Assembly (NCBI GenBank): GCA_043228905.1 | Contig: JBHGNT010000022.1 | Location: 7,316,001-7,380,000, forward strand | Reading direction: 5' to 3' | From: Azolla caroliniana | Lineage: Eukaryota; Plantae; Polypodiophyta | Length of the DNA stretch: 64,000 nt | In this document: piece after piece, positions 1 through 64,000 of the stretch | How positions within the stretch are numbered: position 1 is the first letter of the stretch | How the letters are laid out: each line of letters begins with the position of its first letter | The notes under the pieces: generated by a model | Databases searched by the model: none | What the model was told of the DNA's origin: nothing | The model's input: the letters and a program-made list of their open reading frames with translations, nothing else | Made by a program: the position numbers and the translations under genes

Positions 1-2067
1 CCGGGTGTCTTGGGTACGTGCATGTAGCTAAGGACCAGAGAGGAAAGTTAGACCCAAAGACCCGGCCATGCATATTCCTCGGTTACGGCGACGATGAGTT
101 CGGCTACCGTGTGGGACCCGGTCGACAAGAAGGTGTTCCAAAGTCGAGATATTATCTTCATGGAGGACAAGACGCTCGCCGACTGGGAGTCGGAGAAAAA
201 GATAATGAACTCCGAGTCGACCGGTAAGGATCGATTCTACGATGAGCAGACCCAACCGGCAAGACATCGGTTAGCACTCAAGGGACCAGCCGGTTACGGT
301 GAGGATACCGAACAGGCTGAAGGAAAAGTAGAGGAAGCAGAAACCGGAACCGGCCAAGACCCCGAATCAGATTCGGATGAAGAGCAGAGTGGTGAGCCGG
401 TCACCGAAGCCCAGAGACGGAGATATCCTCTCAGAGAGAGAAGGGTCCATCGGAGATTTCCGGATGCAGAGCATGTTTTGCTGACCGATGAAGGGGAGCC
501 GGAAAGCTTCAAAGAAGCGAAGGATGACACCCACAACTGAAAATGGTTAAGTGCCATGCAGGATGAGATGGATTCCCTGCATGAGAACCATACGTACGAA
601 TTGGTGGAGTTGCCGAAAGAAAAGCGGGCACTCCGAAACAAGTGGGTGTACAAGTTGAAACCGGGAGATGCCGGCGACCCCCCGAGATACCAAGCCAGGA
701 TCGTGGTGAAGGGGTTCCAGCAGAAGAAGAGCGTGGACTTCGACGAGATATTTGCCCCGGTAGTAAAGATGACCTCCATCCGGACGGTGCTGAGTATAGC
801 AGCAAGCATGGACCTCGAGGTAGAGCAGCTGGACGGGAAGACGGCATTCCTTCACAGCGACCTCGAAGAGGAGATCTACATGCAGCAACCGGAAGGATTC
901 GTGGAGAAAGGGAAGGAGCACCTGGTATGCCGGTTGAAGAAGAGCCTGTACGGACTGAAGCAGGCTCCCCGACAATGGTACCGGAAGTTCGACTCCTTCA
1001 TGACCGATCAAGGGTACCACAAGACGCAGGCCGATCACTGCGTGTTTCTGAAGAAGTTCGAAGGAGGTGACTTCTTGATACTCCTTCTGTACGTGGATGA
1101 CATGTTGATCGTCGGACGTGACCAAGTCAAAATACAGATGCTGAAGACGGCTCTCAACCGGACCTTCTCAATGAAAGACTTGGGTCCAGCAAGACATATG
1201 CTGGGGATGCACATCATCCGGAACCGGTCAAAGAAGCAATTATGGCTATCACAGGAGAAGTATGTGACAAAGGTGCTTCACCGGTTCAAAATGTCAGATG
1301 CGAAACCGGTCGGATCGACACTTCCGGCAAACTGCAAGCTATCCGGCAAGCAAAGCTCGAAGACGAAAGCAAAGAAGGCGGATATGATGAAGATCCCATA
1401 TGCCTCTTCCGTCGGGAGCTTGATGTACGCAATGGTGTGTACCCGACCGGATATAGGATACGCAGTCGGACTGGTGAGCCGGTTTATAAGCAATCCCGGC
1501 AAGGAGCACTGGAACGCGGTCAAATGGATACTGCGGTATTTGAAGGGCACTTCAAATATGTGTCTCCGATTCGGCTCCGGAAAACCTCAACTGGACGGTT
1601 TCACCGATTCGGACATGTCGGCTGATGTGGATACCAGCCGGTCTACATCCGGATATGTAATGACATATGTAGGGGGAGCTGTTTTGTGGCAGTCGAGGCT
1701 GCAGAAGACAGTTGCATTGTCAACCACAGAGGCGGAGTACATGGCGGCTGTGGAAGCCGGCAAGGAAATATTATGGATGAAGGACTTCATTGGAGAGCTT
1801 GGTATCCGGCAAGGGGAATACCTACTCTATTGCGACAGTCAAAGTGCCATCCACCTTGCTAAGAATGCGGCCTACCATTCTCGGATGAAGCATATCCAGC
1901 GAAGAGATCACTGGATCCGGGAAAGAGTAGATGACCAGGAGTTCGCGTTGACGAAGATCCACACGGCCGAGAACGGGTCAGATATGCTGACTAAAGTGCT
2001 GATACCCGACAAGCTGGATGCATGCCGGAAGAGAATCGGACTGGTAAGACACCCCATGCCGGAGTGA
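1..2067 (+). pseudogene. Copia pol 3' part (IN C-terminus, RT, RNase H) with a frameshift and a premature stop
   Basis: ORFs 18-227, 94-540 (TGA at 538-540) and 556-2067 carry RVT_2-type motifs (KWVYK, FAPVVKM, LKKSLYGLKQAPRQWY, YVDD). Confidence 0.93.
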
Positions 2068-2077
2068 AGGGGGAGTT

Positions 2078-2806
2078 TGTTCGGAGACAGGTCCCTCCGG
2101 ATGGGAAGGGAGAAGAACAGTGCCGATGAACAAACTCGGCCGAGGCCGAAACCGTATGAGGTGGACCCGGCTACGGAGAGCCGGATGATGCAGACCCGGT
2201 ATGAAGACCGGATGAGGAGTACCCGGCTACGGAGGGCCGGATGGTGCAAACCCGGTATGAACCGGATGAGGAGGACCCGGCTACGGAGAGCCGGATGATG
2301 CAGACCCGGTGTGAAGACCGGATGAGGAGTACCCGGCTACGGAGAACCGGATGAAGAGACATATTCTTAAATATGTTTTCTGATAGTCCATCGAGGAAAA
2401 TAGCCGAAAAGTCATATTAGTATAAATATGACTTAGGGCAAACTAATATGGTAGTTGTTGTCATTTTCTTGTTGGTGCAAGAAGAAGAGAGAGTACATAA
2501 CGTTGTACAGAGAGAGAGAGAGAAAGAGGTTGTTGCCTCTGTTGTAACCGCCGCCTGTGGCGAAGATCGTGAGTCCGAGGTCGTTGCCTCCGTGAACTCA
2601 CTGTTTTGTACATTCTTACATAGTGACAGTTTGCAGCCTGTGGGCTGCCGTGGTTTTTCCCCTAGTTTGGGGTTTTCCACGTAAACCTCCTGTGTAATTT
2701 TTTTTTTTCCCTCTTCTTTGTGTCGCGTCTTATTTCCCGTTTTCTGTGTATCATTCTAAGCTTGGTTGTGGCCGAGCATTGCGCATAAGGAACGACCAGT
2801 TCCCGT
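2078..2806 (+). repeat. Copia family A 3' LTR with ~3.5 copies of a 54-bp tandem unit and (GA)n
   Basis: Homologous to the LTRs at 37922, 40525 and 61458; TATA-like TATAAATA at ~2421. Confidence 0.92.
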
Positions 2807-3450
2807 TGTCGTGAAGAAAACCGTCCACAAGTGGAATCGGTGCACCGGAGCGTAGGAACCGGCTCTTCAAGCACGTACGTCTTATGTTGTACATAAGAGA
2901 GAATTAGGTACATAGAAGATCTTAGGTAGGTAGATTCGGTAGGTAGGAAGTTAATGGGAAACGGCTCCTTTCTGGCCTATAAAAGGAGGGAGACGAGGAG
3001 GAGAGAGGGATCGCGGATAGAGTTGACGAAGTGTTGTCGGATTGTCGGCCGAAGGCTTCTCTCTCTTCCATACTCCGTAGCTCCTTTCTGTGCAGGTTTT
3101 CGGGAGGCTCGCACTGCTCTGAGGAATGCCCGAGTGCTTCCGGCAGCACCTCGAACCTACTCCTTTCTTTCTGAGCATTTACGAACAGGCATCGGCATCT
3201 GTTCGCTGGCATATTCGGTTGTAACCGACTTCGTGCTTCTTGTTGTTTGTCTCTGTTAATATATACATACATACCTTTGTGTCTCTCTGTGTCGGTTTCC
3301 CGCTCGCGTCTTTGTGTCGAAGGGTCGTGTCCCTGTGGATCTACGCTCGCACGTAGTGGGTCCCTTCCCTTCTCCTTTCTCTCTTGCTCTTCAGTTCGAG
3401 ACCCCCGAGGTCCCGCCTCATTCCACGCATCCGCGAGGAATACCTCGACA
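2807..3450 (+). repeat. 5' LTR of the Trp-primed Gypsy
   Basis: Direct repeat of 9188-9831 with TG...CA termini. Confidence 0.95.
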
Positions 3451-3453
3451 TCT

Positions 3454-3471
3454 TGGTGAACCCGACGTGAA
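3454..3471 (+). promoter_or_regulatory. Primer binding site complementary to the tRNA-Trp 3' end
   Basis: TGGTGAACCCGACGTGAA is the reverse complement of TTCACGTCGGGTTCACCA (plant cytosolic tRNA-Trp end), 3 nt after the LTR. Confidence 0.9.
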
Positions 3472-3493
3472 GGAGGTGGCAGAAGAGTAGAAG

Positions 3494-5620
3494 ATGAAGG
3501 GGCCGGATCTTGCAGAGGCCATGGCTTCGGCCGTGAATCGGATATTGAGCGCACGCGAGGGCACCGGCGCCCTCGACAGAGCCATTGAGGCGGTCGTCGG
3601 TACGATCGGCCGGTTCAACAGAAAGGATACCACGAAGTATTTGGCGTCCTACGAGGCAGAAATGCTGATGCGGGACATTCCGGAAGAGAGGCGTCTTGCC
3701 GGGTTCCCTCGAGTGGCGATGCCGAGCATCCATGCGGAGGTGCTCGAGGTGCGGGCGGAGAGCCGTACCTGGGAGGAGTTCGAAGGCCGATTCCTAGGAA
3801 AATACAGGTTGGACGACGCGGTCCGGCTTTCGAAGCGGGACTTCATGGAATGGGTGGAGGCCCCCGGCAAGGGAAGAAACGCGTCGGCACTCCTCCGGGA
3901 GTTTGAGGAACGCTTTGCGCGCCTTTCGGCGCTTGACCGAACCGTTTTGGATACGAGCCGGGTCCTACTGTTCGTCAAGTCGGTGGACGAGCGGGACCGG
4001 GATCAAGTCGGCTCCTTGATAGAAACCGAAGACGGGCTGACGACCGACTAGGCTGCGGTTAAGAGAGTCTGCGGCCGTTTCGACAAACGGCGAGAATGGG
4101 TTGATAACGGGGTGGCCGGTGCGGGCTCTGTCATAGCAAGGAGGCTTGAACCGGCACCGCAAGGGCGAAGGGAAGAGACCCGAGAGTGGCTCGAAACCGG
4201 TTCGGCTTCCACCGGCATGGTCAATGGCTCGTCCGGAGGAGCAACGCTGGAGGAGTTGACGCGGGCGATAAAGGATCTCCAGATCGCCCAGACTCGAAGG
4301 AAAGGCAGCGAACCGGCTCGTGACCGACGGCCGGCAGCAGGGAACAGGTGCATGTGGTGCGACGAGGTCGGCCACATTCGGAAGGACTGCGGCAATTTTG
4401 CAGAGGCATTGAGGAACCGGGTGGTGTACCTGTGGGAAGGTCGGGTGCATGCCAGCGACACCAGAAGGGCCCTAAACCGAAACGAAGGGCGAGGAGGTAT
4501 GAAGAGACTGATGGAAGAGGCAGCGGCCCGACACGTGGAGGCCATCCACTACTCGGCGTCGGTCGGCATTCGGGTCGGGGGCAGCGAGGCCCGGAAGGAG
4601 AGCAAAGACGGATTCTGGTCGGCAATGCTGGAAGGCCTCGCCGGCGCACGGCTGAGGAAAGATGAAGTGGACCGCACTGAGAGACGGGTCCGGGAAATAA
4701 CCGGGTGGAGCGACCCGGTCGAGGAGAAGACGGGCTTCGTAGAAGCCGCCTGCCAGAACTATGAGGCTCTGGTAGAAGACAAACAAGTGGGGAAAGCCGG
4801 AACGGCCGAGCCCTCACAACGATACGAGACCCGATTCGGGCAACGACGGAACGAAGCCGGTGGGTCCAGCGTGCAAGATAACCCCAGGAAGGGCGGATAC
4901 CGACTGGGGACGGAAATAGAAAGGACCACGGACCTACGAAAGGTCCTAGAAGAACGGATCCTTGACAGCAAAGTGGAGCTGTCATTGCGGGAGGTGCTAG
5001 GGATCGCTAAGAAGGAGTTCCACGACTCCATTGTGGACTTGGTGAAGCGGAAGAGGCTGTCGACGGAGACGGAACCGGAAAGACCGGTGGAGGTGCGGAC
5101 GACGCACATCAACGACTTGGCGCTGGAAGATGAGTGGGCGGAGAGCCACTATTCGAGGCCACACTGGGCCCGAGCGACCACGGAGACCCCAGTAAAGATC
5201 GGAGATGTTCAGGAACCGGTGGTGGCACTGGTGGACCATGGTTCGGAAATAAACCTGATGTCCATGAACTTCTATAAGAGGGGAAAGTGGCCGATCAACA
5301 CCAAGCACGGGTGGAAGATACGGGCGGCGACGCGCGCCACCGAGGAACTGCACGGGGCCTGCCCGAACGTGCGAGTCAAGATCGGCGACGTCAAGGTTGA
5401 CCAACACTTCTTCGTACAGGAGACGTCCTCGCACCCGGTCATATTAGGGGAACCCTACATCACGGCGGCGCGAATGGAGACCAAGGTGTTGGACAACGGT
5501 TCGGCCTACGCGAGGGTCAAAAGCCAGGACGGGCGCCATTCGGTTCAATTTCTGACGGTGCGACCGAACCACGAGCGAAACCGCGAATCCCTCGGTGGCG
5601 AGAACCAGGAGGATTTTTAG
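3494..5620 (+). pseudogene. Gag-protease ORF with one premature TAG at 4049-4051
   Basis: Zinc knuckle CMWCDEVGHIRKDC; aspartic protease motif LVDHGSEINLM and VILGEPY; ORFs 3494-4051 and 4112-5620 are in frame. Confidence 0.88.
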
Positions 5621-8600
5621 AGAGGGCTGCCAAGGCGTGGGGCCGAGACAGTACGGACACTCGGGAAAGACCCCACAGCTGTACGATAGAACCGAAACCG
5701 AAGAAACCTTGTACGATAGGCAGAAAATTTTGCTTCTCCAACGATGGAGGGTGTATGATAGTCGGCATCGTTGGCCGAGAAAGGGCAAGGGCGGAGGAGC
5801 GACTTCGAGCGTGCGGAGTTCTCGGCCCGGACGAGGAAATCAGCGGAGCCGTGGAGGCGGTCTCCTTCGACAACACCTTGGGGATGCTGAGGAAGATAGC
5901 CGGAGAAGACCTTAATGAAGACCGGACGATACCGGTATGTTCCGAAGAGATGTACGAAGTCATCGCGAACTTCAATCAGGGGCTCGGGTCGGATCGGACG
6001 GCCCGGGTTAGCACGAAGTACAAGACTGTGGACCGGAAGGTAAGGCCAGTCGTGGCACCCTTACCGGAGGGCAGCGAATCCCGAATCAGAGGGGTTGCGT
6101 CGGACCCCAGTTTACGAGATCCGGTCTGCATAGGACACACCTTCACCGACGGGACGCTCCGGGAGCTCAAAATCGGTGGGAGCGGGTTCCTACTGCCGGC
6201 GGAAGAAGACCGGTTTCGGAGAATGCTCGGAAGGCACGGGAAAGCCTTCGCATTCTCACCGGAAGAGATCGGGTGCGTAGACCCGACAATCGTGGAGCCA
6301 ATGGTGATATTCACGGTACTGCATGTGCCGTGGAATCTCAAGCCGATTCCAGTACCGAGAGCTCACATCCCGAAGTTGATGGAGCTATTGAGGCAGAAAG
6401 TCGATATGGGCATTCTCGAACCGTCAAGTGCCCCATACTCGAACCGATGGTTTACCGTACCAAAGAAAAACGGAACATTGCGCTTCATTCAAGACCTGCA
6501 GCCGGTCAACAGAGTGACCATTCGGAACGCGGGAATCGGACCGACCATAAACGAGTTCGCGGAGGCCTTCGTCGGAAGGTCGATTTATTCAGTCGGTGAT
6601 CTGTACTCGGGGTACGACCAGTTCCAACTAGCCATGGAGAGCAGAGACATTACGACGATGCGAACTCCCCTCGGCCTAGTGCGAATGTGTACCCTGCCAC
6701 AAGGAGGGACCAACTCGGTGGCCCACATGGTGAATGCAATGAACAAGGTACTGAGGGATTGCATCCCGGACATCACCATGCCATTTCTAGACGACATCCC
6801 GATAAAGGGGTGCCCGGTGGAAGAGAAGGACGAGACACTCGGGCCGGACGGATGCCGGCGATTCGTGGCAACACACATCGATGACTGCGAGAGGGTGCTA
6901 CAAAGGCTAGAGGGTGCGAGGCTCACCTTCTCCGGGGAGAAATCGGCCTTCGGGCAATCAGAAATCCTGGTGGTCGGACACCTATGTGGACCATATGGCC
7001 GGAAGTCGTCTCCGGCAAAGGTAGAAGCCATCTCCGCGATGAAGACCGATTGTAGCTCGGTTACGGAAGTTCGGAGGTTCCTGGGGGCATGCGCATTCTA
7101 CCACATATGGATCCAGCATTACGCCCACGTTGCGGAACCGCTATACGGGTTGCTGAAGAAGGGGCGAAAATTTGAGTGGCGGGATGAGCACATGGAGTCG
7201 GTCTGGAAGCTGAAGGAAGCTCTTGCGGCAGCACCGGCGCTCCGGAAGGCTGTCTACGAGAAGGGTACCCCGGTATACATAACGGTGGATACGAGTCCGA
7301 CCGGGATCGGATGGGTCGTCAACCAAGAAGACGAGGACGACATTAGGTTCCCAATCCGATTCGGCGCGAAGGTCCTCAGTGAGCGACAACGAGGGTACGC
7401 CCAGGTTAAACGCGAACTCTGGGGTATCATTTCGGCAGTAAAGGCCGACAAAGACTACCTGATCGGGACAGAAGTGATTATCGAGACAGATTGCCTGCCA
7501 ATTCTCGGCATGGTTTCCGGATGCGCGACACCGGACCTGGCGATGCTCAGGTGGATAGCGTACATCAAGTCCCTGGACCCGGAAATACGACACATTTCCG
7601 GAAAAGACAACGCCATGGCCGACATGCTTTCGAGGGCGAGGTTTGATGACGAGGGCGGCATGGTTTCGGAGGACGAAGAAGTCGGCGTGGACTTCTTCGA
7701 GGCGGCGTACGTGACGACCGATGGGGCGAGCACTCCGGCACTTAACGACTTCGACGAGAGCAAGTACGACGGCGAGTGGCTACAGATCAGTGGGTTTTTG
7801 AGGACAATGACGCCGGATGCGTCATGGACGAGGGACGAGGCCAACCGGATCCGGAAGAAAGCATACTGATTCTTTCTCCGGGACGGATACTTATGGAAGC
7901 ACCCGAAGAAGAGGAACGGCGTCTCGCTCCGGGTGGTGGCGATGAAGGAAGAACAGGAGGAGCTGCTGACGGCCTACCACGACAGCCCTTGGGCTGGACA
8001 CCATGTAACGTGGGCCACGTTTGAGAAGATAAAGGGGAAGTACTGGTGGCCGGGACTGTACCGGGACGTGCATCGGTTCGTGACAACTTGCGAGAGCTGT
8101 CAGATGCACTCCATAGTCCGACATCAGGACGAGCTTCACCCTACATACCCTCCGACCATCCATTTCAAATGGATGGTAGATCTGGTAACGATGCCGATGG
8201 GAGTAGGACAGATGCGGTATCTGGTCCTGGCTCGGGAAGATCTGACGAACCAGGTGGAAGGCCGAGCCCTTCAAAACAAAACGACCGCGGCCGTATGTTG
8301 GTTCCTGATCGAGGACGTGATATGCCGGTACGGGTGCATCGGGAAGATCGTGGCTGATCACGGGGAGTTGGACACCGAAGAGGCCGAGGAGCTGTTCGAC
8401 CGGCTAGGAGTCAAGCTCTCGCTTACCACTGCGTACAATACGGAGGCGAATGGGAAGGTGGAGCGCGGACACGGACCGATCGTCAAGGCGTTAGTTCGGG
8501 CATGCGGAGGGCAAGTCGGGAACTGGCCGCGGCTGCTGCCTTACGCGTTGTGGGCTGACCGAACTACGCACAGTTCGGTAACCGGATTCATGCCGGCAGA

Positions 8601-9114
8601 GCTCATGTTTGGGCAGAAGCCGATCATGCCGATGGAACGTACGATCTCCTCATGGGCAACCGTGGACTGGAGAAACGAGATGAGCCGGGAGGAACTGTTG
8701 GCAGCGCGCATACGACAGCTCGAGCGAAGACCGGAGGACGTGGAGCAGGCTGCGGGAAAGCTTTGGGTGGCAAGGACGTGGAACAAAGCCCGGTTCGACC
8801 GAACGCACCGGCTCCGACCAAAGAAGATCGAGGAAGGCGACTGGGTGCTAGTCTACGACAGTAGCCTCGACAACCAGCACCGAGCAACACGGAAGTTCGC
8901 AAGAAGGTGGTTCGGGCCTTACGTGGTACAAAGCGCCAACGACAACGGGACATACCATCTGGCGGAACTCGACGGCACGAGAATGGCGATACCGATAGCT
9001 GGGAAGCAGATCAAAGCGTTCAAGAAGTGTCACGACGACGAGCCGGATCCGGTTAACCTGGACCGTGACGACGAACGATCCGAAACCAAGGAAGAACCGA
9101 CGGGCAGGGAATGA
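5611..9114 (+). pseudogene. Pol (RT, RNase H, integrase) in the -1 frame relative to gag, with a premature TGA at 7867-7869
   Basis: DLYSGYDQ, LPQG, FLDD, VDTS (RNase H), H..H..C..C zinc finger, MVDL/ADHG/VERGH integrase core, WFGPY. Confidence 0.93.
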
Positions 9115-9170
9115 AGGCTGGACCGGTTTTCTTCGTCCCAACTCAATTTGGCGCATGCCGGTGGATGCGC

Positions 9171-9187
9171 GGTTAGGTGGGGGCGGA
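9171..9187 (+). promoter_or_regulatory. Polypurine tract of the Trp-primed Gypsy
   Basis: GGTTAGGTGGGGGCGGA directly before the 3' LTR; nearly the same motif at 33593-33609 (minus). Confidence 0.8.
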
Positions 9188-9831
9188 TGTCGTGAAGAAA
9201 ACCATCCACAAGTGGAATCGGTGCACCGGAGCGTAGGAACCGTCTCTTCAAGCACGTATGTCTTATGTTGTACATAAGAGAGAATTAGGTACATAGAAGA
9301 TCCTAGGTAGGTAGATTCGGTAGGTAGGGAGTTAATGGGAAACGGCTCCTTTCTGGCGTATAAAAGGAGGGAGACGAGGAGGAGAGAGGGATCGCGGATA
9401 GAGAGGACGAAGTGCTGTCTGATTGTCGGCCGAAGGCTTCTCTCTCTTCCATACTCTGTAGCTCCTTTCTGTGCAGGTTTTCGGGAGGCTCGCGCTGCTC
9501 TGAGGAATGCCCGAGTGCTTCCGGCAGCACCTCGAACCTACTCCTTTCTTTCTGAGCGTTTACGAACAGGCATCGGCATCTGTTTGCCAGCCTGTTCGGT
9601 TGTAACCGACTTCGTGCTTCTTGTTGTTTGTCTCTGTTAATATATACATACATACCTTCGTGTCTCTCTGTGTCTGTTTCCCGCTCGCGTCTTTGTGTCG
9701 AAGGGCCGTGTCCCTGTGGATCTACGCTCGGACGTAGTGGGTCCCTTCCCTTCTCCTTTCTCTCTTGCTCTTCGGTTCGAGACCCCCGAGGTCCCGCCTC
9801 ATTCCACGCATCCGCGAGGAATACCTCGACA
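9188..9831 (+). repeat. 3' LTR of the Trp-primed Gypsy
   Basis: Direct repeat of 2807-3450. Confidence 0.95.
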
Positions 9832-9896
9832 CCGTCAATAACACAGTTGTTGGCGACCACGATTCTTGCACAAACGCAGCGAACAGTGGCGGGAAT

Positions 9897-12878
9897 GGAT
9901 GACTAGACCAACGAACGACCCGGTTACGGAGCAAGCAAGAAGACTTACCGAACGATTGCGGAAGCAAGAGGCTTTCCAACAAGCGGCAGAAGAGATCCGT
10001 GCTGATCGATCATTTTCCAAAGTAATCTGGCGAGTGGCGGCGGAGTCACTCTTCGTGCAGCTAACTCCCCACCCGGACGAAGGAAGCAGCTTGAGCAATC
10101 TCCGGGACGCGGAATCTATTCTACAAACATTAGCGACAGGGGAAGGCGATTCAGAACCGTTGTCGTGCTTTTTGGCGCCGGATCATTGTGTGAGTCGGGT
10201 GGGAACCACTGGGGTTTTAGACTAGGAGAAGGAAGAATTTGAGACAAGTTTATAGTTATGGATAGATTATTAGAAAGAGAGATCGAAATTTCGTGAATCC
10301 CACGAGTGTATTGTATTCGATTAATCAATATTTAGATAAGAATATGTATTTAGATTGAAAGAAAGAGATTAAAATGAACTTGTGAATCCCACAAGTATAG
10401 ATTATGTCGTGAATCCCCCGAATATAGTTTGTTAATTGGTGTTTTAGGAAATATATCCAATTTCCCAAATATTTCACCCCCCCCCCCCCCCCCCAGATTA
10501 CATTGTGCTCCCCATCCTTATGTAGTGATGAGGGAGTCTTAGCATTCCATGCTTTTTCTTCTCTAACTATAGACTCCATGCTTTTCCTATAGATAGACTA
10601 TATGCTTTTGCTAACTTGTGCGTTTTTTATCAACTATAGCGTTCATGCACACTATATGTGCATGCGTAGTTTTTTTTTTTTTTTAGCATGCATTTTCTTT
10701 TAACTAAAGTTTATCCTAGGTGAACTAACCTTTCTATGTGGAACATCTATTTTTTAACACTAATGAAATGCTAGTGCAATGGTAAGACATTACATTATTA
10801 ACATGGAGTTGCAAAGTTTGAATCTTGCTCTATGCATGTAATGCTTATTTTGATATTTTCTTCATTTTTTTCTTCATATTTATTCAATCGGTTATTTTAT
10901 ATTATTTTCATGTAGTGTACGAAATACACTACAACACCGTTCTCGGCCCTTGAATCGGATTCGGACGGCGAATGCAACGCCCATTCGAATTACCGTAGCA
11001 GACACCCCATACGGATTGGAGGACGAGCAGTCGAATACCTTGCCGACACCAGAACCAGAGTTAACGGAACTGGAAGCCCCAGACCGGCAAGTGGCGGATC
11101 AACTTCTGACATCGTCACGTGAAACACCGAAAGAAGAGGAGGGGAGACCTCTAACACCACCAGCCCGTGTTCCGACACCAGACGACGACATGTCGTTCCA
11201 ATATCCCAAGTACCAGGATGATCCAGACGCAGAAGCTCATGTCTATGCTTTTCTACAAACATGGGAAGCAAACCATGTGTCGCAATGCTTGACCGCCGCC
11301 GAAGCAGAACGCTCAAAGATTGCAAAGTTCGGCATGACCTTGGAAGGACCAACCGCGCGATTGGGCTTGATGCACCCTCCTGGCACCATCACGACGTTTG
11401 AGGACTTAAAAACCAGATTTTTACAATTCTTCACCAAGGACGTGGATCATCGGGAGATGGTCGGCCTATTCTACACTATACGGCAGGAACCTACGGAAAC
11501 CATTCAGCAATTCGTAATCTGGTTCCAGCGAATGCACAACTAGCTCAATTGGGCACCATCGGAAGCAGAAGCTAAAGCAATATTCCTAGCAGCACTTCGG
11601 GAACCCCTGCGTACGGTGTGCGCAGTGATTGATTTCCGCACTAGCACGATCGACCAAGTCATAGACCGGGTCAGGGAGATGGAGAAAACAAGCTCGTGGC
11701 TAACAATGGGGGCGCTCCAGCATACATTACCGACAGCAGATGACCTATGTTTTCGGCAAGCTATACAATGTACGACTTGTCTCAATGCCGGGCTCTCGGC
11801 AATAGAATGTACCATGCGAACACAGTGCATATTATGCCATTCTAGGGCGCACACCATGGACCGATGCGAATATAACTTGTTGAACCGGCAAGCGGCACCA
11901 GTAAGGCAAATCGAACCCCGGAGTAACCGGGAGGAGGAAGAAGAACGTTGGCGGCGAGATGAGCGTTACCGGCCGGTGCAAGATGTCCGGTACAGCGACA
12001 AAAAAGACACTCACAACCGAGACCGGCAGGATAGCTACTGGGATTACAACGGTGATCGATATGAGCGATACAACTGGGATCACTCCCCCGGTTACAACCA
12101 ACGGAGGGAGGATCAAGGCAATTATGAAAACCGGCCCCAACAGGGTTACCGGAACAAAAAACGCTTCAACAAAAAATAGAACGCTAGAAAGGAGGACCAC
12201 CAATGGCATTCGGACAAGGGCACACCAAGTACCCAACTGGATCAAGGCCAAGCACCTAACCGACCACCAATAGGACCTCAACCGGGTACCGGAGCAAATG
12301 CCGAATCCAGCAACACCCGGAAACCATACTGCTACTATTGCCGGCATGAAGAACATTACAGTAATCAATGTGCGGTTAAAAGTTACGAGAAACAACTAGC
12401 AGTAAATATGGTGGTAGCATAAGTCGCCAACATACAACAAGTCACCACTAGGTCCAAAGGCAAAACAACGGAGTGGGAAACACAGGAGGCAATCCGAAAG
12501 CAAGCCATAGAGTGGGTGAAGAAGGCAAATGAGCGGAATGTGGCTGAGCTTGAACAACAAAAGGACAAACCGAAAGAGGCCACCGACACGATTTAGCCGG
12601 AAAACCCAACATGGCAAGCGTTACAAGAATGTCAAATTATGTTTCCATTGGGTCGGTTATTATAGCTAGTGCCCCGATTTACGGAAGGGCTGACATCAGG
12701 AATGACCACATCAAACCCGTTGCCGGCTCCTGCGTTTTTCTCAAATCCACAAGAAGGGCCAGCAGTGGTTGACACGAACAGTTCGGCAATCACCGCCATC
12801 GTCAAAGGACAAGAACAACTAGGGACGATTGTGGACGAAGGATCGGGCGTGAACGTGATTAGTCTATGGACTTGTAAT
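9897..12878 (+). pseudogene. Gag and N-terminal protease of the host Athila-like element, interrupted at 10161-10936
   Basis: YPKYQDDPDAEAHVYAFLQTWEANH, CTTC..C..CILC zinc motifs and IVDEGSGVNVI; homologous to the 52346-57925 ORF; several stops. Confidence 0.88.
10161..10936 (-). mobile_element. Solo LTR (776 bp) probably related to the Trp-primed Gypsy lineage, 4-bp TSD CCGT
   Basis: TGTCG...CAACA termini, CCGT on both sides (10157-10160, 10937-10940); removing it restores host gag E-P-F-S-A. Shares GGGA(A)CCAC(T)GGGG..T.GACTAGG with the LTR at 32850. Orientation is inferred from that similarity. Confidence 0.75.
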
Positions 12879-13434
12879 GGGTAAAAGCATGCGAGTGGAA
12901 ACACTATTATAGCTAATTAGCTACTAAAATGGCCATAGCTAATTAGCTATTTGTTTAGCTAGTCTTTTTTGTCGGAAAATCAAATATTTGAAAAACTAAT
13001 TTATGAAAAAACTCAAATATTTGAACTTCTGTTTCAGACGTAGTGGAACTTGGGGAATAGCACCATCATCTAAGGTCGACTTCAATGTCATCAATTTCCT
13101 GTTTAGCCTAAGTCTGATTTTGAACGCAAATGGAGTACTCAGAGCACGAACGCAGACGTAGCTCCCGCAACAGCAGAAAATCGACATTGCAGATTGAGAG
13201 CTACAACACAAAACCCGCTCGATCATCGTCCAGGTATGTTTCAGTTACAGAAACCCCAAACATTTGTTTTTTCTTTTTGACTACTGTCTGAACTTTGGTG
13301 TTGATTCATATTTCCCCAAAATCGAATAGGGCGAATTCCTTGGAGTCCCATAAAGGATGTCTCGCAAATCGGGGAGTAGCAACAGGTGTGTTTATATTAC
13401 TTTTTTTGTGTTTAATCCTGTCTTTAGTGATGAT

Positions 13435-14020
13435 TGGGGTTTCTGATTGAAATTTCTGATTAGGGTTTTTGTTTATAAATTTCTGATTAGAGTTTCTGAT
13501 TAGGGTTTGTGATTGAAATTTCTGATTAGGGTTTCTGATTGAAATTTCTGATTAGGGTTTCTGATTGAAATTTCTGATTAGGGTTTTTGATTATAAGTTT
13601 CTGATTAGAATTTCTGAATAGGGTTTCTGGTTACAAATTTTGATTACAGATTAGAATTTCTTAATAGGGTTTTTGTTTATAAATTTCTATTTAGGATTTC
13701 TTATTAGGGTTTGTGATTGAAATTTCTTATTAGGGTTTGTGATTGAAATTTCTTATTAGGGTTTTTGATTATAAATTTCTTATTAGAATTTCTGAATAAG
13801 GTTTCTGGTTACAAACTTCTGATTACAGATTTTGATTAGGGTTTCTAATTTCAAACTTCTGATTACAGATTTTGATTAGGGTTTCTGATTTCAAATTTCT
13901 GAATACAAATTATGATTAGGGTTTCTGATTTGCTAAGTTAAAGATTTTGCACCATTTTTGTTGTTGTTGATTGGGGTTTCTGATTCTCACATATTCTGAT
14001 TTTGCACTATTTCTGATTTC
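13435..14020 (+). repeat. Degenerate tandem repeat rich in ATTAGGGTTTCTGATT (telo-box-like) filling an intron of the cargo gene
   Basis: Many imperfect copies of ttagggtttctgattgaaatttctga inside intron 13386-14036. Confidence 0.85.
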
Positions 14021-15367
14021 TGAAATGATATTTCAGATGGCTCGTTCCTCCGTATACGAGAGTGCTAAACTTTGCAAAATTTTGCGAGACAAAGGAGGAC
14101 TTCCACAACACCTATGGTCTGTCACTCGAGGGTGTTGACCTTGCTGTCCTAAGTGATAAATTGATCAGTGATGTAGACTGGATGACAGTATATATAGTGC
14201 CTAGAGTCAAAGGCAAGGTCAAGCTGAAGCATGTACGAGCCGACTTGTACGATGACTGCATGAGACTGCACCAGAAAGTTCATTAGGAGATCCCAGTCAA
14301 CAATGAGTTGTCAGTTTCATTTGCTAGAGCATTTGCATATGAGTACTGCAAAACAACGAAGGAATCCAGAGACCCTAAAATGTATAGGGTGGCTTGGGCA
14401 GTCTATGGTGAGGCATCGGTAAAAAGATGCCGAAAGATGGGGACCTTGGCACAAAAAATAGACAGATTTTGGAGCATGGCAGCTGTTGATGCAACTGCCG
14501 ACTCCCAGCAAGACCGAGGGCATACACCACACCAACACCCAAGGAAAGCCAATGTCGATGATACAGGTGAGACATTGGTTAGCTATATGCTAAAAAATGT
14601 CCATGAAGCCTGTGAGACATTGGCATTTTTTAAGACTGATTTAGAGAAAGCCACAATGGCTTCTGCAATGGAGAGCAAAGTTACTTCCACTGTTACAACA
14701 ATTAGAAAAAAGATTCAGGTAACTATTGTTTTGCTGGTATGTGATTGTGTTATAAATAACGGGTAAAATGTGCTAATCAAGCATTATCTGGAATAGGTTG
14801 CACAACAGGAGCTTGAATTAGAGGGGCCACTGGATCCCCAGCGTAAAATAGAACTACAAATAGAGATCCAGGTTCTTTCAATGAACCTGGACCTTCTAGG
14901 TGTAAATACTGTTGCAGATTACAATTTGGATAAGCTTCAAGTTAACGATTCCTGAGCAAAGTTGGTGTATCTTTCAACAACAAGAATAATTAATCGGTAA
15001 ATTTCTTTGTTGCGTTGAAGGAACAATACATTCCTCAAGAACAGGTAGTTAGCTGCCTTAAGAAGCAGCTACATTTTGTGGAGGGAATGGTAAGGACCAG
15101 ACAGGATTTGGACCTGAACATTTTTGCTCCCTTACCAAATGAAGTAGAACCAGAAAATGATTTATTGACAGTTCAAGCACATTGCATTGCTTGCGGGTTA
15201 GGTGTGGAGGACAAAACTGCGTCTTTGTTGGTTCACCTACAACCATGCAACCACACATACCATCTGCTTTGTTTTCAACATGCCTGTCAAATTGCTGCAT
15301 TCTGTTTGGGAGATTGTAGTACAGCTCTACCAAATGAGTGGAGAAAACTAACAAGTATACCATATTG

Positions 15368-16622
15368 TAGCTAATAAGCTTAGTCTTTTCTAATTAGCTA
15401 TCCTACTAGCTAATTAGCTACTGGCAGCTAATGAGCTACTAGCTAATTAGCTATCCTAGTAGCTAATTAGCTATGGTACTAGCTAATTAGCTAGTACCAT
15501 AGTTGTGTAAAAAAGCTAATTAGCTATCCTACTAGCTAATTAGCCACTGGCACCTAATTAGCTATCCTAGTAACTAATTAGCTACTGCCATAGTTGTGTA
15601 AAGTAGTTAATAAGCTATCCTACTAGCTAATTAGCTATCCTAGTAGCTAGTTAGCTATGGTACTAGCTAATTAGCTAGTACCATAGTTGTGTAAAAAAGC
15701 TAATTAGCTATCATACTAGCTAATTAGCTACTGGCAACTAATTAGCTATCCTACTAGCTAATTAGCTACTGGCAACTAATTAGCTATCCTACTAGCTAAT
15801 TAGCTATCCTAGTAGCTAATTAGCTACTACCATAGTTGTGTAAAGTAGCTAATAAGCTATCCTTGTAGCTAATTAGCTACTGGCAGCTAATTAGCTATCC
15901 TAGTAGCTAATAAGCTATCCTAGCTACTACATAGTTGAGAAAGTAGCTAATTAGCTTTCATTGTAGCTAATTAGCTATCCTACTAGCTAATTAGCTATCC
16001 TAGCTACTACCATAGTTAGTAAAGTAGCTAATTAGCTATCCTAGCTACTACCATAGTTAGTAAAGTAGCTAATTAGCTATCCTAGCTACTACCATAGTTG
16101 AGTAAAGTAGCTAATTAGCTATCCTAGCTACTACCATAGTTAGTAAAGTAGCTAATTAGCTATCCTAGCTACTACCATAGTTGAGTAAAGTAGCTAATTA
16201 GCTATCCTAGCTACTACCATAGTTGAGTAAAGTAGCTAATTAGCTATCCTAGCTACTACCATAGTTAGTAAAGTAGCTAATTAGCTATCCTAGCTACTAC
16301 CATAGTTGAATAAAGTAGCTAACTAGCTATCCTAGCTACTACCATAGTTGAGTAAAGTAGCTAATTAGCTACCATAGTAGTTAATTAGCTATCCTAGCTA
16401 CTACCATAGTTGAGTAAAGTAGCTAATTAGCTACCATAGTAGCTAATTAGCTATCCTAGCTACTACCATAGTTGAGTAAAGTAGCTAATTAGCTATCGTA
16501 CTAGCTAATTAGCTATCCTAATTAACTATCATACTAGCTAATTAGCTATCGTACTAGCTAATTAGCTATCCTAGCTTCTACCATAGTTTAGTAAAGTAGC
16601 TAATTAGCTATCCTAAATAGCT
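15368..16622. repeat. Minisatellite array built on the palindrome TAGCTAATTAGCTA (includes 41-42 bp higher-order units)
   Basis: Dozens of tagctaattagcta copies, e.g. the unit tagctaattagctatcctagctactaccatagttgagtaaag. Confidence 0.97.
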
Positions 16623-17343
16623 GCCATGTTATTGTAGAATCTTGTGGATTAAGGACGGCACATGATGTGTCTGGTGTTGATGACGCTGCAACAGATGAGG
16701 ATACTATTGCCAACGTGGCTGAAAGTAAGAATCCTGCTATCACATCTCCTTCAGATCAGCTCCACCCTATTCTTTTGGAACAGTGTACTGAATTAGGCAA
16801 CGATGTGAAATGCCATGAAATAGTGGAAACAACATGTAAAACTGAGGTTCACAACAACAGTGTTTATGAACACTTGATGCAACATTTCTTCGAGTCTCAA
16901 GACCTTGATTCCACCCCATCGAGCCCAACTACTGAAAATGTCCAAACAGATCCCTCTGTACTTGAAAAGCTAGGTCAAGAAACGGCTGATGTGCAATTAG
17001 CTGCTGAGGCGATGGGAAGGTTGTCGGAGGAGGACACACTTGCGCATTGGGTGAAAGAAGCAAGGCTAAATGGGGAACCAACCAGAAAAAGGCTGAAGAA
17101 GGGGCCACGATCGGGAACAAGACTAGTTACTCGGTCAAGGGGCCCAGACGTAGTGGAGCGAAATACTGTTTAGTTGGATATGATTGTTAGCTTAGGGATT
17201 TTGTTAGGGTTTTATGAAGTTTTACTATCCTATTGGACAAGTAAAACCTCAGATTGGTTGTTGCTTGATCCACATTATGTAATGGAACTCTATGATGTTT
17301 TTCCAAGATAATTTGAAGAGTGTTGTTCTATGATTGAAACTCT

Positions 17344-18399
17344 TTGATGTTCAGGATATTGTTTTGTGAGACTGTTAGTTACTTTGTGAGTGTGAATATG
17401 TTGGTGTTTTCTGATGTTGTAGAGTCTAAAGGGTTTGATTCTATTGCTCGTAAGGCCAATGGCAGTGTGGATACTGTTGATGTTGCGACATGTTTAAAGG
17501 GCCCCATCTTGAAAGTAGATGTAGCAACTGACACAAGTGATCTGGTCACACAAGTTGATCAAGCATGTAGCACGGATGACTTGGTGTTGCAGGTAGATGC
17601 AGCGTGTGATACCAGTGGACTGATATTGAGCAGATCAGTAGCTACATGCACCGAGGTAATCCAAGGATTGATAACTAAGTCAACAAAACAAGAGCACCAG
17701 AATGTGAAGCCAGGCCCAACACAGTCGACTAGGGGTTTGAAGAGGAAAAGGACGCCAATTGTGTCGGTCGAACCTGAGCTGATTGAGATTGATCGTATCC
17801 TACCAGAAAATGGTGTAACAGCGGCTCAGTTTCAGGTATGGAAACCTAAACCACTAGAAGTCGAAAGAAGAGCCTTGATCTTGGAGCTTGATAAAGTCTT
17901 GATGAGTGTGAGATATATGCAGCCAAGGAGGGACGCGAATTAGTTTCTAGAGTGGGCTGTGGAATACTTTGATTTGTTTATTTGGAGTGAAAAACCAAAA
18001 TCAGATGTGTGAAAGTGTTTGGCAAGATTCTTCCCAAAATGGCGAAGTCGTTTTAAAGGTCAATGGGCACGAGAAAATTGTGAGCAAATGGAAGCTGCAA
18101 GATTCAAGAGACTTTCTTATTTTTGGGCTACTTGGCCTGAATATAATGCCGACAATACATTGATTTTGGATACAGAACATTTCCGGCACTACTTCAATAT
18201 TCGGAGATGCTGTCTCACTCTACCCGAGGAAATGCCTGAACAGTACCTGGTGCAAACAGTGAGCTGCCAACTAGGTGCATGGTTGTGGACTCCATACCGA
18301 GCTCGATATGCGGATAATATATGTAGATTCGTTCCACTAACTAGCAAGAGCTTAGCTGTTTATAGGAGATTTGTAGACATTTCCAATGGTAATTTATAA
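17344..18399 (+). pseudogene. Cargo ORF with a C-terminal FCP1/NIF-like (HAD) phosphatase fold and a degenerate catalytic motif
   Basis: In-frame across TAG 17941-17943 and TGA 18010-18012: ALILELDKVL...PRRDAN*FLEWAVEYFDLFIWS...KRLSYFW...NTLILD. This matches the NIF pattern LxLDLDxTL/RP..FL/F.+.+WS/NT++lDD. Confidence 0.6.
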
Positions 18400-18746
18400 A
18401 TATGTAAAGAGATGACATTATTCAATGAAGAATTTAATTACTTGTTCCCACTGTACTTATATACTGTGTAATTTGAGGAATATGTTGCAGATTGTTGATT
18501 TCATGCTATTGATGACTATTTAGCTATTGACAGCTAATTAGCTGCATTTGTACAGCTAATTAGCTACTGATGACTATTTCGCTATAACTTATAACTTAAA
18601 ACTTAACAAAAAAGACATGATTTTATTGAGAAAGAAGCACAGAAAGCAGACTGTATACAAGAAATTGATTCCAAACGAATTTATTTAACTGTTTTCGCGA
18701 AATACATGTTTATTTTACAAGAGAACATGGTAAGTGCTACTTGTAG

Positions 18747-21700
18747 CTACAAATTCCATGGCATACTATTGTAAATACATTCATACACATTAGCACCAAC
18801 AGTGTATAAACCGGAGCAGCTATTGTATTCTGACATTGGGACGTTGATGCACCTGACCAAATGAGAGTACATATACGCCGTTGGTTTGTCTTCTAACAGC
18901 CTGTACACATATTCGTAGTCATCTAGTTTTGCATAAAAAATGCCTTCGATGTAGAATGTCCCGGCAGATACAAAATTTCCCCATGCATCTACAATATTCT
19001 GCCTTGCACACTGTTTACTAACCATGCACTTTAATATATAGAAATCAGCACCCTCTGAATTGCCTTCTTCAGCATTTACAGCGAAGTTATCCCCAACGTT
19101 CAGGACATCACTCAAAGTATCTCCAAGTCCCTCATATGTGAAGTCAACATTCTGCCCTGTTTCTCCATCAACTGCTTCCTTATCATTCAGAGTGTGATAC
19201 TCCCAATTCTGAATGTATGCTTTGTTTAGACAATATCTCCAATTTCCCTGCACACAATGGAAGCAAAAACAAGTCAATTCTCTAACCGCAATACAATGAC
19301 CATCCAACCTGGAATAACCGCGAACAGCATGCAGAGATCGCAATTCGGGAATTCCTTGGCACTCCCAGGTCTTCTCCCTATTTCCTTCATCTATCTTCAC
19401 TTCCCAAAATTCACGTTTGATATCTCGGACTTGCGAGGAATAAACACCTATGGCACTAGTTGACATATTTGTTCTTAAAAATTCAACTACATGTGATGCA
19501 CAATTCATGTGCACACCATCTGTCTTTAGTTGTTCATGGGTAAGTGCCCGCTTTATAACAGCCCTTGCACCATCATGTTCACCTTTACCATGGCCAGACC
19601 CAAAAAAATTCCATCTCATCTCCAAACCTGTTATAGCAGGATACCTCCCCACAAAATAAAATGGACGTCAAGCCTTGAATTGTGACGCAGCTCCGTCAGA
19701 CCAGACCCAATGTTGAGTAAGCTCCAAACGTTGAGCTAATAACCACTGCCAATGTAACTTAAAACAGTGTTGGACGAACAAGGTATCATGCTTCTTATCA
19801 TCGGAAATAAAGAAATGAATTACTTTTTTAACATCACCTGAAACTCGAAAATATGTTATGTGCACAAAAATGGTTACCTGAACTGAACACCAATGCATAG
19901 ATTGAATTTCATTCTGCTGCTTGAAAGTATAATTCTCTGCGAAATCTACTACTGAGACTACTATATCATTTGGGAAATCAGATATGCAAGTCTTAAACTA
20001 ATCGGCCTGCCATGAATAAATGAAGTTGTGTTTAATGAACTTTCCTAGAGATACTACAAACAAAGACACCAAATCCCTTGGTTTAAGCATCTTCCGAACT
20101 AGATCCTTTCTTTTACACACCTTTCCTTCGAAATTGGTGTTCACTGACTCAAATAACTTCACAGAGATCAATATTTCACTACTCAATTCATTTGGACACC
20201 ACCTAAATCTAGTAGAGCAACAATCTTGACATAAACCCATGACACATTTATGAATATAGAAGATAGCGTCAGTTTCTCTCGGACACAATATTGAATCTAA
20301 TAAATAACTCATGGAAGAGATAACGTGCTCAGATGATTTACACTCCTCTTGCGGGCTTGATCGACAGATTGGGCACCCACATGTGCAAACTGTATTAGTT
20401 AGGGATGCGCTATGGTGACGTAGTAGATTAACAGAGTCCTTCAGAAAACCCATCTGTACATGGTAAATGCAACAACATGTGTATAGATCCTTTAAGCGTC
20501 TCACAAAGTGTGGCTTAAGAGACTCGAATGTTTGTAGTTGAACTTTGATAGTTGGATGCATTCGTTTGAACCTAATAAATAAATCGACCTGCGTAATAAA
20601 GGGGAATTAGTTATTCTCGTAACTAGCTAACTATCCTAGTAGCTAATTAGCTATTCTAGTAGCTAATTAGTTGTCCTAGTAGCTAATTAGCTGTCCTAGT
20701 AGCTAATTAGCTATCATGGTAGCTAATTAGCTGTCGTAGTAGCTAATTAGCTATCATGGTAGCTAATTAGCTATTCTAGTAGCTAATTAGCTGTTGTAGT
20801 AGCTAATTAGCTATCATGGTGGCTAATTAGCTTTCCTAGTAACTAATTAGCTATCATGGTAGCTAATTAGCTGGTCTAGTAGCTAATTAGCTATCATGGT
20901 AGCTAATTAGCGGGTCTAGTAGCTAATTAGCTATCATGGTGGGTAATTAACTGTCCTAGTAACTAATTAGCTATCATGGTAGCTAATTAGCTGGTCTAGT
21001 AGCTAGTTAGCTATCATGGTAGCAAATTAGTTGGTCTAGTAGCTAATTAGCTATCACAGTTGTGAATTAGCTATCCTAGTAAGCTAATTAGCTATCATGG
21101 TAGCTAATTAGCTTTCCTAGTAGCTAATTAGCTGGTAATAACGAAATAGCAAACTAGCTACCATGATAGCTAACTAGCTACCATGATAGCTAACTAGCTA
21201 CCACGATAGCTAACTAGCTACCACGATAGCTAACTAGCTACCAATACAGCTAATTATCTGGTAGTACCTAAATTAGCTATTGAGAATAGCTAATTAGCTA
21301 TCATGGTAGTAGCTATTGAGAGTAGCCAATTACCTATGTAGAAGCTATCATAGTAGCTAATTAGCTATCATGGTAGCTAATTAGCTTTCCTAGTAGCTAA
21401 TTAGCTGGTAATAACGAAATAGCTAACTAGCTACCATGATAGCTAACTAGCTACCAGTACAGCTAATTATCTGGTAGTACCTAAATTAGCTATTGAGAAT
21501 AGCTAATTAGCTATCATGGTAGTAGCTATTGAGAGTAGCCAAATACCTATGTAGTAGATATCCTAGTAGCTAACTGAGATAAATGTAACTGATAAGCTAA
21601 TTAGCTTTTCTGCTAACTGAGCTAATTAACTTTCCGAGTAGAGTCAAAACAAATGTTGAGGTAAATGTAAATACCTGAGGTACATCAAGAAGATGAATGG

Positions 21701-22424
21701 GATGCTCCTCGTACTGATTTCTTCCAACACGTTTCCTGCATAAATCCTTTTTATTGGGTGAAACCCTACTCTCATTAGTCCAAAACATTGTGATTACATC
21801 CTTGATTTCAAATGTTATGGGTGTCATTGGCTTACATCTTGTTGTTAGCTTTAGTAGACTAGTTCCTTCACCCGAGGAAATTATACGGTTCATTGTATTG
21901 TACACTGTTTTTCTACTAACACCAATTACCTTAGATAGCTCACTGATGTTTATATCGTCAACATCACTATTAAGTAACATCATTAGACTAGACCTTTTTA
22001 AGACAAGATCATCTTCTGACCTGCTCATGGATACGAAACTATTACGAAGATTATTTACTAAAATAGATGATATGTTTGCATTAAGACCATCACAATCAAC
22101 TAAGTCCTTTATCGATGGATCATTACATATTCCATAAAGTACTACCTTCTTTTCTTCATTGCTGATGTGCTTGGTTTGAACATTGAAATAGTCTACAACC
22201 TTTCTCTCTATGATGGTAGTCGCATTACTTACATTCTCAGCTAAACTATCCTTACCTTTACTGAGTGTGGCTTTCGTATCCTTCAACAATTGACGATGTT
22301 TCCTTTTTTTTTCTGCCCAATAGTTTCGTATGGCTTGTTGTGTCCTGATAACATCATCCCTATCCTTATGATCATTGAGGGGTAATTCTAAACACCCTTC
22401 TTCCCCTTCCATTTGGCTGGACAT
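18747..22424 (-). pseudogene. Sola2-like transposase (~863 aa), two exons (22424-21675, 20588-18747), two C>T nonsense mutations
   Basis: Motifs CCCIYH, VDFAENY...EIQSMHW, WSDGAASQFK, FFGSGHGKGEHDG, CFCFHC. Phase-0 intron CAG/GTATTT...TTACGCAG/GTC. Stops at 19998-20000 (TAG) and 19668-19670 (TGA) lie in the same frame. Confidence 0.8.
20605..21630. repeat. Second TAGCTAATTAGCTA palindrome array (mainly 20-bp units) filling the transposase intron
   Basis: Units such as agctaattagctatcatggt and agctaattagctgtcctagt, inside intron 20589-21674. Confidence 0.97.
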
Positions 22425-22756
22425 GTTAAAACCCTAAATTTCCAGAAAAAAAAACAAGTATTAAAGATGGCTAGGGGCAACAACAATACACAAAAATATT
22501 CCACAATACACAAGATTAGACACAACAATACACAAGATAATCAATAGACAAAAAAGTTATTGCAATCCAAGACCGAACAGTAGAGGATTTCACTCTGTTG
22601 GATCGAACAGTTGAGGAGGCGATCCAAGACCGACCAATGGCAACAACTGAGTGTAGAATGTTGCCGTTGGATGAGTGAACTCCGTCAAATCGAAATGTTG
22701 AAGCAATCCGGGACTGGATAGTAGCGTCAACTGAGTATAGAATGATGGCAATGGAG

Positions 22757-23330
22757 GAGAGAACCCCGTCAGATTGAATAGTTACCGATGATGCTTGGAA
22801 CGCACATAGAAGGCACTTGAGAGTAGAGTGGCACAGAGAAGAGAACCCCGTCAGATTGAACAGTTACCAATGATGCTTGAAACGCACAGTAGCGGCCCCT
22901 GAGTGAGAGTGGAAAAGAGAAGAGAACCCCGTCAGATTGAATAGCTCTTTGATGATGCTTGGAACGCACAGTAGCGGCCCCTTAGTGTAGAGGGGCAAAG
23001 AGAAGAGAACCCCGTCAGATTGAACAGCTCTTTGATGATGCTTGGAACGCACAGCAGCGGCCCCTGAGTGTAGAGTGGCACAGAGAAGAGAACCCCGTCA
23101 GATTGAACAGCTCTTTGATGATGCTTGGAACGCACAGTAGTGGCCCTTGAGTGTAGAGTGGCACAGAGAAGAGAACCCTGTCAGATTGAACAGCTCTTTG
23201 ATGATGCTTGGAATGCACAGTAGTGGCCCCTAAGTGTAGAGTGTCACAGAGAAGAGAACCCCGTCAGATTGAGCAGCTCTTTGATGATGCTTGGAACGCA
23301 CAGTAGCGGCCCCTCAGTGTAGAGTGGCGG
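22757..23330. repeat. Tandem array of ~7 copies of an 81-83 bp unit upstream of the transposase
   Basis: GAACCCCGTCAGATTGAA (one copy has a mismatch) recurs at ~22761, 22842, 22924, 23007, 23090, 23173 and 23256. Confidence 0.95.
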
Positions 23331-23684
23331 TAGGTGGACTCGATAGGGTTTAGCAACAGTGGTAGCAACTAACCCACAGTACTCAACTAGAGATGGCCTA
23401 CGTGATGTGGCAAAGGATCATGCATAATGGACCTAGGAATTCGATATATAATTCATGGTACACATTTATGGTGCACACATCAATTTATGTTGCACATTTA
23501 TGGCACTCATTTACATATGTAATTAAAACACTCTAGTATTTTCAATGGTAGTTTTTTGCATACTGAATTGCTTAATGATGGCTTTTTACTAAAATGACTA
23601 TTTATCAATGGTAGCTTTTTGCATAGCTAATTAGCTATGTCAAGGACATAGCTAATTGTTTCCACTCACATGCTTTCACCCAAT

Positions 23685-25538
23685 ACCCTGGGAATCCAGG
23701 AATGGGAGCCTTGCCTGTTTTGGCTCCGGATGGCGAATACAAGTTCGGTAAGACCTACCGGTTTGATACGGGATTTAGACGTAACTATCGGAGGACACGC
23801 ATTCCACATTTCGGCGGTGGTTCTCTAGCTCAATGCGCAAGGGGCTTACCCGTTGTTGCTGGGTCGGCCATGGCTAAAAACAACGCATATCAAACAAAAC
23901 TGGCGGAAAAACATGATTACCTTCCGGCGTGGAAAGGCTAAAGTAAGGGTACCTACCCACCCTTGATCGAGTACCGGCAAGGAGCTGACACCACTATATG
24001 CGGAAGGTGTAAACATGCTCGAGGGGCTTGCTAATGAAGAGGTCGACCAATACTTAGAAGAAAACCCAAAAATTGTACCCCTATTTGAAATCGATGTGGC
24101 AGAAGCAGTGTCACCATATATAATGCAATCGGATGATGCCAGCGAGGAACCGGATAAGGAAGCTATCAAAGAATTACGGCAAGCACAAGAAGCTCTGGAG
24201 AGGGAGATGGCGGTATCCCAATGCGTGGAAGCATCCTAGTTAGAGGAAGTGAACTTAGGAACCGGAAAGGACGCAAGACCGGTTCATATTGCTAAGAAAA
24301 TGTCACCAGACAACAAGATGGGATGTATTCACCTAGTCCTATGAAGACATGTGGGGGCTGGATCCTCAGTTGTACCAACACCATATACATCTCAATAAGG
24401 ATGCCAAACCGGTAGCACAACAGCGTTACCGGATGAACCCTAACTATGCGGCAAAGGTCAAAGAGGAAATTGACAAGTTGTTACAGGTCGGTTTTATCCG
24501 ACCAGTGAAAAAACCTACATGGTTAAGTCCCATAGTCGTCGTGCCAAAAAAGAAAGGTAAGATCCGGGTGTGTGTCGACTACCAGAAACTCAATGCGGCA
24601 ACAGTGACCGATGCCTTTCCACTTCCATTTACGGATAGAGTGCTAGACGCGGTAGCCAATCATGAAGTGTATAACTTCCTAGATGGTTTCAACGGCTACA
24701 ATCAAATAAGGATGCACCCCAACGACCAAGACAAGACGTCGTTCGTCACCGAATGGGGAGTCTTCATTGCAGTGATAATGATGTTCGGGCTCAAGACCGC
24801 GCCGGCGACCTTCCAACAAATATTCATGGAAGTATTTGGCGAGTTCATCCCAGCATTCATGCAGGTATTCTTGGATGACTTCGTCGTGTATAGCCAAGAA
24901 GGAGAACATCTCCAACACCTCCGGCTATGTCTTCAAAAATGCAGGAGTTATCGGTTAAGCCTGAATCCAGCAAAGTGTGTGTTCGAAGTAACAAGCGGTG
25001 CATTGTTGGGCCATATCGTCAGCAAGGACGGGATCGCAATAGACCCCGATAAGGTCAAAGAAATCTTAGAAGCACTGACACCATCCATGGCCAAATCTTT
25101 GAGTCGGTTTCTAGGGCAAATCTGGTTGCATAGCCGAATGCTCCTGTATTTGGCCGATCTTGCAACACCGTTGCATGCCGCGGTTCACCGAACACCGTTT
25201 CAATGGACAAATACGGAGGATAAGACTTACCGGGCACTGAAAGTACTGTTGTCACAAGCGCCGATGGTGCAACCACCGGACTGGTCAAAAGAGTTCCACG
25301 TGTTCGTCGATGCGTCCAACATAGTAATCGGCAGCGCACTAATGTAACTGACTAAACCGAAATGGTACCGACCGGTTTATTATGCTAGTTGGAAGCTATC
25401 CCAGGAGGAACAAAATTATTCAACAACGGAAAGAGAAGCCTTAGGGATGATTTACAGTGTTACCAAGTTCAGACACTATTTATTGGGAAGGAAATTTTTC
25501 ATTTCATGTCGACCACTCAGCGCTATTATACTTGGTCT
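23685..25538 (+). pseudogene. Protease C-terminus, RT and RNase H of the host Athila-like element
   Basis: LLGRPWL, RVCVDY, FLDGFNGYNQI, VFLDD, VFVDAS; stops and deletions present. Confidence 0.92.
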
Positions 25539-26070
25539 TGTTGAGCGGAAAGCTCAACCGGAGCCGGATCGGCTGAATAAGCCGGAGCCGGTAAGAGAGA
25601 CGGATCGGACGAAACAGATCGGTATGACGGTGAGCAACCGAACCGACAAGCAGTGGAGGCCAGGTGCAACCCGTAACCGGCAGCCCAATCGGAAGCCTAG
25701 TATAGGATAGACTACTAGGAAGCTATAGTCTCGTAGTAAGTGTCAGATGCTCGTGTGAGCATTGAAATACATGGTACTTCTGTCAGTCCCAAGAGGACTT
25801 GTATAAATAGTGCTATTTAGCACAGTGTGTATTTGAGTCTGGAAATAATTTTGAAATTGTGTTCTGCTCTCTCTGTCTCTCTCTCTCTGTCTCTCTCTCT
25901 CTGTCTCTCTCTCTCTGTCTCTGTGTGTTGTTCTCTGTTTTACTGTTTTACGCTTCCGCAAACACTCACGTTCACATGGTATCAGAGCGCGAGGGTTGAG
26001 AACCTCTGCTGCAGACATTTACTCTTGAGAAGAAAACCCTAACAGGTCGAAAACAGACACAGTAGAAGAC

Positions 26071-29000
26071 ATGGATAGAGGCATGGCTACGTCGCTCCCG
26101 GTGGAGAAGCTCGACAGGAGCAACTACGCATCCTGGTCTTACAAGATGCACCAGTGCCTGCTTGGACACGAGTACTGGAGTTATGTCGAAGGAGCGAATG
26201 ATGCAGCGCCCGACTCGGCACACAAGGACTTCCCGGTATGGGAACAGGCGGCAAGCAGGGTGATGTACTGCTTCGCGTCCAGTGTCGGCGATCAGCTGCT
26301 CAACCACATCCGTGACGCCAAGACACCGAAGGATGCTTGGGGGAACCTGAAAAAGGTTTTCGCCGCAAGCACCACTGCCCGGAAGCTGCACCTCAGACAG
26401 GAGTTGAGCAATGTTCGACAGAAGAACATGTCTGTGGCAGACTACACTGGCCGGATAAAGGAGATCTGCGATTCGCTCGCCTCTATCAATGTTACCATAG
26501 AGGAAGACGAGATGGTGCAGGTATGTCTCGGAGGCTTGGCGTCCAAGTTCGGAGCGTTCCGGACTACGGTGTGTACAACGGAGAATACACCCTCACTCTT
26601 CAACTTACAGTCCATGCTGCTTGTAGAGGAGAACCACGCCGGTGCATCTACCAGTGCATCCCCGGACAGCCGAATGTTGTACACGGGAACGGATCGGCTC
26701 CGTGGGCGTGGTGGAAGAGGTGGGTCAGCACGCAATGGAGGCGGCCGGCAAGAGCAGGAACGGAGGCACTATGAACGTGCCGACAGCAGTTCCGGAACTT
26801 CCACAAGCAGGGGGAGTCAAGGCGGTGTTGGAGGCCGGCAAGACAAATCCGCTACGGAATGCTGGTATTGTGGCAAAAAAGGCCACAAGGAAAGCGAGTG
26901 CTGGAGAAAGCGTGCCGATTCGGACAAATCCGGATCCGGCAAGACCGGTATGGATGGCCAGCAAAACTCGCACTACGCAAACGGATCAGGAGGATCCGGA
27001 ACCAGAGAGGCCGGTAAGGGGCCAGCCTTGGTGATGAATCACAAGGCAAACTCAATGAAGAAGACCACTTCCAAAACGGAGGAAGTGTGGTATGTTGATT
27101 CCGGCGCGTCGAACCACATGACGAGCCACAAAGAGTGGTTCTCCTTTCTGGACAAACCGGATCGACCAGGAGTAGTCGAAACCAGAGACGACACTCCTCA
27201 CCCAATCGTGCACGTCGGAGAAGTCCCTCTAAGCCACGTCAGACAGAAAGGGAAGCTGATGAACGTATTACACGTTCCGACAATCACGAAGAACCTGGTG
27301 TCCGTCGGTCATATTGTCGACCAGGGGATGCAGGTGCGGTTTACGCACCTCGGGTGCTTCATTAAGGATGAGGGTGTTCCGACAATCACGAAGAACCTGG
27401 TGTCCGTCGGTCATATTGTCGACCAGGGGATGCAGGTGCGGTTTACGCACCTCGGGTGCTTCATTAAGGATGAGGGCGAAGTCATTGCGCAAGGGCGCAG
27501 AGACGGGAGGATGTTTATCCTCAACAGCAACGACTTTGGCACCGCTCTGTTCGCGAAACGACAGAAGGTCGAGTCGGACATCGACCTGTGGCACAAGCGG
27601 ATAGGCCACGTCAACTACCGGAGGCTTCAAGACCTGCAAACGAAACAAGTCGTTTTTGGTTTGCCGAAGTTCAGCGGCCAGAGAGCCGAAATTTGTGAAG
27701 CCTGCCAACTTGGGAAGCAACACCGGCTTCCATTCCCCACCGAACGGAACCGGAGCCGTAACAAGCTCGATCTCATCCACTCAGATGTGTGGGGACCGGC
27801 ACAAAGTGTAAGCCTTGGCGGGAGCCGATACTTCGTCTCCTTCATCGACGACTATACTCGACATACTTGGATCTACCTCATTGAGCGGAAGAGTGAAGTC
27901 TTCGACTGTTTCCAGAGCCTCCAGAAGATGGTGGAACGGGAATCGGAGAGGAAGATCAAATGCCTTCGGTCGGATGGCGGAAAGGAATATTTTTCCGGCC
28001 AATTCACTAGTTATCTGCAGCAGAAGGGAATTCGGCAAGAGTTTAGCTGCAGATACACACCGGAGCAAAACGGTGTGGCCGAAAGGAAGAACCGGACACT
28101 CGTCGAAGTGGTAAGGGCAATGCTGGAGGAGAAGAGCATGCCCCGGTTCTACTGGGCGGAGGCGGTCCGGACGGCCGTCTACATACCACACCGCATTGGT
28201 GACAAGGTGTCAGCTCATGAGCTGTATTTCGGGCACAAGCCGAACTTAAGACACCTTCGGATATTCGGCAGCATAGCGTATGTGCATGTGCCGGATCAGA
28301 AGCGGAGAAAGCTGGATGCAAAATCGGAAAAATGCATCCTAGTCGGCTATGCTCAAGAGCAAAAGGGGTATAAGTGCTATAACCCCCGGACGAAGGAAGC
28401 CCGAGTTAGCCGGGATGTCGAGTTCGATGAATCGGCATCTTGGTACTCCGTATCAACTCCGACTTCCAATCCCGACCCAATGTCGGAAGATCAGGCCAGT
28501 GAACCTGAATCAGCCCTGGCAGAGGATGATGAAGCCGGGACTCAAGATGAGAGTCTGGAATCGTTACGGTTGAGTGGACCGAACGAGCGACTGAGTCGGT
28601 TGGACCAGTCGAATGAAGAGACGGCAAGTGGTGGAGACTCTGCCGTGCTCTCCCCGCGCAAGGAACCGAGGAAACGGTTCACGCGCAAAGAGAAGGGGAA
28701 GAGGAAGATGCCGGAATTCGAAACCGGCAATGATGAGTCGGATCGGTGTGTATCCGACTCCGGAAAGGAGAAAGGCGGATCTTCGGCAACGAAGACCAAA
28801 CTGGCCAAGAAGGGCCTCAAATCAGGTGACGGTGCGTTGCGCCGATCAACCCGCCAGAAGGATCCCGTCAAACGGTGCGGGTACAATGAATACATGGCGC
28901 ATCATTATGCGTACATGACTAAGGTGACAGAAGTGCGTGAGCCGGAGAGCTACGCAGAAGCGGCAAAGGACGCAAATTGGCGTGCTATTATGGACGAAGA

Positions 29001-30725
29001 AATGCGGGCACTCGATGCCAACGAAACTTGGGACCTAGTTGATCCTCCCCGTCACTGTAAACCGATCGGATGCAAGTGGGTGTACAAGGTCAAGTACAAC
29101 GCCGACGGTTCTGTTAACTGGTACAAAGCCCGGTTAGTGGCGAAGGGATACGCGCAGACCCACGGAATCGACTACGACGAGACCTTTGCTCCTGTGGCGA
29201 AGATGACGACGGTTCGTGTGGTACTGGCGGTTGCTGCGGCAAGGGGGTGGCATCTTCACCAGATGGATGTGAAGAATGCCTTCCTTCAAGTAGAGCTTGA
29301 AGAAGAAGTCTTCATGACTCAACCCCTCGGATTTCAATCGGAGATGAACACGTCGGCGGTATGCCGACTGAAGAAGTCGCTTTACGGCTTGATGCAAGCC
29401 CCCCGAGCTTGGAACGCGAAGATCACGCACCGGTTGCGTAAGCTGGGGTTTGCTGTCTCTAAGTCGGACTCTTCGTTGTTCATCCAGCAAGGCTCTGACG
29501 GTCCGGTATGTATACTCTTGTATGTGGATGATTTAGTCATCACCGGACCGGGTCTTCCCGAAATCAACTGCGTCAAGTCCCAGTTGTCGGACGCATTCGA
29601 AATGAAGGACCTGGGGGACCTTCATTATTTTCTTGGGATCGAAGTGATCCAGACCCCTGACGGCATATTGCTCTCACAACGACATTACGTGTTGAATATG
29701 TTGTATAATTTCGGCATGACTGATTGCCGACCTGTCTCCACACCCCTGGACCGGAACCAGAAGCTTCGTCCCAACTCCGGACCGGCCTGCAATGAGAAAC
29801 GGTTCCGACAGGTTGTCGGAAGCCTGATCTACTTAACCATCACCAGACCCGACATCAGCTATCCGGTCGGCATGGTAAGTCAGTTCATGCAGCAGCCAAC
29901 CGTGGAGCACCTTCAGTGCGCGCAACGAATATTATGGTATGTCAGCGGCACTAAGGACCGGGGACTGCTATACCGACGAGGTCTACCCGAAGAGCTTGTC
30001 GGTTACACAGATGCTGACTGGGCCGGCGATGCGTCTGATCGCCGCTCCACTTCCAGATACATATTCTCCATAGGTAGCACGGCCGTTGCGTGGAGCAGCA
30101 AGAAGCAGCCCACAGTGGCTTTGTCAAGCACTGAGGCTGAGTACCGGCCCGCTACTGTTGCCACTTGTGAAGCCATCTGGCTTCGGCGACTGCTGCGAGA
30201 CTTGCGGATCGAGGTACCGAGCCCGATCCCGATTTACTGCGATAACATGAGCTGCCTGTGTTCCATGCTCGCACAAAGCACATCGAGGTGCACTACCACT
30301 TCGTGCGTGAGCGGGTCCTGAGCGGTGAGGTTGACCTACGATATGTTCATACGGATCGGCAAGTTGCCGACATCTTCACCAAGCCGCTCGGATCGGACAA
30401 GTTGCAGCACTTTACCGACATGCTTGGTATTCAGCATCTCGACATGCCGCACTTGAGGGGGAGAAGCAAGGGCAAAGTCTCTACCGCAACGGGCAAAGGC
30501 CAAAAAATTGTTGAACCCGTCGGTAAGAGGAGAGCCAGAAGAAGAGGAGACAAGAAGATGAAGGAAGCCGAGTCGACGAAGGAAGTCGACACACCCGAAC
30601 AGGTCGGAGCAAGCGGCTGTGAAGAAGAGTTGTGCACTCAGGAAGAGAAGTGCATGTTGTGCGGAGGTCATCACGACAGTGCTAATCATGATGCGGAGTC
30701 GAATGAAGAATTCGATTTCGGTTAA
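26071..30725 (+). pseudogene. Copia gag-pol polyprotein with a 102-bp internal duplication and a frameshifting deletion in RNase H
   Basis: CWYCGKKGHKESEC, YVDSGASNH, WHKRIGH, HSDVWG, LRSDGG, ERKNR, YVDD, LSSTEAEY; frame change near 30255 continues in ORF 30258-30725. Confidence 0.93.
27274..27477 (+). repeat. Perfect in-frame 102-bp tandem duplication in the Copia protease region
   Basis: VPTITKNLVSVGHIVDQGMQVRFTHLGCFIKDEG occurs twice. Confidence 0.95.
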
Positions 30726-31605
30726 CCGGCTGAAGAAGCCGAGGGAAGCATGGAGAAGTCCAAGACTCGGAAGTGGTCCGATGTGGTGAGAGGCGTGAAG
30801 CCGAAAGTCGAATCGGAGTGTACCAATTCGGACAAGAGCTGGAACGAGTCGGATACAGCTGACTCGGATCAACAGATGGATCCGGATGAGTCGGATCGAC
30901 TGAAGGCCAAGGGGACACGGACACAGCGGCAGTCGATGCCATCGTGGGAGAACCGACGGATAGGCAAGCGCCGGAGTCACAGCAATGTGAGTGCTGAGAT
31001 GGGCCTATTGAGCAGACATGCCGACCGAGAGGGTCGAGGCGCGCAGAACCAAAGGGGTCGCAGCAAACGGGACCGGACCGGACGAGGAGCGCGAGCAAGG
31101 CGGAGTGACGCCAGGAGAAGTCGGTTGGAAGAACGGACTGCCACAGAGGTTGACACTACAACCCCACCTCAGGTTGAGCTTGAGGGGGAGTGTTGAGCGG
31201 CAAGCTCAACTGGAGCCGAATCGGCTGAATAAGCCGGAGCCGGTAAGCGAGACGGATCGGACGAAACGGATCGGTATGACGGTGAGCAACCGAACCGGCA
31301 AGCAGTGGAGGCCGGGTGCAACCCGTAACCGGCAGCCCAATCAGAAGCCTAGTATAGGATAGACTACTAGGTAGCTATAGTCTCGTAGTAAGTGTCAGAT
31401 GCTTGTGTGAGCATTGAAGTACATGGTACTTCTGTCAGTCCCAAGAGGACTTGTATAAATAGTGCTACTTAGCAAAGTGTGTATTTGAGTCTGGAAATAA
31501 TTTTGAAATTGTGTTCTGCTCTCTTTGTCTCTCTCTCTCTATCTCTATTTGTTGTTCTCTGTTTTACTGTTTTACGCTTCTGCAAACACTCACGTTCACA
31601 GGTCT

Positions 31606-32678
31606 CAAAGGCATCGCTCACCCGTAAGCTGGCCCGATGGACATTGTTGCTACAAGAGTTTGAGTTAGAAATATATCACCGGCCGGGAATACAGCATGCG
31701 GTTGTCGATTATCTGAGCTGGTTAGACTCTGGTGAGACCGGTGATGGAGTCCCGGATGAGTTTCTGGATGCCGAGTTGTTTAAAGTAACAACAGAATTGG
31801 TAGCAGATAGCACGGTAGTCGACGAAGAAAAGTGGCTAACCAACATGCATCAATTCCTAAGCACGGGACTCCCACCGGAGGAGATGAACCGGGATGAGTT
31901 GAAGCGGTTAGTGGTACAAAGACGACATTTTTGTCTACTACAGGACACCCTGTACCACAAAGGCGCGGATGGCATATGGCGGCGAGCAATGCAAAGCGAT
32001 GAAAAGGAAACAATATTACGAAAAGCGCATTGTGGCATTGCCGGAGGGCACTATGCCGGGGACGCTACGGCAAGAAAGATATGGCACAGCAAGCTATGGT
32101 GTTCGACGACACTGAAGGACTCGGTTCGGTACGCGAAAGACTATGATTTATGTCAACGGATGGGCCAACCAACAGAACATGCAAGGATGCCTCACCAGCC
32201 GGTGCTACCCTTAGAGCCATTTCAAAAATGGGGGCTGGACTTCATTGGGCCGTTTAAACCTCCAGCAACGACGAAGGAAGGCGTTCGTCGATCGACACTG
32301 GAAGGGCAATGAGAAGATGTTTGGGATCGGCAAGCCGATACTCGTGTTCCAGACCTGGATGAGTCAGATGCCGAGAAAGCTACGCTTCCAGTGGACCGAA
32401 CCGTATTGGATAACACGGGAATTCAACGGTTCATACCAGCTTGGAATGCTCGCCGGTGAGATAATGGGCAAATGGGTCAATGGTTTCGACTCAAACCATA
32501 TTGTGGACCTATGCCACAGAATCCATTCGAGCAGACGGAGGCTAATGCAACAGTTGGAAGCAGTAAACAAGTACCCGAAAATCAGGCAAAGCCGGTGTTA
32601 CCGGATAATGACAAACAGGTAGCCGGCAAACGTGAATATGGGGAAAAACCGGGATACGGACCCGGTGCTTCCGATTAA
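31606..32678 (+). pseudogene. RNase H end and integrase of the host Athila-like element, with the catalytic core deleted near 32265
   Basis: KLARWTLLLQEF, HCGIAGGHY, WGLDFIGPFKPPA, then a direct jump to RRKAFVDRH/KLRFQW. Confidence 0.88.
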
Positions 32679-32945
32679 TTAAAAACTCAACTTGTTAATA
32701 AAAAATATAAAAAATAAAAAGTCATCATGCATAGGCGAGGAGCGAACGAAAACTTTGGGCACTTTGAAAAGTTGTGCTGGGTGGCCAATTAAAGCCTCTT
32801 TAAAAATGCACCATGTTGTCGCGTTGTTACGCGCGTGCGTGGAGAAAGGCGGGACCACGGGGGTCTTGGACTAGGGAGTGATGGAGCGTAGGAAGTCGTG
32901 CTTCACTGTTTCCGGGGCATCCCAGAAGCACACCGAAAGCAACCG

Positions 32946-32985
<40 letters not shown>

Positions 32986-34679
32986 TTAACACCGACTCAC
33001 GCACACACACGCACACACAGCCCAACCCGACTCACGCCCTTATGTACAGGAAATGCAGAAAAGGGGAAGCACCCGACACCAACAAAGACGCAAATATACA
33101 CAGACAGACGCAAATGTATATATATAAAAGGAAGAATACATTCCCGGCTTCGAGCCGGACCAAGATAGCTTACAACAGTCGTCTGCTTTCAAGCCGCCGT
33201 CGGGGAGCTCTCGGGCCCGTCGCGCCGAGCGGGGTCTTGCACAGGAGGCCGAGCCGAAGCAAACCCTAAGTAAAACACGAAGGGGAAGAAGAAGAAGAAG
33301 AAGAAGAAGAAACACTAACCCTAAACTAACGGTATACCCTCTAACGCAAAAATGGGCAACCCCTTCACAAAGGGCGTTCCCTTCCTTTTATAGAACAAGG
33401 AAAGGGATGCGTTACAATGTGGGATCAATCCCGACTTACATGGGATCGTATGTCCCGACTTGACTACTCTTCGGCGCCATAAAGGCCCCTCGTTATTCAC
33501 ACTAAATGTACATGGGTGCGTACACACGCTGCACCCCGCCGATGTAGCCAATGTTCCCCGGTTTCCGCCTCTGGCCGAAATTCTTCACGACATCCGCCCC
33601 CACCTAACTGCACGTCCACTGGTACGTGCTAAATCCGGTTGAAGGGTGAGAGATTTCGGCTGGTGAGAAACCGGTCTTCCGTGATCCGCATCACAGCTTG
33701 CTGCCGGTTTGATCCGTCGGCTTCGATTCTTCCTTCGCGCTTGCTTCCCCGTAGGCTCATTCGACCCGTTGATGGGTCCTCTGCCACGATCCCCGTAGTA
33801 TGCGTACTTCCGCTGGCCCTTGTTCGGCCGTATGAACACCCCCGCTCCCGTCGTATGCCTGATGTCCTCCGCTTGAGGCATGCCCGTAGCGGCCCGCTTG
33901 GCCTCCATTGACCATTCGTGATGTCCTGATTGTCGTCCTACGTTGTTTCGTGTTGCCACCGCCCTCTCGCCGCCACCTTCCTTCTCCATGGTCTTACATC
34001 GCCGCGTCGGCTCGAACCGCCATGGTCTCCAGAACGGTGTGGAGGATCCCTTTCCGGCCTTCTCCGCGCAACCTATCTCCGCGCTCGCCTTTCCGCTACG
34101 GCACCTCTGTGTGCCACATACCCTCGTCCATTGTTTGGCACTGCCTGTGTCGCACTCTGATTCATTGCACGCCTTGTCGGCCCCCTTTCCGGCCAAATCG
34201 TGCATCGCCGCTCACCCGCATACCGGTGCCCTTTGCATCCGAGGAACACCCCGTAGTAGCCCGCTTGGCCCTTCCCGTCTTCGTTCTGCTACAACAGATC
34301 CTGAGTCTTCCGCTTGCCGTCGTCCCCTCGCCCCCACCAGCTTGTCACCCCGGGCTTGCCATGTAAGTCTTCGCTACTTCGACGGAGATACCGAGATCTA
34401 CGAAGCGAGTGTCGAGGATCCTCCTCCGGCCTCTCTTGCCATTCCCTAACTCCGACCCTGTGCAGTCCACTAGGCACCCGTCACCTCGTTCCCGGCACCT
34501 CCCTTGTGCCGTCTTCCGATTCCTTTGTTCGGCACCGCCTGCGCCGAACGTCGTCCCGTAGTCACGCTTTCATCCGGCCCGCAATGGCCACTGGCGAGAC
34601 TCTTATTCCGTCCCAGGTGTGCTTTTCCGGCCTGACACACCTCCTCGTGTTTGCCCCTACCACCTCCTTCCGAAATCTC

Positions 34680-35215
34680 GTGTCGTCGGGTCTCGTTCCC
34701 TGCCGCCACCGTCCTTCTCCCTAGGTCTCACGTTGCCACGTTGGCCGAACTGCCGGAGTCTCCGGATCGGTGTGAGGGTCCCATAGGACCGGACTCCGTT
34801 TCTATGCTTGCTGAAATTCAGGTGTCTTTCGTTTGAGTCCCTCCCGGACTCTCCTCGTGTCTTCCGCGTAGTCGGGTCTCGTTTCCCGCCGCCACCACCT
34901 TCTCTCTCGGTCTCATGTTGCCACGTTGGCCGAACTGCCGGAGTCTCTAGTTAAGTGTGGGGATCCCGTAGGACCGGACTTCCTTACGCCCTTTGCCTTC
35001 GTCACCTCGCCGCCACCGTCAGTATCTTGGTCTTACGTCGACCGCGTTGACGACTGCCGAAGTCTCTAGAACCGGTGTCAAGGATCCTCCGTAGACCGCC
35101 CATCCGTAGCCCTTTTCCTTCGTCACCTCGCCGCCACCCTCAGTATCTTGGTCTTACATCGACCGCGTTGCCGACTGCCGAAGTCTCTAGAACCGGTGTG
35201 AAGGATCCTCCGTAG
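34680..35215. repeat. Two pairs of internal direct duplications (~120 bp each)
   Basis: 34680-34797 resembles 34868-34980; 34995-35093 resembles 35115-35213. Confidence 0.8.
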
Positions 35216-36241
35216 GCGTCCGTTTTGTCTTCCTGACCCTGTCCCGGGTCGTCCTTTTCCGTATGCCGAGAGGGCATTTTGTTCCGCACCCTCTCCCGTG
35301 GTACCGACGTACCGTCTCCTCGGCCTCTCCGTAGGCCTGCTCTCTTCCTCCCTCCCGGAATGGTCATCGGGGAGTCCGTTCCGCCCGGTTCTCGTCCGGA
35401 TCCGTTCGTCCTTCTCCGTACTGCCAAGTCATGTTCTCCTGTTGCCACCGATCTCTCCTATAGGACTCACGCCGGCACTCGGGCCGGCAGCCGGATCGGT
35501 GTAAGGAACTCCATAGGACCGGCTTCCATTCTCCTTCCAACTCTCGACCTTCGCCCGGTCGGTCTTTCTCCCCATGGAAAAGAGGGCCGCTCGTCCCGCA
35601 CCCTCTCCCGTATCGGCACCTTTATGCCGAATCCGGCCCCGATCGAACAATCCACGACCGGATCACGCTCCACCCGTATCGGAATGCCGATCTCCTCGTG
35701 CCGCGTCCGTCCTCGGCCTCACAAGCCGTTTCCCATCCATCTTCGCTGGCATCATGCCAGGACTCCTCGGTACTGCCATCCATCTCCTCGGTCTTGCATG
35801 GGCATACGGGCCCGAATGCCGAGTTCTCCGGAATCGGGTCCGTGGGCTTTCGTCCGCTCCTTCCCCGTATCGTCTCACCGGTGATTCTTGGCCTTTCGCC
35901 GCCGCCTTCCTCTGCTTGGGACTCACGTGGGCACTCGGGCCCGACTGCCATCGTCTCGGGAGCAAGTGTGGGAAGACACAAAGAATCTCCCGTCCGTTTT
36001 ACGCCGTTGTCCGTAGCCACCGACTCTTCGTGGTCGGCGGTCGTCTTCTTACCGATCGCGCAAGCCCTGCCTGGGCTTGCTTCTCCGATTTCCGGGGTTT
36101 CGGGCTGACACGCCCGGAACCGCTGGTCCCAACTACCCAGTTCCGCAATCTGTATCTCGGCCTCGCCCTTGGCCGTTCTATCTCCCGTGGTACCGTCGTA
36201 CCGATCTTCCGCCGTCGCGTGGGCGTCTCCTCAGTCTCAGC

Positions 36242-36986
36242 TTACGGCCTTGATCTTTCCTCTTCCTCGAGCATCGCCTCGAGAGCTGCGTACGCCTCCG
36301 CAATCGTGGCCCCAACGCCCACCCTTGCCAACTCTCTTTTCCGTTCGACCTCTCCCCGCTGTGATGGCACGCCGTCGCGCGCCTTCCTCTTAGCCCTTTC
36401 AGCTCGCTCATCATCTAGCCATTGGCACACCCTCCCGACCTTCGACCAGTCCTCCGTAAGCCCATTCGCCCCGTCATCGTCTTCGAGCTCAATCCCAATG
36501 GCCTCCCGTTCCGCTTGGTCGATCGACCTGACGAACAATAGGACCTTGTCCGCCCCCACCAAACCTTGTTCCCGCTCCGAGAGCCGAGCAAGCCGTCGCT
36601 CGAACTCTCGGAACGCCTTGGTCGCGCCCCGATGGGTCTTTGCCGATGCTACCCACTGGTCGAAGTCGTGTCATCCCCGGCTTTTCCACTGTCCTCCGTA
36701 TGCCTTCAGGAGCGCCTCTTCGAAGGCCTCCCACGAACTATGAGCCTCACAGAGCTCCTTTATTTCCGCATGCATCCGGACAGCTACGACCCAACAGAAG
36801 AACTCCAGCCTCAATGACTCTTCTACGCCACGCTCCTCCATTTCCACATTGTAGGCTTCCAAGTAAGACTCTTTCGACCACTCGCTCAACCGCTTGTTGC
36901 GCTGCTTCTCACCTCATCACCACTCGTGCCGACTCCAACACCACTTCGGCCACCATCACCGCGAGGTCGTCGTCTTCCGACTCCAT
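36242..36986 (-). pseudogene. Gag-like ORF of the non-autonomous element (degenerate)
   Basis: YLEAYNVEM...SSWEAFE...KVLLFVRSID aligns by eye with gag 3494-4051. Confidence 0.7.
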
Positions 36987-37134
36987 CCTCCCTTGCCGCC
37001 CTTCACGTCGGGTTCACCAAAGATGTCGTGTCGTTACGCGCGTGCGTGGAGAAAGGCGGGACCATGGAAGTCGTGCTTCACTGTTTCCGGGGCATCCTAG
37101 AAGCACACCGGAAGCAACCGAACGGAAAGAGAGA

Positions 37135-37182
<48 letters not shown>

Positions 37183-37921
37183 TTAACACCCACTCACGCA
37201 CACACATGCACACACAGCCCAACCCGACTCACGCCCTTATGTACAGGAAATGCAGAAAAGGGGAAGCACCCGACACCAACAAAAACGCAAATATACACAG
37301 ACAGACGCAAATGTATATATATAAAAGGAAGAATACATTCCCGGCTTCGAGCCGGACCAAGATAGCTTACAACAGTCGTCTGCTGTTAAGCCGCCGTCGG
37401 GGAGCTCTCGGGCCCGTCGCGCCGAGCGAGATCTTGCACAGGAGGCCGAGCCGAAGAAAACCCTAAGTAAAACACGAAGGTGAAGAAGAAGAAGAAGAAG
37501 AAGAAGAAGAAGAAACACTAATCCTAAACTAACGGTATACCCTCTAACGCAAAAATGGGCAACCCCTTCACAAAGGGCGTTCCCTTCCTTTTATAGAACA
37601 AGGAAAGGGATGCGTTACAATGTGGGATCAATCCTGACTTACATGGGATCGTCTGTCCCGACTTGACTACTCTTCAGCGCCATAAAGGCCCCTCGTTATT
37701 CACACTAAATGTACATGGGTGCGTACACATGCTGCACCCCGCCGATGTAGCCAATGTTCCCCGGTTTCCGCCTCTGGCCGAAATTCTTCACGACAACGTG
37801 TCAACCGACTGCTATATTAGTACAAGACGTGCATGCGCGGGAACCAAGAAAAGGTGCCATGCATGGAGAAAGAAAACCTCTGCCACGCAGAGTCCCTTTC
37901 ATTTCGCAAACAGAGAGATCT

Positions 37922-40900
37922 TGTTGGGAGACAGGTCCCTCCGGATGGGAAGGGAGATGAACAGTGCCGATAGGCCGAGGCCAAAACCGGATGGCACAGA
38001 CCCGGATGGTGCAGAACCGGATGGCACAGACCCAGATGGCACAGAACCGGATGAGGAGTACCTGGCTACGGAGAGCCAGATGGTGCAGACCCGGTGAGAA
38101 CCGGATGAGGAGTACCCGGCTACGGAGAGCCGGATGGTGTAGACCCGGTGAAGACCGGATGAGGAGTACCTGGCTACGGAGAGCCGGATGGTGCAAACTC
38201 GATGAGAACCGGATGAGGAGTACCTGGCTACAGAGAGCTGGATGGAGCAGCCCCGGTGAAGACCGGATGAGGAGTACCCGGCTACGGAGAGCCGGATGGT
38301 GCAGACTCGGTGAGGAATGCTCACCGGATGAAGAGACATATTCGTAAATATGTTTCTAAGATTCCATTGAGGCTATATTTGTAAATAGCCGAAAAGTCAT
38401 ATTAGTATAAATATGACTTAGGGAAAACTTATTGGTGTGTGTGTATAGTTGTTGTTGTCATTCTTGTTGGTACAAGGAGTGAGAGAGCGCGTAACTGTGT
38501 ACAGAGAGAGAGAGAGAGAGAGAGAAAAAGGTCGTTGCCTCTGTTGTAACCGCCACCTGTGGCGAAGATCGTGAGCACGAGGTCGTTGCCTCTATGAACT
38601 CACTGTTGTACATTCTAACATAGTGATAGATTGCAGCCTGTGGGTTGCCGTGGTTTTTTACCCTAGTTTGGGGTTTTCCACGTAAACATCCCGCATACTC
38701 TTCTCTTCTTCGTGTCGTGTTTTCTTTCCCGCTTTCTGTGTATGATTCTAAGCTCGGTTGTGGCCGAGCGTTGCGTATAGGGTGCGTTTAGTTCCCGTCA
38801 AGTGGTATCAAAGCGAAACAACACAGAAAATGGACGAATCATTTGGCGGCATGTTGAAGCTCACCGGCTCCAACTATTGGATATGGAAGTCGAAGATGAG
38901 GGACATGCTCGTGGTTAAAGATCTTTGGTTTGCCGGTTCAGTTTGGGGACAAGAGACCGGCCAAGATCGACGCCACAATATGGGAGGTGATGCACATGAA
39001 GCCAACGGCGTACATACGGTGCTTCATCGACATGAGCCTGTACAACAACTTCAATGAAGAGAGCAAGGCTCATGAGCTCTGGGAGAAGATCGGCATTATG
39101 TTTCAAAACAAAAATGTTGTTAATCAGGTTTCGGTATTCCGGAAGCTAGTGAGACTCCGGTACCAAGATGGCTCCAGCATGGCGGAGCACATGAATGCCT
39201 TCCAGGGACTGATACACCAGGCAATGTCATTGGAAGTACCTCTCGCTGACGAGGTACTAGCACTACTCCTGCTCAGTTCCCTCCCGGATAGCATTCCTTC
39301 ACGGCGACCTCGAAGAGAAGATCTACATGCAGCAACCGGAGGGATTCATGGAGAAAGGGAAGGAGCACCTGGTATGCCAGTTGAAGAAGAGCCTCTACGG
39401 GTTGAAGCAGGCCCCCCGGCAATGGTACCGGAAGTTCGACTCCTTCATGACCGATCAAGGGTACCATAAGACGCAGGCCGATCACTGCGTGTTTGTGAAG
39501 AAGTTTGAAGGAGGCGACTTCCTGATACTCTTTCTGTACGTGGACGACATGTTGATCGTCGAATGGGACCAAGTCAAAATACGGATGTTGAAGAAGGCCC
39601 TCAACCGGACCTTCTCAATGAAAGACTTGGGTCCGGCAAGACAGATGCTGGGGATGCATATTATCCGGAACCGGTCAGCGAAGCAATTATGGCTGTCACA
39701 GGAGAAGTACGTGACAAAGGTGCTTCACCGGTTCAACATGTCAGATGCGAAACCGGTTGGATCGACACTCCCGCCAAATTGCAGGTTATCCGGTAAGCAA
39801 AGCCTGAAGACGAAAGCAGAGAAGGCGGATATGATTAAGATTCCATATGCCTCTGCCGTTGGGAGCTTAATGTACGCAATGGTTTGTACCCGACCGGATA
39901 TAGGATACGCAGTCAGAGTGGTGAGCCGGTTCATGAGAAATCCCGGCAAGGAGCACTGGAACGCGGTCAAATGGATACTCCGGTATTTGAAGGGCACTTC
40001 AAATATGTGTCTCTGATTCGGCTCCGGAAAACCTCAACTGGACGGTTTCACTGATTCGGACATGTCGGCTGATGTGGATACCAGCCGGTCTACATCCGGG
40101 TATGTAATGACATATGCAGGGGGAGGTGTTTCGTGGCAGTCGAGGCTGCAGAAGACGGTTGTGTTGTCAACCACAGAGGCAGAGTACATGGCGGCTGTGG
40201 AAGCCGGCAAGGAAATGTTATGGATGAAGGACTTCATCGGAGAGCTCGGTATCCGACAAGATGAATACCGGCTCTATTGCGACAGTCAAAGTGCCATCCA
40301 CCTTGCTAAGAATGCGGCCTACCATTCCTGAACGAAGCATATCCAGCGAAGGTATCACTGGATCCGGGAAAGAGTAGATGACCAAGAGTTCACACTGACG
40401 AAGATCCACACGGCCGAGAACGGGTCAGACATGCTGACCAAAGTGCTGATACCCGACAAGTTGGATGCATGCCGGAAGAGAATCGGACTGGTAAGACACC
40501 CCATGCCGTAGTGAAGGGGGAGTTTGTTGGGAGACAGGTCCCTCCGGATGGGAAGGGAGTAGAACAGTGCCGATGAACAAACTCGGCCGAGGCCGAAACC
40601 GTATGAGGTGGCACAGACCCGGTCAGAACCGGATGAGGAGTACCTGGCTACGGAGAGCCGGATGGTGCAGACCCGGTGAAGACCGGATGAGGAGTACCTG
40701 GCTACGGAGAGCCGGATGGTGCAGACCCGGTGAGAACAAGATGAGGAGTACCCGGTTACGGAGAGCCGGATGGTGCAGACCCGGTGAGAACCGGGTTAGG
40801 AGTACCCGGCTACGGAGAGCCGGATGGTGCAGACCCGGTGAAGACCGGATGAGGAGGACCCGGTTACGGAGAGCCGGATGGTGTAGACCCGGTGAGAACC

Positions 40901-41492
40901 GGATGAGGAGTACCCGTCTACGGAGAGCCGGATGGTGCAGACCCGGTGAAGACCGGATGAGGAGTACCCGGCTACGGAGAGCCGGATGGTGCAGACCCGG
41001 TGAGGAATGCTCACCGGATGAAGAGACATATTCGTAAATATGTTTCTGAGAGTCCATCGAGGCTATATTTGTAAATAGCCGAAAAGTTATATTAGTATAA
41101 ATATGACTTAGGGAAAACTTATTGGTGTGTGTGTATAGTTGTTGTTGTCATTCTTGTTGGTGCAAGGAGTGAGAGAGCGCGTAACTGTGTACAGAGAGAG
41201 AGAGAGAGAGAAAGAGAAAGAGGTCGTTGCCTCTGTTGTAACTGCCGCCTGTGGCAAAGATCGTGAGCACGAGGTCGTTGCCTCTGTGAACTCACTGTTG
41301 TACATTCTAACATAGTGATAGTTTGCAGCCTGTGGGCTGCCGTGGTTTTTTACCCTAGTTTGGGGTTTTCCACGTAAACATCCCACGTACTCTTCTCTTC
41401 TTCGTGTCATGTTTTCTTTCCCGCTTTCTGTGTATGATTCTAAGCTCGGTTGTGGCCGAGCGTTGCGTATAGGGAGCGTTTAGTTCCCGTCA
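37922..41492 (+). mobile_element. Copia family A element with an internal deletion (PR, IN and RT start missing), 5-bp TSD GATCT
   Basis: LTRs 37922-38800 and 40525-41492; PBS TGGTATCAAAGC at 38803-38814; gag (LPDS) fuses to RT (AFLHGDLEE) at ~39292; GATCT at 37917-37921 and 41493-41497. Confidence 0.95.
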
Positions 41493-41497
41493 GATCT

Positions 41498-44400
41498 CAG
41501 CGCACACAGGCGATTACGAGTGATCGGGCGAGAGCAAGCAGAACACACAGGCGCACCAATCTTATCACAACCTACCGACTCCGACGACGACATGGAATGC
41601 ATGGTGCTCTCAGAAGCGGCCAAGAAATGGCTTAAGCAACACAGTTTGGAAGGATTCTTGAGGATAGTCAAAGCACCGTTGCACGGGGATGCGGAAAATG
41701 TCGTCAAAGACATCGACACAGAGGTCATCACCGAGGAGGCCATCCGAGCCTTGACTAGCTTACCGGAAGGGAGAATATACTCGATCGATAACCCTTCACA
41801 AGAGCTGTTGACGAGGTATTTCGGAGAATACTCCCTGGGTAGCAAGGCTTACCGCACGCAAGGTGGTGAAGACCTATTGTTTCGGGAAATTGCTCGGGTA
41901 CTCCACGAGTATGGTCATGTATACCCCCGACCACCGGCTATGCCCAGGAATGGAGCCGGTTTGATCATAGCTACCTACGAGGGAGTACAGGTGGATTGGT
42001 CAGTAATGATCGCCGACGGCCTGAGCGCTGCCATCATCTCAGTAAAAGATGGCAAAAAGATGTGAACAGCAATGGCGCCATGGCTCACTCTATTAGCACT
42101 ACCGGTGGAGCCCAGAAACAAAGGAAGTAGGGAAGACCGACATAATCGACCCCCAAAATAGCTTCAAAACAGCAGCACCTCCTGGCTACCCAGGCGATAG
42201 GCTAGAAGGAGGCCGACACTTCACAAAAGGCGAAGGAGCGGCCTAATCGGAAGCGGCTAGCAGAGAAGGAGGCATCGGTGAACACCCCACCCCAATGAGA
42301 CCTGTGAAAATCAAGCTGCGCCAGACGGGACAACAAGCAAAACAGCAATCAGACAAACCGCAGGGGCAGGACCCCTTGACGGCGTTAATAAATAGCAAGA
42401 CCCTGGAGGAAGAAGAGCAAGAAGAAGAGCCTACCGAGACTTTGATACGGCGTTGACAAACAAGTGACAAGGGCCACAAAGGGGAGAAATCAAACCCGAT
42501 GGAGGACATTATACTGGAACCCCTCCCTGAGGAGCCGCAGCTAGGGAGGGCGTCAGAACTGGGTCAACACAAATCGGTAGTAGAGCAATCGGTGCGGCAG
42601 GACATAGCAGAATCAGCATGCCAGGACACGGCGGTACCGGTAGATCAAGAACCAGTCATTGAATTGCCGGCGTCGCCACCGCAGTAGCAACAGCCAGAAC
42701 CGGAGCGGCCGCTTGACGTAACCGTCCATAGTAGGCTCATGGCCAGGGAAGAAGCCATCCCACAACCAGAACCGGCACGACAACAAGGCACCGGCAGTCA
42801 ATGGCTACAATGGATAGCACAACAAGTGACCGGGGTCGTCTGCCAGTTAGAAGCGGAAGAGAGAGTGCATAAAGACTGGTTGCTAGCCACAACCGAGGAT
42901 TAGAGAAGGCCTGGTCAAGAATCCGGAGCATGGAGGAAGACATAGAGAAGGCCAGAACAGAAATGGCCAAGTTAGTAATAGAAGGTCCACAACAATCGGA
43001 ACCGATGGCTCCAATAACTTTATAGAACAATAAGACCCCGGTGACTGAAGCAAGCCCGGATACTAATAAAACGCCAGCACAAGAGCTCGCCACATTACGG
43101 GAAGACCTGGTAGCACAAGAGGCCTTACAAGCCAGGGAGCGAGAATTGAAAAAAGCGGTGGAGGAGGAACAAAGGAAGATGGCCGACAGCCTCCGCCGAG
43201 CAGAGGAAAGCTTGAGAAAAGTTCATCAAGCATGCGACCGGCTGAAGGAAGAAAAAGAAAGACTCTTGTAGGAAAAGGATAAACTCTAGCGCTTGGCGGA
43301 AGTAGAGATCGAGTGACTCAAGGAAGAACTCCAGCAACAAAAGGATTGAGAGGACCGTGCTTGCCGTCTGATCAACCAACAGCTGAAACAGAAAACAGAG
43401 GACTTTGATCAGCTACACTGGGATCACAAACACTTGGATGCAGAACACAAGAAATTGATCACAAAAAATGACCGGCAGCAAGAGAAGTTACAGGAACTCT
43501 GGGATGAGGTTAACCGGACCGTGGTAGCCTTGGTAGAAGAACAGTCGAAGGGGGCTGAAGTAGCGAAGCAACTGGCGAAAGCGGCGAAAGAATGGGTAGA
43601 GCTGACCTGGTAGCACTCGGAGGCAACGGAGCGCGCTACAATGGCTCTAAACAAAGTTCAAACGACCTATCAAACCCAGCTCATGGACTACAGAAGCCAA
43701 GAAGTGGCAACCGCGAACCTGATCAAACAATTGAAGGACGAAAAACAAGCCACGGAGAACAAGTCGAAGATGGGGCTCGGGCAAATCCGCGACATCGTAC
43801 TGGCATGGAGAGACCGGACGAAAAGACTGGTAGAAGAAAGTTTGGCTCAATGGTGGACTCAATGGGCTAAGCAGGCGGCGGAGTTACAATTGCTACGATC
43901 GGATGCGGAGAACCGGCAAAAGGACGGTGACGATTTCTATAAATTGGACGAGGAAAACATTGTTGCCATAAGGGAGGGATTGTCGGACGACTTCCTATCA
44001 TTAGCCGGGGACCAATTGGCGGCGGTGAGGCACTTGGTGGAGCAACCGGACGATGACCAGTTGGATACACAACTCCAGCTCGAGCGATATGAACGAGAAC
44101 GGCGACGGCACGAGGTGGTCCGAAGAACTGCGGTGATCAACATCAATGATGAAGAGCAGTCTTCGGAGCAGGCACCGAAGGAAGCCGGAATGGGGGAAAG
44201 CCAATCGTATGGAGCTCAGGAGGAGAAGGCAAACATAACTCCGGAGGCGCAGCCGAAGGATGGAAACCGGCACACCGAAAACTAGCAACAAGAGGAGCCG
44301 CTAAAGGAAGGTCATACGCAAGAAGTGGTGCACGCCGGATAGCAGCACCAGGAGACGCCAAGACTAGTAGAGCTAGAAAAGGAGGAAGGGCCAGTAAGAC

Positions 44401-44609
44401 CAACAAAGCCGCAGGAAACTAAAGTCAAGCAGAAGCAGCCACAACTGGAGCCGGAGTAACAACAAGAGCAGCCACATCCGCAGGAACAGCAGAAGTTGGG
44501 GCAACAACAGGTGGAGGAACAACAACAGCAGCAAACTACTGAACAGCTTCCTGAGGAACCATTGGAACCCTTAGATCAAAGCATTCTGGACAGTTTGGAG
44601 GAAGAATGA
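41498..44609 (+). pseudogene. Extra (post-pol) coiled-coil ORF of the host Athila-like element, decayed
   Basis: MVLSEAAKKWL...YFGEYSLGSKAYRTQGG...YEGVQVDW and FYKLDEENIVAIRE, homologous to 48899-51697; many stops. Confidence 0.85.
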
Positions 44610-44662
44610 AGGCCGGATCGTGGGATTCGACGTACAAGGTACTGTCCCACGGACGTGCCATG

Positions 44663-45125
44663 TGTTAGCCGGTCGGCAAGGGAAGTCCAGAATGGGAAAA
44701 GGGGGATGATTAATAACCGGGAGCTGATTGTCTATAATATAGAATTATTATGATTTTGAGAAGCAAACGGACGGACCCAGAATTGGTATGCCGATCCGGA
44801 TCCGAACCAGTTCGTAGCCGGTTTCTTGTTGGCACCAATTTGTACCTAGAGCCGGAGACCTATAAAAGGGGCCGGTTAGATTGTAATCATTAGCGGACAA
44901 TTAATAAGAGTGTTGTTATTCTGTATCTTAATCAAGTTAATTACCATTCTCCGCTAAGTGAAATCTATCTTACACGTGTATTGTGACTAATGATCTTGCC
45001 GATTAGTAACCAATTAGGGTTTCATTAATAGTTCCGTCTAAGTTTATCTCACCGCAACACCCCTTTGGTGAAGTGTCTCAAAGGGACACCCTGTGTTATG
45101 CCATTGTCCGGCCCTACCGATAACA
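44663..45125 (+). repeat. 3' LTR of the host Athila-like element
   Basis: Starts TGTTAGCCGGTC like the related LTR (TGTTGGCCGGTC); ends GATAACA, matching 9838-9843; TATAAAA at ~44861. Confidence 0.75.
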
Positions 45126-46880
45126 CTTTGAAGATGTTTGTGTATGTGATAAACAGGTCTCCCTAAGTTCCCTTAGAAGGTGATATCCCATAGAGGGTGT
45201 GGACGGGGAAGTATGTATCATACCAGTATCTAAGGGTGTTCGACTGCCTAGCATATGTACACATTGCTAAGGACTAGAGAGGAAAGCTAGATCCTAAGAG
45301 CAGGCCATGTATCTATTGGGAATTCGGTCCCTCTAGATGGGATCCGGATGAGAATTGGATGAGCCGAAGGAAAGAACCGGACTGGATGGATCCGGAAGAT
45401 ATCTGGAAACTAGATCGGATGGATCCTGTTGTATCCGGTCATACATTAGTTTATGTGACTGTTTCAGGCCACATTTGTAAATAGCCCGTAAGTTATATGA
45501 GTATAAATATAACTAGGGCAAATAGTGTTCATAAGGTGTTTATCATTATTGTTGTATAGAGTGCCGAGAGAGAGAGATTCAGAAAGTCGTTTCTGTTGTA
45601 ACTGTCGGTAGGTAAAGATAGAGCTCGAGGTCGCTACCTCTGAGTTCCCTATTGTACTCTTCCTCTCTCATAGTGATAGTTGGATTTTGTGGGATCCTGT
45701 GGTTTTCCCCGATTAGGGTTTTGCACGTTAACATCTGGTGTCGTCTCTTCTAACTGCAAGTTGTCCAGGAGCCAATGCTTGAAGACAACAACAGAGAAGG
45801 TTGAGATGAGAAAGGTCTCATATGCCTCAATAGTCAGAAGCTTGATGTACGTGATGGTCTGCACCAAGCCAGACATCGAATATGTTGTTGGAGTCATCAT
45901 TCGGTGGAAGCTTGAAGAAGGCCCTAAGCAAGTCGTTCACGATGAAGGATATGGGCCCGGCAAAGCAAATCCTAGGAATGCACATTGTCTGGGATAGGAC
46001 AAAGAAGTTGTTGTGGCTATCATAGGAGAAATACGTGACAAAGGTGATCCAGAGATTCAACATGGAAAACATGAAGCCGGTCGGCTCAAGATTGCCGACA
46101 AATTGCAAGTTGTCCGGAAGACAATGTCCAAAGAAGAAAACGGAGAAGGCTAAGATGAGCAAGGTCCCATACGCCTCAGCAGTCGGAAGCTTGATGTACG
46201 AGATGGTCTGCACTAGGCCGGACATCAGATATGTTGTCAGAGTCGTCATCTGGTATATGAGCAATCCTGGAAGAGAGAATTGGGTTGTGGTGAAGTGGAT
46301 ACTCCGATACTTGAGAGGCACCTCGAGCATGTGCCTCTAATTCGGCTTAGGTAACCCCATACTCGAAGGTTTCACTAACTCAGACATGTCAGTAAATGTG
46401 GATACCAGTCAGTCCATGCCGAGGTATGTAATGACATATGCAAGGGGAGTTATCTCGTGGCAATCAAGGTTGCAAAAGACTATGGTGTTGTTGACCACAA
46501 AAGCGGAGTACATGGTTGTAGTTGAAGCCGGCAAGAAGATAATTTGGATGAAGGATTTCATCGGTGAGCTGAGGATTTGGCAAGAGCAATTCTGACTCCA
46601 TTGCGACAATCAAAGTGTCATCCACCTTGCAAATAATGACACCTATCACTCGAGAACTAAGCATATCCAAGAGAGATATCACTAGCTAGAGAGAGGGTAG
46701 AAGGAAGGGATTTGGACCTGGTAAAGATTCATACGGATGAAAATGGATTGGACATGCTGACCAAGGTGATGCCAATGGACAAGCTGAAAGCATGCCAACA
46801 ACGGGCAGGTCTGGTAGATCATCCCATTCTGGAGTGAAGGGGGAGTTTGTTGGGAAACAAATCCCTTTAATGGCACGTGT
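45126..46880 (+). mobile_element. Degraded, rearranged Copia remnants (IN end, truncated LTR ~45314-45740, RT/RNase H, PPT and LTR start at 46848)
   Basis: VYVINRSP, KLDPKSRPC, VPYASAVGSLMY, SWQSRLQK, GAAGGGGGAGTT-TGTTGGG. Confidence 0.8.
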
Positions 46881-46899
46881 CAGTTAGAATGGGAGAGTC

Positions 46900-47359
46900 G
46901 GAGAGTCTTCATCGTCCAATTTCATTCGATCCTCATGCCCAAACTATGTTGAGCTTGTCCAAGTTCCTTCATCGCGAATTTGTCATAACGGCTCCGCATT
47001 AGTCTTCCAAATTTTGCTTGATTTCTCCCTGCAACGGCCCCACTTTAGTCTTCTGAATTTTTCTTGATTGCTCCCTGCAATCAACATATCATCGATATGT
47101 AGGATCAGGTTGATCCGAGACTCGTCGGGCAATTGCCAAATGTACATGCATGGCTCAAAATCCGACCAATTGTAGTCGAGCTACTGGATGTTGGTATTGA
47201 ACTTCTGATACCACATTCTCGATGCTTGCTTGAGTCCATATAGGCTCTTCTTCAGCTTGCAAATGAGGTGACTTTGCTCCCCCGTCGTCGTCAAGCCTAT
47301 CGGTTGGGACATATAAATGTCTTCATCTACATCTCTATGAACAAAGGTCGTCTTTACGT
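46900..47359 (-). pseudogene. Copia RT fragment in reverse orientation
   Basis: VKTTF...EDIYMSQP...LKKSLYGLKQASRMWY; LILHIDDML. Confidence 0.8.
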
Positions 47360-47659
47360 TGTCATGATATGGCAAGATTCGAACCCATGACCTTATGTTA
47401 CATGGGTCGAGCCCTTACCATTAGACTATATATTGTAATACAAAGAATGTTAATTTCATTTATTATTTCAATATAGAAAATTGATGTATATTTCCAAATT
47501 TCTCTGGAACATTCTAGAAACTTTAGAAGTACTCCTGAAAACACTAGAAAAGGAGGCACAAGGCCTTATTTCGAACCAAATTGGTTTAACACCAGTCTTA
47601 AGCCTCATAGTTATTCTTGTACTTACTCTTCAAATAATATAATATATCTTTTGTTATCA

Positions 47660-47693
<34 letters not shown>

Positions 47694-48529
47694 TCTCTCG
47701 TGAGTTCTACACCCTTTTCTCTCTCTTAGTACTAATTCGCATCTTTTAGTACTAATTCCCTCTTTGTCTTAGTATTGTTCCTGATAGTTTGAACCCATTT
47801 TCCTCATCCTCTTACCCCTCCTTCCTTTCATACTAATCCTCTTATCCTCCCTAGTAAATTCGCAATTGTTAGCGCTCAGGAATATCAATCCGTTTTCTCG
47901 GAGCTTTAGTGCTTAAAAGAGAAGTTTGTAGCACTAGAACAAGAAAATCATCGTCTGTTGGGGTATCTTCAACAAATAGCTTTAGAAAAACAATAGCAAC
48001 ACGGGGAGCTAACGTTACGTGTACAACAACTTGAAGCGATATTGTATCACTACAACAACAAGGATCAAGTGCTCAAGGGACTCACAAAGTGTTGTCTGTC
48101 TGGCCGGACTAGCCTCAACACAGGTGTCTATCCGACACTTCTCCAAAGGGGTGGTAAGGATTGGATGCTAGGTTACACGCATAAGATGATTACAATTAAG
48201 CACAGACGGTAAACAATACGAGATACAGATAAACACGCAATAATTACTATTGTATTACTTCCGCCCAAAAACTTTACAAATCATCGGATCCTTTTATAGG
48301 CATCCGGCAAGGTTACAATCAGTGCGCTTAGGCAACCGACATCCGAATCGGTCCGGATCCGGATCGGTACAACTGTACCGGATCCGTCCCTCCGAATAAT
48401 AATTCTACTATTATTTACTTCCTATTATCCGATCCGATTCCGCCTTCCCACTTGTCCTTGCTCTTCTGACCGGCCAACACATGGCACGCCCATGGGAAAG
48501 TGCCTTGCACTTCGAATCCACTCCCGGCC

Positions 48530-51500
48530 TCAGTCTTCCTCCAAAATATCGAGCACACTTTGCTCGATGGTGTCAAGTGGTGCGTCTTCCTCCTGTTCCT
48601 GTTCCTTGCCTGCCTGGTCTCAGACCTCCGGTTGGGTAGGCTGTTCCGTAAAAATTTGTTGCTCCGGCTCTGCTTGATTCTGTGGTGCCGGTGCTTCCTC
48701 ACCGCTTCGTCCGGGTTCTTCCTGTTCTCCCTCCGTTCCTGGCTCTGTTCTGTTACCGGTGTCGCTTTCTCCGGTCTCGACTGGTCGACTCGATATGCCT
48801 CCTTCCTCTGCTCTGGTGTCTTCCGGTCTCAGCTCTTCTTCTTCTCCAGCATCGGTCTGCCCCTGCTCTTCTTCAAGTTCGTCTTCGGGTATTCCTTGTC
48901 AGGGTTGTTCGGTGTCGGTTGGTTCATCTTCAGCCGGTCGCTCTCCCTCAATTATCGTGATTGGCGTCGTTCTTCCCTTAGCTTCCTGTCGTAACCGGTC
49001 CTGCTCGTATCTCTCCAACTCCAACTGAGTTGCGAGCTGCCCGTCATCCAACCTCTCTACCAACCCTCGGATTTCTTTGAGGTGTTCTTCTGCTAAAGTG
49101 TAGAAATCCTCCGACAATTCTTCCCGAATGGCGACGATACTTTCTTCATCCATCTTGTAGAACTTGTCACCGGTCTTCCTCCGATTCTCGGCATCCGCTC
49201 GGAGTGTCTGCAGCTCGGCTGCCTGTTGTGACCACTCCTTCCATAGCTTTTCCGTACTTTCGTTGATGCTTGCCTGAGCTCGGGTACTCCATCCTGACAT
49301 GATGAGCTTGATCCGGTCAACCCCTGCCTTAGCATGCGTATAAGCTTCCTGCTTTTCCTTCCTTGCCCGTTTTATAATGTCGGCCATTATCTGAGCCTGG
49401 GCCTCGTAATCTGCTTTCTGCTTTTCATAGGTACTCTGCAGTTTGCTGATCGTGAAGGTCGATTTTTCCTTTTCTTCATTCCTGATCTTGGTCAGGTCCA
49501 GCTTTTCCCGCCTTAGCGCCTCTAATTCCTTTCTTCTCTCCGTTGCTTGGGCTATTTCCGTCGACAATGCTTCCTTGTTGGCACTGACCTCATCCATCGC
49601 CTTAGCCAGGTCTAATCGGGTCTCTTTGAGCTGCTCTTTCAGCTTCTCTATTTGCCGGTCGTAGTCTGATGCCCGTTTTTTGTTGTCCGACTCGGCCTGC
49701 TTGTGATCTCGGTAGAGACGGTCGAAGTCCTCCGTCTTCTGCTTCAGGCGTCGGGTTGCCTGAGCTCTTAACCGATCGTCCCGGTCCTTCTGTTGTCGGA
49801 GTTCTTCCTGCAGTCGTTCTATCTCTTGCTCGGCATGTCGACGTAGTCGGTCCTTCTCCTTTTGTAGCTTCTCTTTTTCTTCTTGCAGTCGGTCATTAGC
49901 GACTCGACCTTCCCAGAGGCCTTCTTCCATTTTTCGTCTGTCGTCCTCCACCGCTTTCCGCTGCTCCCTTTCTCTTTCCCTTAATGCCTCCTGAGCTTTT
50001 AACTCCTCTCGTAAGGTTTCTATTATTTTTTCGGTCTCAGGGCCGGTTTGCAAGGCTACCGGTTCCGGTTCCGGTTCTGGTTGCTTCCTTGTTGTCCCGA
50101 CCGGCTCGGTGACAACTTGTGCTTGTTGAATTCCTTCCCTTGCCTGCAACAGCTCCCCTTGCATTTCCTCGATCTGTGTTCGGAGCGCGACCAACTCCTG
50201 AGTTGTTATATGCGTCAGCTGTTGCCTACACGTTTCTTCTTTCTCTAACTGGTCCGCTACTCCCGATAACTGCTCCGAAAGCCATCTCAGCCATTGTGGC
50301 TTTGTTCTTCCGGTGTCGGGGTGGCCTTGCTCACTTAAGTCAGGCTTATTTTCCGGCCTCTTCTCTGGCTCCGGCTCCGGCGCTTGTTCCTTCTTCTTCT
50401 CTGGGATGACCGGTTTTCTGAAGTTCGGCCCAACCGGTGTCGGTGTTGCTTCCCTGGGTACGGGTTCCGGTGCTGTTTCCGCCTCGGCTACTGGAGATGG
50501 TCCTTGCGCCCTCTGCTGAGTTCTGTCCACTGGTGGAGCCGGTCCTTTCGCCCGTTTCTCCCGACCTTGTCTTGCTGGGAGTCTTACCAGTGGTTCGGAT
50601 GAGTCTTCTGTTTCAGCTTCCTCCTCCGGTGCGGTTACCAGACGGACCTTTTGTATAAAGACCTCAGGTTCCGGTTCCGGCCGTCGCAGCGTTATATGGA
50701 TTGGTTTTCGCGCTACCGGTTCCTCCTCGGCCGATTTCCCTTTGCCTTTACCTGCCGGTTTTGCCTTTGTTGCCGGTTCCTGTTGCTGTCGGGATGGTCC
50801 TTCCCCCTGATGTTCTGCTTCTTGTTGGGTCCATCCGGGGGTGTGTTTCTCCAAGATCTGTCGGCGCTTTGTGACCTTTTTCGGCGTCGTCTCCTGCCGA
50901 CCTCTTTTCTTTTGTGTGATGGGGAACACCGGTGGGACTAACACCGTTAGCCATTGTGCTATCCCGGCCCATGGCTTTTTTCCTTCCACAAGATTTTTGA
51001 TGGCCTCCTTCAATCCTTCGGTTATGAAATGGAGCCAGTCTATTTGTAAGCCCTCGTACGCTGCTATTAAGAACGCTGCCCGGTACTTGGCTATGGCCGG
51101 GGGACGGGGATTCACGAATCCGTATTCCATCATGGCGCGGGCCACTTCTCCGAACAGCAGGTTCTCTCCGCCCTGCGTTCGATACGCCTTGCTGCTGATA
51201 GAGTACTCCCCGAAATATTCGAACAGGATTTCACTTGAAGGGTTTTCGATTGTTTGTAGTCCTCCGGCTTTTATCCCCGTGAGCGCCTGCACCGCTCCTT
51301 CCGTGACTTCTGATATATCGATCGATGCTGCCGCCTGCTCTGGTTCTGCGTGTGGTGGAGCGTCGGCGATCCGCAGCAATCCTTTTAACCCGTTCTCCCT
51401 CATCCATTGGCGTGCCTCTTCCGACAGTACCATTGTTTCGAATTTTTCTTCTGCTGCCTGTTGTTCGGGATCGCGCTGTGTGTGCTCTGTGCGTCGGGTC

Positions 51501-51634
51501 GCTCTTTTGTGCTTCTGCGCCTGTATGTAGGAAAATTCGTAAAAAGTGAGCCCTTCGCAGGCCTGTGTCTTATATAGTGGGTCGTGCCTCGAGCCGCCCT
51601 TTTTCGTTTCCCGCGCATGTTCCTCTCCTGCCAT
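48530..51634 (-). pseudogene. Extra ORF (~1000 aa): N-terminal globular domain, Pro/Glu linker, long coiled coil, acidic tail
   Basis: 932-aa ORF 48899-51697 continues in frame through two TGA codons (probably CGA>TGA) to ...VLDILEED* at 48530; conserved with 41498-44609. Confidence 0.8.
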
Positions 51635-51807
51635 AATTAGTATGTCCTTTCTTGTTTGCCGCGTGTGAGTGCCCACGTTCCATGCTTTAAATAGCAAGTA
51701 CGCGCACGTCCTTTTTTAATGCATGGCGCCTCTTCATTGCATGGTGGCACTCCCACCTCTTGTGATCTCCCCATCATTACTATGATTCGCGTCGATTTTG
51801 CCCACGT

Positions 51808-51898
51808 CTTCTTTTTTCTTTTTCTTTTTTTCTTTTTCTTTTTTTCTTTTTTTTTTCTTCTTTTTTTTTTTTTCTTTTTTTTTTTTTTTTTCTTTGTT
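51808..51898 (-). repeat. ~90-nt A/G tract (minus strand) between pol and the extra ORF
   Basis: Poly-T/C run on the plus strand. Confidence 0.95.
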
Positions 51899-51907
51899 TG
51901 GACCACG

Positions 51908-54900
51908 TCATTTGCTTGTCCCCCCCGATTTGTTCGGGTTGGTTCGTGTGGATACCGGATCCTTCTGTCGGTTTTCCGGGATTGTCTTTTTCAGTATCGG
52001 TGTCGGTTCTTCCTCGGTCCGAATATCTTCAGCAGCGTCCGTCGGTGTCGGTTCCTCATCTTGCCGGATTTCCGGGTTTTGGTTGAACGGGTTGGCTGGC
52101 ATATTTCCCTTATACGGCTTTAGTCGAAATCCATTTGCCCACTTGCCGATGACATCTCCAGACAACGTGCCGAGCTGATACGACCCATTGTACTCCTTGG
52201 TGATCCAGAACGGTCTGGTCCATCGAAACCGCAACTTTCCCGGCATGTTCCCCATCCGTGTCTGGAATACTAGTACCGGTTTCCCGACCTCGAACTCCTT
52301 TTCATTGCCACGCCGGTGTCGGTCCACGAAGGCTTTTCTCCTCCTTTACTCCAGTTCGAGTTGTAGTAAGCTGGCTATTCGGTTTTCCTCTAATTCCAAC
52401 AACGTCGCCAGCCGGATTCGTTCGGACTCGTTCTCACTTAAGCGCTCCTTCACCTGAATCCGTAAGCTGGGGACCTGGAACTCTACCGGCATGACCGCTT
52501 CTAACCCGAATGCTAGTCGGAACGGGGTTGTCCGGATGCTGGTTTTGTACGTTGTTCGGTACGCCCATAGCGCGCTTTGCAATTTCGTATCCCAATCGGT
52601 CCGGTTCTCGTTGACGATTTTTCGTAGGATGTTCTGCAAAGTTTTGTTCGTTGATTCCGCTAGTCCATTGGCTTGAGGGTAGTAGGGAGTACTCTTTTTA
52701 TGTACCACCGCGTAAAATGACGTCAGGCTTTCTACTACCTGCCCGAGAAAATGTCCTCCTTGGTCACTTATAAGCTCGATCGGGCATCCATACCGGCACC
52801 ATATGCACTCGTACAGAAACTTTGCCGTGGACGCGGTCGTGTTGTCCCGTAAGGCCTTTGCTTCTACCCATTTGGTGCAATAGTCGGTCGCTACTATGAC
52901 ATACCGATTTCCGGTTCGCATTGCCGGTGGTTTGAAGGGACCGACAAAGTCCAACCCCCACTTTTGAAACGGTTCTAAGGGCAAGACCGGGTGGTGTGGC
53001 ATCCGGGCCTGCTCTGTGGGTTGGCCCAATCGTTGACACAAATCGCATTCTCTGCTATACTTCACGGCATCTTTTAGGGTGGTCGGCCACCACAGTCCGC
53101 TCTGCCATATTTTCCGAGCGGTTGCGTTGCCGGCATAATGCCCGCCGGCAATTCCACAGTGGGCTTCCCTGAGGATTAGATCCTTCTCATCGCTCCGCAC
53201 TGCTCGTCTCCAGATGCCATCTGCCCCCTTGTGATAGAGGGTGTCTCCAACCAAGCAGAAATGTCTACTTCTTACTGCTACCCTTTTCCTTTCATCGCGG
53301 TCCATGTTCTCCGGGGGAACTCCGGTGCTCAGGAACTGATGCATCTCAGTTAGCCATGTGTCTTCATCGGCTACCGTTGTATCCGTTGCCGGTTTCGTCG
53401 TGATCCGGAACAATTCGGCGTCGGGAAACTCATCCTGGACGCCGTCCCCTGCTTCTCCGGATTCGAGTCTGCTTAGATAGTCCGCTACCGCATGCTGCAC
53501 CCCGGGTCGGTGGAAAATGTCGAATTCAAATTCCTGTAGTAGCAGTGTCCACCGTGCAATTTTTCCCGTCAGGGATGCCTTCGAGACCAGGTAGAGTAGT
53601 GCCGAATGGTCGACATGGAAGAAAAACTTCCTTCCGAGCAGATAGTGCCTGTACTTTGTGACACTATACACCATTCCCAATGCCTCGCGTTTCGTCGTAG
53701 AGTAATTCCGTTCGGCTTTTGAGAGTTTCCGGCTTGCGTAGTACACCGGTCGGTACCATTTCGGCTCTGTGAGTTGCATCAGAACGCTGCCGATTGCTAC
53801 GTCCGACGCGTCGACGAAGACGTGAAAGCTTTTACTCCAATCCGGCGGTTGCACCACCGGGGCTTGCGACAACATAACCTTCAACGCTTTGTAGGATTCC
53901 TCCTCCGTCTCCGCCCATAGGAAGGGTACCCTATGTACGACAGTATGTAACGGTGTAGCGAAGTCCGCGAGGTGCCGTATCATCCGGCTATGCCACCTTA
54001 TTTGGCCCAGGAACCGGCTTAAAGCCTTTGCGTTACTTGGTGCTGGTGCATCGAGAATCGCCTTGACTTTATCCGGATCTACCGCGATTCCTTCCTTACT
54101 CACCACGTGCCCTAGCAAGTTGCCGCTTGCCACTCCAAAGACGCACTTGGCCGGATTCAGGCTCAATCGGTACTCGCGGCACTTCTCCAAGCACAGCCGG
54201 AGGTGATCGAGATGCTCTCCGTGCCGGCTGTAGACCGCGAAATCGTCAAGGAAGACCTGCATAAAACCGGGGATATATTCCCCGAAAATTTCCATTATTA
54301 TCCTTTGAAAGGTCGCTGGAGCCGTCTTTAGTCCGAACATCATCACGACCGCGACGAACACTCCCCATTCCGTCACGAACGTTGTCTTCTCTTGGTCGGC
54401 CGGGTTCATTCGTATTTGGTTGTAGCCGCTAAATCCATCCGGGAAGCTGTAAACTTCGTGGCCGGCTACCGCATCCAACACCCCGTCCGTAAATGGTAGT
54501 GGAAACGCATCGGTCACTGTTGCGGCTTTTAGTTTTCGGTAGTCCATGCATACCCGGATTTTTCCGTTCTTTTTCGGGACCACCACTATTGGACTCAACC
54601 AGGTTGCCTGCTTGACCGGTCGGATAAATCCGACCCGGAGGAGCTTATCAATTTCCTCCTTCACCTTTGCCGCATAATTGGGATTCATCCGGTACCTGCG
54701 TTGAGCAATCGGTTTCGCGTCCGTACTTAGGTGAATTTGGTGCTGATAGAGCTGGGGGTCAGGCCCTCGCATGTCTTCGTACGACCACGCGAACACATCC
54801 TTGAAGTCTGTTAATAATGCTACCATTGCCTTCTTTTCTTCCTTCGGCAATTCCTTTGCAACATTTACCGGTCGGGGCTTGTCTGCTGTGCCGAGGTCCA

Positions 54901-57841
54901 CCTCCTCGAGTTGGGATGCTTTTACCCTCTGGGATATCGTCATTTCCCTCTCTAGGGATTCTTGCGCTTGTCGCAGTTCCCGGATCGCCGCTTGGTCCGG
55001 TTCTTCCGGCGTCGTAATGTACGGTTCTACTGCCGCCGTGATATCCACCTCAAATAGTGGGACGATTCGTGGGTGTTCCTCGAGGTACCGCTCGACTTTC
55101 TCGTCCGGTAATCCCTCCAACATGTTAATGCTTGCCGCATACAATGGAGTTGCTTCCTTACTGGTGATCACCCGTGGTTGCGTCGTTACTCGTACCTTTG
55201 TTTTCCCTCGTCGGAATGTGATCATGTTCTTTTGCCAGTTCTGCTTGATATGCGCCGTTCGCAGCCATGGTCGTCCTAGCAGTAGGGGGTACGCGCCTTG
55301 TACATTCAGCTGCAGCACCACGGCCGATATCCGGAATACGTGGCCTCCGATCGTTATTTCCAAATCCCGGATAAGCCCGGTCGGTCGGACTGAGCTAGTA
55401 TCCGCCATGCGTAACCAGAAGGGGCATGGTTCCCATTCCCGGATGCCCAGGTCGTTGCATGTCTGTTGGCTGATGACATTTACCCCGGAGCCTCCGTCAA
55501 TAATCGTTCCAGCAATTTCCTTTCCTTTCACGATTGCCGTGATCACCGGGCTACTTGTATCGACCACCGCTGGTCCTTCCTCCGGGTTGGAGAAGAATGT
55601 CGGTGCTGGCGTCGGCTTCGGTTTGCTGACGGATGCCTGTAAGTCTGCCGTAAATCGTGGCACTAACTGTAGTAGTCGTGCTAACGGCAGCACGATTTGA
55701 CAGTCCTGTAGCGCTTGCCACGTCGGGTTTTCTCCTGGCTGTATGATTTTTTCGTCTTTTGGCATATTTTGGTCTCTTACTTCTGCCGCATTCTGTTCAT
55801 TGGCCTCCTTGATCCATTGTGTCGCTTGTTTTCTGATTGCCTCCTGGGCTTCCCACTCGGCGGTCTTTCCCTTTGACCGGGTTGTGACCTGCTGTACTTC
55901 TGATATTTCGGCTGTAACCATGTTGACTTCTGGCTGCTTGTCATAGCTTTTGCTTGGGCATTGGTTACTATAGTGGCCTTCCTTGCGGCAGTAATAACAG
56001 TACACCTTGTGACTGTTGCTCGTTTCTCCTTTGTCCCCAGTTTGGAGGGTGGGTATGCTCCGGCGGTCGTCTTCGGTTTTTCGGTTATCCGATACCGATA
56101 CCAGGTTGTCATTCCTTGCTGCCTCCCGACGTTCCTCTCTTCGGAAAAATCCACGCTTCTGATTCCGTCGGAAATTTCGGTTCCCTTGTCGCCTCTCTTC
56201 TCTGCGTCGGTCGTATTCCGGGGCTTCGTCTCGGTCGTACCGGTCCCGGGGGTAGCTATCTTCGCGTCTCTCCTCTCGGTCATAGTTGTCGCGTCTTCTA
56301 TCAGCGTATCCTTGTCGCCTCTCTTCTCTGCGTCGGTCGTCTTCCGGGGATTCGTCTCTGTCGTACCGGTCCCGGGGGTAGCTATCTCTGCGTCTCTCCT
56401 CTCGGTCATAGTTGTCGCGTCTTCTATCAGCGTATCTGTTACCACGTTCGCGTTGGTAGCGGTCGTCTCTCCGGAATCGATCCTCGTCCGGGTTCTGATT
56501 GCACCGTTCTATGTGTCGAACCGGTGCTGCCTGCCGATTTAACAGGTTATATTCGCATCGGTCCGTTGTATGGGCTCGAGAGTTGCAGATCACACATTGT
56601 GTCCGCAGGGTGCAGTCTACTGTTGAGTGCCCCGAATTTAGGCATGTTGTACATTGTAAGGCCTGTCGGAACCTCAGGTCTTCCTCCTTTGGGAGTGCCC
56701 GGTGTAACATCCCCATCGACAAGAAGGGGCTAGTCTTGTCCATTTCTAAAACCCGATCAATAACTTGGTCCATTGTGCTGGTTTGGAAATCAAGGACTCC
56801 GCACATTGTTCGAAGTGGCTCTTTCAGTGCGGCCAGAAAGACTGCTTTGGCTTCGTCTTCGAGTGGTGCTCTTGTCAGTTGGCTGTGCAGGGTCTGGAAC
56901 CGAATGATGAATTGTGGCATAGTCTCGTTCTCTTCCTGCCGGGTGGTGTAGAACTGCCCGACCAATTCCCTTTGCTCAAATTGTCTGTGAAAAAACCTGA
57001 GGAATCTGGCCTTCAAGGCATCGAATGTGGCAAAGCTGCCCGGTAAGTGCTTTGCGTGCCATTGGGCCGCCGGTCCTTCTAAGGTTATGCCGAATTCGGC
57101 GATTTTGGATCGTTTGGCTTCGGGCTCCGTCAGTCTTTGGGAGATATGGTTGGCTTCCCATGTTTGGAGGAATGCGTACACGTGTGCCTCCGCGTCGGCC
57201 TCATCCCGGTACTTTGGGTATGGGTACGGCATCGTGTCGTCCAACTGACTCTCCTGTTTCCTCCGCTCTCTGTCCGCTGTTGGCGTTGGTGTGAGAACCT
57301 TTGGTTCCTCCGCGGGTGTTGCCGGTGTCCGGTCCGTTGGTTCCTCCGCGGGTGTTGTCGGTATCCGCTCCTTCGGTTCCCTCGCGGTTGTTGTCGGTAT
57401 CCGGTCAGCCTTCCTCGGCGGTTGCCGGTCACCGAATTCCAGGGTTATTTCTTCCTCTGGCGCCGGTGTTACTGAGTCTTCCGACCCCTCGTCCTCCCGG
57501 TCGTTTGGTGTGTCGTGGCTACTTTTATACCGGGATGCAACGCTTCCGTCGCTTTCCGACTCCGCCTCAAGTGTTGCGAATGCTTCCGAGTCCCCGTCGC
57601 CCGCGGCGAGCGTCTGCAGTATCGTTTCCGCCTCTTGCAGGCTTGTTATGCTACTGCCTTCGTCGGGGATTTGCAGAACCCGGAACTGCAGTGCTTCTTC
57701 TGCGACTCTCCGAAGAGTTTTGGAGAATGACCGATCCCGACGGATCTCGTCGACGGCTTGCTGCAGGGCTTCCCGTCGTTGCTCGCGTTCGGTGTATCGT
57801 CTCCCTCGTTCGGTGATGTGGTCGTCGTTTGGTCTAGACAT
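51908..57841 (-). pseudogene. Single-frame gag-pol (gag, PR, RT, RNase H, IN) with one premature TAA at 52346-52348
   Basis: CYYCRKEGHYSNQC, IIDGGSG, VFLDD, VDAS, HCGIAGGH..CDLC, GLDF, SDQG, AESTN, KLRFRW; no extra archaeal-type RNase H and no chromodomain seen. Confidence 0.95.
56183..56434 (-). repeat. 126-bp in-frame tandem duplication in the Arg/Asp-rich gag region
   Basis: YADRRRDNYDREERR.DSYPRDRYDRDE.PE.DRRREERRQG occurs twice. Confidence 0.9.
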
Positions 57842-58288
57842 CCATCCCCCGGTTGTCCTCTGCACTTTGCAGGAATCGTGGTCGCCAAAATAGTGTTGTC
57901 TGTCTGGCCGGACTAGCCTCAACACAGGTGTCTATCCGACACTTCTCCAAAGGGGTGGTAAGGATTGGATGCTAGGTTACACGCATAAGATGATTACAAT
58001 TAAGCACAGACGGTAAACAATACGAGATACAGATAAACACGCAATAATTACTATTGTATTACTTCCGCCCAAAAACTTTACAAATCATCGGATCCTTTTA
58101 TAGGCATCCGGCAAGGTTACAATCGGTGCGCTTAGGCAACCGACATCCAATTCGGTCCGGATCCGGATCGATACAACTGTACCGGATCCGTCCCTCCGAA
58201 TAATAATTCTACTATTATTTACTTCCTATTATCCGATCCGATTCCGCCTTCCCACTTGTCCTTGCTCTTCTGACCGGCCAACACAAAG

Positions 58289-61200
58289 AACCGAAGATTG
58301 GATTTCCTATGAAATTTGATGGGACCCGATCACAGTTCACAGATTTTCTTAATTAGGTACGCTTAGTGGTTCAAATGCATCCTTCTCGATATCCCACTAA
58401 TGCATCACAAGTGGGACTAGTAGGCACGCTACTTAGTGGCATGGCTTTGGCATGGTTCGCCCCCCTATTAGAAAAAAAACTCTCCCTTGTTAAATAATTT
58501 TGAAGAGTTTATTAGCGAATTTAAAGCATGTTTTGGAGATACTGACAGTGTTAGGACAGCAATCAACAAAAGCCGAAGATTGCGCCAAGGTGAGCACCCG
58601 GCCTCGGCTTATGCTGTGGATTTCCGTCTTCTCGCCACCGATATTCCCTGGGATGACCAGGCATTAATGGAGCAATTTCGTTTTGGCCTACGTAATGATG
58701 TCAAGGATTTACTCTTAACTTTCCCCGAAGAGCCAAAGTCATTAACAGAAGCAATCAGCCACGTGGTGCGATGTGATAACCGCCTTTTCAAATGACGTTC
58801 AGAACGTTAGTTCCAAATGCCAAGGACAAAATCAAAGCCCACCTACGCCTCAGTTGAAGCAAAACCTTTTCCAAGGGAGTCATATAATGTGTCTCCAGCA
58901 AATACTCCAACTCCGATGGAAATCGACACCACACATCATCGTGGACCATTATTGGAAGAGGAAAAGCAACGACGGCGAGCAAATTGACTATGTCTCTATT
59001 GCTATGAACTATCCCCATAGGCCAAGAAGACAGGTACACCAAATAGTCGCTAGTTCTAATTGTACTAAACCTGAGTCTATTTCAGTAGGAATATCTAATA
59101 GTCCTAATAGTACTAATAGCCCAAGCCTTTCAAACAAATTTGAAATCCTTAGTCAACTAGAAGAAGAGTTAAACGATTAAGTCCAACCAAAATAGGAGTC
59201 GTTTGGTTGGACAGCCCTAAATCTATGCAGCCCATTAGTGGTTCCATTTCCCCTAAGCAAGTTAGCAATGGGTTCTTAACTCAAGTAATGGCTAGTACTA
59301 AAAGTATTCCTCCAATACATGTCTTAGCACTCTTAGATTCCGGAGCCAACTCTTGCTTTATGAATAGGAATTTTGCCCAAGCTCATCAGATATCCCTAAG
59401 AAAACTTTCTTGCCCAGCATCTGTAGTAGTTATTGATGGTCGTCCCATTGCTTCCGGAAAAATCGTAGAAGAGTCACAGTTGATTCAGGTTGTCCTAGAT
59501 ACCTTGGTGTGTGTAGTATCATTTAATATAATTAGTAGTCTAGACCATCCAATTGTCTTGGGGTTACCATGGTTCGAATTACATAACCCAGACATAGATT
59601 GGAGAACAAGAGAAATCTGGGGCTCTACTCATAGGATTGCAACCATTTCGCTACGTCAATTGCATGAGGAAGGACACAAGGAAGCAATGTTTGTCCTCGC
59701 AGTATTAGTAAAACCTTCCGACACCACTAAAGAGGAATCCTTTGTTCAACTTCCAGAGAAGTATCATCATTATGTCGATGTGTTGAATAAGGTACAAGCC
59801 AATACACTTCCTCACCACCGACCGTATGATTGCCCCATTGATTTACAACCGGGAAAAGAGCCACCATGGGGCCCGATCTACAACTTATCACCAACCCAAC
59901 TAGAAGTCCTTAGAGCCTATATAGAGGAGAATTTGGCAAACGGTTTTATTCGACATTCAAAATCACCAACCAGCGCACCCATTTTCTTTGTCAAGAAAAA
60001 GGATGGATCACTTCGTCTTGTCATCGATTACCGTGGCTTGAATAAGGTCACCATCAAGAATAGGTATGCACTCCCCCTTATCTCAAGTCTTTTAGAACAG
60101 ATCAGTGGTGCAAGGTTCTTCACAAAGATCGACTTACGAGGAGCATATAAGGTCGTACGGATCCGACCAGGAGATGAATAGAAGTCCGCGTTTCGCACAA
60201 GATATGGGCACTTCGAGTATATGGTCATGCCATTCGGTCTCACTAATGCACCAGCAGTTTTCCAGCACATGGTAAATGATATATTCCGAGATCTCTTGAA
60301 TGTTTGTTTGATCATCTATTTGGATGATCTATTGGTTTATTTGAAGACCCAAGAAGAGCATGATTCTCATGTACTATAGTACGAAAACGGCTTCGAGAAC
60401 ATGGTCTTTATGCAAAACTAGAAAAATGTAGTTTCGAATACAACCAGGTGGAATTTCTAGGCTATGTCATCTCCTCGGAAGGCATCTCTATGGATCTAAC
60501 TAAGGTCAAAATTGTGATAGAGTGGCAGACTCCACGTTCGTTGCGAGATGTGCAATGCTTTTTGGGCTTTGCCAATTTTTACCACAAGTTTATATAGGAT
60601 TACTCAAAGCTTATTCTGCCTCTCACACAGCTTACCAAGAAGGGGCGGTCATTTGTTTGGTCTAAAGAAGCGGACATGGCTTTTGAGAGTCTTAAGAAGG
60701 CATTCACATCAGCTCCTATTCTAGCTCATGTTGATCTGGCAAAACCTTTCGTCATTGAGGCAGACGGGTCGGATTTCACCTTGGGTAGCATTCTTTCACA
60801 ACAAGGCGATGGTGAAAAGCTACATCCTGTGGCTTTCCACTCACACAAGTTTGACGCCGCCAAAATCAACTATAAAATTCATGATAAAGAGCTATTAGCA
60901 ATAGTGGACTCTTTTACGCAATGGAGGCATTTTCTAGAGGGATCTTCTCATCAAGTCACCGTATTCAGTGATCACAAAAATCTTGCCTACTTCCAGAATG
61001 CTCGTGTATTAAATCGACGTCAAGCTCGGTGGGCCCAATTCCTCACTCATTTCGACTTCAAAATTACATATCGTCCTGGGAAGTAGCAAGGGAAGGCAGA
61101 TGCGTTATCGCGGCACTCGTATCTAGCACCGCGTCCCAGTGATCCAACATTCGATAACCAAAAGCAAGTAATCCTAGGACCGGCACGACTGCAAGCAATG

Positions 61201-61457
61201 CGGGTTTTTGATATGCCATTGGATTCCCACATTATTGATACCATACGTGAGGACTTGAAGACATGTTTTCGCTCAAGACATTCTAGCACAAATTGATTCC
61301 TCTCAGGCATCTTGTTCACAGTCGCAACAACTAGCTACAGATTATTGACAATTTGAATGTCATGATGGATTACTACTCTTTAAGAAACTTTTGTATGTTC
61401 CTAATGATTCTTGTCGCCTTCAAGTAGTCCAAGATTGTCATGACACATATACAACTA
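58289..61457 (+). pseudogene. Tcn1-like gag and pol (PR, RT, RH, IN start), many stops and frameshifts
   Basis: ORFs 58487-58795, 58773-59180, 59207-60181 and 60676-61086. Confidence 0.88.
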
Positions 61458-63370
61458 TGTTGGGAGACAGGTCCCTCCGGATGGGAAGGGAGAAGAACAG
61501 TGCTGATGAACAATTTCGGCCGAGGCCGAAACCGGATGAGGAGTACCCGGCTACGGAGAGCCGGATGGTGCAGACCCAGTATGAACCGGATAAGGAGTAC
61601 CCGGCTACAGAGAGCCGGATGATGCAATACCCGATATGAACCGGATAAGGAGTACCCGGCTACGGAGAGCTGGATGATGCAGACCCGGTATGAACCGGAT
61701 GAGGAGTACCCGGCTACGGAGAGCCGGATGGTGCAGACCCGGTATGAACCGGATGAGCAGATATATTGGTAAATATGTTTCTGAGAGTCCATCGAGGCTG
61801 TATTTGTAAATAGCCGAAAAGTCATATTAGTATAAATATGACTTAGGGCAAACTTTTAGATAAGTGGTTGTTGTCATTCTTGTTGGTGCAAGAATAGAGT
61901 GTGTGCGTAACTGTACAGAGAGAGAGAGAGAGAGAGAAAGAGATCGTTGCCTCTGTTGTAACCGCCGCCTGTGGCGAGGATCTGTGAGCACGAGGTCGGT
62001 GCCTCAGTGAACTCACTGTTGTACATTCCATCATAGTGATAGTTTGCAGCCTGTGGGCTGCCGTGGTTTTTTCCCTACTTTGGGGTTTTCCACATAAACC
62101 TCCTGTGTACCTCGTCTCTTCTTTGTGTCGCGTTCTATTTCCCGTTTTCTGTGTATCATTCTAAGCTCGGTTGTGGTCGAGCGTTGTGCATAAGGAACGA
62201 CGAGTTCCCGTCAAGTGGTATCAGAGCGAAATCGACACAGAAAATGGACGAATCGTTCGGCGGCATGTTCAAGCTCACCGGCTCCAACTATTCAGTGTGG
62301 AAGTCGAAGATGAGGGACATGCTCGTTGTTAAAGACCTCTGGCTGCCGGTTCAGTTCGGGGACAAGAGACCGGACAAAATCGAAGCCGCGATATGGGAGG
62401 TGATGCACATGAAGACAACGGCGTACATACGGTGCTTCATCGACATGAGCCTGTACAACAACTTCAATGAAGAGAGCAAGGCTCATGAGCTCTGGGAGAA
62501 GATCGGCATAATGTTTCAAAACAAAAATGCTGTTAATCAGGTTTCGGTATTCCAGAAGCTAGTAAGACTCCGGTACCAAGATGGCTCCAGCATGGCGGAG
62601 CACATGAATGCCTTCCAGGGGCTGATCTACCAGGCAACTTCATTGGAAGTACCTCTCGCCGATGAGGTACTAGCGCTACTCCTGCTCGATTCCCTCCCGG
62701 ATAGCTGGGAGACGTTGGTTGTCACTTTGGGCAACGCTGGGCCGGAAGGAAAACAGTTATCCCTAGCAAGAGTAAAGTCGAGCTTGCTAGATGAGGAGGC
62801 GCGTCGGAAAGATAAAGATACGAGCTCCGACTCGAAAGTGCTCCTTACTGAATCGGAATGCGGAAGACAGAGAAACCGTAGTCCCCAGAACCGGGAGAAG
62901 TCGGGGACACGGTCAAAGTCAAGGGGGAGGCCCACTTGCTTCTATTGCGGCAAGCCGGGTCACTTCCAAAAGAACTGTCGGCATTTCCGTAAAGACAAGG
63001 AAACCGACGGTACCAATTCGAAGCGGACCCCGGACCGGAACGGTAAAGACCGGAGGCGGCCGGACCGGAAGGGAACGATGGCAATCGCGGCAAGTGAAGA
63101 AGAGTTGATGCTCATCACCGAGGAGAGTGAGATAAACCTTGCCGGAGACAAGACGACCTGGGTGGTAGACTCCGGAGCGTCGTTCCACCTATCCCCGGAC
63201 CGAAAATGCTTCTCATCCTACTTAGCCGGTGATCATTGTTGTGTTCGGATGGGGAATGAAGGTACATGCCGAATTATCGGCATAGGAGACGTGTGGCTGT
63301 CGACACCAACCGGATGCAAGTTGCTACTGAGGGATGTCTGACACGTTCCGGAGGTTCGACTGAACCTGAT
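61458..63370 (+). mobile_element. Copia family A element, 5' part (LTR 61458-62213, PBS-Met 62216-62227, gag-PR from 62244)
   Basis: TGGTATCAGAGC; KLTGSNYSVW, CFYCGKPGHFQKNC, VVDSGASFH; TGA at 63339-63341. Confidence 0.93.
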
Positions 63371-64000
63371 TGTTGGGATTACGGTCCCTCCGGATGGGAT
63401 GGTCGGATGTCCGGGAATCGGATGATGAATACCCCGGCTACGGAGCCGGATGATGAAGACCCCGACTACGGAGCCGGATGATGAAGACCCCGACTACGGA
63501 GCCGGATGCTGAAGACCCCGACTACGGAGCCGGATGCTGAAGACTCCGGCTACGGAGCCGGATGCTGAAGACCCCGGCTACGGAGCCGGATGACGAATGT
63601 ACCCGGAGAGAGATCCGGATGTGGGGACATATTTGTGAATATGTTTGCCAAGAGCCCTTGAGGCTATATTTGTAAATAGCCCGAAAGTCATATGTGTATA
63701 AATATGACTTAGGGCAAACAGTTTTTTTTTGTTGCTCATTTTTATGTTTTCAGCCGAGAGAGCAAAGTGAGAGCAGCCGAGAGAGAGGGAGAGAAAGGAA
63801 GAGGTCGACATCTCTGTGTATCACCGCCGCCTGTGGCGAAGACAGTGAGCTCAAGGTCTTTGCCTTGTAGCTTCACCATTGTACACCTCTGTTTATAGTG
63901 ATAGTTGGAGTTTGAGGACTCCCGTGGTTTTTCCCATTTAGGGTTTTCCACGTAAAACATCAAGTGTACTCCTCTCTCTATTGTCCTCGTGCACTTTGTA
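63371..64000 (+). mobile_element. LTR of a related Copia subfamily inserted into the protease region, running off the window; contains ~6 copies of a 28-bp unit
   Basis: TGTTGGGATTACGGTCCCTCCGGATGGGA start; shared GAGGCTATATTTGTAAATAGCC...TATAAATATGACTTAGGG block; unit gagccggatgctgaagaccccgactacg. Confidence 0.88.

What the first reader, a model, noticed from the sequence alone, without database searches (positions are those of the whole stretch)
2803..37799. Gypsy lineage with 4-bp target duplications centred on CG (CCGT, CCGT, ACGT/ATGT)
Seen: three independent TGTCG-ended insertions (2807-9831, 10161-10936, 32817-37795) have 4-bp TSDs with a central CG. In the third, the left copy reads ATGT, interpreted as CpG decay. 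The fully bounded Copia and Athila-like insertions here have 5-bp TSDs without CG (GGTCT, GATCT, CAAAG). Known: plant LTR elements mostly make 5-bp TSDs with weak sequence preference; sequence-specific 4-bp TSDs are typical of insect errantiviruses. Inference: the integrase, which has no visible chromodomain, may recognise CpG or methyl-CpG directly, giving a route into methylated TE DNA. n = 3 and the targets are CG-rich, so chance is not excluded.
Basis: partly seen in the sequence, partly recalled or inferred. Interest (0 to 1): 0.72.

Follow-up and report, generated by a model that had tools for sequence, protein, structure and literature searches.

The report
Retrotransposon family inserting only at CG
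A group of jumping genes in what is likely a fern genome lands almost only on the two-letter DNA word CG, a habit already published for their likely moss relatives (the Phygy group), and it is likely explained by the enzyme reading the DNA letters themselves rather than a methyl mark on them.

Summary
All three 4-bp duplications are as stated. For element 1's family, 432 of 465 outer right-hand junctions read NCG, 31 read TG/CA and 2 other. Background CG is 3.9-6.0%. The TG/CA share (6.7%) equals the CpG decay rate between sister LTRs (6.5%), and the mate copy still has CG in 24 of 27 exceptions, so insertion was probably close to 100% CG. The motif is VCGB: T is avoided at position 1. The 4-bp NCGN duplication, tRNA-Trp primer site and lack of chromodomain or extra RNase H match the Phygy lineage of Neumann 2019; tree placement was not testable. 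The host is likely a fern. The methyl-CpG idea gains no support: targets lie in repeats no more often than random VCGB sites (76-81% against 72%). The scan earlier named Phygy in this genome and noted NCGN insertion in a likely fungus.

The parts
2803..2806 (+). left copy of element 1 duplication, CCGT
   Evidence: intact Copia LTR relatives have one CCGT
2807..3450 (+). element 1 5' LTR (family A, 644 bp, TGTCG...CGACA)
   Evidence: 23 mismatches in 644 to the 3' LTR
3454..3470 (+). primer binding site complementary to tRNA-Trp(CCA)
   Evidence: the matching 3' end is in this genome's tRNA-Trp genes, 7 of 9 loci scanned
3491..5620 (+). gag-protease region (DUF4100), interrupted by an in-frame stop
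5401..7869 (+). reverse transcriptase (FLDDIPIKG motif) and one RNase H, ending at an in-frame stop
7870..9114 (+). integrase: HHCC zinc finger, DDE core, SH3-like end with GPY motif, acidic tail; no chromodomain
9173..9187 (+). polypurine tract
9188..9831 (+). element 1 3' LTR
9832..9835 (+). right copy of element 1 duplication, CCGT; the last two bases of the host Copia LTR follow
10157..10160 (+). left copy of element 2 duplication, CCGT
10161..10936 (-). element 2: solo LTR of family B (relatives have the Trp primer site and a G-rich PPT; one relative holds gag-pol about 57-63% identical to element 1)
10937..10940 (+). right copy of element 2 duplication, CCGT
32813..32816 (+). left copy of element 3 duplication, ATGT (likely decayed ACGT)
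32817..33592 (-). element 3 3' LTR (family C)
36449..36892 (-). element 3 gag remnant (36% identical to element 1); no pol found in the element
37003..37019 (-). element 3 tRNA-Trp primer binding site
37024..37795 (-). element 3 5' LTR
37796..37799 (+). right copy of element 3 duplication, ACGT

Best explanation
These are related Gypsy retrotransposons, likely of the Phygy lineage, whose insertions duplicate 4 bases centred on CG, likely because their integrase bends the target at the central step and reads the CG bases directly, with no need for methylation. Shown: 4-bp duplication, VCGB motif, Trp primer site, domain order, no chromodomain. Inferred: two integrase active sites cut 4 bp apart, as in retroviruses with 4-bp duplications, which favour a flexible pyrimidine-purine central step and avoid T at the joining site; here extra base contacts narrow that step to CG only. 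After insertion the element and its junctions are likely methylated in CG and CHG contexts, which erodes about 7% of duplication copies to TG/CA. The elements pile into other transposons because most VCGB sites in this genome lie there. Gag-only family C likely borrows the integrase of family A or a close relative.
For: Family A right ends: 432 NCG, 31 TG/CA, 2 other of 465. Junctions found by LTR similarity or in unselected DNA, three families pooled: 129 CG, 8 TG/CA, 2 other of 139; background 3.9% (400 kb systematic sample) and 6.0% (local); Copia control 1 of 19. No 5-bp match among 50 paired rows. Mate copy keeps CG in 24 of 27 exceptions with a mate. C/T differences between sister LTRs: CG 299 of 4608, CHG 174 of 2648, CHH 127 of 9824. 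T at position 1: 10 of 432 against 27-32% background; A at position 4: 1% of 147. This symmetric avoidance is what Serrao 2015 reports for 4-bp retroviruses. Best structural matches are foamy virus and Ty3 integrases. Targets in repeats: 111 of 147 and 104 of 129, against 289 of 399 random VCGB sites and 220 of 399 random positions. Phygy traits match. Relatives in other assemblies keep the traits: Trp site in 36 of 80 contigs, CG at 12 of 16 junctions.
Against: No biochemistry and no methylome; which residues read CG is not shown (model mean pLDDT 64.6, pTM 0.38). The repeat test uses a 1.9-Mb library biased towards these elements and cannot tell methylated from unmethylated CG; left flanks lean slightly above background (81% against 72%, p=0.065). 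Four pairs lack CG on both sides (L175 GTGT/GTGT, L057 CCAT/CCAT, L223 ATGT/GTGT, L138 GCAT/GTGT), and three have no matching duplication (L169, L221, L246). Phygy membership rests on structural traits; family A (mostly 6.6-7.3 kb) is shorter than the published range of 7.7-10.0 kb. 392 of the 422 VCG matches were counted, not inspected, and ends followed by TNT (mostly primer sites) were not counted.
Confidence: 0.72

Rival explanations
1. The integrase needs or strongly prefers methylated CG, and so steers itself into silenced transposon DNA without a chromodomain.
For: Near-absolute CG focus; no chromodomain; 76-81% of targets in repeats; the elements bear CG and CHG decay, so this DNA class is methylated. 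A 1992 paper title on CpG methylation affecting retroviral integration in vitro appears in a reference list; the paper itself was not seen.
Against: Random VCGB sites are in repeats equally often (72%), and a Copia family without CG preference nests at 17 of 19. About a fifth to a quarter of targets have no repeat relative in the library. TG/CA centres, which also carry a 5-methyl group, are hardly used. A CGCG-preferring errantivirus subgroup exists in Drosophila, which has almost no CpG methylation (recalled).
Confidence: 0.13
2. Only DNA shape is read: CG is chosen as the most easily unstacked step, perhaps more so when methylated or on nucleosomes, with no base-specific contact.
For: Retroviruses with 4-bp duplications select flexible pyrimidine-purine centres. 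Preference outside the duplication is weak (only positions -1/+1 shift).
Against: The other pyrimidine-purine steps (TA, CA, TG) are more common yet essentially unused once decay is removed. An acidic residue at the position aligned with the target-contacting residue after the second catalytic Asp is kept in 186 of 188 relatives, which hints at specific contacts.
Confidence: 0.12
3. Chance or local composition: the targets are CG-rich, so three CG-centred duplications mean little.
For: Flanks are CG-richer (6.0%) than the genome sample (3.9%).
Against: 432 of 465 and 129 of 139 junctions against 4-6% background; Copia 1 of 19 in similar DNA.
Confidence: 0.01

Closest known systems
Phygy clade, non-chromovirus Ty3/gypsy (Neumann et al. 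2019, PMC6317226; passages and supplementary file 3 read)
   Same: 4-bp duplication, NCGN preference, tRNA-Trp primer site, no extra polyprotein domain, no extra ORF, coding region filling the interior.
   Different: Defined from Physcomitrella patens (later named in a liverwort, PMC12885004, passages); this host is likely a fern. Family A is shorter than the published range. Here the motif is refined to VCGB and gag-only partner families are seen. Tree placement untested.
Ginger1 DNA transposons (Bao et al. 2010, PMC2836005; passages)
   Same: Gypsy-like integrase with GPY/F motif, TGT ends, 4-bp duplications CCGG (75%) or CCGT/ACGG (24%). Atlas look-alikes of a homologous integrase were named GIN1-like (lead only).
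   Different: Ginger1 has terminal inverted repeats and no RT; its motif is narrower (CCGG), whereas ACGT is commonest here.
Drosophila errantiviruses, one subgroup with CGCG targets (review PMC5408687, passages; PMC3276498, passages)
   Same: Sequence-specific palindromic target, mostly 4-bp duplications.
   Different: No env frame here; different lineage and host. The review calls such specificity exclusive to errantiviruses, which Phygy contradicts.
Foamy virus and other retroviral integrases with 4-bp duplications (Serrao et al. 2015, PMC4422553; passages)
   Same: T avoided at the joining site, A avoided at the symmetric site, pyrimidine-purine centre; best structural match.
   Different: Their preference is weak and covers all pyrimidine-purine steps; here it is near-absolute CG.
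TatI clade (Neumann 2019, supplementary file 3)
   Same: 4-bp duplication and tRNA-Trp primer site.
   Different: TatI has an extra archaeal-type RNase H in 100% of members; none found here. No NCGN preference listed.

Membership tests
Phygy | Clusters with Phygy in RT, RH and INT trees | not testable with these tools
   No REXdb sequences are held; no named Physcomitrium record appeared among the 240 listed homologues or their listed cluster members. Named homologues were Riccia, Ceratopteris, Adiantum and the fungus Smittium.
Phygy | 4-bp target duplication | tested here: met
   (no 5-bp match in 50 rows)
Phygy | NCGN target preference | tested here: met
   432 of 465; 129 of 139
Phygy | tRNA-Trp primer binding site | tested here: met
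Phygy | No chromodomain, no extra RNase H, no extra ORF; coding region spans the interior | tested here: met
   Pfam scans of element 1 and four long homologues; integrase ends 73 bases before the 3' LTR
Phygy | Length 7656-9968 bp (descriptive; Neumann calls size relatively insignificant for classification) | tested here: inconclusive
   Element 1 is 7025 bp and family A mostly 6.6-7.3 kb, below a range taken from one moss species
TatI | Extra archaeal-type RNase H | tested here: not met
   No separate RVT_3 domain; the one weak hit (E 0.048, P0138) overlaps the ordinary RNase H
Selgy | tRNA-Ala primer binding site | tested here: not met
   Primer site is tRNA-Trp
Chromoviruses | Chromodomain after integrase | tested here: not met
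Errantiviruses | env frame after pol | tested here: not met
   No room or ORF between integrase and PPT
Ginger1 | DNA transposon with terminal inverted repeats and no RT | tested here: not met
   LTRs, primer site, PPT and RT present
Fungal Ylt1 clade | Tree placement with Ylt1 | not tested
   Recalled resemblance of the RT motif only; passages of PMC2864245 and PMC5014426 gave no Ylt1 target sequence

The most novel reading that the evidence does not exclude
Phygy-type integrases, perhaps with their fungal and Ginger1 relatives, are chromodomain-free readers of methylated CG that aim themselves at silenced DNA through the integrase core alone.
Probability: 0.13. Interest if true: 0.72.

Novelty: new member of a known kind. 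Interest (0 to 1): 0.25.

Why it matters
The trait is published for moss Phygy elements, so the headline is not new. What this adds is modest. The same specificity is present in a likely fern, in at least two integrase families about 60% identical. After correcting for methylation decay it is close to absolute, and the motif is VCGB rather than NCGN. That makes the lineage a clean natural model for how an LTR integrase reads two central bases. If methyl-CG sensing were shown, it would be a new way for a retrotransposon to find heterochromatin; the sequence evidence does not call for it.

Tried and rejected
Chance: rejected. 5-bp duplications: none in 50 paired rows. True insertion at TG/CA as a common route: rejected, since mates and empty relatives mostly keep CG; four both-sided cases remain. 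Extra targeting of repeats: not detected. Recurrent hot spots: 10 pairs among 276 flanks share a homologous junction, no large cluster. My first guess of a moss host: dropped after one host gene matched a fern best among named records (79% Ceratopteris; 69% Sphagnum, 71% Marchantia, 69-76% seed plants); one gene, no tree. Viral contig scan found no relative. Link to Ylt1: no target data found. The folded model was too weak to assign target-reading residues. GingerRoot has 6-bp duplications and no base preference (PMC6839031, passages). The 1992 methylation paper was not available to read. Literature searches for NCGN or Phygy gave Neumann 2019, Jedlicka 2019 (PMC6911290, passages: 4-bp duplications have GC-rich centres) and passing mentions; I saw no test of methyl dependence and no target data for fern Phygy. 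The other papers in those lists were seen as listings only, apart from PMC8282616 (passages). Neumann's per-element Additional file 1 was not among the files I read and may hold the VCGB detail.

Full report
Observation. The three duplications are in the sequence as written. Element 1 (2807-9831, plus strand) is a full-length Gypsy element with 644-bp LTRs differing at 23 positions, gag-protease, RT, RNase H and integrase, broken by two in-frame stops. It sits two bases from the end of a Copia 3' LTR; three intact relatives of that LTR in the window carry a single CCGT. Element 2 (10161-10936) is a solo LTR on the minus strand. Element 3 (32817-37795, minus strand) has only a gag remnant. The three 5-bp control duplications are also present.

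Genome-wide test. An exact 18-base right end of family A was counted in the 523-Mb genome by the bases that follow: VCG 422, VD 20, VCH 17, TNV 14. TNT, mostly primer sites, was not counted. I inspected 30 of the 422, all 37 VD and VCH loci and 10 of the 14 TNV loci and dropped 8 that were primer-site junctions. That leaves 465: 432 NCG, 19 NTG, 12 NCA, 2 other. Separately, junctions from loci not chosen by their duplication gave 129 CG, 8 TG/CA and 2 other of 139 over the three families; left and right flanks of one element are not independent, and families A and C could not be told apart at the left end. CG makes up 3.9% of dinucleotides in 40 systematic 10-kb samples and 6.0% in local flanks. 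A Copia family showed CG at that position in 1 of 19 outer flanks, after 11 primer-site rows were dropped from 30.

The exceptions are mostly decay. Of the 32 inspected non-CG right flanks, 27 had a mate (23 full elements, 4 solo LTRs); 24 keep CG on the other copy, one decayed on opposite strands (GCAT/GTGT), one reads GTGT twice while 3 of 3 empty relatives read GCGT, and one has no matching duplication. All 13 paired elements picked for a right-hand CG also have CG on the left. Of 10 family C pairs, 9 fit a CG-centred 4-mer; family B is noisier (L221 no match, L223 and L057 non-CG on both sides). No pair matched over 5 bp. C/T differences between sister LTRs run at 6.5% in CG, 6.6% in CHG and 1.3% in CHH context. 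That is the signature of CG and CHG methylation and predicts about 6.5% decayed duplication copies, against 6.7% seen. Several pairs differ G/A at the first base of the right copy, where the LTR end creates a CHG site.

Motif. T is at position 1 in 10 of 432 NCG sites, against 27-32% of background CGs; A is at position 4 in 1% of 147 right flanks (that logo leaves out non-CG, non-decay rows and includes selected loci). The motif is thus the palindrome VCGB, ACGT commonest, with a weak shift at positions -1 and +1.

Lineage. All three families use one primer site, whose complement is the 3' end of this genome's tRNA-Trp(CCA) genes (7 of 9 loci scanned, of 63 matches). Family C pairs are 4.7-6.1 kb and gag-only. 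Of three family B pairs, two are gag-only and one holds gag-pol about 57-63% identical to element 1, so B likely has its own sister integrase. The integrase has a zinc finger, DDE core and SH3-like end and no chromodomain; no extra RNase H was found. Named homologues come from Riccia, Ceratopteris, Adiantum and one fungus. Among 80 metagenome contigs with related integrases, 36 hold the Trp site, and 12 of 16 candidate outer junctions are CG-centred; 3 of the 4 others look like inner junctions. These are collapsed assemblies. One host gene points to a fern.

What is known. [quoted passage not shown] Every structural trait I could test matches, apart from a shorter length; the defining tree could not be built. 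TatI and Selgy also make 4-bp duplications but fail on the extra RNase H and on the primer. Ginger1 transposases make CCGG/CCGT duplications, and one Drosophila errantivirus subgroup prefers CGCG, so CG-centred targets recur among Gypsy-type integrases.

Mechanism. Serrao 2015 reports that retroviruses with 4-bp duplications bend the target at a central pyrimidine-purine step and avoid T and A at the two joining positions. VCGB is that pattern with the centre narrowed to CG. Since TA, CA and TG centres are unused, I infer added base contacts. The model's best matches are foamy virus and Ty3 integrases, but it is too weak to name residues. One candidate is an acidic residue three places after the second catalytic Asp, kept in 186 of 188 relatives; that this column is the foamy virus target-contacting Ala188 rests on the alignment plus recalled numbering.

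Methylation. If methyl-CG reading drove these elements into transposons, targets should be in repeats more often than VCGB sites at large. They are in repeats in 111 of 147 right and 104 of 129 left flanks, against 289 of 399 random VCGB sites (p=0.51 and 0.065), 220 of 399 random positions and 17 of 19 Copia flanks. Motif supply is enough to explain the nesting. The test is indirect, since most VCGB sites may be methylated anyway, so methyl sensing stays possible at about 0.13.

Verdict. Real, strong and well measured, but a known trait of a known lineage, here in a likely new host group. Interest 0.25.

Noticed in passing
G000 C8:17.80-17.82 Mb, C16:4.99-5.11 Mb, C5:10.105-10.112 Mb (L253-L257): The tRNA-Trp 3'-end pattern occurs 63 times, largely in tandem clusters (14 copies on C8, mostly about 1.2 kb apart; 19 on C16). 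This is the primer tRNA of this abundant lineage. Only the C5 cluster was checked with ARAGORN.
   Followed up: partly
L202, L211, L216, L241 and others: Duplication pairs often differ G/A at the first base of the right copy, where the LTR's final CA creates a CHG site. This can hide true duplications from exact-match tools.
   Followed up: partly
window 2078-2806 and 9832-9837: Element 1 split a Copia 3' LTR two bases from its end.
   Followed up: yes
L234:7303-8262, L243:4535-5313: LTRs with both a PPT before and a primer site after, that is tandem elements sharing a middle LTR.
   Followed up: no
L177/L230, L085/L175, L199/L228: Different families inserted at the same homologous CG in a host repeat; 10 such pairs among 276 flanks.
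   Followed up: partly
window 15390-16615 and 20605-21600, ORF 21597-22433 (-): Two blocks of a 20-bp near-palindromic repeat, with a neighbouring ORF that has a weak HTH hit; possibly the ends of a DNA transposon.
   Followed up: no
window 48899-51715 (-): A 938-aa open frame with no Pfam hit, downstream of pol in the Athila-like element 48090-58283.
   Followed up: no
window 25539-31600 (+): A Copia element with a single open 1430-aa polyprotein frame.
   Followed up: no
L353, L355, L374: Four PPR genes among 46 ORFs scanned from the 400-kb sample suggest a large PPR family, in line with a fern-like host (the link is recalled).
   Followed up: no

Follow-up and report, generated by a model that had tools for sequence, protein, structure and literature searches.

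A young Sola2-type transposon of the fern Azolla caroliniana with a conserved accessory gene and palindrome arrays: a candidate motif-guided anti-silencing system

The window analyzed here, a 64,000-nucleotide stretch of contig JBHGNT010000022.1 of Azolla caroliniana, contains a 10.8-kb Sola2-type DNA transposon (positions 12879-23681) with 25-bp terminal inverted repeats (TIRs). The element carries arrays of a 12-bp palindrome in its non-coding DNA and, convergent to the transposase gene on the opposite strand, an accessory gene, which is under purifying selection. Tentatively, we favor the explanation that the accessory protein keeps the element active: its helical domain (HEL) would bind the family's own palindrome, and host proteins of chromatin or transcription would then be the targets of a predicted RING finger, possibly through ubiquitin ligation, and of a phosphatase domain that has probably lost its catalytic activity. 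The outcome would be escape of the element from host silencing, in possible parallel to VANC of Arabidopsis.

Sola2 elements have short TIRs that end in 5'-GRG. The TIRs noticed in an earlier note on this DNA are present at both ends of the element (12879-12903 on the forward strand and 23657-23681 on the reverse strand), are identical at 23 of 25 bases in the window copy and have GGG termini, which fits this rule; allowing for up to 5 mismatches, the window holds no second copy. The target site duplication (TSD) is also present, although in the window copy it is only a 3-base match (AAT, at 12876-12878 and 23682-23684), while the family rule is 4 bp: all 31 fetched copies having both ends (30 independent ones, as one pair represents a duplicated locus) show a perfect 4-bp TSD, with 74% A+T. 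This length is a criterion for Sola2 (PMC3627910), and it rules out the superfamilies with 3-bp TSDs, i.e. CACTA and Harbinger. Genome-wide, 569 exact TIR ends were counted and the mean pairwise difference among the family copies is 0.6%; this is a young, many-copy family, which expanded recently. The window copy itself is dead, with 5 premature stops (two in the transposase, one in exon 3 and two in exon 7 of the accessory gene), and intact copies exist elsewhere in the genome.

The transposase gene has two exons, as proposed earlier, both on the reverse strand. Exon 1 (21675-22424) encodes an HTH (Pfam HTH_11, E 6.5e-5, below the cut-off) and exon 2 (18747-20588) the DFAENY, SDG and HGKG-x-x-DG motifs; in the window copy, this second exon is broken by stops at positions 20000 and 19670. 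The predicted intron between them (20589-21674) is bridged by one contig of run X1, from a relative of about 95% identity, the shorter side being 21 bases. The resulting 863 codons are close to the 888 aa of DFa-2, and the Sola2 motif series (DFxENY, QxxHW, SDD/HD, SDG-x4-Q-Y/F-K, WxFFxxxHGKxxxDG) was matched in a comparison made by eye, with no profile score, against the alignment in Additional file 10 of PMC3627910. Columns of the catalytic region are invariant across 42 homologues. In a tree of database homologues only, the plant sequences form a clade (98/97) separate from the mollusc-containing rows. Searches with distant transposases returned, among the scored candidates, only the family described here, and no Pfam MULE (Mutator-like) match was obtained in the element proteins. 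The motif series, the short TIRs and the 4-bp AT-rich TSD together support the Sola2-type assignment of the earlier note. Its remark that such transposases are described mostly outside land plants needs qualification, as Sola elements are already in print for Physcomitrella, Azolla/Salvinia and Ceratopteris, i.e. mosses and ferns, with the subgroup unstated in the available extracts. The element differs from the known Sola2 elements in its plant host, its dense palindrome arrays and its multi-exon second gene (HEL, coiled coil, RING, NIF), whereas the second gene of amoebozoan Sola2 elements is Fanzor1 (PMC3627910).

A 5-exon gene and a separate FCP1-like ORF had been described opposite the transposase. 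Exons 1-5 were confirmed and keep the reading frame, all on the forward strand: exon 1 (13130-13233; predicted ATG; basic, Ser/Arg-rich), exon 2 (13330-13385), exon 3 (14037-14718; HEL of about 135 aa and the start of a coiled coil; stop at 14284 here), exon 4 (14797-14940; predicted coiled coil) and exon 5 (15021-15354; RING-H2-like finger). Contigs from runs X1 and X2, which are presumed to be RNA and come from one study of a relative, skip introns 1-3 at GT..AG boundaries; intron 4 is a prediction. The gene probably runs beyond exon 5 and also includes the "FCP1-like ORF". A splice donor predicted at the end of exon 5 is conserved in three subfamilies, and the predicted intron 5 (15355-16637) is followed by two further predicted forward-strand exons. 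Exon 6 (16638-17173), which was missing from the earlier list, is acidic and likely disordered, has an acceptor conserved in subfamilies and ends in a basic T-R-S tail, similar tails being found also in 5 distant loci; exon 7 (17423-18399) encodes a linker and the NIF/FCP1-like domain, with stops at 17941 and 18010 here. Both acceptors are in phase 1, as is the donor of the RING exon, and in Adiantum gene models the order helical domain, coiled coil, RING-like finger, acidic part and NIF domain sits in one chain. We propose one transcription unit, in which exons 6 and 7 would serve as alternative 3' exons.

The catalytic motif of FCP1/SCP phosphatases is DxDx(T/V). In an intact copy, the FCP1-like sequence matched Pfam NIF (PF03031) above the cut-off (E 2.7e-7; 30.8 bits vs 21.8), and the corresponding domain of the related family L118 scored 55.3 bits. 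However, the motif site reads ELDKV in the element and 5 close homologues, and DLNGV or DLNNV in 5 Adiantum-type proteins, L118 and L119; judged from its sequence, the domain is likely catalytically dead. The RING finger is likewise a prediction: eight candidate C3-H2-C3 ligands are present, with the last pair spaced by 3-4 residues instead of 2, and zf-RING_2 gave E 0.034, below the cut-off (8e-4 in the homologue P0221).

HEL is confidently folded in the model and has no clear known relative. No clear fold match was obtained in Foldseek (PDB and viral), ESM Atlas and PDB sequence searches, and VIA returned solely coiled coils for the 227-aa model; this lack of a match proves neither novelty nor difference. 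HEL shows a very weak structural match to VANC21, which makes the earlier idea of an "independent version" of the VANC logic uncertain. At the sequence level, neither a DUF1985 nor a PMD match was found in the accessory protein, and the PMD and DUF1985 profiles (PF10536 and PF09331) gave nothing over the cut-off in the own genome. A bolder reading, which we regard as rather doubtful, is that HEL represents a remote VANC/PMD fold and that motif-guided anti-silencing has existed in plant Sola2 elements since before the moss-fern split, with a RING ligase added to the protein and, only in the fern-type branch, a dead phosphatase domain of the RNA-polymerase-CTD type. The target motif would then have been remodelled separately in each family.

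The accessory gene is fixed across copies and subfamilies and retained in nearly all copies. The dN/dS of its folded parts is 0.15-0.35 (0.15 in exon 4), similar to that of the transposase (0.16); the value for exon 6 (0.61) is not significant. Within the family, dN/dS was mostly uninformative, with singletons at 0.5-0.8 in most exons. The conservation check suggested in the earlier note thus revealed cargo that is family-wide and under purifying selection, not single-copy or neutral, which rules out a recent host-gene capture. No stand-alone host copy was found among 60 fetched loci (40 by transposase and 20 by accessory exon 3), themselves part of all hits. Distant plant Sola2 transposases, too, have pieces of the accessory gene beside them in convergent orientation. 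Among the named homologues, those of Adiantum are the closest; in its gene models, some HEL homologues are fused to retrotransposon or host fragments. Fern genome annotations list relatives of the gene as hypothetical host genes.

All three repeat types reported earlier were confirmed. A 13-bp tandem array in intron 2 (13431-13931) holds 11 telobox sites (AAACCCTAR) and no palindrome, and an 83-bp repeat upstream of the transposase (22754-23328) has 7 units here and 4-9 in 32 full copies. The palindrome, AGCTAATTAGCT, occurs 59 times in the element, in every case outside exons. Array B (15390-16610; 32 exact copies) lies in predicted intron 5 and array C (20605-21522; 22 exact copies) in the transposase intron; two exact copies lie between the convergent genes (18505-18585), and the palindrome adjoins both TIRs, with two exact copies at 12904-12950 and one just inside the right TIR. 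Apart from the arrays, isolated copies occupy four sites. Between subfamilies, the palindrome core is kept while the spacers turn over, and related families (L115, L116, L118, L120, L121) have different motifs in the same places, which supports the earlier view of the arrays as family-specific.

An accessory gene combined with family-specific short motifs, tandemly amplified in introns, intergenic and terminal DNA, is also a feature of the VANDAL elements of Arabidopsis (PMC5735166), and in VANC21, likewise, a coiled coil comes after a globular domain (PMC13547354). On the other hand, VANDALs have a Mutator transposase, while the present element has a Sola2 one with a 4-bp TSD, a palindromic motif and RING and NIF domains, and its accessory function is putative. 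The phosphatase-like PP7L has a PPP-type fold and NIF an HAD-type one. PP7L works with the PMD-C proteins MAIN/MAIL1/MAIL2, whose TE-linked domain is structurally akin to VANC DUF1985, at promoters that have teloboxes as well as a specific motif, which is a palindrome in the case of MAIL2 (bioRxiv 10.1101/2024.09.27.615353). These are host genes, but our element similarly combines a palindrome and teloboxes with a phosphatase-like domain. In Ectocarpus, the large element Sola1-1_Ec32 also has an accessory gene on the opposite strand, whose proposed role is to bind and modify the element's own DNA, but this element belongs to Sola1 and encodes ParB and a DNA methyltransferase, with no domain in common with the gene described here (PMC12477816).

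It is possible, if on balance improbable, that the transposase binds the palindromes and that the accessory protein is a MURB- or TnpA-like transposition cofactor (in assembly, integration or target choice), without any anti-silencing. In maize MuDR, mudrA and mudrB are convergent. MuDR, of another superfamily, is also a two-gene TIR element, in which the accessory protein is needed for insertion and MURA binds MURB (PMC12973397); moreover, transposases alone can activate cognate copies (bioRxiv 10.64898/2026.08.24.746577). The HTH of the transposase and the palindromes flanking both TIRs agree with such a role, as does the methylation footprint: CG/CHG transitions do not fall near palindromes, i.e. 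there is no sign of protection, of which a transient action would leave little trace. However, 54 of the 59 palindromes are intronic and far from the ends, which would exceed the needs of end pairing, and the RING and NIF domains would point at host-protein targets.

We consider it unlikely that the accessory protein serves as a repressor through which the element limits itself, capping activity by binding the arrays or ubiquitylating the transposase, with antisense control added by convergent transcription. The gene layout, the purifying selection on the RING-like finger and a degenerate NIF motif that could trap phosphorylated substrates are consistent with it, but the family expanded recently and kept the gene in nearly all copies. 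Least probable is that the arrays are slippage-made satellites with no binding partner and the second gene an old captured cargo of unrelated benefit to element or host: array length does vary (53-112 palindromes in 32 full copies), introns easily gain tandem repeats and fused Adiantum homologues exist (see above), but the conserved core, the isolated palindromes, the transposase-like dN/dS and the recurrent linkage in distant elements argue against it.

Neither a description of this accessory gene nor a plant family with the same architecture was found in the literature searched (abstract openings and the passages cited). Detailed knowledge of how transposons evade silencing exists for very few systems. 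The present family could serve as a test case: it is young and high in copy number, has intact copies and a defined candidate site of 12 bp, and related families supply natural motif variants. Should the favored explanation fail, plant Sola2 elements would still have a family of accessory genes for which we found no description. If the VANC/PMD-fold reading were true, sequence-specific anti-silencing would be much more ancient and more widespread than the VANC system of dicots. If the protein does read the motif and lift silencing, VANC-type logic would no longer be confined to one superfamily and would reach into seed-free plants, and the family might become a source of new programmable-looking epigenome tools.

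The Sola2-type element with its accessory gene is a real observation. The element occupies positions 12879-23681 between 25-bp TIRs with two mismatched positions, and 569 exact TIR ends genome-wide bear out the large TIR-bounded transposon of the earlier note. The TSD reported there is 4 bp in the family: exact 4-bp TSDs flank 31 of the 31 fetched copies with both ends (40 were fetched; nine lacked one end in the stretch taken), whereas the flanking match of the window copy is 3 bases. Two copies in this sample (G000:C14:13057201 and C14:13193395) have common flanks and length in inverted orientation and therefore represent one duplicated locus. The transposase query gave 129 scored matches among 1197 candidates, 128 of them non-self at 96-98%. 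Family copies differ pairwise by a mean of 0.6% in the transposase block, which marks a young family. With five premature stops, the window copy is dead; all frames are open in 12 of the 28 sequences scored in all eight tested exons.

The AT content of the element is above that of the GC-rich retrotransposons around it. It splits a Ty3/gypsy-type retrotransposon in a protease-like region (12500-12878 and 23682-25344), within a window of mostly nested copia and gypsy elements; two long open frames of 938 and 1861 codons on the minus strand (48902-57931) likely represent a retroelement. CpG o/e is about as expected (1.0-1.1) in flanking retrotransposon DNA (2879-12878 and 23682-33681), whereas the Sola2 exons are CpG-depleted (0.4-0.6). 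A contig from one sequencing run (X1) of a ~95% identical relative links the element ends (window 12916 and 23619), which suggests a very short non-autonomous derivative in that relative.

The transposase comprises two exons and 863 codons with an N-terminal HTH. Its intron is bridged in one contig of a relative, and its motif series agrees, in a by-eye comparison, with the Sola2 alignment in Additional file 10 of PMC3627910, as the first reading of the sequence had proposed. On three tested features the element is a Sola2 member. Named sources among the 107 transposase homologues are Ceratodon, Adiantum, Taxus, Cryptomeria, Klebsormidium and two molluscs. A 73-row tree, built from a selection of proteins and loci without the Adiantum fragment, which was too short, places the named plant and algal rows in a clade at 98/97, separate from mollusc-containing rows. 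Core identity is 68% for the Adiantum fragment versus 45-51% for other named plants, and Adiantum is also the source of each of the 10 accessory homologues that were looked up; both points make a fern the likely host. Sola elements have been reported from Physcomitrella (PMC10741241), Azolla and Salvinia (PMC6786969) and Ceratopteris (PMC6890710), and a survey of 1007 plant genomes gives active Ginger and Sola clusters jointly as 9 of 3203 (PMC12973397). Other accessory genes known from Sola elements are Fanzor1 (PMC3627910) and a ParB-methyltransferase (PMC12477816); no description of the present one was found in the literature searched, Repbase lying outside that search.

This second gene, convergent to the transposase, had been read as five exons beside a separate FCP1-like ORF. 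Exons 1-5 are indeed in frame, but the separation probably does not hold. A donor at the end of the RING exon is common to three subfamilies and the sequence diverges directly past it, which argues that the gene probably extends further. The acceptors of the acidic exon (16638-17173, plus strand) and the NIF exon (17423-18399, plus strand) are both conserved in identical phase, and the Adiantum gene models P0171 and P0226 carry HEL (a novel helical domain), RING and NIF within a single chain; these sequence features point to a single unit in which the 3' exons would be alternatives. At least two of the four accessory domains are present in 21 proteins. Contigs from two sequencing runs of the ~95% identical relative, both in a single study and putatively of RNA origin, skip introns 1-3 at GT..AG borders; the same contigs exit the element inside exon 4. 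Between exons 6 and 7 (17180-17420) the subfamilies differ by 8%, against 12-13% in other introns and a dS of 0.2-0.4 at synonymous sites; splicing or 3'-end signals may lie there. The acidic exon closes with a basic T-R-S tail, and similar tails with T-R-S/G/Q are seen in the distant metagenome loci L116, L118, L124, L126 and L167; the tail could, as a speculation, be a nuclear-localisation or nucleosome-binding patch.

Twenty divergent loci were fetched, giving older subfamilies at about 80-88% identity; palindromes are kept in 16 of the 20, and in eight the start of the left TIR is preserved exactly in the stretch taken. Between subfamily consensuses A and B, dN/dS is 0.17 in HEL, 0.15 in exon 4, 0.35 in RING, 0.20 in NIF and 0.16 in the transposase (all p<0.01); the values of 0.61 for the acidic exon and 0.51 for the linker of exon 7 do not reach significance. 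Cargo dN/dS below 1, the check proposed in the earlier note, is thus found in four accessory regions (0.15-0.35), and the refutation by neutrally evolving cargo set out there fails.

The 12-bp palindrome AGCTAATTAGCT has 59 copies in the element and none in exons: two at one end and one at the other, 32 in one intron and 22 in a second, and two between the genes. There are 27,017 copies genome-wide versus 15 for the control, and none elsewhere in the 64-kb window. Together with a 13-bp array and an 83-bp repeat, from which the palindrome is absent, these copies substantiate the internal motif arrays noticed at first. The 13-bp array holds 11 teloboxes, described as Polycomb-recruiting elements in Arabidopsis (bioRxiv 10.1101/2024.09.27.615353). 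A screen of 26 metagenome loci showed five (L115, L116, L118, L120, L121) whose own 9-mers recur to either side of the transposase exon but not within it; the long moss-type loci gave low-count AT-rich words only. In the L118 intron motif ATGCTAATTAGCAT (L118:171-496) the two arms are changed symmetrically relative to AGCTAATTAGCT, and the two motifs are a candidate natural specificity pair.

Our favoured, if tentative, proposal, which we hold at somewhat below even odds, is that HEL would dock onto the palindromes and that RING and NIF would then act upon the host's machinery for silencing or transcription. Two points speak against this: the strong CG/CHG deamination signal of young copies shows no relief near the arrays, and the transposase is an equally available binder. 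The accessory protein might instead be a transposition cofactor, which is possible if less probable, or a self-repressor, which we consider unlikely. Neutral arrays are the least probable reading. The element differs from VANDALs and is not one of them; a working like that of VANC, the Arabidopsis VANDAL anti-silencing protein, we infer by analogy only.

A metagenome scan provided 80 loci. NIF lies convergent to the transposase, 0.6 kb away, in L118 and L119, and RING is convergent to it in L124 and L126. Of the distinct loci, 15 extend 4 kb or more downstream: an opposite-strand HEL-like exon occurs in five of these, one more is weak, and none was seen in the other nine. The link of these exons to HEL is indirect. 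With a HEL profile built without the five loci, L124 ranked first of 3272 ORFs (E 0.0085); the hhalign E-values are 1.5e-5 (L124) and 7.8e-6 (an L136-like protein). L154 and L175 are connected via L124, and the stronger E-values for the five loci are circular, as that profile included them. Among the loci examined, NIF occurs only in the fern-type branch. The five HEL-like loci fall in the Ceratodon-containing branch of the transposase tree, which suggests that the pairing of transposase and accessory gene is probably older than the moss-fern split, or was horizontally moved.

Follow-up and report, generated by a model that had tools for sequence, protein, structure and literature searches.

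What, if anything, reads a short palindrome that a transposon has amplified to kilobase length inside two of its own genes? The question is raised by a 64,000-nt stretch of Azolla caroliniana DNA (hereafter the window), in which the perfect 14-bp palindrome TAGCTAATTAGCTA has 73 matches at ≤1 mismatch against a chance mean of 0.01. The initial annotation had described kilobase-scale arrays of this core in two blocks, with further copies near both TIRs and between two converging 3' ends. The counts bear this out: 39 matches lie in 15355-16637 and 30 in 20589-21674, and outside the arrays there are 2 at 12910/12936, 1 at 18553 and 1 at 23624. In the rest of the window, beyond the element at 12879-23681, there are none at ≤2 mismatches. 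The features of the element are as follows.

12879-23681, no strand: complete Sola2 DNA transposon copy of 10,803 bp, identified by termini and flanks, within a Ty3/Gypsy-type element
12879-12903, plus strand: left TIR of 25 bp, beginning GGG, 23/25 identical to the right TIR
12910-12949, no strand: subterminal left palindrome pair, kept in 13/13 left ends read, with single changes in 3
13357-17173, plus strand: cargo gene, predicted 5 exons (13357-13385, 14037-14718, 14797-14940, 15021-15354, 16638-17173), 574 codons
13431-13930, plus strand: third array in cargo intron 1, 13-bp unit, without the palindrome; contains TTAGGGTTT, presumably a telo-box-like word
15355-16637, plus strand: array 1, predicted cargo intron 4 (GT-AG), 46 cores at ≤2 mismatches
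17341-18399, plus strand: NIF/HAD-like ORF, first catalytic Asp replaced (ELDKV)
18513-18566, no strand: degenerate motif copies, two to three in number, in the gap between the convergent genes
18747-22421, minus strand: Sola2 DDD transposase, predicted exons 22421-21675 and 20588-18747, 862 codons
20589-21674, minus strand: array 2, predicted transposase intron (GT-AG), 36 cores at ≤2 mismatches
21146-21267: inverted block within array 2, ~120-nt arms with 81-84% complementarity
22754-23328, no strand: 83-bp x 7 array in the transposase 5' region, without the palindrome; far more degenerate in subfamily 2
23624-23681, minus strand: right end, with TIR, half-sites around ATGTC-nnn-GACAT and one full palindrome

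The element is a young, many-copy member of Sola2. A 4-bp AT-rich target site duplication is present in 9/10 complete copies, the window copy having only 3 bp, and the TIRs are short and of the GRG...CYC kind (25 bp, GGG start). Short TIRs with GRG...CYC termini are a feature of Sola2. The GGG ends, the 4-bp duplication, the internal clusters and the lack of CACTA ends set the element apart from Spm/CACTA transposons, whose target site duplication is 3 bp. The transposase motifs VDFAENY (463), WSDGAASQFK (545) and GKGEHDG (583) fit, by eye, the blocks DFAENY / SDGAASQFK / WNFF..SHGKG..DG, which accompany short TIRs and 4-bp AT-rich duplications in the available part of the published Sola2 description (PMC3627910), and animal homologues match at E values of 1e-20 to 1e-15. 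Unlike the present element, the Sola2 members given there are from animals and amoebae; those of amoebae can carry a second gene, Fanzor1 (PMC3627910). In the right flank, RVT_1 and RT_RNaseH_2 domains were found. In genome G000 the TIR pattern is matched exactly 600 times, and the 150 candidates scored there for a transposase piece, out of 969, are all 95-100% identical to it, which indicates about 300 or more copies. The window copy itself is dead, because its transposase has 2 internal stops, its cargo gene 1 and its NIF-like ORF 2. A search of G000 with queries P0022, L041, L040 and L045 and with the terminal pattern gave only the window family among the matches listed, viral contigs held no relative of the element, and Rfam returned 0 matches.

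Which product of the element could serve as a reader? The cargo protein is made up of a novel, conserved ~150-aa domain, a predicted coiled coil, a RING-like finger and an acidic tail with a basic end, and all ten relatives looked up (10/10) are Adiantum proteins. A first fold prediction, from 17 sequences, gave a pLDDT of 47. Searches for structural or sequence relatives by Foldseek (PDB, viral), PDB and ESM Atlas returned nothing usable, one of them matching generic coiled coils only, and the PMD family had no match in G000, where the control was likewise silent. The NIF/HAD-like ORF, matched to PF03031 (E 1.2e-7) in the intact copy L001, is judged from its sequence likely to be a pseudophosphatase; it may be a separate gene or an alternative exon of the cargo gene, and in the Adiantum model P0158 a NIF-like part is fused to the cargo domain. 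Convergent genes at L040:4250-4620 and L041:7090-7600 (minus strand) end in an acidic D-x-PL-A plus basic tail, like the last exon of the window cargo, and have no NIF-like ORF behind them.

Are the arrays introns? Their removal as GT-AG introns had been said to rejoin the frames LT-K-SCGLR and DVPQ-VDLF, as it does, and comparison among copies and related loci supports the intronic location. In 20 regions examined, the limits of the array 1 intron could be placed in 17 (653-3776 bp; lengths mod 3 giving 0/1/2 in 6/3/8; GT in 17, AG in 16) and those of the array 2 intron in 16 (771-1474 bp; 0/1/2 in 7/5/4; GT in 15, AG in 14), and retention of either leads to a stop after 4-25 codons. With the intron removed, two conserved transposase motifs stand 153 nt apart in the window, L040, L041, L044 and L045, and the same two are 153 nt apart in the intron-less L090. 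These comparisons suggest that the arrays are spliced out. Contigs of presumed-RNA runs from related organisms contained no spliced junction on the array-free stretch 16600-20620 (4 runs) or 20380-20625 (4 runs), queries that leave out the donor sides against runs that may be DNA; one low-depth contig (X1) continues into intron-like letters, and its run may also be DNA. The core has stop codons in all three frames, which would confine the arrays to introns. It also contains CTAAT, which we take to be branch-point-like. CTAAT followed by TAG occurs on both strands of both arrays and could, as a cryptic 3' splice site, reduce expression.

Is the motif a generic satellite? Across the genome the doublet pattern of the motif is matched 3931 times, its reversed control 0 times. 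Of the motif clusters listed within the initial 15.6 Mb of C1, 9/9 are element copies, with arrays at identical intron sites in every one, which rules out a generic satellite there. Sampled regions, a set biased towards intact copies, hold a mean of 11.5 doublets, a rate at which the 3931 matches would be reached with about 340 copies. A second subfamily, about 84% identical, makes up 3/9 of the C1 clusters; its core is identical and its spacers differ.

How the arrays grew was previously read from a contrast in unit length, ~41 versus 20 bp, taken as independent expansion of one core. This contrast was overstated, as 20 bp is the commonest centre spacing among pooled copies in both array 1 (454/964) and array 2 (544/704), although array 1 does have extra spacings of 41-42 bp, as well as 18 and 33 bp. 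The shared 20-bp unit weakens independent expansion, as does copy L021, whose 1124-bp transposase intron consists mostly of cargo-intron-type 52-bp units followed by the usual type; the arrays therefore exchange sequence. The spacer TCCTAG is also common to both, in identical orientation. A profile of core versus spacer conservation was set aside, as motif anchoring biases it.

Such dynamics invite a neutral explanation, in which a hairpin-prone end palindrome was template-switched into non-coding DNA and grew there by slippage and conversion, tolerated by introns. Array lengths that vary among near-identical copies over the ranges given above, the movement of units seen in L021, the two further unrelated arrays and the dispensability of the intergenic motif copies, missing from the subfamily-2 copy L023, are all in keeping with this. 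However, spacers turn over while the core stays, and the pattern recurs with different words among related families, including the non-palindromic words of L041 (see below); a neutral by-product is considered improbable.

Alternatively, the arrays could act as structure, through hairpin intron RNA that feeds small RNAs or through DNA cruciforms, as the initial annotation had also suggested. This is physically possible: the intron RNAs reach folding energies of -535 and -496 kcal/mol, where base shuffles give about -246 and -223, the longest RNA stacks reach 32-37 bp, single-strand DNA gives z = -17, and array 2 holds the inverted block. Any palindrome array would fold so, however, and the single terminal copies and the L041 words are left unexplained. 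In addition, small RNAs are more likely to aid silencing, according to the available part of PMC10398659, and a structural role has very little probability.

The base composition of the arrays was another point of interest. Cytosines of the core are all CHH, as had been noted; the lack of CG extends to the introns of six related families, whereas the lack of CHG does not. CG O/E is 0.05 in array 1, 0.26 in array 2 and 0.53 in the transposase exon. Exonic C-to-T changes amount to 0.02-0.06 in CG/CHG versus 0.002-0.006 in CHH; together with the Adiantum relatives of the cargo, this pattern fits a land-plant host, probably a seed-free one. No drop in CG decay was seen beside the arrays, and rates inside them are confounded by misalignment.

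Do related families share the palindrome? Among 80 related loci from metagenome contigs, a 9-row clade around the window family (support 100/100) retains the intron, and wherever this is visible its array words differ by family: CCATTAA in L040, the non-palindromic GTAATTAGT/ACTAATAG in L041, AGGTGAAA in L044, AGTACCAA in L045 and GCTAGTTAGCAT-type words in L043. Gain of the intron maps to one change on the tree, with a support of just 56/29, and two more distant loci keep the intron with no clear array. A more distant Sola2 locus (L098:2940-4280 and L101) is preceded by an array of GCCACATGGC / G-box-like palindromes, which may or may not belong to the element.

The three related contigs that reach the transposase-side end all have the window's frame GGGT.A.AGCATG...ATGTC-nnn-GACA, and the surrounding words go with the family: in the main setting the best score of every end is the one with its own intron. 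For these four families the identity assignment of ends to introns is first of 24 in 36/36 settings, a test that cannot beat p = 1/24 because there are only four related families; with 8-9-letter words, strict wins row by row are down to 2-3 of 4. In the 500 bp behind the transposase stop, compared in 7 families, the identity ranks 2-5 of 5040 in 8/9 settings and 71 in one, the exceptions being L044, which lacks its own words, and L046, which fits L045 better. In these sequences, array words and terminal words co-vary across families. The earlier proposal of amplified binding sites for a dimeric element-encoded protein gains from this, the sites being putative. Intronic enhancers built of host transcription-factor sites, with a homeodomain-like TAATTA core, would account for several of the family words (TTAATGG, GTAC and the G-box-like words of L098), which we take to resemble plant factor sites. 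Yet this reading gives no reason to expect that ends and arrays match family by family, or that a cargo is conserved, and host enhancers are quite unlikely.

A reader encoded by the element, counting cargo and transposase together, is probable. If it were the transposase, its HTH-like N-terminal region would bind the palindrome for synapsis at the ends, and the internal arrays would activate copies or titrate the enzyme. The terminal copies, 28-71 bp from both ends and near-invariant, are suited to this role (the first 91 bp of the right end are 1 base apart between the two subfamilies), the N-terminal part has an HTH_11 match with an E value of 5.7e-5, below the cut-off, and AtMu1 transposase is sufficient by itself to hypomethylate cognate copies and activate them, as given in the available part of bioRxiv 2026.08.24.746577. 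On the other hand, the ends have a second signature, GGGT.A.AGCATG and ATGTC-nnn-GACA, which stays constant between families with 44-58% transposase identity while array words change; as a site for the transposase it is the simpler choice. The internal sites, about 80 in number, would presumably also outnumber the terminal ones. Recognition by the transposase is rather unlikely.

The reading preferred here, to which a little less than an even chance is given, is that the arrays form clusters of sites on which the cargo protein would dock as a dimer, helping cognate copies against host methylation. The ~150-aa domain would bind the family-specific palindrome, whose symmetry suits a dimer, and the coiled coil would dimerise the protein. 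The RING and NIF-like parts could then exert an effect on chromatin or transcription, such that cognate copies would stay or become expressed despite host methylation, and the arrays themselves would grow by slippage and exchange. A wider version is more doubtful: Sola2 elements of seed-free plants may run their own anti-silencing, with a dimeric cargo, of a fold remotely related to VANC/PMD, that reads a family-specific intron word and brings RING and pseudophosphatase modules, words and protein diverging by family across ferns or mosses.

By analogy, the Sola2 element likely works like VANDAL/VANC of Arabidopsis. In the available parts of PMC5735166 and PMC10398659, these too are multi-gene DNA transposons with short family-specific motifs, tandemly repeated in introns and in intergenic and terminal non-coding DNA, which serve as dense docking sites. 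Related families have different motifs, and within a family these change in concert (here in 4 families with ends and 7 with intergenic DNA), and the accessory protein is less conserved than the transposase and has a predicted coiled coil. The element is not a member of the VANDAL/VANC family: it is a Sola2 transposon (transposase, 4-bp target site duplication) and not Mutator-like, its motif is a perfect 14-bp palindrome whereas the VANC motifs quoted in those parts are not, and its cargo adds RING and NIF-like parts. No DUF1985/DUF287 match was seen in the cargo. Spm/CACTA TnpA likewise combines family-specific motif clusters with an element-encoded regulator, here a candidate, and needs dense clusters (bioRxiv 10.64898/2026.08.24.746577, available part); its clusters and effect are terminal, in contrast to the 1-2 terminal copies and intronic bulk seen here. 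Both VANC21 and TnpA are predicted to dimerise via coiled coils (bioRxiv 2024.04.02.587720, available part). Sola1-1_Ec32 of Ectocarpus is also a large Sola element with an opposite-strand accessory gene that has a predicted DNA-binding part. It is, however, a Sola1 element whose accessory gene encodes ParB plus a methyltransferase, with no arrays in what is available of PMC12477816. Sola elements are known in moss and called uncommon in flowering plants in the available part of PMC10741241. No plant Sola2 with such a cargo or intronic arrays was found in the literature covered, most subscription journals and Repbase being outside its scope.

In flowering plants, sequence-specific self-recognition by transposons has been demonstrated for VANDAL elements, which are Mutator-like, and for CACTA elements, so far as the sources above are available. 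A third case in a Sola2 element of seed-free plants, if true, would mean that the strategy is of great age or was invented more than once. Families with words of their own, at least four in number, combined with a compact, well-folded candidate reader, would offer a specificity matrix for the co-evolution of anti-silencing with its targets, and Sola2 families may yield a new programmable DNA-binding module.

The DNA that flanks the element in the window is rich in retroelements and contains 54-56-bp tandem repeats at 2151-2354, 38043-38314, 40614-41004 and 61530-61757. A near-intact Ty1/Copia-type ORF of 1430 codons lies at 26029-30321; inside it, at 27274-27476, 102 bp are duplicated exactly.
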